From: Haplodiscus bocki
Taxonomy: Eukaryota
Assembly (NCBI GenBank): GCA_965655095.1
Contig: OZ296654.1
Coordinates: 26,846,001-26,910,000, forward strand
Reading direction: 5' to 3'
DNA: 64,000 nt
The position numbers and the translations under genes were made by a program. The notes below the pieces were generated by a model. That model ran no database searches, was not told where the DNA came from, and saw only the letters and a program-made list of their open reading frames with translations. The first letter of the stretch is position 1; every line of letters starts with the position of its first letter. This document shows, one piece after another, positions 1 through 64,000 of the stretch.

Positions 1-1771
1 TGTAGGTTTTTTTCACCACTCCTAGACTTCTGCTTTCTCATAGGTCAAATAACTGTCGAGCGTACCTCATGTATGCACACTACCAAATATACATTGTTTG
101 TTATACCGACATACTAAACTTCATACTTCTGTTCTTCATTGATCCATACAAATCCAAGAGCCTTATGGTTAATATATGTACGCAAAGCATCAAAGTTGAC
201 CCTCTACAACCTATGAGGCATGTGCATGAGCGCACTAAAAACAACAACAATTGTTCATCTTTTGGCTCGAAATTGTTTCTAACGATAACAGTGTTGTTCA
301 TACTTTTTCTGACCAAAGTTTGAACTCCACGCTCTGTGAGCTGTACGTTTTTATTCTGGTGTTGCACTTTGGTCAAAAAACGATTAGAAGTACTCCCTGC
401 TATGTCACGTTTATGCTCCGCAGTTTATATAATTTTTGAGGGGCTTCCAGTTTGCCTGAATTTTTACCTCGAATCGAAATGGAGAGATTAGACAGTTCAA
501 TAATGAACCAACTATATAGACGACAATTTGAACACAGACCGCAATCAGTTTTCAGATGAACTTTCAACTTCCCTTAGACGCCTATTTCTTACACAATTAC
601 TACAAGGTATGCAGCAATGAGGAAGTTAACATTATCGGGTTTCTCTTCGGACCAGACTTATTTGCAGAATTTACTCTGCAGATTGAAACTTGGATATAAT
701 TTTATATAGCATCTGTTTCCACAGCTTAAAATTCCACCAGATAATAAAGTTCCATGTATATTTTATATTAAGTAATTGGAAACACACGGTATAAATAACG
801 CAGCAATGGTAAAACTGCATACTTTTGCGACGACCGTTTTGTGACAATTCCGCTGAAATGAAAATCTTATTTCAAAACTCTGTCACTTTTCAAAACTTAT
901 GTTGGATCACAGGAGTAGTTTTTTTGTTTGAAATAACATTAGTTTTACATGATTTGAATGTGAGTAACTGTATATTGGAAGAGTTAAAACGCAGTTTATT
1001 TGTACAGCATACCATCAGCTAATTTCAGTAAGTTCTTCATGCAGAGGGCTGGAAGGTCTTTTTAGACTCGTACAATATGTTTCAATCAAGAGCAAAAAGG
1101 TCAGGTATGGTGTGCTAATTTTTGTTTGGCAGACCATTGAGGTAATGAGTAAACAGGGAAGGCTAAGTTTCGACCCTTATGGAATCCCCCTCCTGCGCAT
1201 TCAAGAGCAGCACAAGGAGAGAGTATATCCCCAATTCATGCACTGTGAAATCGAATGAAGACATGTCAGCTGAACCACTAAAGTGCAACACCTCTAATGC
1301 CGTATCGTTCCGATTTCATCAGTAGGCAGTCGTGCTGTATTGTTTCACACACCTTCTTATCCCATGACACTGTAAACGAGGGGTACAGGATCCAGCTTAT
1401 AATTGACCTAAACTTTGGAGTTTTCCCCACAATGCTGTACGTTTTCTTCGCCCTTTCTAGACTTCTGCTTTCTTACAGATCATATAACTTTTGAGCCTAG
1501 CTCTTTTATGCAGACTACTAAATATACATCGTTTGTTATACAGATATGCTATACTTTATAGTTCTTTATTTCTTTGATCCATACAAACCCAAGATCATTA
1601 TGTTCAAAATACGTTAGCAAAGCATCAAAATAGACCCTCCTCAGCCTCAGCGGCATGTCCATGAGAGCGCTAAAAACAAAGTTCATTCCAATTTTGGCTC
1701 GAAAAAAATTTAAAGATAAGAGTCGTTCAAATTTTTTCGGACCAAAGTTTGACTTCCACGCTGTGTTAGCT

Positions 1772-2250
1772 TTACGTTTTATTCTGGTATTGCGCATTGA
1801 TCTCATAAAAAAGGCTTGAATTTACTGCCTGGTAAGTCACAAATACTCTCTGCAATTTATATGTTTTTTGATAGGCTTGGAATTTGCCTGAATTTTTATC
1901 TCGAAAAGAAATAGAGAGAATAGACAGTTCAATATTGAACAAACTATTTAGACGAGAATTTGAATACAGCCCGCAATCAGTTTTCAGATGAAATTTCAGT
2001 TTCCTTGAGACGCCTTTTTCATACACAATAAATACAATGTATGCTGCAATAAGGAAGTTAACAGTATCAGGGTTCTCTTCGGAACAAACTTTTTGCAGAG
2101 TTTTCTCGGTGGATTGAAAATTGGAAATGGTTTTTTATAGGAACAGTTTCCACAGCTCAATACTCCGTCAGATCTAATGTTTATATGTATGTTTTTCATT
2201 AAGTATTTAAAAACCCTCGGTATACGTATTGACGCAATGGGAAGGTTCAT
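1772..2250 (-). pseudogene. Post-RT (thumb/C-terminal) part of the LINE ORF2 within the monomer (example copy)
   Basis: Fragments FKYL..., KKFVPKRTLILLTSLLQHTLYLLC and KFQAYQK resemble the LINE ORF2 C-terminal motifs KYLG, R..VP...L..LY.SL....L.YC and KLQ.LQK. They lie in the expected order downstream of the RT core but are frameshifted. Confidence 0.6.
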
Positions 2251-5200
2251 ATATTTGTGGCGCGACAGATTTGTGACAAAATCGGTAAATGAAAATCAAA
2301 TTTCAAAAAACTGTCACCATTCAAACCATAAATGTTGAGTCTTTTGGACACCAGGAAGTAATTTTTTGTCAAAAAAAACACTAGTTTAACTTAATTTCAA
2401 GCTGAATGACTGTATCTTGGAAGAGTTGAAACGCAGTTTTTGTTCACCGCATACACCGAGATAATTTCAGAGAGTTATTCATCTAGAGAGCAGGAAGAAT
2501 TTTTAGACTCGTAAAATATGTTATTGTAATGTGCAAAAAGGCCAGGTATGATTTGTTGACTTTTGTTTGGCAGATCAACAATGTACAGATTAAAGAACAA
2601 AGATCCAAGCAATGACCCTTGAAGAACCCTGCATACAAAAGCAGGCCAACAGGGGAATGTATCCCCAATTTATACACTGTGAAACCAGTTGGAGAGTTGT
2701 GAGCGGAGCTTCTCAAGGGCAATACAACTAATGCCGTATTGTTCTGGTTTCCTCAGTAGTCGTTCGGTTTCCATTGTGTCACACATCTTACTATTCAATG
2801 ACACTGTAAATGAGGGGTACAGGATTCAGCATACAAACGACCTGAACCTTGAAATTTGCTCCATGGCGCTGTAGGTTTTTCTCACCTTTCCTAGACTTCT
2901 CGGTGATCACACAAGTTTGAGCCTAGTTTTTATAAGCAGATTTTCAAAAATACATTTTTTGTTATACCGATATACTACATTTGTACTTAATTTTTTTGAT
3001 CCATACAAAGACAAGATCCTTATGATTAAAAAACGTAAGCAAAGCATCGAAGTGGACCTTCCAAAGCCTAGGCGGCCTGTCCTTGAGCGCTCTAAAACCA
3101 GCAACAATTAATCCACTTTTGGCTTGAAAAAAAATTAAAGATAAGAGTTGTTCATATTTTTTCTGACCAAAGTTTGACTTCCACGCTGTGTTAGCTTTAC
3201 CTCTTTTTCTGGTATTGCTCATTGATCTCAAAAAAAGAATTAAAAGTACTCCTTGTTATGTCACGAAAATTGTCTTCAAGTTATATGTTTTTTGAAGGGC
3301 TTGCAGTTTGCCTGAATTTTTACCTCGAAAAAAAATAGAGAGATTAGACAGTTCAAAAATGAACAAAGTATTTAGACGACAATTTGAATACAGCCAGCAA
3401 TCAGTTTTCAGATGAAATTTCAATCTCCTTTAAAGGACTATATCATACACAGTAAATACAATGCATGCTGCAGTAAGGAAGTTAACATTATCAGGGCTCC
3501 CTTCGGAACAAATTTTTTGCAGGAATTTCTCTGCAGAATGAAAACTGCATACTGTTTTCTGTAGGAAGTAAGTCCATAGCTTAAAAGTCCAACAGATCTA
3601 AAATTTCCATGTGTGGTTTTTTTTAAATCTTTAAAAACGCACGGTATACTTATTGCAGCAGTGGGAAAACTGCATTCTTTGCGGCGACTGTTTTGTGACA
3701 ATTCCGCTGAAATGAAAATCTTATTTCAAAACACTGTTACTTTTCAAAACCCGTTTTGGATCACAGGAGTAGTTTGTTGTTTGAAATAACATTATTTTTA
3801 CATGATTTGAATGTAAGTAACTGTATATTGGAAGAGTTGAAACGCAGTTTATGTGTACAGTATACCATCAGCTAATTTCAGTAAGTTCTTCATGCAGAGG
3901 GCTGGAAGGTCTATTTAGACTCGTACAATATGTTTCAATCATGAGCAAAAAGGTCAGGTATGGTGTGCTAATTTTTGTTTGGCAGACCATTGAGGTAATG
4001 AGTAAACAGGGAAGGCTAAGTTTCGACCCTTATGGAATCCCCCTCCTGCGCATTCAAGAGCAGCACAAGGAGAGAGTATATCCCCAATTCATGCACTGTG
4101 AAATCGAATGAAGACATGTCAGCTGAACCACTAAAGTGCAACACCTCTAATGCCGTATCGTTCCGATTTCATCAGTAGGCAGTCGTGCTGTATTGTTTCA
4201 CACACCTTCTTATCCCATGACACTGTAAACGAGGGGTACAGGATCCAGCTTATAATTGACCTAAACTTTGGAGTTTTCCCCACAATGCTGTACGTTTTCT
4301 TCGCCCTTTCTAGACTTCTGCTTTCTCACAGATCATATAACTTTTGAGCCTAGCTCTTTTATGCAGACTACTAAATATACATCGTTTGTTACACAGATAT
4401 GCTATACTTTATAGTTCTTTATTTCTTTGATCCATACAAACCCAAGATCATTATGTTCAAAATACATTAGCAAAGCATCAAAATAGACCCTCCTCAGCCT
4501 CAGCGGCATGTCCATGAGAGCGCTAAAAACAACAAAGTTCGTTCCAATTTTGGCTCGAAAAAAATTTAAAGATAAGAGTTGTTCAAATTTTTTCTGACCA
4601 AAGTTTGACTTCCACGCTGTGTTAGCTTTACCTCTTTTTCTGGTATTGCTCATTGATCTCAAAAAAAGGATTAAAAGTACTTCTTGTTATGTCATGAAAA
4701 TTGTCTTCAAGTTATATGTTTTTTGAAGGGCTTGCAGTTTGCCTGAATTTTTACCTCGAAAAAAAATGGAGAGATTAGACAGTTTAAAAATGAACAAAGT
4801 ATTTAGACGACAATTTGAATACAGCCAGCAATCAGTTTTCATATGAAATTTCAATCTCCTTTAAAGGACTATATCATACACAGTAAGTACAATGCATGCT
4901 GCAGTAAGGAAGTTAACATTATCAGGGCTCCCTTCGGAACAAATTTTTTGCAGGAATTTCTCTGCAGAATGAAAACTGCATACTGTTTTCTGTAGGAAGT
5001 AAGTCCATAGCTTAAAAGTCCAACAGATCTAAAATTTCTATGTGTGGTTTTTTTTAAATCTTTAAAAACGCACGGTATACTTATTGCAGCAGTGGGAGAA
5101 CTGCATTCTTTGCGGCGAAAGTTTTGTGATAATTCCGCTGAAATTAAAATCTTATTTCAAAACTCTGTCACTTTTCAAAACCCGTTTTGGATCACAGGAG

Positions 5201-6828
5201 TAGTTTTTTGTTTGAAATAACATTATTTTTACATGATTTGAATGTAAGTAACTGTATATTGGAAGAGCTGAAACGCAGTTTATGTGTACATCACACCATG
5301 AGCTAATTTCAGTAATTTCCTCATCCAGAGATCAGGAAATTCTTTTCAGACTCGTACAAGATGTCTCAATCATGTGCAAAAAGTCAGGTATGATGTGTTG
5401 ACTTTTGTTTAGCCGATCATTAGGGTATAGAACAAACAAAAAAGTACTAGGCTTTGACCCTTGTGGAACCCACTCCCCCGCATACAATGGCAAATGGCAG
5501 CGCAACAAGAGAATGTATCCCCATTTTTTCATTGTGAAAACGGTTGAAATGATGTGAGCGGAACCAGTCAGGGGCAACATTTTTGTGGCCGTATTGTTCT
5601 GATTTCATCAGTAGTTGGTCGTGGTCAATCGTTTCACACACCTTCTTATCCCATGACACTGTAAATGAGGAGTACAGCATTCAGCGTACAAACGACCTCA
5701 ACTTTAAAGTTTTCTCCACGATGTCCTAGGTTTTTCTCATCTTTCCTAGACTTCTGCTTTCTTACAGATTTCCTAACTTTTGAGCCTAGCTCTTCTATGC
5801 AGATTTTCAACTAAACATTGCTGTTATATCCATATACTATACTTCCTGATTTCTTTGATCCTCAAATGTCAAGATCCTTATGGTTAATATACGTAAGAAA
5901 AGCATCAAATTGGACCATCCAAAACTAAGCGGCCTGTCCATGAGCGCCGTAAGACAACAACAATTGTTGAAGTTCTGGCTTGAGAATGTTTCTTTTTCGA
6001 TTACAGAGTTGTCCAGAGTTTTTCTCACCAAAGTTTGAACTCCACGCTCCGTTAGCTATAAGTTTTTTTGTGGTATTGCGCATTGGTCTGGAAAAAAACA
6101 AACATTCTCCCTAGTAAGTCACGTTTTTTCTCCGCAAATTGTTTGTGATTTGAACGGCTTCCCGTCTGGCTGAAACTAAATCCCAAGTAGAAATAGAGAT
6201 ATTTGAAGCTTCAATAGTGAACAGACTATTTAGAGGACAATTTGAATACAGCCCACAATCAGTTTCCGGAATAAATGTCAAAACTCCTCAGACGTTATTT
6301 TCATACACAGTAAGTACAAAACATGCTGGAAAAAAGAAGTTAACATTATCAGGGTTCTCTTCGGAACAAACTTTTGGCAGAATGTTTGTCTGTAGATTCA
6401 AAGTTGGATACAGCTTTCGTAGGAAGTGTTTCCATAGATTGAAAATCCTTCTGATTTAAAAGTTCTATGTACGTTTTAAATTAAGTAATTAGAAATGCAC
6501 GGTATACATATTGCAGCAGTGGGATAACTGCATTTTTTTGCGCCGATAGTTTTGTGACAAATTCGCTGAAATGAAAATCTGATTTCGAAACTCTGTCATT
6601 TATCAAACTATAATGTTGACCTTTTTGGATCCCGAGAGTTGTTTTTTGTCTAAATCTACGTTAGTTTTTGAAGATTTGAATGTGACTAACTGTTTCTTGA
6701 AAGATTTTTATGTGTACATCAAACCACGTGCTAATTTCAGTAGGTTCCTCATCCAGAGAGCAGAGAAATTTTTAAGACTCGTACAATAAAGAAGTATCAT
6801 GTGCAAAAAAGTCAGGTATGAAGTCTCG

Positions 6829-7820
6829 TTCAAACCTCCATCACTTTTTAAACCTTAGCTTTTGATTTTTTTGGAACCCGGGAGTAGTTTTTTGTCCAAA
6901 ACAACAATTGTTTTACATGATATGGTTAAAAGGGCACAAAGAGTTTTGTGCAATAGGTTAGTACCAAGTGCAAAAACGTCAAGTAAGATGTGCTGAGTGT
7001 TTTCGGCAGATCATTAAGCTTTTGAGTAAACAAGAAAGGACTGATTTTCGACCATTAGGGAAACCGCCCAAATCCCCGCGCTTAAAGTGGAAGTTCAACA
7101 CGAAAACAAACTTCTCGCAGAATCTTTCTCTGCAGTTTGAAATTTGGATACATTTTAAGGTGGAGTTGCATCCATAATTTTAAAATACGTCAGATGTAGA
7201 GATCTCAATGTATGTTTTGTAGTAAGTATTTGAAAACGACCGGTATACGTTTTGACGCATTGGAAAAACTGCTCATATTTATTGCGAAAGTTCTGTGAAA
7301 CTTTTGCTCAATTGAAAAACAATTTTCAAACCTCCATCAATTTTTAAACCTTAGCTTTTGATTTTTTTGGAACCCGGGAGTAGTTTTTTGTCTAAAACAA
7401 CAATTGTTTTACATGATATGGTTAAAAAGGCACAAGGAATCTTGTACAATAGCTTAGTACCAAGTGCAAAAACGTCAAGTAAGATGTGCTGAATGTTTTT
7501 GGCAGATCAATAAGCTTTTGAGTAAACAACAAAGGACTGATTTTCGACCGTTAGGGAAACCGCCCAAATCCCCGCGCTTAAAGTGGAAGCTCAACACGAG
7601 AACAAACTTCTCGCAGAATCTTTCTCTGCAGTTTGAAATTTGGATACATTTTAAGGTGGAGTTGCATCCATAATTTTAAAATACGTCAGATGTAGGGATC
7701 TCAATGTATGTTTTGTAGTAGGTATTTGAAAACGACCGGTATACGTTTTGACGCATTGGAAAAACTGCTCATATTTATTGCGACAGTTCTGTGAAAGTTT
7801 GATTCAATTGACAATCAACT
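6829..7820. repeat. Two tandem 496-bp internally deleted monomer derivatives
   Basis: ttcaaacctccatca starts at 6829 and 7325. Near-identical ORFs at 6968 and 7464 are offset by 496. Each copy has the junction gaag(t/c)tcaacacga(a/g)aacaaacttctcgcag, which skips roughly 850 bp of the monomer. Confidence 0.9.
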
Positions 7821-9266
7821 TTCAAACTCCTATCACTATTCAGACCTTAGTTTTTGAACTTTCTGGAACCCGGGAGTAGTTTTCCATCTATACTAACATT
7901 TGGTTTACATGATGTGAATGTGAAAGCACAAAGAATTTTTAAACTAACAAAATAAGTTAGTAGCATGTGAAAAATTTCAAAAATGATGCGTTGACTTTTG
8001 TTTGGCAGATCATTAGTGTATAGAATCGACAACAAAGGACTAGGTTTTGACCGTTGTGCCCCCCCCCCCCCCGCGTACAATAGCAGACCAACAGGAAAAT
8101 GTATCCCCAAATTTTACACTGTGAAACCGGTTGAAAAGATGTGATTGGATACACTCAAAGGCAGCACCTCTAAAGCCGTATTGTTCTGATTTCTTCAGTG
8201 GTAGGTCGTGGTTTATTGTTTCACACACCTTCTTATCCCATGACAATGTAAACGAGGGCTACAACATTCAGCATACAAAGGATCTGAACTTTGAAGTTTT
8301 CTCCACGATGCCTTGGGTTTTTCTCACATTTGCTAGGCTTCTGCTTTCTTACAGATCATATACCTTTTGAGCTTGGCTCTTCTATGCAGATTACCAACTA
8401 TACGTTGTTTGTTATACCGTTATAATATACATTGTACGTCATTATTGCTTTGATCCTGACCATTACAAGATCCTTATGATTGAAATACAAAAGCAATGCA
8501 CCAAATTGGGCCCTCCGATGCCTAAGGGGCCTGTCCATGAGCTCCCTAAAAACAACAACAATGGTTGGAGTTCTGGCTTGGAAAAATGTTTACCGATCAC
8601 AGAATTGTCCATAGTTTTTCTGACCAAAGTTTGAACTCCACGCTCTGTTAGCTATATGTTCTTTTCTGGTAAAGCGCATTGGTCTAAAAAAGGAATAAAA
8701 GTACTCCCTGGTTTGTCACAAATATTCCCTGCGATTTATTTGTTGTTTGAAAGGCTTCCATTCTGGCTGATACTATGTTCCGTGTAGAAATAGAGAGACT
8801 TGAAGCTCCAATAATGAACAAACTTTTAAAAGGACCATTTGAATACAGCCCATTGTCACTTTTCAGAACCAATTTCAAAAAACCCTGGACGCTTTTTCCA
8901 TTAACGGTAAGTACGATATATGTTGCAAGAATGTAGTTAACTTCATCAGTTTTCTTTTCCGAACAAACTTTTAGCAGAACGTTTCTCTGCAGGTTGAGAA
9001 TTGAGAACAATTTTTGGCAGTAAGTCTCTCCATGGTTTGAAATTCTGTTTGATATCGAGAGTTCTATGTATGTTTTCTGGTAAGTAATTAAAAACGCATC
9101 GTCTGCGCATTGATGCATTGGGAAAAGTGCATGTTTTTGTGTCGACAGTTTTGTGACGTTTTCCCTGAATTAAAAATCAAATTCCAGAACTCTGTCACTA
9201 TTCAACCCTTATATTTTAACCTTTCTGGATCCAAGCAGAAGTTTTTTGTACAAAAAAACAACAGTT

Positions 9267-9690
9267 TCACATAATTTGAATGTCACTAACTGTATTTTGT
9301 AACAGTTGAAACGCACCTTTTGTATACAGCATACCACGAGCAAGTTCAGTAATTTCATCTTCCAGAGAGCAGGAAGAATCTTTACACTCGTACAAAAAGT
9401 TAGTATCATGTGCAAAAAAGTCAGGTATGATGTGTTGGTTTTTGGTTGGTAGATCACTATTGTAAAGATTAAACAACAAAGGAAAAAGTATTGACCCTTG
9501 AGGAACCCCGCAAACAACAACAGCCCAACGGGAAAGGGAATCACTAAGTTTTACACTGCGAAACCGGTTGGAGAAATATGAGTGGAGCCACTCAAGGCCA
9601 AAACCTCTAATGCCTTATTGTTCTGATTTCATCAATATTCGTTGGTGTTCCTTTGTATCACACAACCTACTAATCAATAACACTGTAAAG
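9267..9690 (-). pseudogene. Best-preserved RT-core reading frame in a long-form monomer (non-LTR RT, CR1/Crack/Daphne-like)
   Basis: One minus-strand frame with a single stop: FTVLLISRLCDTKEHQRILMKSEQ*GIRGFGLEWLHSYFSNRFRSVKLSDSLSRWAVVVCGVPQGSILFPLLFNLYNSDLPTKNQHIIPDFFAHDTNFLYECK. This matches the canonical LINE RT string D..KAFDT.DH..LL.KL..YGIRG..L.WF.SYLSNR...GVPQGS.LGPLLF..YINDLP...FADDT. Confidence 0.93.
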
Positions 9691-11008
9691 GAGGGGTACA
9701 GGATTCACCATGCAAACGACCTGAACTTTGAAGTTTTCTCCCGAATGCCGTGTGTTTTTTTCAACTTTCCTAGTTTTCTGCTTTCTCAGAGATCAACCAA
9801 ACTTGAGCCTAGTTCTTATATGCAGATTAACAAATAAACATTCTTTGTTATACCTTTATACTATACTTTATACCTCACTATTTCTTTAATCCGTACACAG
9901 CCAAGAACTGTATGACTATTAAACGTAACCATAGCTTCAAGGTTGTCCCCCATGGCCTAAGCGGCCTATCCATGAGCGCCTTGAAAACAACAACAATTTT
10001 TCAATTTTTGTCTTGAAAAAGTTCTTACAGATAACAGAGTTTCCGATAGATTTTCTGAACAAAGTTTGAACATTACACTCTGTGAGTTTTTTATGCGTTC
10101 TGGTGATGCGTGTTGGTCCAATGGAAAAGTAACAAAAGTACTCTCTGGTATGTCAGAAATATTCTTTACATCTTATTTGGTTCTTCAACAGCCTGCAGTT
10201 TGCCTGAGTTCTTACCCGAGTAGAACTAGAGATATTTGAAGGTTCAATATTGAACAAACTATCCAGATGACATTCTGAAAACAGTTCATAATCAGTTTTC
10301 AGAACAAAATTCAGAAATCCCCAGACGTTATTTTCATACAGTAAATACACAAGAATAAATGTTCAATTTTTGGCTCAAAAATCTTTTTACCGTTAAAACA
10401 GTTCTGCAGTGTTTTTCTGACCAAAGGTTGGACATTACGCTTGGTTAGTTTTTTGTTGCGTTCTGGTATACCACATTGTTCTGCTAAAAAAGGAACAAAA
10501 GTGCTCCCTGGTAAGTCACTAACTTTCTCTGCAACCTATTTGTTTTTTGAAGGGCTCCCAGTTTGCCTGATATTCTACGCCAAGTAGAAGTTGGAAGATT
10601 AGACGGTTCAATAATGAGCAAACTTTTTACACGCAATATGAAAGCGGCTCACAATAAGTTTTCAGATGAAACTTCAAAATTTCTGAGACGCTAGTTTGAT
10701 ACACAATAAGTACAACGTTTATTGCAATAAGGAAGTTAATATTATCAGTTTTCTATCAGGAACAAACTTCTCGCAGAATAATTCTCTGCAGTTTGAAACT
10801 TGGATACAGTTTTTTGAAGAAGTGTTTCCATAGTTTCAAAATGCATCATATATAGAGATGTCAATGTACGTTTTATATTAAGTAATTGGAAACGCCAGGT
10901 AAACATATTCATGCATTGGAAAAAATGCATATACTACATTACATGCAGTTTTGTCACAATTTGGCTAAAGTGAAAATCAATTTTCAAACCTCTATCACTA
11001 TTCAAACC

Positions 11009-11425
11009 TTAATTTATGAACTTTTTGGAAACTGGGAGTAGCTTTACGTCTGAAATAACATTTCTTTCACATGGTTTGAATGTGAAAGCACAAAGAATTA
11101 TTAGACTCGCACAATAGGTTAGTAGCATGTGCAAAAATATCAGGTATGACTCGTTGACTTTCGATCGGCAGATCAAAAATATATAGAAAGAACAACAAAG
11201 GACTAGGTTTTGACCCTTCTCTCCCCCCCTCTGGTACAATAGCAGCACAACAAAAGAATGTATCCCCACTTTTACATTGTGAAAACGGTTGAAATGATGT
11301 GAGCAGAACCACTCATAGGCAACACCTCCATTGCCGTTTTGTCCTGATTTCACCATATGTTGGTCGTCGTCTATTGTTTCACGCACCTTCTTATCCAATA
11401 ACACTGTAAACGAGGTGTACAGCAT
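11009..11425 (-). pseudogene. RT-derived monomer segment (short form)
   Basis: VLLDKKVRETIDDDQHMVKSGQNGNGGVALxWF... plus the overlapping frame EGSKPSPLLFFLYIFDLP...IPDIFAHATNLL; frameshifted at the G tract. Confidence 0.85.
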
Positions 11426-12239
11426 TCAGTAACAAAAACTTTGAACTTTGAAGTTTTCTCCACGATGCCGTACGTTTTCCTCACATGTCCTAGACTTATT
11501 ATTCCTAACAGATCATATAACATTTGACCCTAGCTCTTCTGTGCAGATTACCAACTATATCTTGTTTATAATACCGATAAACTACACCCTTATCTTCATT
11601 ACATCTCTGATCCATACAAATTCAAGATCCTTATGATTCATATACGTGAGCACAGCGTCAAGGTGGACCCGACAAAGACTAAGCCGCCTATCCATGGGCG
11701 CCCTAAAAAGACTGTTCAAGTTTTGTCCCAAAAATTTTTTTACTAACAACACAGTTCCCCAGTGTTTTTCTGATCAAATGTAGAACATTACGCCATGTGA
11801 GTTTTTTGGTTGTGTTGTGGTATTGCAATTTGTTCTAACTAGAAAAGGAACACAATTCCATCTGGTACGTCAGAAATTCTTTTTGCAACTTGTTTGTTGT
11901 TTGCGGTCATTGCAGTCAAATGGGATTTAATCCCGAGTACAGATAAAATATTGAAGGTTTCGTAACAAACAAACTATTTAGACGACAAAATTGAAATTTT
12001 GGCTGAATTGAAAATCAACTTTCAAACCTCTATCACTATTCAAACCTTAGTTTTTGAACTTTCTGGAACGCAGGAGTAGTTTTTCATCTGAACTAACTTT
12101 TGTTTTACATGATGTCAATGTGAAAGCACAAAAAACTAGAAATTGGCACTCGGAGAGCGCAGATCCCGCGAAAGCCCTTGATCTTTCCCTCGCCAGACAA
12201 ACAAACAAACAGACGAACAAACAGACAAACAAAAAATTT

Positions 12240-12313
12240 TGTCCACATAGGGGTTCCAACTCTCGACCCTCGCGTTTTTAGCACGTTGCTCTTACCGACT
12301 GAGCTATAGGGCC
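12240..12313 (-). tRNA. tRNA-Ile-like pseudo-tRNA, anticodon AAA, copy 1 (inside the HINE)
   Basis: GGCCCTATAGCTCAGTCGGTAAGAGCAACGTGCTAAAAACGCGAGGGTCGAGAGTTGGAACCCCTATGTGGACA. A box intact, B box mutated (GTTGGAAC), followed by a T run. Confidence 0.65.
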
Positions 12314-12320
12314 GTACTCA

Positions 12321-12384
12321 TCTGATTACTATTATCAGATTACTATTATCAGATTACTATTATCAGATTACTATTATCAGATTA
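12321..12384. repeat. 14-bp minisatellite (attatcagattact)n used as spacer between tRNA-like copies
   Basis: About 4.5 perfect units here; shorter runs at ~12480-12520, 12764-12813 and 12905-12950. Confidence 0.9.
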
Positions 12385-12395
12385 ACAAAAAATTT

Positions 12396-12469
12396 TGGCC
12401 ACACAGAGGTTCGAACTCTGGACCCTCGCGTTTTTAGCACAATACTCTTACCGACCGAGCTATAGGGCC
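12396..12469 (-). tRNA. tRNA-Ile-like pseudo-tRNA, anticodon AAA, copy 2
   Basis: GGCCCTATAGCTCGGTCGGTAAGAGTATTGTGCTAAAAACGCGAGGGTCCAGAGTTCGAACCTCTGTGTGGCCA. GTTCGAAC B box, GGCC/GGCC acceptor ends and a TTTTTT run just downstream. Confidence 0.7.
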
Positions 12470-12682
12470 GTACTAATCTGAATACTCTTATCAGATTACT
12501 ATTATCAGATTACTATTATCCTGGATCTGATTGAAATCCTGATCCAATCAGTATCTCCAGATAACTGTTATCAGGATCCAACAGGATATCCTGGATCGTA
12601 AGCCAGTCGTTGATATACATTACCTCCTATTTTGAGAAATCTTGCTAACAAACAAACAAACAAACAGACAAACAAAAAATTT

Positions 12683-12756
12683 TGTCCACACAGAGGTTCG
12701 AACTCTCGACCCTCGCGTTTTTAGCACAATGCTCTTACCGATTGAGCTATAGGGCC
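12683..12756 (-). tRNA. tRNA-Ile-like pseudo-tRNA, anticodon AAA, copy 3
   Basis: GGCCCTA TA GCTC AATCGGTAA GAGC A TTGTG CTAAAAA CGCGA GGGTC GAGAG TTCGAAC CTCTG TGTGGAC A folds as a cloverleaf with a few mismatches; a T run follows. Confidence 0.7.
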
Positions 12757-12824
12757 GTACTTATCTGATTACTATTATCACATTACTATTATCAGATTAC
12801 TATTATCAGATTAACAAAAATTTT

Positions 12825-12898
12825 TGGCCACACAGAGGTTCCAACACTCGACCCTCGGGTTTTTAGCACAATGCTCTTACCGACTGAGCTATAGGGCC
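12825..12898 (-). tRNA. tRNA-Ile-like pseudo-tRNA, anticodon AAA, copy 4
   Basis: Same 74-nt body with a mutated B box (GTGTTGGAAC) and anticodon stem. Confidence 0.6.
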
Positions 12899-13136
12899 GT
12901 ACTCATCTGATTACTCTTATCAGATTACTATTATCAGATTACTATTATCCTGGATCTGATTGAAATCCTGATTCAAAATCCGACCAGTAGTTCATGGGAA
13001 ACAGTTATCCGGATCTCAGATCCGGATTTCAATCCGGATCACGCCCAACTTTGAACTCGGTCTTCCTATGATCATTACCTCCCTACTCACCAAATTTCAT
13101 CAAAATCCGACCAGTAGTTTATGACAAAATCCTGCT

Positions 13137-13181
13137 AACAAACAAACAAACAAACAAACAAACAAACAAACAGACAGACAC
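13137..13181. repeat. (AAAC)n/(AGAC)n microsatellite near the 3' end of the HINE
   Basis: aacaaacaaacaaac...cagacagac; similar tracts at 12194-12231 and 12647-12675. Confidence 0.9.
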
Positions 13182-16100
13182 ACGAAGGTGATTGCAATAT
13201 CCCGCTTTTCTCGGGATATTTATTACACTAGTACAACAAGTTAGTAGCTTGTGCAAAAATATCAGGTAGCATTTGTTGGCTTTTGATTGGCAGATCAAAA
13301 AGGTATAGAAGCAACAAGAAAAGACTAGGTTTTGACCCTTGTGCCCCCCGCGTAAAATACCAGACCAACAAAAAAATGTATCCTCATTTATTACATTGCT
13401 GAAACGGTTGAAATGATGTGAGCGGAACGACTCAAGGGCAACACCTCCAATGCCGTGTTGGTCTGATTTCATCAGTAGTTGGTCGTGGTATTTTGTTTCA
13501 CACACCTTCTTATCCAATAACACTGTAAACGAGGGGCAAAGAATTCAGCATACAAACGCCCTGAATTTTGAAATTTTCTGCACGAAGCCGTAAGTTTTCC
13601 TCACATTTCCTAAACCTATTTTTTCCTACGGATCGAATAAGATTTTCGCTTAGCTCTTTATGCAGATTACCAACTATACGTTGCTTTTTATACTGATAAA
13701 CTATACTTTGTTCTTCAATACCTCTTTCATCCTTACAAATCTACAATCCTTAGGACTCGTAAACGTGAGCAAAGCATCACAGTGGACACTCCAAAGCCTA
13801 AGCGGCCTATCAATGCGCGCCCTAAGCACAAAAAACGCTCAAATTTCGAATCAAAAAGGCTTTTACCGATAACACAGTTCCCAGTGTTTTTCAGATCAAA
13901 GTTTGAAAATTAGGCTATGTGAGTTTTTTGTAGTGTTCTGGTATTGCAAGTTGGTCCAACTGAAAAAAGGCACAAAATTCCATCTGGTACTTCAGAAGTA
14001 CTCTTTGAAACTTGTTTGTTATTTGGGGGATTGCAGTCTGCTGGTATTTAATCCCGACTAGAGATGGAAATTTGAAGCCTCCATAACGAACAAATTATTT
14101 AGCGATAGACTGAAGACAGCCAACAATCAGTCCTCAGACGCTATTTTGATACACAGTAAGTACATTATATGTTGCAATAAAGAAGTTAAATTTATCAGTT
14201 TTGTTTCCTGGACAAAATTCTCGCACAATCTTTCTCTGCAGTTTGAAATGTGGATACATTTTATTGGAAAGGCGTTTCCATATTCTTAACACCCGTCAGA
14301 AAAGTAGTTTTCAATGTAGGTTGTCTAGAAAGTTTTTGAATACGACCGGTATACGTATTGACGCATTGGGAAAACTGCTCATCTTTATGGCGACAGTTCT
14401 GTGAATTTTTGGCTCAATTGAAAATCAACTTTCAAACCTCTTTCACTATTCAGACCTTGGTTTTGAACTTTCTGGAACGCAGGAGTAGTTTTTCATCTAA
14501 ACTAACAATTGTTTCACATGATGTGAATGTGAAAGCGCAAAAAAAATTAGACTAATACAATAAGTTAGTAGCATGTACAAAAATATCAGGTTAGATTCAT
14601 TGACTTTTGATTGGCAGATCAATAGGGTTTAGGAGGAACAACAAAGGGTTAGGATTTGACCCTTCTGCCCCCCCCCCCCTCTGGTACAATAGCAGCACAA
14701 CAAAAGAAAGCATCACCATTTTTTACAATGTGAAAACGGTTGAAGTGATGTGAGCGGAGCCACTCAAGGGCAACAGCTCTAATGCCGTATTGGTCTGATT
14801 TCATCAATAGTTGGTCGTGGTTTTTTGTTTCACACTCTTTTGTATCCAATAACACTGCAAACGAGGGGTACATCATTCAGCGTACAAACGCCCTTAACTT
14901 TGAAGTTTTCTCGACGTTGCCGCAGGTTTTCCTCACACTTCCTAGGCTTATGTTTTCCTACAGATCATATAACTTTTCAGCCTAGCCATTCTTCTCAGAT
15001 TACAAACTTTACGTTGTTTATTAGACCGATAAACTAAACTTTGTTCTTCTTTATTTCTCTGATCCTTACAAGTCCAAGATCTCTGTGATTCATATATGTG
15101 AGCAAAGCATCAAAATGGAACACCCAGAGCCTAAGCGGGCTATCTATGCGCGCCCTAAAAAAGGTCAAATTTTGTCCCAAAAAGTTTTTTACCGATAAAA
15201 AAGTTCCCCTGTGTTTTTCTGATCAACGTTTGAACAATATGCTATGTGAGTTGTTTGTTGTGATCTGGTATTGCAAAATGATCTAATTGAAAAAAGGAAC
15301 AAAATACCATCTGGTATATGAAGAACAGTCTTTGCAACTTGTTCTTTATTTAGGGGGATTGTAGTCTGCTGGAACTTAATCCCCAGTAGGGAGAGAAATT
15401 TGAGGGTTCCATTACGAACAAGCTATTTAGACGACATATTGAAGACAGCCAACATTCTGTTTTCAGATGAAGTTTCAAAAGTCCTTGGACCTTTTGTTGA
15501 TACACAGTAAGTACATTATATGTTGCGATAAAGAAGTTAACATTATCAGTTTTGTTTTCGGAACAAACTTCTCGCAGAATCTCTCCCTGCAGTTTGAAAA
15601 TTGGATACAGTTTATTGTGAAGATGGATCCATTTTTTTAAAATCCGTCAGATATAGAGATTTCAATGTACGTTTTCTAGTAAGTAAATGAAATCGTCCGG
15701 TAAACGTATTGAAGCCTTGGGAAAACTGCTCATATTTATGGCGACAGTTTTGTGAAATTTTAGCTAAATTGAAAATCAACTTTCGAACCTCTATCAGTAT
15801 TCAAACATTAGTTTTTGAAATTTCTGGAATCCGGGAGTAGTTTTTCATCTAAACAAACAATTGTTTCTCATGATGTGAATGTGAAAACGCAAAGAAATAT
15901 TAGACTAGTACAAAAAGATAATAGCATGTGCAAAGATATCAGGTATGATTTGTTGACTTTTAATTGCAGATCAATATGGTATAGGAGGAACAACAAAAGA
16001 CCAGGTTTTGACCCTTGTGCCCCCCATCGGCGTACAATAGAAGCTCAACAAAAAAGTCCCCATTTCTTACACCGTGAAAACGGTTGAAATGATGTGAGCG

Positions 16101-17151
16101 GAACCACTCAAGGGCAACAGCTCTAATGCCGTATTGGTCTGATTTCAACAATAGTTGGTCGTGGTATTTTGTTTCACACACTTTTGTATCCAATAACACT
16201 GTAAACGAGGGGTACAGCATTCAGCATACAAGCGCCTTGAACTTTGAAGTTTTCTCGACGATGCCGTAGGTTTTTCCCACACTTCCTAGGCTTATGTTTT
16301 CCTACAGATCATATAACTTTTCAGCCTAGCCATTCTTTTCAGGTTACAAACTATACGTTGTTTATTAGCCCGATAAACCAAACTTTGTTCTTTTTTATTT
16401 CTCTGATCCTTACAAGTCCAAGATCTCTGTGATTCATATATGTGAGCAAAGCATCAAAATGGAACACCCAGAGCCTAAGCGGGCTATCTATGCGCGCCCT
16501 AAAAAAGGTCAAATTTTGTCCCAAAAAGTTTTTTACCGATAAAAAAGTTCCCCTGTGTTTTTCTGATCAACGTTTGAACAATATGCTATGTGAGTTGTTT
16601 GTTGTGATCTGGTATTGCAAAATGATCTAATTGAAAAAAGGAACAAAATACCATCTGGTATATGAAGAACAGTCTTTGCAACTTGTTCTTTATTTAGGGG
16701 GATTGTAGTCTGCTGGAACTTAATCCCCAGTAGGGAGAGAAATTTGAGGGTTCCATTACGAACAAGCTATTTAGACGACATATTGAAGACAGCCAACATT
16801 CTGTTTTCAGATGAAGTTTCAAAAGTCCTTGGACCTTTTGTTGATACACAGTAAGTACATCATATGTTGCGATAAAGAAGTTAACAATATCAGTTTTGTT
16901 TTCGGAACAAACTTCTCGCAGAATCTTTTCCTGCAGTTTGAAAATTGGATACAGTTTATTGTGAAGGTGGATCCATTTTTTTAAAATCCGTCAGATATAG
17001 AGATTTCAATGTACGTTTTCTAGTAAGTAAATGAAATCGTCCGGTATACGTATTGACGCCTTGGGAAAACTACTCAAATTTATGGCGACAGTTCTGTGAA
17101 AATTTGTATAAATTGAAAATCAACTTTCGAACCTCTATCACTATTCAAACC

Positions 17152-17541
17152 TTAGTTTTTGAAATTTCTGGAACCCGGCAGTAGTTTTTCATCTAAAGTA
17201 ACAATTGTTTCACATGATGTGAATGTGAAAGCGCAAAGAAAAATTAGACTAATACAATAAGTTAGTAGCATGTGCAAAAATATCAGGTATGATTTGTTGA
17301 CTTTTGATTGCAGATCAATATGGTATAGAAGGAACAACAAAGGACTAGGTTTTGACACTTGAGCCCCCACCGCGTACAATAGAAGCCAAACAAAAAAGTC
17401 CCCATTTTTTACACTGTGAAAACGGTTGAAATGATGTGAGCCTAACCACTCAAGGGCAACACCTCTAATGCCGTATTGGTCTGAATTCATCAGTAGTTGG
17501 TCGTGGTATTTTGTTTCACACATCTTCTTATCCAGTAACAC
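17152..17541 (-). pseudogene. RT-derived monomer segment (short form)
   Basis: LLDKKMCETKYHDQLLMNSDQYGIRGVALEWLGSHHFNRF...SKPSPLLFLLYHIDL. Confidence 0.85.
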
Positions 17542-17599
17542 TGTAAACGAGGGGTACAGTATTCAGCATACAAGCGCCTTGAACTTTGAAGTTTTCTCG

Positions 17600-20500
17600 A
17601 CGATTCCGTAGGTTTTCCCCACACTTCATACAGTTTTGTTTTCTTACAGATCATATAGGATTTTAGCGTAGCTCTTTTGCGCAGATTACCAACTATACGT
17701 TGTTTAATATACCGATAAATGTTTTTTGTTCTTCATCGTTTCTCTGATCCTTACAAATCCACAATCCTTAGGTTTCATAAATGTCAGAAAAGTATCAAAT
17801 TAGACGATCCAAAGTCTAAGCGGCCTATACATGCGCGCCCTAAAGCAAAAAAGTTCAAATTTTGTACCATAAAGGCTTTTACCGATAACACAGTTCCCCT
17901 TTGCTTTTGTGATCAATGTTTGAACAATAAACTATGTGAGTTTTTTCTTGCGATCTGGTATTGCAATTTGGTGTAACTAAAAGAAGGAACAAAATTCCAT
18001 CTGGTATATCAAAAATAGTCTTTGCAACTTGTTTGTTATTTGGGGGGATTGCAGTCTGCTGGAATTTAATCTCGAGTAGAGGCAGAAATTCGAGGGTCCC
18101 ATATCGAACAAGCTATTTAGACGACAGTTTGAACACAGTCAACATTCAGTTTTCAGATGAAAATTCAAAAGTCTTCAGACCTTCTTTTGATACACATTAA
18201 ATACCTTATATGTTGCAATAAGGAGGTAAACATTATCAGTTTTTTTTCGGAACAAACTTCTCGCAGAATTATTCTCTGCAGTTTCAAGTTGGATACACTT
18301 TATTGTAGAAGTGTTTCCACAGAATTGAAACCCGTCAGAAAAAAATTTCAATGTACGTTTTCTAGTAAGTATTTGTGTACGACCGGTATACGTATTGACG
18401 CCTTGGGAAAACTGCTCATCTTTATGGCGACAGTTCTGTGAAAATTTGGCTCAATTGAAAATCAACTTTCAAACCTCTATCACAATTCAGACCTTACTTT
18501 TTGAACTTTTCGTACTCCGGAAGTAGTTTTTCGTCTAAACTAACAATTGTTTTACATGATGTGAATGTGAAAGCACAAAGAAGTATTAGAATAGTACAAT
18601 AAGTTATTAGCATGTGCAAAACTATCAGGTATGAATTGTTGACTTTTGATTGGCAGATCTATAATGTATAGAAAGAACAATAAAGGACTAGATTTTGACC
18701 CTTGTGCCCCCCCCCCCGCGTACAATAGCAGCCTAACAAGACAATGTATCCCATATTTGTACATTGTGAAAACGGTTGAAGTGATGTGAGCGGAACCATT
18801 CAAGGACAATATCTATATTGCCGTATTGGTCTGATTTCATCAGTAGTTGGTCGTGGTATATTGTTTCACACACCTTCTTATCCCACGACACTGTAAACGA
18901 GGGGTACAGCATTCAGCATACAAGCGCCTTGAACTCTAATGTTTTCTCGACGATGCCCTAGGTTTTCCTCACACTTCGTACACTTATGTTTTCTTACAGA
19001 TCATATATGATTTTAGCGTAGCTCGTTTGTGCAGATTACCAACTATACGTTGTTTAAAAAACCGAAAAACGTTTCTTTGTTCTTCATCATTTCTCTGATC
19101 CTTACAAATCCACAATCCTTAGGTTTCACAAATGTGAGCAAAGCATCAAATTAGACCCTCCAAAGTCTAAGCGGCCTATCCATGCGCGCCTTAAAGCAAA
19201 AATGTTCAAATTTTGTACCATAAAGTTTTTACCGATAACACAGTTCCCGTTTGTTTTTCTGATCAATGTTTAAACAATAGGCTATGTGAGTTTCTTGTTG
19301 TGATGTGGTATTGCAATTTGGTCTAACTGAAAGAAGGAACCAAATTCCATCTGGTATATCAAAAGTAGTCTTTGCAACTTGTCTGTTATTTGGGGGGATT
19401 GCAGTCTGCTGGAATTTAATCTCGAGTAGAGGCAGAAATTCGAGGGTTCCATATCGAACAAGCTATTTAGACGACAGTTTGAAGACAGTCAACATTCAGT
19501 TTTCGGATGAAAATTCAAAAGTCTTTAGACATTTTTTTGATACACATTAAATACCCTATATGTTGCAATAAGGACGTAAACATTATCAGTTTTCTTTTCG
19601 GAACAAACTTCTCGCAGAATTATACTGTGCAGTTTCAAGTTGGTTACACTTTATTGTAGAAGTGTTTCCACAGATTTAAAACCCGTCAGAAAAAAATTTC
19701 ATTGTACGTTTTCTAGTAAGCAGTTGAGTACGACCGGTATACGTATTGACGCCTTGGGAAAACTGCTCATCTTTATGGCGACAGTTCTTTGAAAATTTGG
19801 CTCAATTGAAAATCAACTTTCAAACCTCTATCACAATTCAGACCTTAGTTTTTGAACTTTTCGGACTCCGGGAGTAGTTTTTCGTCTAAACTAACACTTG
19901 TTTTACATGATGTGAATGTGAAAGCACAAAGAAGTATTAGAATAGTACAATAGGTTATTAGCATGTGCAAAAATATCAGGTATGATTTGTTGACTTTTGA
20001 TGGGCAGATCAAAAATATAAAGAAAGAACAACAAAGGACTAGGTTTTGACCCTTCTCTCCCCCCTCTGGTACAATAGCAGCACAACAAAAGAAAGCATCA
20101 CCATTTTTTACAATGTGAAAACGGTTGAAAAGATGTGAGCTGAACGACTGAAAAGCGACACCTCTGATGCCGTATTGGTCTGATTTCATCAGTAGTTGGT
20201 CGTGGTAATTTGTATCACACACCTTCTTATCCAATGACACTGTAAACGAGGGGTACAGCATTCAGCATACAAACGAGCTTAAATCTGAATTTTTCTGCAC
20301 GAAGCCGTAGGTTTTCCTCACAATTCCTAAATTTGTGTTTTCCAATAGATCATATAAGATTTTAGCCTAGCTCTTTTATGCAGATTACCAACTGTACGTT
20401 GCTTTTTATACCGATAAACTATACATTGTTCTTCATTATTTCTCTGGTCCTTACAAATCCAAGATCCTCATGATTTATATACGTGAGCAAAGCATAAAAG

Positions 20501-23500
20501 TGGACACTCCAAAGCCTAAATGGCTTTTTCATGGGCGCACTAAAAACCAAAAAAAGTACAAATTTTGTACCACAAAAGTTTTTACTGATAACGCATTTCC
20601 CCAGTCTACTTCTGATCCAACTTTGAACATTACGCTATGTGAGTTTTTTTGTGTTCTGGTATTGCTATTTGGTCTAACTAAAAAAGGAACAAACTTCCAT
20701 TTGGTGTGTCAAAACTAGTCTTTGCAACTTGTTTGTTATTTGGGGGGATTGCAGTCTGCTGAAAATTAATCCCGAGTGGAGGCAGAAATTCGAGGGTTCC
20801 ATATAGAACAAGCTATTTAGACGACAGTTTGAAGACAGCCAACATTCAGTATTCGAATGAATTTTCAAAATTTTTTAGACCCTTTTTTGGTTCACAGTAA
20901 GGACATTATATGTTGCAATAAAGAAGGTAACATTATCAGTTTTCTTTTTGGAACAAACGTCTCGCAGAACTATTCTCTGCAGTTTCAAATTGGATACACC
21001 TTATTGTAGAAGTGTTTCCACAACTTTGAAACCGGTCAGAAAAAGAGTTTTCAATGTAAGTTTTCTAGTAATTCTTCGAATACGACCGGTATATGTTTTG
21101 AGGCATTGGGAAAACTATTCATTAATGTGGCGAAAGTTTTGTGAAACTTTTGCTCAATTGAAACTCAACTATCAAACCTCCCTCACTATTTAAACCTTAG
21201 TTTTTGAACTTTTCGGACTCCGGGAGTAATTTTTCGTCTAAAATAACAATTGTTTTACATGATACGAATGTAAAAGCACAAAGAATCTTAAGACTCGTAC
21301 AATAAGTTAGTACCTTGTGCCAAAACGTCAAGTAAGATGTGTTGATTTTTTCTGGCAGATCATTTAGCTATTGAGTAAACAACAAAGGACTGATTTTCGA
21401 CCATTATGGAAACCACCTAAACCCCCGGGCATACAGTGCAAGCCCAACCCGAGAAATTATCACCGACGTCTACAATGTGAAGCCGAATGAAGAGATAAGA
21501 ACTGAACCACTCAAGGGCAACACCTCTAATTCCGTATTGTTCTGATTTAACCACTAGCAGGGCGTGGTCTATTGTTTCACACAACTTCTTATCCCACGAC
21601 ACTGTAAACGAGGGAACAGCATTCAGCATACAAACGAGCTGAAATCTAAAGTTTTCTGCACGAAGCCGTGAATTTTCCTCACAATTCCTAAACTTATGTT
21701 TTCCTACAGATCATATAAGATTTTAGCCTAGCTCTTTTATGCAGATTACCAACTATACGTTGCTTTTTATACCGATAAACTATACATTGTTCTTCATTAT
21801 TTCTCTGGTCCTTACAAATCCAAGATCCTTATGATTCATATACGTGAGCAAAGCATCAAAGTGGACACTCCAAAGCCTAAATGGCTTCTTCATGGGCGCA
21901 CTAAAAACCAAAAAAAGTACAAATTTTGTACCACAAAGGTTTTTACTGATAACTCATTTCCCCAGTCTACTTCTGATCCAACTTTGAACATTACGCTACG
22001 TGAGTTTTTTTGTGTTCTGGTATTGCTATTTGGTCTAACTAAAAAAGGAACAAACTTCCATTTGGTATGTCAAAACTAGTCTTTGCAACTTGTTTGTTAT
22101 TTGGGGGGATTGCAGTCTGCTGAAAATTAATCCCGAGTGGAGGCAGAAATTCGAGGGTTCCATATAGAACAAGCTATTTAGACGACAGTTTGAAGACAGC
22201 CAACATTCAGTATTCGAATGAACTTTCAAAATTTTTTAGACCCTTTTTTGTTCACAGTAAGGACATTATATGTTGCAATAAAGAAGGTAACATTATCAGT
22301 TTTCTTTTCGGAACAAACGTCTCGCAGAACTATTCTCTGCAGTTTCAAATTGGATACACCTTATTGTAGAAGTGTTTCCACAACTTTGAAACCGGTCAGA
22401 AAAAGAGTTTTCAATGTAAGTTTTCTAGTAATTCTTCGAATACGACCGGTATATGTTTTGAGGCATTGGGAAAACTGTTCATAAATGTGGTGAAAGTTTT
22501 GTGAAACTTTTGCTCAATTGAAACTCAACTATCAAACCTCCCTCACTATTTAAACCTTAGTTTTTGAACTTTTCGGACTCCGGGAGTAGTTTTTCGTCTA
22601 AACTAACAATTGTTTTACATGATGTGAATGTGAAAGCACAAAGAAGTATTAGAATAGTACAATAAGTTATTATCATGTGCAAAAATATCAGGTATGATTT
22701 GTTGACTTTTGATTGGCAGATCTATAATGTATAGAAAGAACAATGAAGGAGTAGTTTTTGACCCTTGTGCCCCCCCGCGTACAATAGCAGCCTAACAAGA
22801 CAATGTATCCCATATTTGTACATTGTGAAAACGGTTGAAGTGATATGAGCGGAACCACTCAAGGACAATATCTATATTGCCGTATTGGTCTGATTTCATC
22901 AGTAGTTGGTCGTGGTATATTGTTTCACACACCTTCTTATCCCACGACACTGTAAACGAGGAGTACAGCATTCAGCATACAAGCGCCTTGAACTCTAAAG
23001 TTTTCTCGACGATGCCGTAGGTTTTCCTCACACTTCATACACTTATTTTTTCTTACAGATCATATATGATTTTAGCGTAGCTCTTTTGTGCAGATTATCA
23101 ACTATACGTTGTTTAATATACCGGAAAACTTTTCTTTGTTCTTCATCATTTCTCTGATCCTTACAAATCCACAATCCTTAGGTTTCATAAATGTGAGCAA
23201 AGCATCAAATTAGACCCTCCCAAAGTCTAAGTGGCCTATCCATGCGCGCCTTAAAGCAAAAATGTTCAAGTTTTGTTCCAAAAAGTTTTTACCGATAACA
23301 CAGTTCCCCTTTGTTTTTCTGATCAATGTTTGAACAATAGGCTATGTGAACTTTTGTTGTGATCTGGTATTGCAATTTGGTCTAACTGAAAGAAGGAACC
23401 AAATTCTATCTGGTATATCAAAAATAGTCTTTGTAACTTGTCTGTTTTTTGGGGGGACTGCAGTATGCTGGAATTTAATCTCGAGTAGAGGCAGAAATTC

Positions 23501-26500
23501 GAGGGTTCCATATCGAACAAGCTATTTAGACGACAGTTTGAAGACAGTGAACATTCAGTTTTCAGATGAAAATTCAAAAGTCTTTAGACCTTTTTTTGAT
23601 ACACATTAAATACCTTGTATGTTGCAATGAAGACGTAAAAATTATCAGTTTTCTTTCGGAACAAACTTCTCGCAGAATTATTCTCTGCAGTTTCAAGTTG
23701 GATACACTTTATTGTAGAAGTGTTTCCACAGGTTTAAAACCCGTCAGAAAAAAATTTCAATGTACGTTTTCTATTAAGTAGTTGAGTACGACCGGTATGC
23801 GTATTGACGCCTTGGGAAAACTGCTCATCTTTATGGCGACAGTTCTGTGAAAATTTGGCTCAATTGAAAATCAACTTTCAAACCTCTATCACAATTCAGA
23901 CCTTAGTTTTTGAACTTTTCGGACTCCGGGAGTAGTTTTTCGTCTAAACTAACAATTGTTTTACATGATGTGAATGTGAAAGCACAAAGAAGTATTAGAA
24001 TAGTACAATAAGTTATTAGCATGTGCAAAAATATCAGGTATGATTTGTTGACTTTTGATTGGCAGATCTATAATGTATAGAAAGAACATTGAAGGACTAG
24101 TTTTTGACCCTTGTGCCCCCCCGCGTACAATAGCAGCCTAACAAGACAATGTATCCCATATTTGTACATTGTGAAAACGGTTGAAGTGGTGTGAGCGGAA
24201 CCACTCAAGGACAATATCTATATTGCCGTATTGGTCTGATTTCATCAGTAGTTGGTCGTGGTGTATTGTTTCACACACCTTCTTATCCCACGACACTGTA
24301 AACGAGGGGTACAGCATTTAGCATACAAGCGCCTTGAACTCTAATGTTTTCTCGACGATGCTGTAGGTTTTCTTCACACTTCATACACTTATGTTTTCTT
24401 ACAGATCATATATGATTTTAGCGTAGCTCTTTTGTGCAGATTACCAACTATACGTTGTTTAATATACCGAAAAACTTTTCTTTGTTCTTCATCATTTCTC
24501 TGATCCTTACAAATCCACAATCCTTAGGTTTCACAAATGTGAGCAAAGCATCAAATTAGACCCTCCAAAGTCTAAGCGGCCTATCCATGCGCGCCTTAAA
24601 GCAAAAATGTTCAAATTTTGTACCACAAAGTTTTTACCGATAACACAGTTCCCGTTTGTTTTTCTGATCAATGTTTAAACAATAGGCTATGTGAGTTTCT
24701 TGTTGTGATGTGGTATTGCAATTTGGTCTAACTGAAAGGAGGAACCAAATTCCATCTGGTATATCAAAAATAGTCTTTGCAACTTGTCTGTTATTTGGGG
24801 GGATTGCAGTCTGCTGGAATTTAATCTCGAGTAGAGGCAGAAATTCGATGGTTCCATATCGAACAAACTATTTAGACGACAGTTTGAAGACAGCCAACAT
24901 TCAGTATTCGGATGAATTTCCAAAATTTTTTAGACCCTTTTTTGGTTCACAGTAAGGACATTATATGTTGCAATAAAGAAGTTAACATTATTAGTTTTCT
25001 TTTCTGAACACACTTCTCGCAGAACTCTTCTCTGCAGTTTTAATTTGGACACACTTTATTGTAGAATTGTTTCTACAGTTTTGAAACCCTTCAGAAATCG
25101 AGTTTTCAATGTACGTTTTCTAAAAAGTGTTCGAATACGACTAGTATACGTATTGACGCATTGGAAAAACTATTCATAATTGTGGCGAAAGTTTTGTGAA
25201 ACTTTTGCTCAATTGAAACTCAACTATAAAACTTCTATCACGATTCAGACCTTAGTTTCTGAACTTTTCGGGCTCCGGGAGTAGTTTTTCGTCTAAAATA
25301 ACAATTGTTTTACATGATGTGAATGTGAAAGCACAACGAAGTATTAGACTAGTACAATAAGTTATTAGCATGTGCAAAAATATCAGGTATGATTTGTTGA
25401 CTTTTGATTGGCAGATCTATAATGTATAGAAAGAACAACAAAGGACTAGTTTTTGACCCTTGTGCCACCCCCTACCCCCCGCGTACAATAGCAGCCTAAC
25501 AAGACAATGTATCCCACATTTGTACATTGTGGAAACGGTTGAAGTGATCTGAGCGGAACCACTCAAGGACAATATCTATATTGCCGTATTGGTCTGATTT
25601 CATCAGTAGTTGGTCGTGGTATATTGTTTCACACACCTTCTTATCCCACGACACTGTAAACGAGGGGTACAGCATTTAGCATACAAGCGCCTTGAACTCT
25701 AATGTTTTCTCGACGATGCCGTAGGTTTTCTTCACACTTCATACACTTATGTTTTCTTACAGATCATATATGATTTTAGCGTAGCTCTTTTGTGCAGATT
25801 ACCAACTATACGTTGTTTAATATACCGAAAAACTTATCTTTGTTCTTCATCATTTCTCTGATCCTTACAAATCCACAATCCTTAGGTTTCACAAATGTGA
25901 GCAAAGCATCAAATTAGACCCTCCAAAGTCTAAGCGGCCTATCCATGCGCGCCTTAAAGCAAAAATGTTCAAATTTTGTACCATAAAGTTTTTACCGATA
26001 ACACAGTTCCCGTTTTTTTTTCTGATCAATGATTGAACAATAGGCTATGTGAGTTTCTTGTTGTGATCTGGTATTGCAATTTGGTCTAACTGAAAGAAGG
26101 AACCAAATTCCATCTGATATATCAAAAATACTCTTTGCAACTTGTCTGTTATTTGGGGGGATTGCAGTCTGCTGGAATTTAATCTCGGGTAGAGGCAGAA
26201 ATTCGAGGGTTCCATATCGAACAAGCTATTTAGACGACAGTTTGAAGACAGTGAACATTCAGTTTTCAGATGAAAATTCAAAAGTCTTTAGACCTTTTTT
26301 TGATACACATTAAATACCTTGTATGTTGCAATGAAGACGTAAAAATTATCAGTTTTCTTTCGGAACAAACTTCTCGCAGAATTATTCTCTGCAGTTTCAA
26401 GTTGGATACACTTTATTGTAGAAGTGTTTCCACAGGTTTAAAACCCGTCAGAAAAAAAATTTCAATGTACGTTTTCTATTAAGTAGTTGAGTACGACCGG

Positions 26501-29500
26501 TATGCGTATTGACGCCTTGGGAAAACTGCTCATCTTTATGGCGACAGTTCTGTGAAAATTTGGCTCAATTGAAAATCAACTTTCAAACCTCTATCACAAT
26601 TCAGACCTTAGTTTTTGAACTTTTCGGACTCCGGGAGTAGTTTTTCGTCTAAACTAACAATTGTTTTACATGATGTGAATGTGAAAGCACAAAGAAGTAT
26701 TAGAATAGTACAATAAGTTATTAGCATGTGCAAAAATATCAGGTATGATTTGTTGACTTTTGATTGGCAGATCTATAATGTATAGAAAGAACAATGAAGG
26801 ACTAGTTTTTGACCCTTGTGCCCCCCCGCGTACAATAGCAGCCTAACAAGACAATGTATCCCATATTTGTACATTGTGAAAACGGTTGAAGTGATGTGAG
26901 CGGAACCACTCAAGGACAATATCTATATTGCCGTATTGGTCTGATTTCATCAGTAGTTGGTCGTGGCGTATTGTTTCACACACCTTCTTATCCCACGACA
27001 CTGTAAACGAGGAGTACAGCATTCAGCATACAAGCGCCTTGAACTCTAAAGTTTTCTCGACAATGCCGTAGGTTTTCCTCACACTTCATACACTTATTTT
27101 TTCTTACAGATCATATATGATTTTAGCGTAGCTCTTTTGTGCAGATTATCAACTATACGTTGTTTAATATACCGAAAAACTTTTCTTTGTTCTTCATCAT
27201 TTCTCTGATCCTTACAAATCCACAATCCTTAGTTTTCGCAAATGTGAGCAAAGCATCAAATTAGACCCTCCAAAGTCTAAGCGGCCTATCCATGCGCGCC
27301 TTAAAGCAAAAATGTTCAAATTTTGTACCATAAAGTTTTTACCGATAACACAGTTCCCGTTTGTTTTTCTGATCAGTGATTGAACAATAGGCTATGTGAG
27401 TTTCTTGTTGTGATCTGGTATTGCAATTTGGTCTAACTGAAAGAAGGAACCAAATTCCATCTGATATATCAAAAATAGTCTTTGCAACTTGTCTGTTATT
27501 TGGGGGGATTGCAGTCTGCTGGAATTTAATCTCGAGTAGAGGCAGAAATTCGAGGGTTCCATATCGAACAAGCTATTTAGACGACAGTTTGAAGACAGTG
27601 AACATTCAGTTTTCAGATGAAAATTCAAAAGTCTTTAGACCTTTTTTTGATACACATTAAATACCTTGTATGTTGCAATGAAGACGTAAAAATTATCAGT
27701 TTTCTTTCGGAACAAACTTCTCGCAGAATTATTCTCTGCAGTTTCATGTTGGATACACTTTATTGTAGAAGTGTTTCCACAGGTTTAAAACCCGTCAGAA
27801 AAAAATTTCAATGTACGTTTTCTATTAAGTAGTTGAGTACGACCGGTATGCGTATTGACGCCTTGGGAAAACTGCTCATCTTTATGGCGACAGTTCTGTG
27901 AAAATTTGGCTCAATTGAAAATCAACTTTCAAACATCTATCACAATTCAGACCTTAGTTTTTGAACTTTTCGGACTCCGGGAGTAGTTTTTCGTCTAAAC
28001 TAACAATTGTTTTACATGATGTGAATGTGAAAGCACAAAGAAGTATTAGAATAGTACAATAAGGTATTAGCATGTGCAAAAATATCAGGTATGATTTGTT
28101 GACTTTTGATTGGCAGATCTATAATGTATAGAAAGAACAATGAAGGACTAGTTTTTGACCCTTGTGCCCCCCCGCGTACAATAGCAGCCTAACAAGACAA
28201 TGTATCCCATATTTGTACATTGTGAAAACGGTTGAAGTAATGTGAGCGGAACCACTCAAGGACAATATCTATATTGCCGTATTGGTCTGATTTCATCAGT
28301 AGTTGGTCGTGGTGTATTGTTTCACACACCTTCTTATCCCACGACACTGTAAACGAGGGGTACAGCATTTAGCATACAAGCGCCTTGAACTCTAATGTTT
28401 TCTCGACGATGCCATAGGTTTTCCTCACACTTCATACACTTATGTTTTCTTACAGATCATATATGATTTTAGCGTAGCTCTTTTGTGCAGATTACCAACT
28501 ATACGTTGTTTAGAAAACCGAAAAACGTTTCTTTGTTCTTCATCATTTCTCTGATCCTTACAAATCCACAATCCTTAGGTTTCACAAATGTGAGCAAAGC
28601 ATCAAATTAGACCCTCCAAAGTCTAAGCGGCCTATCCATGCGCGCCTTAAAGCAAAAATGTTCAAATTTTGTACCATAAAGTTTTTACCGATAACACAGT
28701 TCCCGTTTGTTTTTCTGATCAATGTTTGAACAATAGGCTATGTGAGTTTCTTGTTGTGATGTGGTATTGCAATTTGGTCTAACTGAAAGAAAAAAACCAA
28801 ATTCCATCTGGTATATCAAAAATAGTCTTTGCAACTTGTCTGTCATTTGGGGGGATTGCAGTCTGCTGGAATTTAATCTCGAGTAGAGGCAGAAATTCGA
28901 GGGTTCCATATCGAACAAACTATTTAGACGACAGTTTGAAGACAGCCAACATTCAGTATTCGGATGAATTTTCAAAATTTTTTAGACCCTTTTTTGGTTC
29001 ACAGTAAGGACATTATATGTTGCAATAAAGAAGTTAACATTATTAGTTTTCTTTTCTGAACACACTTCTCGCAGAACTCTTCTCTGCAGTTTTAATTTGG
29101 ACACACTTTATTGTAGAAGTGTTTCTACAGTTTTGAAACCCTTCAGAAATCGAGTTTTCAATGTACGTTTTCTAAAAAGTGTTCGAATACCACTAGTATA
29201 CGTATTGACGCATTGGAAAAACTATTCATAATTGTGGCGAAAGTTTTGTGAAACTTTTGCTCAATTGAAACTCAACTATAAAACTTCTATCACGAGTCAG
29301 ACCTTAGTTTCTGAACTTTTCGGGCTCCGGGAGTAGTTTTTCGTCTAAAATAACAATTGTTTTACATGATGTGAATGTGAAAGCACAAAGAAGTATTAGA
29401 CTAGTACAATAAGTTATTAGCATGTGCAAAAATATCAGGTATGATTTGTTGACTTTTGATTGGCAGATCTATAATGTATAGAAAGAACAACAAAGGACTA

Positions 29501-32200
29501 GTTTTTGACCCTTGTGCCCCCCCCCCCCCGCGTACAATAGCAGCCTAACAAGACAATGTATCCCATTTTTGTACATTGTGAAAACGGTTGAAGTGATGTG
29601 AGCGGAACCACTCAAGGACAAAATCTATATTGCCGTATTGGTCTGATTTCATCAGTAGTTGGTCGTGGTATATTGTTTCACACACCTTCTTATCCCACGA
29701 CACTGTAAACGAGGGGTACAGCATTCTGCATACAAGCGCATTGAACTTTAAAGTTTTCTCGACGATGCCGTAGGTTTTCCTCACACTTCATACACTAATG
29801 TTTTCTTACATATCATTTATGAAGTTAGCGTAGCTCTTTTGTGCAGATTACCAACTATACGTTGTTTCATATACCGAAAAACGTTTCTTTGTTCTTCTTC
29901 ATTTCTCTGATCCTTACAAGTTCACAATCCTTAGGTTTCACAAATGTGAGCAAAGCATCAAATTAGACCCTCCAAAGTCTAAGCGGCCTATACATGCGCG
30001 CCCTCAAGCAAAAAAGTTCAAATTTTGTACCATAAAGTTTTTACCGATAACACAGTTCCCCTTTGTTTTTCTGATCAATGTTTGAACAATAGGCTATGTG
30101 AGTTTTTTGTTGTGATCTGGTATTGCAATTTGGTCTAACTGAAAGAAGGAACCAAATTCTATCTGGTATATCAAAAATAGTCTTTGCAACTTGTCTGTTA
30201 TTTAGGGGGATTGCTGTTGGCTGGAATTTAATCTCGAGTAGAGGCAGAAATTCGAGGGTTCCATATCGAACAAGCTATTTAGACGACAGTTTGAAGACAG
30301 TCGACATTCAGTATTCGGATGAAAATTCAAAAGTCTTTAGACCTTTTTTTGATACACAATAAATACCTTATAGGTTGCAATAAGGACGTAAACATTATCA
30401 GTTTTCTTTTCCGAACAAACTTCTCGCAGAAAAATACTCTGCAGTTTCAAGTTGGATACACTTTATTGTAGAAGTGTTTCCACAGATTTAAAACCCGTCA
30501 GAAAAAAGTTTCAATGTACGTTTTCTAGTAAGTATTTGAGTACGACCGGTATACGTATTGACGCCGTGGAAAAACTGCTATCTTTATGGCGACAGTTCTA
30601 TGAAAATTTGGCTCAATTGGAAATCAACTTTCAAACCTCTATCACAATTCAGACCTTAGTTTTTGAACTTTTCGGACTCCGCGAGTAGTTTTTCGTCTAA
30701 ACTAACAATTGTTTTACATGATGTGAATGTGAAAGCACAAAGAAGTATTAGAATAGTACAATAAGTTATTAGCATGTGCAAAAATATCAGGTATGATTTG
30801 TTGACTTTTGATTGGCAGATCTATAATGTATAGAAAGAACAATAAAGGACTAGTTTTTGACCCTTGTGCCACCCCCCCCCCCCGCGTACAATAGCAGCCT
30901 AACAAGACAATGTATCCCATATTTGTACATTGTGGAAACGGTTGAAGTGATGTGAGCGGAACCACTCGAGGACAAAATCAATATTGCCGTATTGGTCTGA
31001 TTTCATCAGTAGTTGGTCGTGGTATATTGTTTCACACACCTTCTTATCCCACGACACTGTAAACGAGGAGTACAGCATTCAGCATTCAAGCGCCTTGAAC
31101 TCTAAAGTTTTCTCGACGATGCCGTAGGTTTTCCTCACACTTCATACACTTATGTTTTCTTACAGATCATATATGATTTTAGCCTAGCTCTTTTGTGCAG
31201 ATTACCAACTATACGTTGTTTAATATACCGAAAAACCATTCTTTTTTCTTCATCATTTCTCTGATCCTTACAAATCCACAATCCTTAGGTTTCACAAATG
31301 TGAGCAAAGCATCAAATTAGACCCTCCAAAGTCTAAGCGGCCTATCCATGCGCGCCTTAAAGCAAAAATGTTCAAATTTTGTACCATAAAGTTTTTACCG
31401 ATAACACAGTTCCCGTTTGTTTTTCTGATCAATGATTGAACAATAGGCTATGTGAGTTTCTTGTTGTGATCTGGTATTGCAATTTGGTCTAACTGAAAGA
31501 AGGAACCAAATTCCATCTGATATATCAAAAATAGTCTTTGCAACTTGTCTGTTATTTGGGGGGATTGCAGTCTGCTGGAATTTAATCTCGAGTAGAGGCA
31601 GAAATTCGAGGTTTCCATATAGAACAAGCTATTTAGACGACAGTTTGAAGACAGCCAACATTCAGTATTCGGATGAATTTTCAAAATTTTTTAGACCCTT
31701 TTTTGGTTCTCAGTAAGGACATTATATGTTGCAATAAGGCCATAAACATTATCAGTTTTCTTTTCGGAACAAACTTCTCGCATGATTATTCTCTGCAGTT
31801 TCAAAATGGATACACTTTATTGTAGAAGTGTTTCCACAGATTTAAAACCCGTCAGAAAAAAAAAGATTTGAATATACATTTTCTAGTAAGTATTTGAGTA
31901 CGACCGGTATACGTATTGACGCCTTGGGAAAACTGCTCATAATTATGGCGACAGTTCTGTGAAACTTTGGCTCAATTGAAAATCAACTTTCAAAGCTCTT
32001 TCACTATTCAGACCTTTGTTTTTGAACTTTCTGGAACGCAGGAGTAGTTTTTCATCTGAACTAACATTTGTTTTACATGATGTGAATGTGAAAGCACAAA
32101 GAAGTATTAGACTAGTACAATAAGTTATTAGCATGTGCAAAAATATCAGGTATGATTTGTTGACTTTTGATTGGCAGATCTATAATGTATAGAAAGAACA
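17600..32200. repeat. Homogenised short-monomer subfamily A block (interrupted by B-type monomers at ~20.2-22.5 kb)
   Basis: Diagnostic strings caatgtatcccatatttgtac, ccacaatccttagg and aaattagaccctccaaagtctaag recur with a ~1346-1357 bp period. Confidence 0.8.
19845..20261 (-). pseudogene. RT-derived monomer segment (short form)
   Basis: SLDKKVCDTNYHDQLLMKSDQYGIRGVAF... plus the overlapping frame GSKPSPLLFFLYIFDLPIKSQQIIPDIFAHANNLLY. Confidence 0.85.
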
Positions 32201-32399
32201 ACAAAGGACTAGGTTTTGACCCTCCCCCCCCCCTGCGTACAATAGCAGCCTAAGTAAGAAGAAAATGTATCCCCATTTTTACATTGCGAAAACGGTTGAA
32301 AAGATGTGAGCTGAACGACTGAAAAGCAACACCTCTGATGCCGTATTGGTCTGATTTCATCAGTAGTTGGTCGTGGTATTTTCTTTCGCACAACTTCTT

Positions 32400-35300
32400 A
32401 TCCAATAACACTGTAAACGAGGGGTACAGCATTCAGCATACAAACGAGCTGAAATCTGAATTTTTCTGCACGAAGCCGTAAGTTTTCCTCACAATTCCTA
32501 AATTTGTGTTTTCCTATAGATCATATAAGATTTTAGCCTAGCTCTTTTATGCAGATTACCAGCTGTACGTTGCTTTTTATACCGATAAACTATACATTGT
32601 TCTTCATTATTTCTCTGGTCCTTACAAATCCAAGATCCTTAAGATTCACATACGTGAGCAAAGCATCAAAGTGGACACTCCAAAGCCTAAATGGCTTCTT
32701 CTTGGGCGCACTAAAAACCAAAAAAAGTACAAATTTTGTACTACAAAGGCTTTTACTGATAACGCATTTCCCCAGTCTACTTCTGATCCAACTTTGAACA
32801 TTACGCTATGTGAGTTTTTTTGTGTTCTGGTATTGCTAATTGGTCTAACTAAAAAAGGAACAAACTTCCATTTGGTATGTCAAAACTAGTCTTTGCAACT
32901 TGTTTGTTATTTGAGGGATTGCAATCTGCTGAAATTTAATCTCGAGTAGAGGCAGAAATTCGAGGGTTCCATATAGAACAAGTTTTTTAGACGACAGTTT
33001 GAAGACAGCCAACATTCAGTATTCGGATGAATTTTCAAAAATTTTCAGACCCTTTTTTGGTTCACAGTAAGGACATTATATGTTGCAATAAAGAAGTTAA
33101 CATCATCAGTTTTCTTTTCGGAACAAACGTCTCGCAGAACTATTCTCTGCAGTTTCAAATTGGATACACTTTATTGTAGAAGTGTTTCCACAAATTTGAA
33201 ACCGATCAGAAAAAGAATTTTCAATGTAAGTTTTCTAGTATTTATTCGAATACGACCGGTATATGTTTTGACGCATTGGGAAAACTATTCATAATTGTGG
33301 CGAAAGTTTTGTGAAACTTTTGCTCAATTGAAACTCAACTATCAAACCTCCCTCACTATTTAAAACTTAGTTTTTGAACTTTTCTGACTCCGGGTGTAAT
33401 TTTTCGTCTGAAATAACAATTGTTTTATATGATACGAATGTAAAAGCACAAAGAGTCATTAGGCTCGTACAGTAAGTTAGTACCATGTGCCAAAACGTCA
33501 AGTAAGATGTGTTGATTTTTTCCTGCAGATCATTAAGCTATTGAGTAAACAACACAGGACTAATTATCGACGTTATGGAAACCACGTAAACCCCGGGCAT
33601 ACAGTGGAAGCCCAACCCGATAAACTATCACCAACTGTGAAGCCGAATGAAGAGATAAGAACGGAACCACTCAAGGGCAACACCTCTAATTCCGTATTGT
33701 TCTGATTTCATCACTAGTAGGGAGTGGTGTTTTGTTTCACACACCTTCTTATCCCATGACACTGTAAACGAGGGTACAGCATTCATCATACAAACGAGCT
33801 GAAATCTGAATTTTCCTGCACGAATCCGTAAATTTTCCTCACATTTCCTAAACCTAGGTTCTCCTACAGATCATATAAGATTTTAGCCTAGCTCTTTTAT
33901 GCAGATTACCAACTATTCTTTGCGTTTTTTACCGATAAACTATACATTGTTCTTCATTATTTTTCTGGTCCTCACAAATCCAAGATCCTTATGATTCATA
34001 TACGTGAGCAAAGCATCAAAGTGGACACTCCAAAGCCTATATGGTTTAATCATGGGCTCATAAAAACCAAAACAAGTAAAAATTTTTTACCAAAAAGGCT
34101 TTTACCGATAACACATTTCCCCAGTATTCTTCTGATCCAACTTTGAACATTACGCTAGGTGAGTTTTTTTGTGAGCTGGTATCGCTATTTGGTCTAACTA
34201 AAAAAGGAACAATTTTCCATTAGTTATGTCAGAACTAGTCTTTGCAACTTGTTTGTTATTTGGGGGGATTGCAGTCTGCTGGAAGTTAATCTCGAGTAGA
34301 GAGAGAAAATTGAGGCTTCCATATAGAACAAGCTCTTCAGACGACAGTTTGAAGACAGCCAACATTCAGTATTCGGATAAATTTTCAAAATTTTTTAGAC
34401 CCTTTTTTGATACACAGTAAGTACCTTATAAGTTTCAATAAAGAAGTTAACATTATCAGTTTTCTTTTCGGCACATACTTCTCGCAGAACTATTCTCTGC
34501 AGTTTTAATTTGGACACACTTTATTGTAGAAGTGTTTCTAGAGTTTTGAAACCCTTCAGAAATAGAGTTTTCAATGTACGTTTTTTAAAAAGTGTTGGAA
34601 TACGACTGGTATACGTATTGACGCATTGGAAAAACTACTCATATTTGTGGTGACAGTTTTGTGAAAAATTTGCTCAATTGAAACTCAACTATCAAACCTC
34701 CCTGACTATTTAAACCTTAGTTTTTGAACTTTTCGGACTCCGGGAGTAGTTTTTCGTCTAAAATAACAATTGTTTTACATGATATGAATGTCAAAGCACC
34801 AAGAATCAATAGACTCGTACAATAAGTTAGTACCTTGTGCCAAAACGTCAAGTAATGTGTGTTGATTTTTTTGGCAGATCAATTAGCTATTGAGTGAACA
34901 ACAAAGGACTGATTTTCGACCGTTATGAAAACCACCTAAACCCCCGGGCATACAGTGCAAGCCCAACCCGAGAAATTATCACCAACGTCTACAATGTGAC
35001 GCCGAATGAAGAGGTAAGAACCGAACCACTCAAGGGCAACACCTCTAATTCCGTATTGTTCTGATTTCACCACTAGTAGGGCGTGGTCTATTGTTTCACA
35101 CACTTTCTTATCCCACGACACTGTAAACGAGGGGTCCAGCATTCAGCATACAAACGCGCTGAAATCTGAAATTTTCTGCACGACGCCGTAAGTTTTCCTC
35201 ACAATTCCTAAATTTGTGTTTTCCTACAGATCATATAAGATTTTAGCCTAGCTCTTTTATGCAGATTACCAACTATACGTTGCTTTTTATACCAATAGAC

Positions 35301-38300
35301 TGTACATTGTTCTTCATTATTTCTCTGGTCCTTACAAATCCAAGATCCTTATCATTCATATACGTGAGCAAAGCATCAAAGTGGACATTCCAAAGCCTAA
35401 ACGGCTTATTCATGGGCGCACTAAAAAGCAAAAAAATTACAAATTTTGTACCAAAATGCTTTTACCGATAACACATTTCCCCAGTATTGTTCTGATCCAA
35501 CTTTGAGCATTACGCTAGGTGAGTTTTTTTGTGAGCTGGTATCGCTATTTGGTCTAACTAAAAAAGGAACAATTTTCCATTAGTTATGTCAAAACTAGTC
35601 TTTGCAACTTGTTTGTTATTTGGGGGGATTGCAGTCTGCTGGAAGTTAATCTCGAGTAGAGAGAGAAAATTGAGGCTTCCATATCGAACAAGCTATTTAG
35701 ACGACAGTTTGAAAACAGCAAACATTCAGTTTTCGGATGACTTTTCAAAAGTTTTTAGACCCTTTTTTGGTACACAATAAGGACATTATATGTTTCAATA
35801 AAGAAGTTAACATTACCAGTTTTCTTTTCGGAACATACTTCTCGCAGAACTATTCTCTGCAGTTTTAGTTTGGACACAATTTATTGTAGAAGTGTTTCCA
35901 CAGTTTTGAAACCCGTCAGAAATAGAGTTTTCAATGTACGTTTTTTAGTAAGTATTCGAATACGACTGGTATACGTATTGACGCATTGGGAAAACTGTTC
36001 ATGTTTGTGGCGACAGTTTTGTGAAACTTTTGTTCAATTGAAACTCAACTTTCAAACCTTCCTCACTGTTTAATCCTTAGTTTTTGAACTCTTTGGACTC
36101 CGGGAGTAGTTTGTTGTCTAAAATAGCAGTTGTTTTACATGATATGAATGTAAAAGCACAAAAAGTCATTAGGCTCGTACAGTAAGTTAGTACCACGTGC
36201 CAAAACGTCAAGTAAGATGTGTTGATTTTTTCCTGCAGATCATTAAGCTATTGAGTAAACAACACAGGACTAATTATCGACGTTATGGAAACCACGTAAA
36301 CCCCGGGCATACAGTGGAAGCCCAACCCGATAAACTATCACCAACTGTGAAGCCGAATGAAGAGATAAGAACGGAACCACTCAAGGGCAACACCTCTAAT
36401 TCCGTATTGTTCTGATTTCATCACTAGTAGGGAGTGGTGTTTTGTTTCACACACCTTCTTATCCCATGACACTGTAAACGAGGGTACAGCATTCATCATA
36501 CAAACGAGCTGAAATCTGAATTTTCCTGCACGAATCCGTAAATTTTCCTCACATTTCCTAAACCTAGGTTCTCCTACAGATCATATAAGATTTTAGCCTA
36601 GCTCTTTTATGCAGATTACCAACTATTCTTTGCGTTTTTTACCGATAAACTATACATTGTTCTTCATTATTTTTCTGGTCCTCACAAATCCAAGATCCTT
36701 ATGATTCATATACGTGAGCAAAGCATCAAAGTGGACACTCCAAAGCCTAAATGGTTTAATCATGGGCTCATAAAAACCAAAACAAGTAAAAATTTTTTAC
36801 CAAAAAGGCTTTTACCGATAACACATTTCACCAGTATTCTTCTGATCCAACTTTGAACATTACGCTATGTGAGTTTTTTTGTGTTCTGGTATTGCTAATT
36901 GGTCTAACTAAAAAAGGAACAAACTTCCATTTGGTATGTCAAAACTAGTCTTTGCAACTTGTTTGATATTTGGGGGGATTGCAGTCTGCTGAAATTTAAT
37001 CTCGAGTAGAGGCAGAAATTCGGGGGTTCCATATAGAACAAGCTGTTTAGACGACAGTTTGAAGACAGCCAACATTCAGTATTCGGATGAATTTTCAAAA
37101 TTTTTTAGACCGTTTTTTGATACACAGTAAGTAGCTTATATGTTTCAATAAAGAAGTTAACATTATCAGTTTTCTTTTCGGAACATACTTTTCGCAGAAC
37201 TATTCTCTGCAGTTTTAGTTTGGACACAATTTATTGTAGAAGTGTTTCCACAGTTTTGAAACCCGTCAGAAATAGAGTTTTCAATGTACGTTTTTTAGTA
37301 AGTATTCGAATACGACTGGTATACGTATTGACGCATTGGGAAAACTGTTCATGTTTGTGGCGACAGTTTTGTGAAACTTTTGTTCAATTGAAACTCAACT
37401 TTCAAACCTTCCTCACTGTTTAAAACTTAGTTTTTGAACTCTTTGGACTCCGGGAGTAGTTTGTTGTCTAAAATAGCAGTTGTTTTACATGATATGAATG
37501 TAAAAGCACAAAGAGTCATTAGGCTCGTACAGTAAGTTAGTACCATGTGCCAAAACGTCAAGTAAGATGTGTTGATTTTTTCCTGCAGATCATTAAGCTA
37601 TTGAGTAAACAACACAGGACTAATTATCGACGTTATGGAAACCACGTAAACCCCGGGCATACAGTGGAAGCCCAACCCGATAAACTATCACCAACTGTGA
37701 AGCCGAATGAAGAGATAAGAACGGAACCACTCAAGGGCAACACCTCTAATTCCGTATTGTTCTGATTTCATCACTAGTAGGGAGTGGTGTTTTGTTTCAC
37801 ACACCTTCTTATCCCATGACACTGTAAACGAGGGTACAGCATTCATCATACAAACGAGCTGAAATCTGAATTTTCCTGCACGAATCCGTAAATTTTCCTC
37901 ACATTTCCTAAACCTAGGTTCTCCTACAGATCATATAAGATTTTAGCCTAGCTCTTTTATGCAGATTACCAACTATTCTTTGCGTTTTTTACCGATAAAC
38001 TATACATTGTTCTTCATTATTTTTCTGGTCCTCACAAATCCAAGATCCTTATGATTCATATACGTGAGCAAAGCATCAAAGTGGACACTCCAAAGCCTAA
38101 ATGGTTTAATCATGGGCGCATAAAAACCAAAACAAGTAAAAATTTTTTACCAAAAAGGCTTTTACCGATAACACATTTCCCCAGTATTCTTCTGATCCAA
38201 CTTTGAACATTACGCTATGTGAGTTTTTTTGTGTTCTGGTATTGCTAATTGGTCTAACTAAAAAAGGAACAAACTTCCATTTGGTATGTCAAAACTAGTC

Positions 38301-41300
38301 TTTGCAACTTGTTTGATATTTGGGGGGATTGCAGTCTGCTGAAATTTAATCTCGAGTAGAGGCAGAAATTCGGGGGTTCCATATAGAACAAGCTGTTTAG
38401 ACGACAGTTTGAAGACAGCCAACATTCAGTATTCGGATGAATTTTCAAAATTTTTTAGACCGTTTTTTGATACACAGTAAGTACCTTATATGTTTCAATA
38501 AAGAAGTTAACATTATCAGTTTTCTTTCCGGAACATACTTCTCGCAGAACTATTCTCTGCAGTTTTAGTTTGGACACAATTTATTGTAGAAGTGTTTCCA
38601 CAGTTTTGAAACCCGTCAGAAATAGAGTTTTCAATGTACGTTTTTTAGTAAGTATTCGAATACGACTGGTATACGTATTGACGCATTGGGAAAACTGTTC
38701 ATGTTTGTGGCGACAGTTTTGTGAAACTTTTGTTCAATTGAAACTCAACTTTCAAACCTTCCTCACTGTTTAATCCTTAATTTTTGAACTCTTTGGACTC
38801 CGGGAGTAGTTTGTTGTCTAAAATAGCAGTTGTTTTACATGATATGAATGTAAAAGCACAAAGAGTCATTAGGCTCGTACAGTAAGTTAGTACCACGTGC
38901 CAAAACGTCAAGTAAGATGTGTTGATTTTTTCCTGCAGATCATTAAGCTATTGAGTAAACAACACAGGACTAATTATCGACGTTATGGAAACCACGTAAA
39001 CCCCGGGCATACAGTGGAAGCCCAACCCGATAAACTATCACCAACTGTGAAGCCGAATGAAGAGATAAGAACGGAACCACTCAAGGGCAACACCTCTAAT
39101 TCCGTATTGTTCTGATTTCATCACTAGTAGGGAGTGGTGTTTTGTTTCACACACCTTCTTATCCCATGACACTGTAAACGAGGGTACAGCATTCATCATA
39201 CAAACGAGCTGAAATCTGAATTTTCCTGCACGAATCCGTAAATTTTCCTCACATTTCCTAAACCTAGGTTCTCCTACAGATCATATAAGATTTTAGCCTA
39301 GCTCTTTTATGCAGATTACCAACTATTCTTTGCGTTTTTTACCGATAAACTATACATTGTTCTTCATTATTTTTCTGGTCCTCACAAATCCAAGATCCTT
39401 ATGATTCATATACGTGAGCAAAGCATCAAAGTGGACACTCCAAAGCCTAAATGGTTTAATCATGGGCGCATAAAAACCAAAACAAGTAAAAATTTTTTAC
39501 CAAAAAGGCTTTTACCGATAACACATTTCCCCAGTATTCTTCTGATCCAAATTTGAACATTACGCTATGTGAGTTTTTTTGTGTTCTGGTATTGCTAATT
39601 GGTCTAACTAAAAAAGGAACAAACTTCCATTTGGTATGTCAAAACTAGTCTTTGCAACTTGTTTGATATTTGGGGGGATTGCAGTCTGCTGAAATTTAAT
39701 CTCGAGTAGAGGCAGAAATTCGGGGGTTCCATATAGAACAAGCTGTTTAGACGACAGTTTGAAGACAGCCAACATTCAGTATTCGGATGAATTTTCAAAA
39801 TTTTTTAGACCGTTTTTTGATACACAGTAAGTACCTTATATGTTTCAATAAAGAAGTTAACATTATCAGTTTTCTTTCCGGAACATGCTTCTCGCAGAAC
39901 TATTCTCTGCAGTTTTAATTTGGACACACTTTATTGTAGAAGAGTTTCTACAGTTTTGAAATCCTCCAGAAATCGAGTTTTCAATGTACGTTTTTTAAAA
40001 AGTGTTCAATTACGACTGGTATACGTATTGACGCATCGGAAAAACTATTCATATTTGTGGTGACAGTTTTGTGAAAAATTTGCTCAATTGAAACTCAACT
40101 ATCAAACCTCCCTGACTATTTAAACCTTAGTTTTTGAACTTTTCGGTCTCCGGGAGTAGTTTTTCGTCTAGAATAACAATTGTTTTACATGATATGAATG
40201 TCAAAGCACCAAGAATCATTAGACTTGTACAATAAGTTAGTACCTTGTGCCAAAACGTCAAGTAAGGTGTGTTGATTTTTTCTGGCAGATCATTTAGCTA
40301 TTGAGTAAACAACAAAGGACTGATTTTCGACCGTTATGGAAACCACCTAAACCCCCGGGCATACAGTGCAAGCCCAACCCGAGAAATTATCACCAACGTC
40401 TACAATGTGAAGCCGAATGAAGAGATAAGAACGGAACCACTCAAGGGCAACACCTCTAATTCCGTATTGTTCTGATTTCATCACTAGTAGGGAGTGGTGT
40501 ATTGTTTCACACACCTTCTTATCCCATGACACTGTAAACGAGGGTACAGCATTCATCATACAAACGAGCTGAAATCTGAATTTTCCTGCACGAATCCGTA
40601 AATTTTCCTCACATTTCCTAAACCTAGGTTCTCCTACAGATCATATAAGATTTTAGCCTAGCTCTTTTATGCAGATTACCAACTATTCTTTGCGTTTTTT
40701 ACCGATAAACTATACATTGTTCTTCATTATTTTTCTGGTCCTCACAAATCCAAGATCCTTATGATTCATATACGTGAGCAAAGCATCAAAGTGGACACTC
40801 CAAAGCCTAAATGGTTTAATCATGGGCGCATAAAAACCAAAACAAGTAAAAATTTTTTACCAAAAAGGCTTTTACCGATAACACATTTCCCCAGTATTCT
40901 TCTGATCCAACTTTGAACATTACGCTATGTGAGTTTTTTTGTGTTCTGGTATTGCTAATTGGTCTAACTAAAAAAGGAACAAACTTCCATTTGGTATGTC
41001 AAAACTAGTCTTTGCAACTTGTTTGATATTTGGGGGGATTGCAGTCTGCTGAAATTTAATCTCGAGTAGAGGCAGAAATTCGGGGGTTCCATATAGAACA
41101 AGCTGTTTAGACGACAGTTTGAAGACAGCCAACATTCAGTATTCGGATGAATTTTCAAAATTTTTTAGACCGTTTTTTGTTACACAGTAAGTACCTTATA
41201 TGTTTCAATAAAGAAGTTAACATTATCAGTTTTCTTTTCGGAACATACTTCTCGCAGAACTATTCTCTGCAGTTTTAATTTGGACACACTTTATTGTAGA

Positions 41301-42680
41301 AGAGTTTCTACAGTTTTGAAATCCTCCAGAAATCGAGTTTTCAATGTACGTTTTTTAAAAAGTGTTCAATTACGACTGGTATACGTATTGACGCTTCGGA
41401 AAAACTATTCATATTTGTGGTGACAGTTTTGTGAAAAATTTGCTCAATTGAAACTCAACTATCAAACCTCCCTGACTATTTAAACCTTAGTTTTTGAACT
41501 TTTCGGTCTCCGGGAGTAGTTGTTCGTCTAAAATAACAATTGTTTTACATGATATGAATGTCAAAGCAGCAAGAATCATTAGACTAGTACAATAAGTTAG
41601 TAACTTGTGTCAAAACGTCAAGTAAGGTGTGTTGATTTTTTCTGGCAGATCATTTAGCTATTGAGTAAACAACAAAGGACTGATTTTCGACCGTTATGGA
41701 AACCACCTAAACCCCCGGGCATACAGTGCAAGCCCAACCCGAGAAATTATCACCAACGTCTACAATGTGAAGCCGAATGAAGAGATAAGAACTGAACCAT
41801 TCAAGGGCAACACCTCTAATTCCGTATTGTTCTGATTTCACCACTAGTAGGGCGTGGTCTATTGTTTCACACACCTTCTTATCCCACGACACTGTAAACG
41901 AGGGAACAGCATTCAGCATACAAACGAGCTGAAATCTGAATTTTCCTGCACGAATCGGTAAATTTTCTTCACGTTTCCTAAACCTAGGTTTTTGCTACAG
42001 ATCATATAGGATTTAAGCCTAGCTCTTTTATGCAGATTACCAACTATTCGTTGCTTTTTTACCGATAAACTATACATTGTTCTTCATTATTTCTCTGCTT
42101 CTGATCCAACTTTGAACATTACGCTATGTGAGTTTTTTTTGTGTTCTGGTATTGCTAATTGGTCTAACTAAAAAAGGAGCAAACTTCCATTTGGTATGTC
42201 AAAACTAGTCTTTGCAACTTGTTTGTTATTTGGGGGGATTGCAGTCTGCCGAAATTTAATCTCGAGTAGAGACAGAAATTCGAGGGTTCCATATAGAACA
42301 AACAATTTAGACGACAGTTTGAAGACAGCCAACATTCAGTATTCGGATGAATTTTCAAATTCTTTAGACCCTTTTTTGATACACAGTAAGTACCTTATAT
42401 GTTTCAATAAAGAAGTTAACATTATCAGTTTTCTTTTCTGAACATACTTCTCGCAGAACTATTCTCTGCAGCTTTAATTTGGACACACTTTATTGTAGAA
42501 GTGTTTCTACAGTTTTGAAACCCTTCAGAAATCGAGTTTTCAATGTACGTTTTTTAAAAAGTGTTCGAATAAGACTGGTATACGTATTGACGCATTGGAA
42601 AAAATATTCATATTTGTGGCGACAGTTTTGTGAAAATTTTGCTCAATTGAAACTCAACTATCAAACCTCCCTGACTATTG
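32400..42680. repeat. Homogenised short-monomer subfamily B block
   Basis: Diagnostic strings aaaccac(g/c)taaaccccgggcatacagtg and caaaacgtcaagtaag. Identical 72-aa shadow ORFs occur at 33487, 36197, 37547 and 38897 (offsets 2710, 1350, 1350), with 1360-bp steps at 39604/40964 and 40347/41707. Confidence 0.85.
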
Positions 42681-45600
42681 AGACCTTAGTTTTTGAACTT
42701 TCTGGAACTCGGGAGCAGTTTTTCATCTAAACTAACATTTGTTTTAGATGATGCGATTGTGAAAGCACAAAGAATTCTTAAACTAGTAAAATAAGTTAGT
42801 AGCATGTGAAAAATTTCAAAAATGAAGCGTTGACTTTTGTTTGGCAGATCATTAGTGTATAGAGTGGACAACGAAGGACTATGTTTTGACCGTTGTGCCC
42901 CCCCCCCACGTACAGTAGCAGCCCAACAGGAAAATGTATCCCCAAATTTCACACTGTGAAACCGGTTGAAAAGATGTGATTGGATACACTCAAGGGCAGC
43001 ACCTCTACAGCCGTATTGTTCTGATTTCATCAGTGGTAGGTCGTGGTTTATTGTTTCACACACCTTCTTATCCCATGACAATGTAAACGAGGGCTACAAC
43101 ATTCAGCATACAAACGACCTGAACTTTGAAGTTTTCTCCACGATGCCTTGGGTTTTTCTCACATTTGCTAGGCTTCTGCTTTCTTACAGATCATATACCT
43201 TTTGAGCCTGGCTCTTCTATGCAGATTACCAACTATACGTTGTTTGTTATACCGTTTTAATATACATTGTACTCATTTATTGCTTTGATCCTGACCATTA
43301 CAATATCCTTATGAATAAAATATATAAGCAATGCACCAAATTGGGCCCTCCGAAGCCTAAGGGGCCTGTCCATGAGCGCCCTAAAAACAACAACAATGGT
43401 TGGAGTTCTGGCTTGCAAATATTTTCACCGATAACAGAGTTGTTTATAGTTTTTCTGACTAAAGTTTGATCTCCACGCTCTGTTAGCTATATGTTCTTTT
43501 CTGTATTGCGCATTGGTCTAAAAATAGGAATAAAAGTACCGCCTGGTATGTCACGAATCTTCTCTGCAATTTATTTGTTGTTTGAAGGGCTTCCAGTCTG
43601 GCTCAAACTATATCCCGAGTAGAAATAGAGAGATTAGACGATTAAATAAGGAACAAACTATTTAGCGGACAATTTGAAGACAGCTCGCAATCAGATTTTG
43701 GAAGCAATTTCAAAAACTCTTCAGGCGTTTTTTTCTACACAGTAAGTACAAAATATGCTCCAAAAAAGAAGTTACAAATGTCAGTTTTCTCTTCGTAACA
43801 AACATTTTGAAGAAATTTTGTTTGCAGAATGAAAATTGGACACAGCTTTTTGTAGGAAGTGTTTCCATAGAATGAAATTCCTTCAGACATAAAAGATCTA
43901 TGTATGTTCCATAGTAAGTAATTAGAAACGCACGGTATGCATTTTGACGCTGCGGGAAAACTGCATATTTTTGCGGCGACAGCTTTGTGACGAGTTCGCT
44001 GAAATGAAAAACTGTTTTCGAAACTCTATCATATATCAAACTAAAATGTTGATCCTTTCGGATTCCGAGAGTTGTTTTTTGTCTAAATTAACATTAGTTT
44101 TAAAAGTTGTGAATGTGACTAACTGTGTCTTGGAAGAGTTGAAACACTTTTTACGTTTACAGCATACCACGATCTGTAATTGTAGAGGTGATTCCATGGT
44201 TTTACATGTTCCAAATCCGTTCCAAATCCGTCAGATATGGAGAGCTCTATGTACGTTTTATAGTAAGTAATCCAAAAAGCAAGGTATAAATATTGATGCA
44301 ATGGGAAAAGTGTATATATTTGTGGCGACAGTTTTTTGAAAAGTTTGCCATTATGAAGATCAAATTTCAAAACTCAGTCACAATTCAAACCATAATTTTT
44401 GATTTTTTTGCATCCCGGGAGTAGTTTTTCCTGTAGAAAACTTCTCTTCCACATGATTAGCGTTTTACTAAATGTGTCTTGGAGGAGTTGAAACGCATTT
44501 TTGTTCTCAGCTTACCAGGAAATAATTTCAGTAAATTCTTCATCCATAAAGCAGAATGATTTATTGGACTCGTACGATAAATTAGTAAATTGTACAAAAA
44601 GTCAGGTATGAGATTTTGACCTTTGTTTGGCAGATCATTATTGTATTGATAAAACAACAAAAAACCAAGTAATTACCCTCATGGAATCCCGCATGCAACA
44701 GCTTCCAAACTAAAAAATGCATCTCCAATTTTTACATTGTAATACTGGCTGGAAATATGTGAGCGGAACCACAGAAGGGCAGCAACTGTAATGCCCTAAT
44801 GTTCTGATTTCATCAGTAATTGGACGTGGTCTACTGATTCACATAACTTACCAATCAATGACACTTTGAACGAGGCGTACAGCATGCAGCATACAAGAGA
44901 CCTGAACATTGAAGTTTTCTCCACGATGCTGTAGGTTTTTCTCACATTTCCTAAACTTCTGCCTTTTCACAGATCATATATATTTTGAGCCCAACTCGTC
45001 TGTGCAGATCACAAGTTTACGTTGTTTGTGATACCGATAGACTATATTTTCTGCTTTATTATTTCTCTGATCCAAGCATATCCAAGATCATTATGACTAA
45101 TTTACGTAAGCATAGCGACAAAGAGGACCCTCCAAAGCCTAAGTGGCCTGTCCATGAGCGCCCTGAAAACGAAAAAAGTTGTTCAAATTTTTTCTCAAAA
45201 AGGTTTCTACCGAGATAACACAGCTCCTCGGAGTTTTCCTGATCAAAGTTCGGACATTGCGCTATGTGAGTTTTTGTTGTTCTCTGGTATTCAACATTGG
45301 TCTTTTAAGAAAATGGAACAAAATGCTCCCTGAAATGTCAAGAATATCCTCTGCAATCTTTTTGGTTTTTGAATGGCTTCCAGTTTGCCTCATATTTTAC
45401 CCCATGTGGACATAGAGATTTGAAGGTTCAATAATGAAAAAACTTTTTATGCGACAGTTTGAAGACAGCTCACAATCAGAATAGGGAATAATTTTCAAAA
45501 CTCCTCAGACCCCATTTTCATACGCAGTAAATACATAAAAAGCTGGGAAAATGAAGTTAACATTAAGAGTTTTCTTTTCGGAACAAAATTCTCGCAGAAC

Positions 45601-48600
45601 TGTTTTCTGGACTTTGAAATTGGATAGAGTTTATTGTAGAAGTGTTTCCACATTTTAAAAATCCGTAAGAAGTAGAGTTTTTAGTGTACTTTCTCTACTA
45701 AGTAATTAAATACGACCGGTATACGTATTGACGCTTTGGGAAAACTGCTCATATTTATGGCAACAGTTTTGTTAAACTATTGCTCAATTGAAAAACAATT
45801 TTCAAACCTCCATCACCTTTTAAACCTTAGCTTTTGATTTTTTTTTGAACCCGGGAGTAGTTTTTTGTCTAAAACAACAATTGTTTTACCTGATATAGTT
45901 AAAAAGGCACAAAGAGTCTTGTACAATAAGTTAGTACCAAGTGCAAAAACGTCAAGTAAGATGTGCTGAGTGTTTTTGGCAGATCATTAAGCTTTTGATT
46001 AAACAACAAAGGACTGATTTTCGACCATTAGGGAAAGCGCCCTAATCCCCGCGCATACAGTGGAAGCTCAACACGAGAACAATATTCTCGCAGAATCTTT
46101 CTCTGCATTTTGGAATTTGGATACATTTTATGGTGGAGTTGCATCCATAAATTTAAAATACGTCAGATGTAGAGATCTCAATGTATGTTTTGTAGTAAGT
46201 ATTTGAGAACGACCGGTATACGTTTTGACGCATTGGAAAAACTGCTCAAATTTTTTGCGACAGTTCTATGAAAGTTTGATTCAGTTGAAAATCAACTTTC
46301 AAACCTCTATCTCTATTCAGACCTTAGTTTTTGAACTTTCTGGAACCCGGGAGTAGTTTTTCATCCTAACCAACATTTGTTTTACATGATGTGAATGTGA
46401 AAGCACAAAGACTTATTAAACTAGTAAAATAAGTTAGTAGCATGTGAAAAATTTCAAAAATGATGCGTTGACTTTTGTTTGGCAGATCATTAGTGTATAA
46501 AATGGACAACAAAGGACTAGGTTTTGATCGTTGTGCCCCCCCCGCCGCGTACAAAAGCAGCCCAACAGGAAAATGTATCCGCAAATTTTACACTGTGAAA
46601 CCGGTTGAAAAGATGTGATTGGATACACTCAAGGGCAGCACCTCTAAAGCCGTATTGTTCTGATTTCATCAGTGGTAGGTCGTTGTCTATTGATTCACAC
46701 ACCTTCTTATCCCATGACAATGTTCAACATTCAGCATAAAAACGACCTGAACTTTGAAGTTTTCTCCACGATGCCTTGGGTTCTTCTCAAATTTGCTAGG
46801 CTTCTGCTTTCTTACAGATCATATACCTTTTGAGCTTGGCTCTTCTATGCAGATTACCAACTATACGTTGTTTGTTATACCGTTATAATATACATTTTAC
46901 GTCATTTTTGTTTGATCCTGACCAATACAAGATCCTTATGATTAAAATATATAAGCAATGCACCAAATTGGCCACTCCGAAGCCTAAGGGGCCTGTCCAT
47001 GAGCGCCCTAAAAACAACAACTATGGTTGGAATTCTGGCTTGAAAATATTTTCACCGATAACAGAGTTGTTTATAGTTTTTCTGACTAAAGTTTGAACTC
47101 CACGCTCTGTTAGCTATATGTTCTTTTCTGTATTGCGCATTGGTCTAAAAATAGGAATAAAAGTACTCCCTGGTATGTCACGAATCTTCTCTGCAATTTA
47201 TTTGTTGTTTGAAGGGCTTCCAGTCTGGCTCAAACTGTATCCCGAGTAGAAATAGAGAGAATAACGGTTAAATAAGGAACAAACTATTTAGAGGACAGTT
47301 TGAAGACAGCTCACAATCAGATTTTGGAATCAATTTCAAAAACTTTTCAGGCGTTTCTTTTCTACACAGTAAGTACAAAATATGCTTCAAAAAAGAAGTT
47401 ACAAATGTCAGTTTTCTGTTCGTAACAAACTTTTTGCAGAATGTTTGTCTGCAGAATGAAAATTGGACACAGCTTTTTGTAGGAAGTGTTTCCATAGAAT
47501 GAAATTCCTTCAGACATAAAAGATCTATGTATGTTCTATAGTAAGTATTTAGAAACGCACGGTATACATTTTGACGCAGCGGGAAAACTGCATATTTTTG
47601 CGGCGACAGCTTTGTGACGAGTTCGCTGAAATGAAAAACTGTTTTCGGAACTCTGTCATTTATCAAACTAAAATGTTGATCCTTTTGGATTCCGAGAGTA
47701 GATTTTTGTCTAAATCAACAATAGTTTTACAAGTTTTGAATGTGACTAACTGTGTCTTGGAAGAGTTGAAACACATTTTACGTTTACAGCATACCACGAT
47801 CTGTAATTGTAGAGGTGTTTCCATGGTTTTATATGTTCCAAATCCGTTCCAAATCCGTCAGTTATGGAGAGTCCTATGTACGCTTTATAGTAAGTAATTC
47901 AAAAAGCAAGGTATAAATATTGAGGCAATGGGAAAAGTGTATATATTTGTGGCGACAGTTTATTGAAAAGTTTGCCATTACTAAGATCAAATTTCAAGAC
48001 TCAGTCACAATTCAAACCATAATTTTTGATTTTTTTGCATCCCGGGAGTAGTTTTTCCTGTAGAAAACTTCTCTTCCACATGATTAGCGTTTTACTAAAT
48101 GTGTCTTGAAGGAGTTGAAACGCATTTTTGTTCTCAGCCTACCAGGAAATAATTTCAGTAAATTCTTCATCCATAAAGCAGAATGATTTATTGGACTCGT
48201 ACGATAAATTAGTAAATTGTACAAAAAGTCAGGTATGAGATTTTGACCTTTGTTTGGCAGATCATTATTGTATTGATAAAACAACAAAAAACCAAGTAAT
48301 TACCCTCATGGAATCCCGCATGCAACAGCTTCCAAACTAAAAAATGCATCTCCAATTTTTACATTGTAATACTGGCTGGAAATATGTGAGCGGAACCACA
48401 GAAGGGCAGCAACTGTAATGCCCTAATGTTCTGATTTCATCAGTAATTGGACGTGGTCTACTGATTCACATAACTTACCAATCAATGACACTTTGAACGA
48501 GGCGTACAGCATGCAGCATACAAGAGACCTGAACATTGAAGTTTTCTCCACGATGCTGTAGGTTTTTCTCACATTTCCTAAACTTCTGCCTTTTCACAGA

Positions 48601-50060
48601 TCATATATATTTTGAGCCCAACTCGTCTGTGCAGATCACAAGTTTACGTTGTTTGTGATACCGATAGACTATATTTTCTGCTTTATTATTTCTCTGATCC
48701 AAGCATATACAAGATCATTATGACTAATTTACGTAAGCATAGCGACAAAGAGGACCCTCCAAAGCCTAAGTGGCCTGTCCATGAGCGCCCTGAAAACGAA
48801 AAAAGTTGTTCAAATTTTTTCTCAAAAAGGTTTCTACCGAGATAACACAGCTCCTCGGAGTTTTCCTGATCAAAGTTCGGACATTGCGCTATGTGAGTTT
48901 TTGTTGTTCTCTGGTATTCAATATTGGTCTTTTAAGAAAATGGAACAAAATGCTCCCTGAAATGTCAAGAATATCCTCTGCAATCTTTTTGGTTTTTGAA
49001 TGGCTTCCAGTTTGCCTCATATTTTACCCCATGTGGACATAGAGATTTGAAGGTTCAATAATGAAAAAACTTTTTATGCGACAGTTTGAAGACAGCTCAC
49101 AATCAGAATAGGGAATAATTTTCAAAACTCCTCAGACCCCATTTTCATACGCAGTAAATACATAAAAAGCTGGGAAAATGAAGTTAACATTAAGAGTTTT
49201 CTTTTCGGAACAAAATTCTCGCAGAACTGTTTTCTGGACTTTGAAATTGGATAGAGTTTATTGTAGAAGTGTTTCCACATTTTAAAAATCCGTAAGAAGT
49301 AGAGTTTTTAGTGTACTTTCTCTACTAAGTAATTAAATACGACCGGTATACGTATTGACGCTTTGGGAAAACTGCTCATATTTATGGCAACAGTTTTGTT
49401 AAACTATTGCTCAATTGAAAAACAATTTTCAAACCTCCATCACCTTTTAAACCTTAGCTTTTGATTTTTTTTTGAACCCGGGAGTAGTTTTTTGTCTAAA
49501 ACAACAATTGTTTTACCTGATATAGTTAAAAAGGCACAAAGAGTCTTGTACAATAAGTTAGTACCAAGTGCAAAAACGTCAAGTAAGATGTGCTGAGTGT
49601 TTTTGGCAGATCATTAAGCTTTTGATTAAACAACAAAGGACTGATTTTCGACCATTAGGGAAAGCGCCCTAATCCCCGCGCATACAGTGGAAGCTCAACA
49701 CGAGAACAATATTCTCGCAGAATCTTTCTCTGCATTTTGGAATTTGGATACATTTTATGGTGGAGTTGCATCCATAATTTTAAAATACGTCAGATGTAGA
49801 GATCTCAATGTATGTTTTGTAGTAAGTATTTGAGAACGACCGGTATACGTTTTGACGCATTGGAAAAACTGCTCAAATTTTTTGCGACAGTTCTATGAAA
49901 GTTTGATTCAGTTGAAAATCAACTTTCAAACCTCTATCTCTATTCAGACCTTAGTTTTTGAACTTTCTGGAACCCGGGAGTAGTTTTTCATCCTAACCAA
50001 CATTTGTTTTACATGATGTGAATGTGAAAGCACAAAGAATTATTAAACTAGTAAAATAAA
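42680..50060. repeat. Tandem 3,627-bp higher-order repeat (two copies plus a short partial third)
   Basis: Shadow ORF pairs 43944/47571, 44457/48084, 44985/48612 and 45179/48806 are all offset by exactly 3627. tcagaccttagtttttgaactttctggaacccggg occurs at 46317 and 49944. Confidence 0.9.
42686..43081 (-). pseudogene. RT-derived monomer segment
   Basis: WDKKVCETINHDLPLMKSEQYGCRGAALECIQSHLFNRF...VRGGGAQRSKHSPSLSTLYTNDLP. Confidence 0.82.
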
Positions 50061-53000
50061 TCCTCACAATTCCTAAATTTGTGTTTTCCTACAGATCATA
50101 TAAGATTTTAGCCTAGCTCTTTTATGCAGATTACCAACTATACGTTGCTTTTTATACCAATAGACTGTACATTGTTCTTCATTATTTCTCTGGTCCTTAC
50201 AAATCCAAGATCCTTATCATTCATATACGTGAGCAAAGCATCAAAGTGGACATTCCAAAGCCTAAACGGCTTATACATGGGCGCACTAAAAAGCAAAAAA
50301 AATTACAAGTTTTGTACCAAAATGCTTTTACCGATAACACATTTCCCCACTATTGTTCTGATCCAACTTTGAGCATTACGCTAGGTGAGTTTTTTTGTGA
50401 GCTGGTATCGCTATTTGGTCTAACTAAAAAAGGAACAATTTTCCATTAGTTATGTCAAAACTAGTCTTTGCAACTTGTTTGTTATTTGGGGGGATTGCAG
50501 TCTGCTGGAAGTTAATCTCGAGTAGAGAGAGAAAATTGAGGCTTCCATATCGAACAAGCTATTTAGACGACAGTTTGAAAACAGCAAACATTCAGTTTTC
50601 GGATGACTTTTCAAAAGTTTTTAGACCCTTTTTTGGTACACAATAAGGACATTATATGTTTCAATAAAGAAGTTAACATTACCAGTTTTCTTTTCGGAAC
50701 ATACTTCTCGCAGAACTATTTCCTGCAGTTTCAAACGGGATACAGTTTTGTGTAGAAGTGTTTCCACAGTTTTGAAATCCGTCAGAAATAAAAATTTCAA
50801 TGTACGTTTTAAAGTAAGTTTTTGCAAACGCTCGGTATACATTTTGGCGCATTGGGTAAAGTGCATTTGTTGGTGGCGACAGTTTTGTGAAACTTTTGCT
50901 ATTTTGAGAATCAACATACAAACCTCTATCACTATTCAAACCTTGATTTTTGAACTGTTTTGAAACCGGGAGTAGTTTCCTGTCTGGAACAACATTTGTT
51001 TCACATCATTCTAAGATGAAAAAGCAAAGTATTATTACATTCGTACAATATGTTAGTACTTTGTGCAAAAATGTCTGGTATGATGTGTTGACTTTTGTTT
51101 GGCCGATCATTAGGTTACAGAATAAACAAAATGTACTAGGCTTTGACCCTTGTGGAACCCGTTCCCCGCATACAATAGCAGCCCAACAAGAGAATCTATC
51201 CCCATTTTCTCACTGTGAAAACGGCTGAAATGATGTGAGCGGAACCACTAAAGGGCAACATTTTTTTTGCCGTATTGGTCTGATTTCATCAGTAGTTGGT
51301 CGTGGTCTATCGTTTCACACACCTTCTTATCCCATGACACTGTAAATGATGGGTACAGCATTCAGCGTAAAAACGACCTCAACTCCTCGATTTCCTAGGT
51401 TTTTCTCATATTTCCTAGACTTCTGCTTTCTTACAGATTTCCTAACTTTTGAACCTAGCTCTTCTATGCAGATTTTTAACTAAACATTGCTGTTATATCC
51501 ATGTACTATATTTCTTGATTTCCTTGATCCTCAAATGTCAAGATCCTCATGGTTAATATACGTAAGAAAAGCATCAAATTGGACCCTCCAAAACTGAGCC
51601 GCCTGTCCATGAGCGCCGTAAAGACAACAACAATTGTTGGGGTTCTGGCTTGAAAATGTTTCTTTTTCGATTACAGAGTTGTCCAGAGTTTTTCTCACCA
51701 AAATTTGAACTCCACGCTCCGTTAGCTATAAGTTTTTTTGTGGTATTGCGCATTGGTCTGTAAAAAATAATATTTCTCCCTAGTAAGTCACGATTTTTCT
51801 CCGCAAACTGTTTGTAATTTGAACGGCTTCCTGTCTGGCTGAAACTAAATCCCAAGTAGAAATAGAGATATTTGAAGGTTCAATAGTGAACAGACTATTT
51901 AGAGGACAATTTGAATACAGCCCACAATCAGTTTCCGGAATAAATGTCAAAACTCCTCAGACGTTATTTTCATACACAGTGAGTACAAAACATGCTGGAA
52001 AAAAGAAGTTAACATTATCAGGGTTCTCTTCGGAACAAACTTTTGGCAAAATGTTTGTCTGTAGATTCAAAATTGGATACAGCTTTCGTAGGAAGTGTTT
52101 CCATAGATTGAAAATCCTTCTGATTTAAAAGTTCTATGTACGTTTTAAATTAAGTAATTAGAAATGCACGGTATACATATTGCAGCAGTGGGATAACTGC
52201 ATTTTTTTGCGCCGATAGTTTTGTGACAAATTCGCTGAAATGAAAATCTGATTTCGAAACTCTGTCATTTATCAAACTATAATGTTGACCTTTTTGGATC
52301 CCGAGAGTTGTTTTTTGTCTAAATCTACGTTAGTTTTTGAAGATTTGAATGTGAATAACTGTTTCTTGAAACATTTTTTATGTTTACATCAAACCACGTG
52401 CTAATTTCAGTAAGTTCCTCATCCAGAGAGCAGAGAAATTTTTAGGACTCGTACAGTAAGGAAGTATCATGTGCAAAAAAGTCAGGTATAAGGTCTTGAC
52501 TTTTGGTTGGAGGACCATTATTGTAACGAATTCACAAAAAAGAAATAGGTACCGACCCTTGAGGAACACTGCATTCAATAGCAGCCCAACAAGAGAATGT
52601 GTCCCCAATTTTCACACTGTGAGACAGGTTGAAGAGATGTGAGCGGAAACACTCAAGTTCAACACCTCTAATGCCGTGTTGTTAGGATTTCATCAGTAGT
52701 AAGTCGTGGTCTGTTGTTTCACACACCTTCTTATCCCATGACAGTGTGAAGGAGGGGTACAGCATTCAGCATGCGGACAACCTGAACATTGAAAAATTCT
52801 CCACGATGCTTTAAGTTTTTCTCACATTTCTTAGACTTATGCTTTCTCACAAATTGAATAAATTTTGAGCTTTGCTTGTCTATGCAGATCTCCAAAATTT
52901 CGTTGTTTGTTATACCAATATACTATATTTTTTACTTCAAAATTTCCTTTATCTACACAGATCAAAAATCTTCTTGGCTAATAGACGTTAGGAAAGCATC

Positions 53001-53695
53001 AAGGTGGGCCCTCCAATGTCTAAGCTGCCTGTCCATGGGCGCGCTGAAAACAAAAACACTAGTTCAAATATTTTCTTGGAAAGGTTCTTTTGGATAACAT
53101 TGTTTTTCATAGTTTTTCTGACTAAAGTTTGAACATAACGCTCTGTGTGTTTTTTGTTGCGTTTTGGTATTGCGCATTGGTGTATTGAAAAAATGAATAA
53201 AAGTATTCCTTGGTATGTCACAAATATTTTCTGCCACCTATTTGTTATTTGAAGGGCTTGCAGTTTGGCTGAATTTTTACCCCGAGCAGAAGTAGAGAGA
53301 TTTGAAGCTTCAATATTGAACAAATTATCTACACGTTATTTTGAAAACAGATCACAATCAGTTTTCAGAAAAAAAACTCAAAAATCCTCAGATGTTTTTT
53401 TCATACAGAAAATTCACTATATGATGCAAAAAAGTAAATATTAATATCAGTTTTCTTTTCGGAACAAACTTTTAGCAACAGGTTTATCTGCAGATTAAAA
53501 GTTGATTACAATTTATCGCAGTGAGTGTATCTATGTTTTAAAAATCCGTCAGATATAGAGAGTTCTATGTACTTTTTATAGTAAGTAAATGAAAAAGCGC
53601 GGTGTGAATAATGATGCAATGGGAAAAGTGCATATATTTGTGGCGACAGTTTACTGAAAACTCCGCGAATATGAAGATCAAGTTTCAAAACTCAG

Positions 53696-54204
53696 TCACA
53701 ATTCAAACCATAATTTTTGACTTTTTTGCATCCTGGGAGTAGTTTTTCCTGTATAACGACTTCTCTTCCACTCAATTACAGTTTTACTAACTGTGTCTTC
53801 GAAGAGTTCAAACGCGGTTTTGTTTTCAGAAAACCAGGAAAAGCTTTCAGTAAGTTCTTCATGCATCAAGCAGAATGATTTAATGGACTCGTACAATAAA
53901 TCAGCGAAATGTACAAAAACTCAGGTATGAGACTTTGACTTTTGCTTCGCAGATCATTATTGTATAGATAAAACAACAAAAGACCAAGTATTTACCCTCA
54001 TGGAACCCCGCATGCAACATCTTCCAAGCAAAAAAATGCATCTCCAACTTTTACATTGTAATACTGGCTGGAAATATGTGAGCGGAACCAGTCAAGCGCA
54101 GCAACTCTAATGCCGTACTGTTCTGATTTCATCAGTAATTGGACGTGCTCTACTGATTCACATACCTTACCATTCAATGACAATTTGAAATAGGGGTACA
54201 GCAT
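53696..54204 (-). pseudogene. RT-derived segment of the terminal long-form monomer
   Basis: QLLMKSEQYGIRVAALDWFRSHISS..VKVGD....VACGVP* followed by LMHEELTESFSWFSENK, equivalent to the canonical LN.EL..I..W...NK that follows the xADD motif. Confidence 0.85.
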
Positions 54205-57200
54205 GCATCATACAAGAAACCTGAACACTGAACTTTTCTCCACGATGCCGTAGGTTTTTCTCACATTTCTCAAACTTCTGCCTTTTCACAGATCATTTAA
54301 ATTTTGAGCCCAACTCGTCTGTGCAGATCACAAGTTTACGTTATTTGTGATACCGATATGCTAAGTTTTCTACTTTTCTTCTTTCTCTGATCCATGCAAA
54401 TCCAACATCCTTATGACTAATTCACGTAAGCATAGCATCAAAGAGGACCTTCCACAGCCTAACTGGCTTGTCCATGAGCGCCTTAAAATTGAAAAAAAAG
54501 GTTAAAACGTTGTCTCAAAACGGTTTCCACCGATAACACAGTTCCCCGGAGTTTTCCTGACTAAAGTTTGGACGTTACGCTATGTGAGTTTTTGTAGTTT
54601 TCTGGTATTGAACATTGGTCTCTTAAAAAAATGGAACAAAATGCTCCTTGATATGTCAAGAATATCCTCTGCAAACTTTTTGGTTTTTGAAGGGCTTCCA
54701 GTTTGCCTCATATTTCACCCCGTGGAGAGACACCGTTAATGTAGCGATTTTAGATTAGTCTGGCAAAACGCCAAGGAAAAACGAACTCCTAATTGTAACC
54801 AACAAGGGTTGAGCTACTTTTATTGAAACTACAACAGTGCCATTTGCCTAACTACGAAGCTTTATTATTAGATTGTTATTATATGCACCAGTGCGATCAT
54901 GGAAAGAAAATTGAAATTTTTTTATCTGTTATGCTACTGCGACAGATTAAATAATGATTGAACAGATTTTTGTCTTTCAACAAGTATTGAGGAAAAATAT
55001 TAAATTAAAACCATATCAGCACAATCTTTTTCGTTTAGATTTAGTTGATCTGAATTGTTTTTCCAGTTTGCACTACCAGTTGATGGTTTTCATGCACTCG
55101 GTTATCATAATTGTTAAAAAAACAAACGTTTGTTTTTCATGAAACTTTCATTTTCTGAGAAATGTGCAGCCGCTTCTTAAATCAAATGGCAGAATTTAGT
55201 TTACTTCCCAAAGTGTTTTGCAATTTAATAATTTAAGTTCGTCTGGAGAACCAACTATTTCATGATGAAGAGCGCTTCTGTTTGGAAAAAATTATCGATA
55301 GAGTTATCAAAGTAGGAACAAGTTTTCTGTTTATTCCTTACTTCAGAGTTTTGTTTAATTTCACCAATGGTTTGTTTGAACAATTTCATTATTTGATTGA
55401 CGTTGTCGTTTTTGAAATCACTCGGGATCATTCAGAGCGACTTTTGTTCGAAACATTCTAAAATGTTATTGTTTCCGAGAGAGATATTGAAAAACGGAAA
55501 ATTTCTCATGGTTTTTTCAGAGGATTTCTCCCATAAAAACGGGTACGAGAGGATGTTTAGCACAATGATTGGTGATATCATAAAATTCAATTTGAAGTTT
55601 CAAGTTTGACTAAAAATCGCTGCGCCTCACATGATCAATTAGAGTGTTCGAAAAATTAGTTCTTATAGTTGGTGTGTCTACCATCTCTGTACAATCGTTG
55701 TTTGTGAATGTGAATATGTTAGTGTGATTGTGATATTACCAGATACCTAAAACAAAAAAGAAAACGATTATACTATTCTTTACGGTCAAGTCCAAAAAAA
55801 GGGTTCGCGAGAACAGAAACGCCTCAGAGTAAACGATCTGCAACGGTCAAACCCATGTTGACAGTGTTTCCGGCAACTCGCGAAATCTCGATGAAAGGGT
55901 AGATAGAAACAATTTTTCAGTGCTTCGGAAACGATGTTGGAAAGCTTGATCGGTCAATGATATTTTACACTTATCTTTTACTGCTTTAAAGTTTGAAAGT
56001 GGGATTGCGCCAGTTTTCAAAACGTAGGGATTTTTCTACGTCTTTTGATGAACAGAAAGTTTTCCACAATGTGGGACTCAAATCATTCACTAATCTCTTG
56101 CATATGAACGACCTCAGACTGTGCCTTTTCATCTCGCTCCGCTAGACGGAAATATAACAGTTTCGAAAGACCGGCCAGGAATGTGGGAAAAAACTACAGA
56201 AAATATAGGGCAAAAAATAAAATAAAAACTTTTGTTTTCAATCCGGAAAAATATGTTAATCCTATTTACCAACTGGAAACATTTTCAGGCCATCAGTTTG
56301 AAATGAAACACTTGGACCGCAAATGTTGTTCAATATCACTTAAATTGTGCAAAGCAAGATTATCAGCGAATTAGAGAAACAATTATGTGAATGTATCTCG
56401 AATCATCTCTGCTCTTACTTGGCACCATTATTATGCGGAAATTGTATTAAAAAAAGACATTTTCGAGAATGTCACTTTTTAGAGACTGAAAGAGTTCAAC
56501 AGTTGAAAAAGTATGCTTTCACTTAAGACACAATCCCAAAGAAAAAAATTCCACAATATTGTACCGGCCACCCAAAAGCCACGTTCACTGAAAAGGTTGT
56601 TAGTTGGTTTGACAGATATTTTCAAGTCACACATTTGATTGCAGTTGAACTGCAATAACTGTCTGTCACTGAAAAAAGAATTTGAAAAGAAGGAAACACA
56701 TGCAGCTGACAGAAAGTCTTATAATCGAAAAATGTTATTTATGAGTTATTCCTAATCGAATAGGAAACCAATAAAGTCACGAAGCATAACTGTAGTAGAA
56801 GTAGAACTATCGCAAAAAATTGTTTTAGCTGCCTGATTCTGAAGTGAAGGTAACTTTTTGATCAACTGCTCAGATAACCCATAAGATTGAGAGTTACAGT
56901 TGACAAACTTGCCCTTCGCCAAAACCGAGATCAATTCTTTTGTAGTTTTAAGAAACAGGCATTTTCTAACGGACTATATTCGCCTCAACTGATGATACCA
57001 TCTAGTACAGACAAAATTCATAAATTTGTAACAACTCAGTTTGCTGTTGAAAACAGCGCCTACCATTTCAAAACTAACATTCACTTTGAAAATTTACCTC
57101 TCCGTGAAAAGATTTTTAAGAAGAGGAACTGTCGATTCGTTCACAGACATATATTACGTTTTGGAGATATCCACTGTAGGTTTGAAGGAAGATAACAATA

Positions 57201-58559
57201 AGAATATTTCTCCAAAAGATTTTTGTGACAAACATTTCGCAACTAATATAGTTCTCAAGTTGAATCTCAAGTTGACTTCTATATCAGCTGCATAGACACG
57301 ACTACGCAGAAAGCAATCATTCTAGAAGTTATGGAGAGGCAACAAGTGCAGAATTAAAAGAAGTGACCACGGTCGCGTTTCTTGAAGTACACCTCTGGTA
57401 ACCAGTTTTCTGTCGGAAAAGAAGCCATCAATCATCATTCATTGTGTCAGGCCTTTCAAAAAAGAATGTGGTATAACAAAAAACCTGTCTTTTACTCGAA
57501 TTTTGGGTAAGATGTTCTGAAAAAGATTTTGATCAAGTGTGTCGAAGGCAGCAGGTTAATCAAGGGATATAGGCAAAATAGTCGAGTTCTCCCTCAGACC
57601 CCAGCGGATTTTGGGAGCTATGCCCAGCGAAATTGTTTCAGTGAAGTTAAAGCATCTAAAAACAGATTGATGTAGAACGACTATAGAGTGTCTTTTGAGA
57701 AAAGATTGGAGCTGTGAGGCAATGACGTCTGTCGGTCTTTGGAATTATTTTCGATATCATCTTTGTTGAAGATTGGTAAAACTACACCATGTCTCGTCAG
57801 GAAAATTATCATTTTTGAAAGATTCATTTAATAATATCAGCAGTGCTCTGTGGAAGACAGGAGGTTTCTTCAAAACAGACAAATCAAAACCTGGTCAGGC
57901 TGGGACGCAACAGATACCATGGACATGATGAAAATCAATTCTCCTTGGTTAATCATTTTCAATCAATCTAACGCCGCTTTATATTGTGAGAGTGAAATTT
58001 CAGTATCAATTGTATGGACATTGGAGAAACTTTCATCAGTTTTCTATTGAAAGTAACCAGTGAAAATCCTTGGTTAGATGAGTTCTAGGAAAAACAGAAT
58101 TTAAAATCCGTTTCCTACGAGAACCGAAAAGAGTGTAGATTGCAGAAAAATTTTGTACTGATCGTATCCGCAACTACAAGTTTGGTATCATGAAATTTAT
58201 GTCGTTTGCATTAAAGAATAAGAAGTTTTGCACTTGCACTATAAAGATAAAACAGCCAGTCATAGTAGCACGCAGGTATTCAAAAACTCCCTCATGTTGG
58301 CTTCTTTTCTTTCAACATTTTCACCGTTCTGATCTGTACGACAGACAGTTAGGTTGATTAAAAAAATCGTTTTTCGCATAGTGGTAACTTGATTACCAAT
58401 AACGTTTAAAGTTTCGAAGAAATTCGCATCAGGTTCAACTTTAACGAAATTTTCCAACCGTTCAGTAAAATTTTCAATTAAAAGAAGCAGATTCAATTCT
58501 TTTATGATTTTGTGGGATACGATATATGTTGGACGATTAACCGTGGGTACAATAAAGGA

Positions 58560-59135
58560 TGCGAAATTCAACCATTTATGATCAGAATTGACAATTTTCA
58601 CGGCAGAAATATTCAAATGTTCCACTATAAATAAACGGAGATTGTTGTTTTCATCAAATTCAGCAAAGTCAACAGACTAATGTAATCCAACCTCAGTCAG
58701 AAGGTGGAGAAAACCTTCGATGTCGGGCAAATTTTAATGACATGGATTTATTTCAATGACATAAAAGCGTTTCAAAACGAAAGGACTTGAAAAAAATTCT
58801 CAAGTCTGTCAAAAGGTTGTTTAGAAGGCCAACATAGAGCCTGTAGCAAAGAAAAACAATGAAATGGAACTTCAAGAAGTAGACGGAGCAGACGAACACA
58901 ACAAAACCTGTACTGTAGCTAGATTTTAAAACTGCAAGTTCCAAAGTGTGCCTAAGAATAACGAAAAGTCCGCCACCACTTGAAACAAATAAAAATATTG
59001 ATCAAGGACAAAACTGTTGTCAGCATCATTGAACCATTATTTTGTTACCATAACGAGATCTGATTCTGCTGATAAACTTGCAGATTGAACTTCGAGTGCT
59101 TTGTTTCTCATAGATCTTGCATTAGAGAGGGAGAA
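58560..59135 (-). pseudogene. APE-type endonuclease remnant of LINE ORF2
   Basis: NARS..NK, D.V.VT.xW, GGG, NLPDI and SDH motifs in the correct order. Confidence 0.8.
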
Positions 59136-59722
59136 CGTTACCTTCTGTAGTTTTGCTGGTCATTGAAAGAGACTTTATGATAGAATTTTCAGCCATTGCT
59201 TTTAGATTTAGCCTAAATCTGCCAATTTTGATAATTTTAGACCCAAGAGGTTGTTCTGAAATATCAACGATCTTTTCTCTTAAAACACAATGAAAAAAGT
59301 TCCACTAGGAGTAACCAATTGATACTTTTTGGATTCAGAGGAGGCCCATCGCCTTATCATCACAAAAATAACAATTGGCATCCTCATCACACTCTTCCGA
59401 GTTTTTTCCGCGGTTAAACACCTTTGACGTTCGTACTTCTTAAAGAACCAGTTTTTACCTCACATTCTTTTTTCAGCCTGGTTTTGTGTCAGTTTGGGCA
59501 TTATAAAAAAATTACTCGAGCCTTGGTTTGTCGAAGTTACAACTTCAGTTCTTGTAGTAGCCTTGTCACCAGCATCGTGATGTTCAGAGGTGGGAATATC
59601 TCTCAAATGAGGACCAAGTTTAAGAGGCTCATCCTGCTTTCGTTTCATCAATTCCACTTCACCTCTCAGTTCCGACCCTGCTTCAATTAGATGACTAAGT
59701 ATTGATTCAGCAAAAGCAATTT

Positions 59723-60025
59723 TCACACCGCATGGAATAAATTCATCAAAAGAGTCTTGAAAAGATTCACGGGGGTTTCAGGAAGAACTAACTTCTCAAA
59801 GTAACTTATACGTCTGGATGGGAGATACATTGCTTCAAGTTCTGATATTTGGGATATAAGTGCCAGAGGTAACCCCGAGCAAACTCTGTGATACCAAATA
59901 TCACATACATCACACTGAGTCCGGCCCTCACCAACCTCATCATTTTTAATGATCCACAATGGCTGCCTTTTTTCGCCATTGTCGTCCCCGCTTGAAACCG
60001 CTGCAACCATGGCAGGTGTACACAT
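59723..60025 (-). pseudogene. PHD-finger remnant of LINE ORF1
   Basis: QCDVCDIWYHRVCSGL is the C-x2-C-x4-H-x2-C part of a PHD finger, upstream of the endonuclease as in L2/CR1 ORF1 proteins. Confidence 0.75.
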
Positions 60026-60741
60026 TGGAAGATTGTAATGGTAGCTTCAGATAAAAGCACATCTCCAGAAAAGCAACAGTTTTTTCTGAGTCGATCTTTT
60101 AGACCATACAATGCTTTTTATTTTTTTTATCACAAAAATTGGGCTTTCAATTTGATTTTTGAATGTTTCCGTCTTTTAACGAATTTTTTTCTTTCCATGG
60201 ATTATTTTAAACACATTCATTTCGATTAAATGCCAATAAAAAGATTTACTTTCCAAGAATATGGTACTAGATGGCCAATTTCAAGACATTAAACTCTATT
60301 GCGATCGAAAAATAGGTCTAAAAACGATCAGCGCTATCGTAACTTCCTTTACACCTATCGCGTTACAGAGAACGCTCGAACCTTAAAAAAGCCGCTATTT
60401 TGTAATCCAAAACTAACGTAAACCTGAAACTAATCTCATAGAGGATTCGAAGATAAATGAAAAGGTCGAGAATTTTTAATTTTCAGATAAATACCCAAAG
60501 TGATTGTTGCAGTTTGTTTATTTGTTGCCTAAACTCGACTTAGGAAGGTTATGAAATTACGAAGGAAGGATTATTTGAATTGCCCAGTTGGCTAATGGAA
60601 CTTGTGAAACTCGTTTCAGCGAGGCATTCGGAGAGCCTTGCCACGCGAGAAGTGAAACAAAGGTAAATGAGACAAAGTGGCTCAAACTTCTATACAAAAT
60701 CTGGAAAAAAATACAAAGGATGTCACTACGGCGGCGAAATG

Positions 60742-60880
60742 AAACTGATTTACAGCTCAATTTTTTCGGTTGAAAGTCCACTTTTTCAAGGTTTAACTTT
60801 AAAGAAACAAATTTTTTACTTCACTCAGACTAACTGAAATTTTTTATTGGCTACATGACTAACACGCTCGGTCACGTGAT
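60742..60880. repeat. ~138-bp direct repeat, copy 1
   Basis: aaactgatttacagctcaattttttcggttgaaa...tattggctacatgactaacacgctcggtcacgtgat. Confidence 0.88.
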
Positions 60881-61054
60881 GTGGTCACTTGACCAAAGAG
60901 GGTAAAAATTACCCGGTGCTCAGCCTTAAATTTCAGTTGCTCGCCGCCGCTCAATTGCCTGAAAATCCGAGGCTAAACTCTCTTACTTTTTTTAACGAAC
61001 TTCTCTTCCCTTCTCTTCTTACTTCACCCTATCGGCTCTATTTTGCGGCAAGCG

Positions 61055-61590
61055 AAACTATTCTAACACAATTCCAAATTAAGTCCAAGCGAAAATTCTA
61101 ATGCATTTTATCGAAATTGTTCGGAAACGTTTCCAAATTCTGTCTTAGCCAAAATTCCATTGCATCATAGCGAATTTTTTCTCCTATTTTTCCAAATTGT
61201 GTCTCAGCCAAAATTTTATGGAATCTAATCGAAACTGTTCTAAGACGTTTCCAGAAAGTGTCTGTGATAAAAATTTCTTGAATCTTATCGAAATTCTTCT
61301 AGGACGTTTCCAAATTGTTTCTCAGCCGAAATTTTTTGCATCTCCTCGAAACTTTCCAGAATGTGTCTTAGAGAAAATTCAATTTGCATCTTATTGAAAA
61401 ATTTCTCAGACTTTCTCAAATTGTGTCTCAGTCAAAATTGTTTTTTGAATCTAATCAATAATGTTCTAAGACTTTCCAGATGGTTAGTGTCTTCGCTAAA
61501 ATTCTATTGCTTCTTATCGAAATTATTCTAAGACAATTCCAAGTTGCGTCTTTGCCAATTTTCATGATCAGCTTCATCTTGGTAAATGAA
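61055..61590. repeat. Degenerate ~59-bp minisatellite (about 9 units)
   Basis: ttccaaattgtgtctcagccaaaattt...atcttatcgaaattgttctaagacgt recurs at ~61072, 61131, 61190, 61249, 61308, 61354, 61413, 61474 and 61537. Confidence 0.75.
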
Positions 61591-61820
61591 GTACAACTAT
61601 CGTCACCCAACTTCGGTATTCGTAAGTTGTAAAATTGCTCTGACCCAGTGGAATTATTCTCACTAGTCATTTTCTTCTAAGAAATCCTTTTCGAGAATTA
61701 GCGAAGGAACTGCCGCGTTCGAGTTGGAAAAAGAACTAACAGAAAATCACCAGGTGCCGCTTATTGCGGGCTATACCTGAGCAGTAGACTAAACCAAAAA
61801 TAACTCAATCTCTCCAACTA

Positions 61821-61958
61821 AAACTGATGTACAGCTCAATTTTTTCGGTTGAAATTGCACTTTTTTAAAGTTTAACTTTAAAGAAACAAAATTTTTACTT
61901 CACTGAGACTAGTGAATTTTTCTATTGGCTACATGACCAACATGCTCGGTCACGTGAT
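61821..61958. repeat. ~138-bp direct repeat, copy 2
   Basis: aaactgatgtacagctcaatttttttcggttgaaa...tattggctacatgaccaacatgctcggtcacgtgat; abuts the truncated end of the zinc-finger ORF remnant. Confidence 0.88.
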
Positions 61959-63122
61959 AAGGGATACCAAACAATTCATGTTTGTCAAACAATGTTTTAC
62001 GGAGCTTATTCACGTTCTTCGGGTACACGTATTTAATTCTTCCACTCCAAGTGGTTAGTTGACGCTCCAAAATTGAAGCTCTGTTGAAGAAAGTATCACA
62101 CGATGGGCAGGGTTAAGGTTTTAAGAGTACATTGATAACGAAAACAAAACAAATGTGACCGTTGTAATTTAACAGTCCAACAGTGTTCGAGTTTTTGCCT
62201 ACACTTCTGCTGGCAAGCTCTCCATTCATTGCTCCGTCAACAAACTCCACGTCGTACAGGAAGCTGTTCATCTTAATCAAGTCTTCTACAACTGGAATGT
62301 CTTTCAAACAATCACTCTGTAAACTTTCTGGATCAGTTCCCCTGAATTTTTTCTTGGAAGAGTGTGAAATTTTTGTAGAATTTTTTTTGTAGAATAGAGT
62401 TTGTAGAATTTCCACTTTGTGATTGCTCGTTTTTTTGTCCACTCTTCGATCACATCAGTGTTATTCAATTTTTTCTTGATTTTCACAAATCTTTTTTGCC
62501 TGCCACATGTTTTGCTCGTTCTATTAAAGTGTGTGTGTGGTGTCGTTCTTGTGTGCATTAAATATTACCAACCCATCTTCTAGATTCTTGAGCACAAAGC
62601 CATTTTCACTAATAAACTTTGCTGAACACTTGAACTTCTCGAACAGAGTGTCTAGTTTCAGTCTGAAAGTGTGTGCATCCACAATCGCCATGGCAAGATT
62701 GAAGACTCTATGTCTCCCGTTCACCATCTCAGAGCCTACAAGGAAGTGCTTGTACATTCCTAACTCTCTTTTTAGGGTCTCATTGTCAAATCATCCCACT
62801 ATTTGTGTCATATCCACATTTTTGGTCTCTGATACACTCTGTGCGTTCTGCAACTTCCGTTTGTGTAATCGCAAGGAACAAAAACGACCAATTACTTCAT
62901 GAAGAAAATGAAACCTTTGATGTTTTTTGCTTGGGTTGAGCTATGCTGATTCGCATTGTGAAATGTGAAATCAACCTGTGAACGTGTTGAGAAGTTGGCA
63001 CATTTAGGGCAATAAAGTATTTGAACTCAGCATCCTGTCTTGTGTCGAAATAAACTGTGTTTTGAAGTCTGCGTTCCACAATTTTATCAAATAATGTTTT
63101 CATTTCTGGTGAGGGGAGGCAT
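61958..63122 (-). pseudogene. Decayed zinc-finger ORF resembling the N-terminal region of Polinton/Maverick (adintovirus-type) protein-primed DNA polymerase proteins
   Basis: Joining frames from the ATG at 63122 gives MPPLTRNENII**NCGTQTSKH...YCPKCANFSTRSQVDFTFH...KHFLVGSEMVNGRHRVFN...KLDTLFEKFKCSAKF...GFVLKNLEDG...KWKFYKL...DIPVVEDLIKMNSFLYDVEFVDG..GELASRSVGK...LLNYNGHIC...CPSCDTFFNRASILERQL...YPKNV..LRKTLFDKHELFGIPY. The family assignment is from recollection; no polymerase or exonuclease motif is present because the fragment is truncated. Confidence 0.55.
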
Positions 63123-63408
63123 TTTCGTCAAAAAGTTTTTCACAGGAAAATCTGAAATAGTCGTAAACATTGCAGCAACCTAATTGTAGCAATGCAAACG
63201 GAAAGATGACTAATAAATTTTAGGAAGATGCAATCACTAGTTCATAACTTGCATGGACAGACCAAAAAAGAAAAACTGATTTAAATGACTTCAAACAGAA
63301 ACATTGATTCACATAACCAAAAAAGGAGCTGTCAATCATTTAGTCAGTGAGGTAGGGTCATGAGCAGAAGATATTTACGAACTTTTTTTTCTCAATTGGG
63401 CTCATGTT

Positions 63409-63610
63409 TTCTGAGAATATTAATCAAATAAGTAAATTTCCGCTTGGTAAGGTTTCAGATTGTCTGAGGAAACTAATCACTAATCAAGTAGACAGGTTTC
63501 CCTGCTGAGACGACAGCGTGTCTGAGAAAATTGATCAAGTGGAGCAAAATCCCCTAATGAAGAGACATTTTGTCTGAGTAAAAAGTTCAAGTTGAACAAT
63601 TTTCAATTCA
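63409..63610. repeat. Weak degenerate ~52-58-bp tandem repeat
   Basis: tgtctgag...atcaagt recurs at ~63409, 63461, 63519 and 63571. Confidence 0.35.
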
Positions 63611-64000
63611 GTACTTTTGTATCAAGTGTCAGTCAAAACCATAAAAGGAGGCAGATTTAGGTTTTACACAGTGACTGTAGTGTGGAAGTCAAGAGCATTG
63701 GAACTACAACATGCATGATAGTGTGCCTCAGCAAAAGGTTCTCCGAAACTTCTAACAACTATACCACATTTTCACAATCTAATGTCAAAAGCTAAACTTT
63801 TAAATCTGACTGGTTGGAGAAAAAGCAATGCCAAAATTGTGTTTGTTGAAAAAGAAATCCGCACAACTTTTACTTCTGGACCACGAATTAAATATTTTTT
63901 CAGAATTTTTTGAGCTACAATTAGTCAATGTCTGTCAAAAAGCTAATTCTGAGTTTCAGCAAATTTTTTTCAACCTGCGAAGAAGTTTCGAAAAATCTTT

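What the first reader, a model, noticed from the sequence alone, without database searches (positions are those of the whole stretch)
1..54730. A >54-kb macrosatellite whose monomer is the dead RT core of a LINE
Seen: about 40 head-to-tail 1.35-1.43 kb monomers. Each carries the minus-strand RT string YGIRG..LEW..S...NR...G(VP)QGS...PLLF.LY..DLP...FAH(D/A)TN plus downstream ORF2 thumb motifs. I see no endonuclease, ORF1, poly(A) tail or TSDs between monomers. Established: LINEs spread as dispersed, 5'-truncated copies, and TE-derived satellites usually come from UTRs, LTRs or Helitron/MITE interiors. Inference: an internal ORF2 segment was captured and amplified by DNA-level recombination into a large-monomer satellite. 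It may have a structural role (centromeric/heterochromatic) or act as an antisense small-RNA source against the parent LINE family.
Basis: partly seen in the sequence, partly recalled or inferred. Interest (0 to 1): 0.78.

Follow-up and report, generated by a model that had tools for sequence, protein, structure and literature searches.

The report
Tandem array from a dead LINE's tail
A 62-kb block of about 44 head-to-tail 1.35-1.44 kb units grew in place from the last 1.2 kb of one long-dead jumping gene (a LINE) plus about 200 bases of its neighbouring DNA; it is a clean but ordinary example of a repeat array born from a transposon, with no sign of a function.

Summary
Window 1-54712 is a tandem array of about 38 units, and about 44 units (62 kb) once the 7.3 kb left of the window is counted. 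The dead reverse-transcriptase (RT) reading is on the minus strand.

The unit is not an internal ORF2 piece. It holds the 3'-terminal ~1.2 kb of an extinct ~3.8-kb LINE: the tail of RT motif A, motifs B-E, the ORF2 C-terminus, the 3'UTR and the element's true 3' end. About 200 bp of DNA found nowhere else in the 1.5-Gb genome follows.

- Every unit shares one founder junction.
- All units form one clade (100/100) against the dispersed copies.
- The array is collinear with the 5' remainder of the same LINE copy at one edge.
- At the other edge it ends with a complete spacer that runs into single-copy DNA.

This fits one segmental tandem duplication followed by unequal exchange. The outer units are old (65-77% identity) and the core is young (90-99%), with 2.7-, 3.6- and 4.05-kb higher-order repeats.

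Nothing supports a function. The array is at a single locus, about 5 kb from an acyl-CoA dehydrogenase gene, and decay is even along the unit. Read data could not be obtained.

LINE ORF2/3'UTR-derived tandem repeats are already known (mouse TR-L1, chicken HinfI/CR1). This scan has also noted two other in-place LINE arrays on other DNA of this genome.

The parts
1..54712 (-). The part of the tandem array inside the window, about 38 units. The sense of the LINE-derived part is the minus strand. The array continues 7.3 kb to the left, to C7:26838726.
1..11987 (-). Old left layer: units of about 1439 bp, 68-80% identical to one another, with some rearranged partial units.
6829..7945 (-). Secondary 496-bp sub-repeat built from two rearranged unit fragments (unit positions ~380-702 and ~169-274). 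The same composite recurs at 45924-46398 and 49551-50025.
12134..13220 (.). Foreign insertion that interrupts the array. It carries tRNA-like sequences at 12396-12469(-) and 12683-12756(-).
13223..42784 (-). Young core: units of about 1350 bp that lack ~90-105 bp just downstream of RT motif C. Two interleaved subfamilies are 90-99% identical. Trimer blocks of 4.05 kb are 97% identical (22655-26704 against 26706-30752).
42784..54712 (-). Right intermediate and old layer. It includes a 3.63-kb higher-order pair (42784-46421 against 46422-50049, 97.3%) and a unit at ~51.0-52.4 kb that is 93-97% identical to the unit at ~5.4-6.7 kb on the far side of the core.
52722..54160 (-). Example of one complete old unit in biological phase. 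The LINE-derived part is 54160 down to ~52938 (tail of RT motif A to the LINE 3' end). The private spacer is ~52937 down to 52722.
8224..8438 (-). Spacer of one unit (215 bp; about 195 bp once the short LINE tail and the refined breakpoint are allowed for). It is present in every unit and nowhere else in the genome.
9270..9614 (-). Best-preserved stop-free RT piece (115 aa) with GVPQGS (motif B) and FAHDTN (degenerate motif C).
54371..54728 (-). First, partial unit at the sense-upstream edge: the LINE 3' end (parent ~3440/3463 to 3811).
54737..55708 (-). The 5' remainder of the founder LINE copy (parent ~1335-2333: endonuclease C-terminal region into the N-terminal RT). It lies outside the repeat, collinear and in the same orientation, and joins the first partial unit across one ~1.1-kb internal deletion.

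Best explanation
This is a locus-specific macrosatellite that arose in place from one old, 5'-truncated copy of a now-extinct ~3.8-kb LINE lying on the minus strand.

A single segmental tandem duplication created the founder junction. One endpoint was inside RT motif A of the LINE. The other was about 200 bp into the unique DNA downstream of the LINE's 3' end. The resulting unit (~1.44 kb) is the last 1.2 kb of the LINE plus about 200 bp of flank.

An early burst and later rounds of unequal exchange and segmental re-duplication expanded the array to about 44 units. A variant with a ~90-bp deletion seeded the young 1.35-kb core, with higher-order repeats of 2.7, 3.6 and 4.05 kb.

The array decays neutrally and most likely has no function.

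Shown: the anatomy of the unit, the single founder junction, both edges, the layering, the single locus and the even decay.
Inferred: the molecular mechanism (replication slippage or unequal sister-chromatid exchange) and neutrality.
For: The parent is a typical LINE family.
- Dispersed copies share a common 3' end exactly where unit homology stops, and their 5' starts vary up to ~3.8 kb upstream.
- The private spacer hits 40 of 40 times inside C7:26838726-26900359 and nowhere else.

There was one founder.
- Every complete unit begins at the same LINE position directly after a spacer.
- The junction lies in motif A. The parents read LDIKKAFDTIDH and the units begin at about KK..ETIDHD.
- In a maximum-likelihood tree, 17 units and 13 dispersed copies are split by one branch with 100/100 support.

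The edges fit an in-place origin.
- At the sense-upstream edge, window 55708-54737 is collinear with parent 1335-2333 in the same orientation, and then continues into the LINE 3' end, a spacer and the array.
- At the sense-downstream edge, the last spacer is complete and diverges exactly at the junction position into DNA that is single-copy in the genome.

The array is layered and old.
- Outer units are 65-77% identical and the core 90-99%.
- Terminal branches are 0.14-0.24 for old units against 0.12-0.25 for dispersed copies.

The signs point to neutrality.
- Conservation is flat at 0.63-0.75 per 60-bp bin, with LINE 0.70, 3'UTR 0.69 and spacer 0.71.
- All reading frames are broken.
- CpG o/e is 0.68-0.80 in the array against 0.81 in the flank.
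- No second array of this sequence was found.
- An acyl-CoA dehydrogenase gene lies about 5 kb from the array end.
Against: - The founder copy's continuity across the breakpoint cannot be seen directly, because a ~1.1-kb deletion removed parent ~2333-3450 at the edge.
- A different LINE lies 350 bp from the left boundary, so some later remodelling there is possible.
- Genome searches score only the best candidates, so 'single locus' is a well-supported lower bound and not a proof.
- No transcription, small-RNA, chromatin or population data could be examined, so neutrality is inferred from sequence alone.
Confidence: 0.8

Rival explanations
1. Double insertion followed by unequal exchange (McGurk & Barbash model). 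Two copies of the same LINE family inserted about 200 bp apart in the same orientation, the second one 5'-truncated in motif A. Exchange between them then built the array.
For: Non-LTR tandems in Drosophila typically join an intact 3' end to a 5'-truncated neighbour (PMC5932611), which is the layout seen here. A longer copy of the same family sits at the upstream edge.
Against: This model predicts that the array ends with a LINE 3' end followed by flank unrelated to the spacer. Instead the last unit carries a complete spacer that diverges exactly at the junction into single-copy DNA. No TSD is recognisable. All units, including the outermost, form one clade.
Confidence: 0.08
2. The founder dimer, or the early burst, was made by a non-reciprocal process. 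Candidates are rolling-circle or re-replication of the 1.44-kb segment, or reverse-transcriptase template switching on a read-through LINE transcript carrying 200 bp of 3' flank.
For: The base of the array clade is star-like, with short weakly supported internal branches and long terminal branches for the old units. This is compatible with many units made at about the same time.
Against: The array sits precisely in its original context at both edges, so excision and re-integration are unlikely. RT template jumps would give varied junctions, but there is one. The spacer has no other genomic copy that could mark a source locus. A star-like base also follows from saturation at about 30% divergence.
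Confidence: 0.07
3. The array is functional: a centromeric or heterochromatin-nucleating repeat, or a source of antisense small RNAs against the parent LINE family.
For: The layered architecture, with a young core and old edges, resembles centromeric arrays. The array is antisense to nothing testable here, and no read data could be obtained to exclude transcription.
Against: - The array is at a single locus and only 62 kb long.
- A protein-coding gene lies about 5 kb away.
- No segment of the unit is conserved above the rest.
- The parent family is extinct. All same-family hits carry stops, and copies are 66-76% identical to one another.
- The parent copies are only 65-69% identical to the units, with 0-8 shared 24-mer positions per copy.
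- Layering is the generic outcome of unequal exchange.
Confidence: 0.05

Closest known systems
Mouse TR-L1 tandem repeats (L1-fragment-based large tandem repeats; Komissarov et al., as described in PMC5819297)
   Same: The monomers contain part of ORF2 plus the 3' end/3'UTR of a LINE. The arrays are local and mostly small.
   Different: TR-L1 derives from L1, at many loci that are mostly under 5 kb. Here one locus of 62 kb derives from an extinct non-L1 LINE. The unit also carries about 200 bp of private flank, and both founder breakpoints can be reconstructed.
Chicken HinfI (SCR1) satellite derived from CR1 (listed in the review PMC9659126)
   Same: The satellite unit derives from the 3'UTR and a partial ORF2 of a CR1-type LINE, the same portion of the element as here.
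   Different: HinfI is a genuine abundant satellite family. This array is a single-locus macrosatellite. I took the chicken case from the review and did not compare sequences.
Drosophila R1 and other non-LTR 'tail-to-internal' tandems (McGurk & Barbash 2018, PMC5932611)
   Same: A LINE 3' end is joined to a 5'-shortened next unit and expanded by unequal exchange.
   Different: Those tandems arise by double insertion, with a TSD in the junction. Here the junction holds about 200 bp of unique flank, and the array ends with a spacer, which indicates segmental duplication.
Other in-place TE-derived arrays noted by this scan in the same genome (s1-359328, s1-382584 from LINE RT segments; s1-381304, s1-354089 from Maverick parts)
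   Same: Units are of kilobase size with 33-45 copies at a single locus. The layering is similar, and each array is born inside or at the end of one decayed TE copy.
   Different: The parent elements and loci differ, and no DNA similarity to this array was detected. In those LINE cases the unit is reported as internal to the element. Here it includes the element's 3' end plus flank. I did not re-test those notes.

Membership tests
TE-derived tandem repeat / macrosatellite | Head-to-tail units with a constant junction | tested here: met
   Every complete unit starts at the same LINE position directly after a spacer.
TE-derived tandem repeat / macrosatellite | The unit is homologous to a dispersed transposable-element family | tested here: met
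   More than 30 dispersed loci are 65-73% identical. They share a 3' end and have variable 5' truncation.
TE-derived tandem repeat / macrosatellite | Amplified at the DNA level from one founder, not by repeated insertion | tested here: met
   The private spacer is in all units. The units form one clade at 100/100.
Satellite DNA in the strict sense (abundant, multi-locus family) | Many or very long arrays across the genome | tested here: not met
   Only one 62-kb locus was found with the unit or the spacer as query. The searches score best candidates only.
Non-LTR retrotransposon reverse transcriptase (Pfam RVT_1) | RVT_1 match above the gathering score | tested here: not met
   The best stop-free piece scores 16 bits against a cut-off of 29.6. 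Homology to bona fide LINE RTs is nevertheless significant (E 4e-12).
Non-LTR retrotransposon reverse transcriptase (Pfam RVT_1) | Intact ORF with the catalytic motifs (active element) | tested here: not met
   All frames are broken. Motif C reads FAHD or FAHA. Motif A is cut by the founder junction. There is no EN or ORF1 in the units.
Centromeric satellite | Present at the centromeres of several chromosomes, or a very long array bound by CENP-A | tested here: not met
   The array is at a single locus on C7 at 26.84-26.90 Mb, is 62 kb long, and has a gene about 5 kb away. CENP-A binding is not testable with these tools.
Small-RNA (piRNA-type) source locus | Strand-biased small RNAs that map to the array and are able to target active elements | not testable with these tools
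Indirectly, the target family is extinct and few 24-mers are shared.
Double-insertion TE tandem (McGurk & Barbash) | A target-site duplication in the junction, and an array that ends with a TE 3' end | tested here: not met
   The junction holds about 200 bp of unique DNA and no TSD. The array ends with a complete spacer followed by single-copy DNA.

The most novel reading that the evidence does not exclude
This probable coral genome repeatedly turns single decayed TE copies into 30-90-kb arrays of 1-1.5-kb units. This array is one case, and the scan has noted at least two other LINE cases and two Maverick cases. That could reflect a lineage-specific amplification process, such as a preferred re-replication or template-switch tract length. 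It could also reflect a shared use of such arrays, for example as local heterochromatin or small-RNA loci. The alternative is independent neutral accidents.
Probability: 0.07. Interest if true: 0.6.

Novelty: new member of a known kind. Interest (0 to 1): 0.25.

Why it matters
This is an unusually legible birth record of a satellite. Both endpoints of the founding duplication survive: one inside RT motif A, the other about 200 bp into the flank. So do the parent element's 5' remainder and the successive layers of expansion. That makes it a good teaching or benchmark case for how TE fragments become tandem arrays, and one data point for the apparent tendency of this genome to do so. It does not reveal a new kind of element or function.

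Tried and rejected
- TRF cannot see the 1.4-kb period, because its longest period is 500. k-mer offsets and BLAST were used instead.
- A first Pfam call failed because a piece contained a stop. The repeat with stop-free pieces gave only a sub-threshold RVT_1 hit and nothing for the putative ORF1, EN or C-terminal pieces.
- A candidate TSD (a 10-mer at the 5' edge of the founder copy and inside the spacers) turned out to be LINE-internal sequence. It was rejected.
- The PDB sequence search with the RT piece gave no hit at E <= 0.1.
- The apparent higher conservation of the spacer disappeared in a proper per-column profile.
Transcription, small RNAs, read depth and copy number are untested. One whole-window Rfam scan ran after it. 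No other search tool was sent letters from 47001-57000 afterwards.
The nearest intact LINEs (965-aa ORFs, 40% identical) could not be fetched, so the parent's clade was not determined. Its motifs look CR1/L2/RTE-like from memory only.
- The 3' end of the younger LINE beside the left boundary could not be placed.
- One paper look-up failed on a term that was too short, and one findings look-up failed on too many words.
Full report

Yes. TRF is limited to 500-bp periods and saw only minor sub-repeats. A k-mer offset histogram shows dominant offsets of 1350, 1360 and 1346 bp, with higher-order offsets of 2710, 3627 and about 4055 bp. Repeated k-mers cover the window up to about 54 kb and then stop.

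A reference unit (24001-25350) aligns head-to-tail from window 1 to 54706. Identity is 80-100% in a core at about 13.2-42.8 kb and 68-73% in both flanks.

The window is G000:C7:26846001-26910000 of a 1.5-Gb eukaryotic genome. The array continues 7.3 kb to the left, to C7:26838726. In all it spans about 62 kb and about 44 units.

**2. Is the unit a dead RT?**

Yes, on the minus strand.

- YGIRG..LEW strings recur on the minus strand.
- The best stop-free piece, window 9270-9614(-), carries GVPQGS, PLLF.LY..DLP and FAHDTN.
- Intact 923-aa LINE ORFs from this genome (RVT_1 at about 154 bits) hit the units by tblastn. The best hit is E 4e-12 at 36% identity. Hits are always on the minus strand and only over aa ~555-680.
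- The genome-wide protein search finds up to 40% identity to RTs inside 965-aa open frames. All closer, same-family hits contain stops.
- 29 of 30 top feature hits in the protein atlas are RVT_1 clusters.
- Pfam RVT_1 on the single piece is sub-threshold (16 bits), and no PDB sequence matches.

The RT assignment therefore rests on homology to bona fide LINE ORFs and not on Pfam.

**3. What is the parent, and which part of it is in the unit?**

Searching the genome with units found more than 30 dispersed loci at 65-73% identity. I fetched thirteen of them.

- They share one 3' end, exactly where unit homology stops. It has no long poly(A), only a short AAGTATAG-like tail.
- Their 5' starts vary up to about 3.8 kb upstream.
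- They are 66-76% identical to one another.

This is the signature of an old, 5'-truncating LINE family. Against an intact ORF2, the parent aligns from the endonuclease region through the RT to about aa 844.

The unit's LINE-derived part corresponds to parent positions ~2604-3811: the tail of RT motif A, motifs B-E, the C-terminal region, the ~200-bp 3'UTR and the true 3' terminus. The breakpoint lies inside motif A. The parents read LDIKKAFDTIDHERLLMKLEQYGIRG, and unit homology begins at about KK..ETIDHD.

The rest of the unit is a spacer (215 bp by BLAST ends, about 195 bp after refinement). It does not match the LINE. It is in every unit and nowhere else in the genome: 40 of 40 hits fall inside the array.

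**4. How did the array arise?**

- Every complete unit starts at the same LINE position directly after a spacer.
- A maximum-likelihood tree separates 17 units from 13 dispersed copies by one branch with 100/100 support.

There was therefore one founder junction and DNA-level amplification.

At the sense-upstream (right) edge, window 55708-54737 is collinear with parent ~1335-2333, in the same orientation and at a similar divergence. One internal deletion of about 1.1 kb follows. The copy then continues into the LINE 3' end, a spacer and the array. This is the 5' remainder of the founder copy.

At the sense-downstream (left) edge, the last unit has a complete spacer that diverges exactly at the junction position. 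The next 300 bp are single-copy in the genome.

This is what a segmental tandem duplication of [LINE 3' 1.2 kb + first ~200 bp of flank] predicts. The double-insertion route described for Drosophila non-LTR tandems (PMC5932611) predicts instead an array that ends with a LINE 3' end and has a TSD in the junction. Neither is seen.

**5. Layering**

| Layer | Identity or feature |
|---|---|
| Outermost units | 65-77% to everything |
| Pair across the core (units near 52.3 kb and 6.6 kb) | 97% over the 1010-bp compared segment; 93% over 1.5 kb |
| 3.63-kb higher-order pair | 97.3% |
| Core: two interleaved subfamilies of ~1350-bp units | 90-99% |
| Core: 4.05-kb trimer blocks | 97% |

The core units lack about 90-105 bp just downstream of motif C.

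Old-unit terminal branches (0.14-0.24) equal those of the dispersed copies (0.12-0.25). The first amplification is therefore about as old as the family's activity. The core is much younger (0.05-0.11).

**6. Function**

Nothing in the sequence points to one.

- Conservation among old units is flat: 0.63-0.75 per 60-bp bin, with LINE 0.70, 3'UTR 0.69 and spacer 0.71.
- All frames are broken.
- CpG o/e is like the flank's.
- The array is at a single locus.
- It lies about 5 kb from an ACAD9/VLCAD-like acyl-CoA dehydrogenase gene. A younger LINE of another family lies between them.
- An antisense small-RNA role has little to act on. The family is extinct, and only 0-8 24-mer positions per dispersed copy are shared with the array.

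**7. Comparison with what is known**

LINE ORF2/3'UTR-derived tandem repeats are established:

- chicken HinfI/SCR1, from the CR1 3'UTR plus partial ORF2
- PROsat and Pvc20, related to L1 ORF2
- the common cetacean satellite, from the L1 3' end (all in the review PMC9659126)
- mouse TR-L1, whose monomers hold part of ORF2 and the 3' end (PMC5819297)

Earlier notes of this scan, which I did not re-test, describe two other in-place LINE-RT arrays and two Maverick-derived arrays on other DNA of this 'reportedly coral' genome. My DNA searches found no array similar in sequence to this one, so these are independent events of the same kind.

**8. Verdict**

This is a real, cleanly reconstructable and ordinary TE-derived macrosatellite: a new member of a known kind. 

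Noticed in passing
window 12134-13220: A ~1.1-kb foreign insertion interrupts the array between the old left layer and the core. It holds a 142-156-bp tandem with two Rfam tRNA hits (12396-12469 and 12683-12756, minus; ARAGORN calls one tRNA-Phe with an odd AAA anticodon).
   Followed up: partly
L046:1394-2803 (C7:26832393-26833802), minus strand: Two long open frames match Acyl-CoA_dh_N, _M and _1, plus a weak ACAD9/ACADV C-terminal hit. This is a VLCAD/ACAD9-like acyl-CoA dehydrogenase gene whose start faces the array about 5 kb away.
   Followed up: partly
L046:5104-7379 (C7:26836103-26838378), plus strand: A better-preserved LINE of a different family (RVT_1 52.6 bits, several 100-145-aa open pieces) lies in the opposite orientation. 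Its last open frame ends 350 bp from the array's left boundary.
   Followed up: partly
G000:C2:147396474-147443601: Four RT-fragment hits (43% identical to the array's RT piece, each in a 208-aa open frame) are spaced exactly 15,636 bp apart. This suggests another tandem repeat with a very large unit.
   Followed up: no
window 59723-60025, minus strand: A 100-aa ORF has a weak, sub-threshold PHD-finger match (19.8 bits, E 8e-4) in the otherwise non-repetitive right flank.
   Followed up: no
window 61053-61351: A small minisatellite: 59-bp unit, 5.1 copies, 70% matches.
   Followed up: no
L041:2317-2817, plus strand: A 167-aa open frame lies upstream of the EN/RT ORF in one long parent copy. 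It may be an ORF1 remnant but has no Pfam match.
   Followed up: partly
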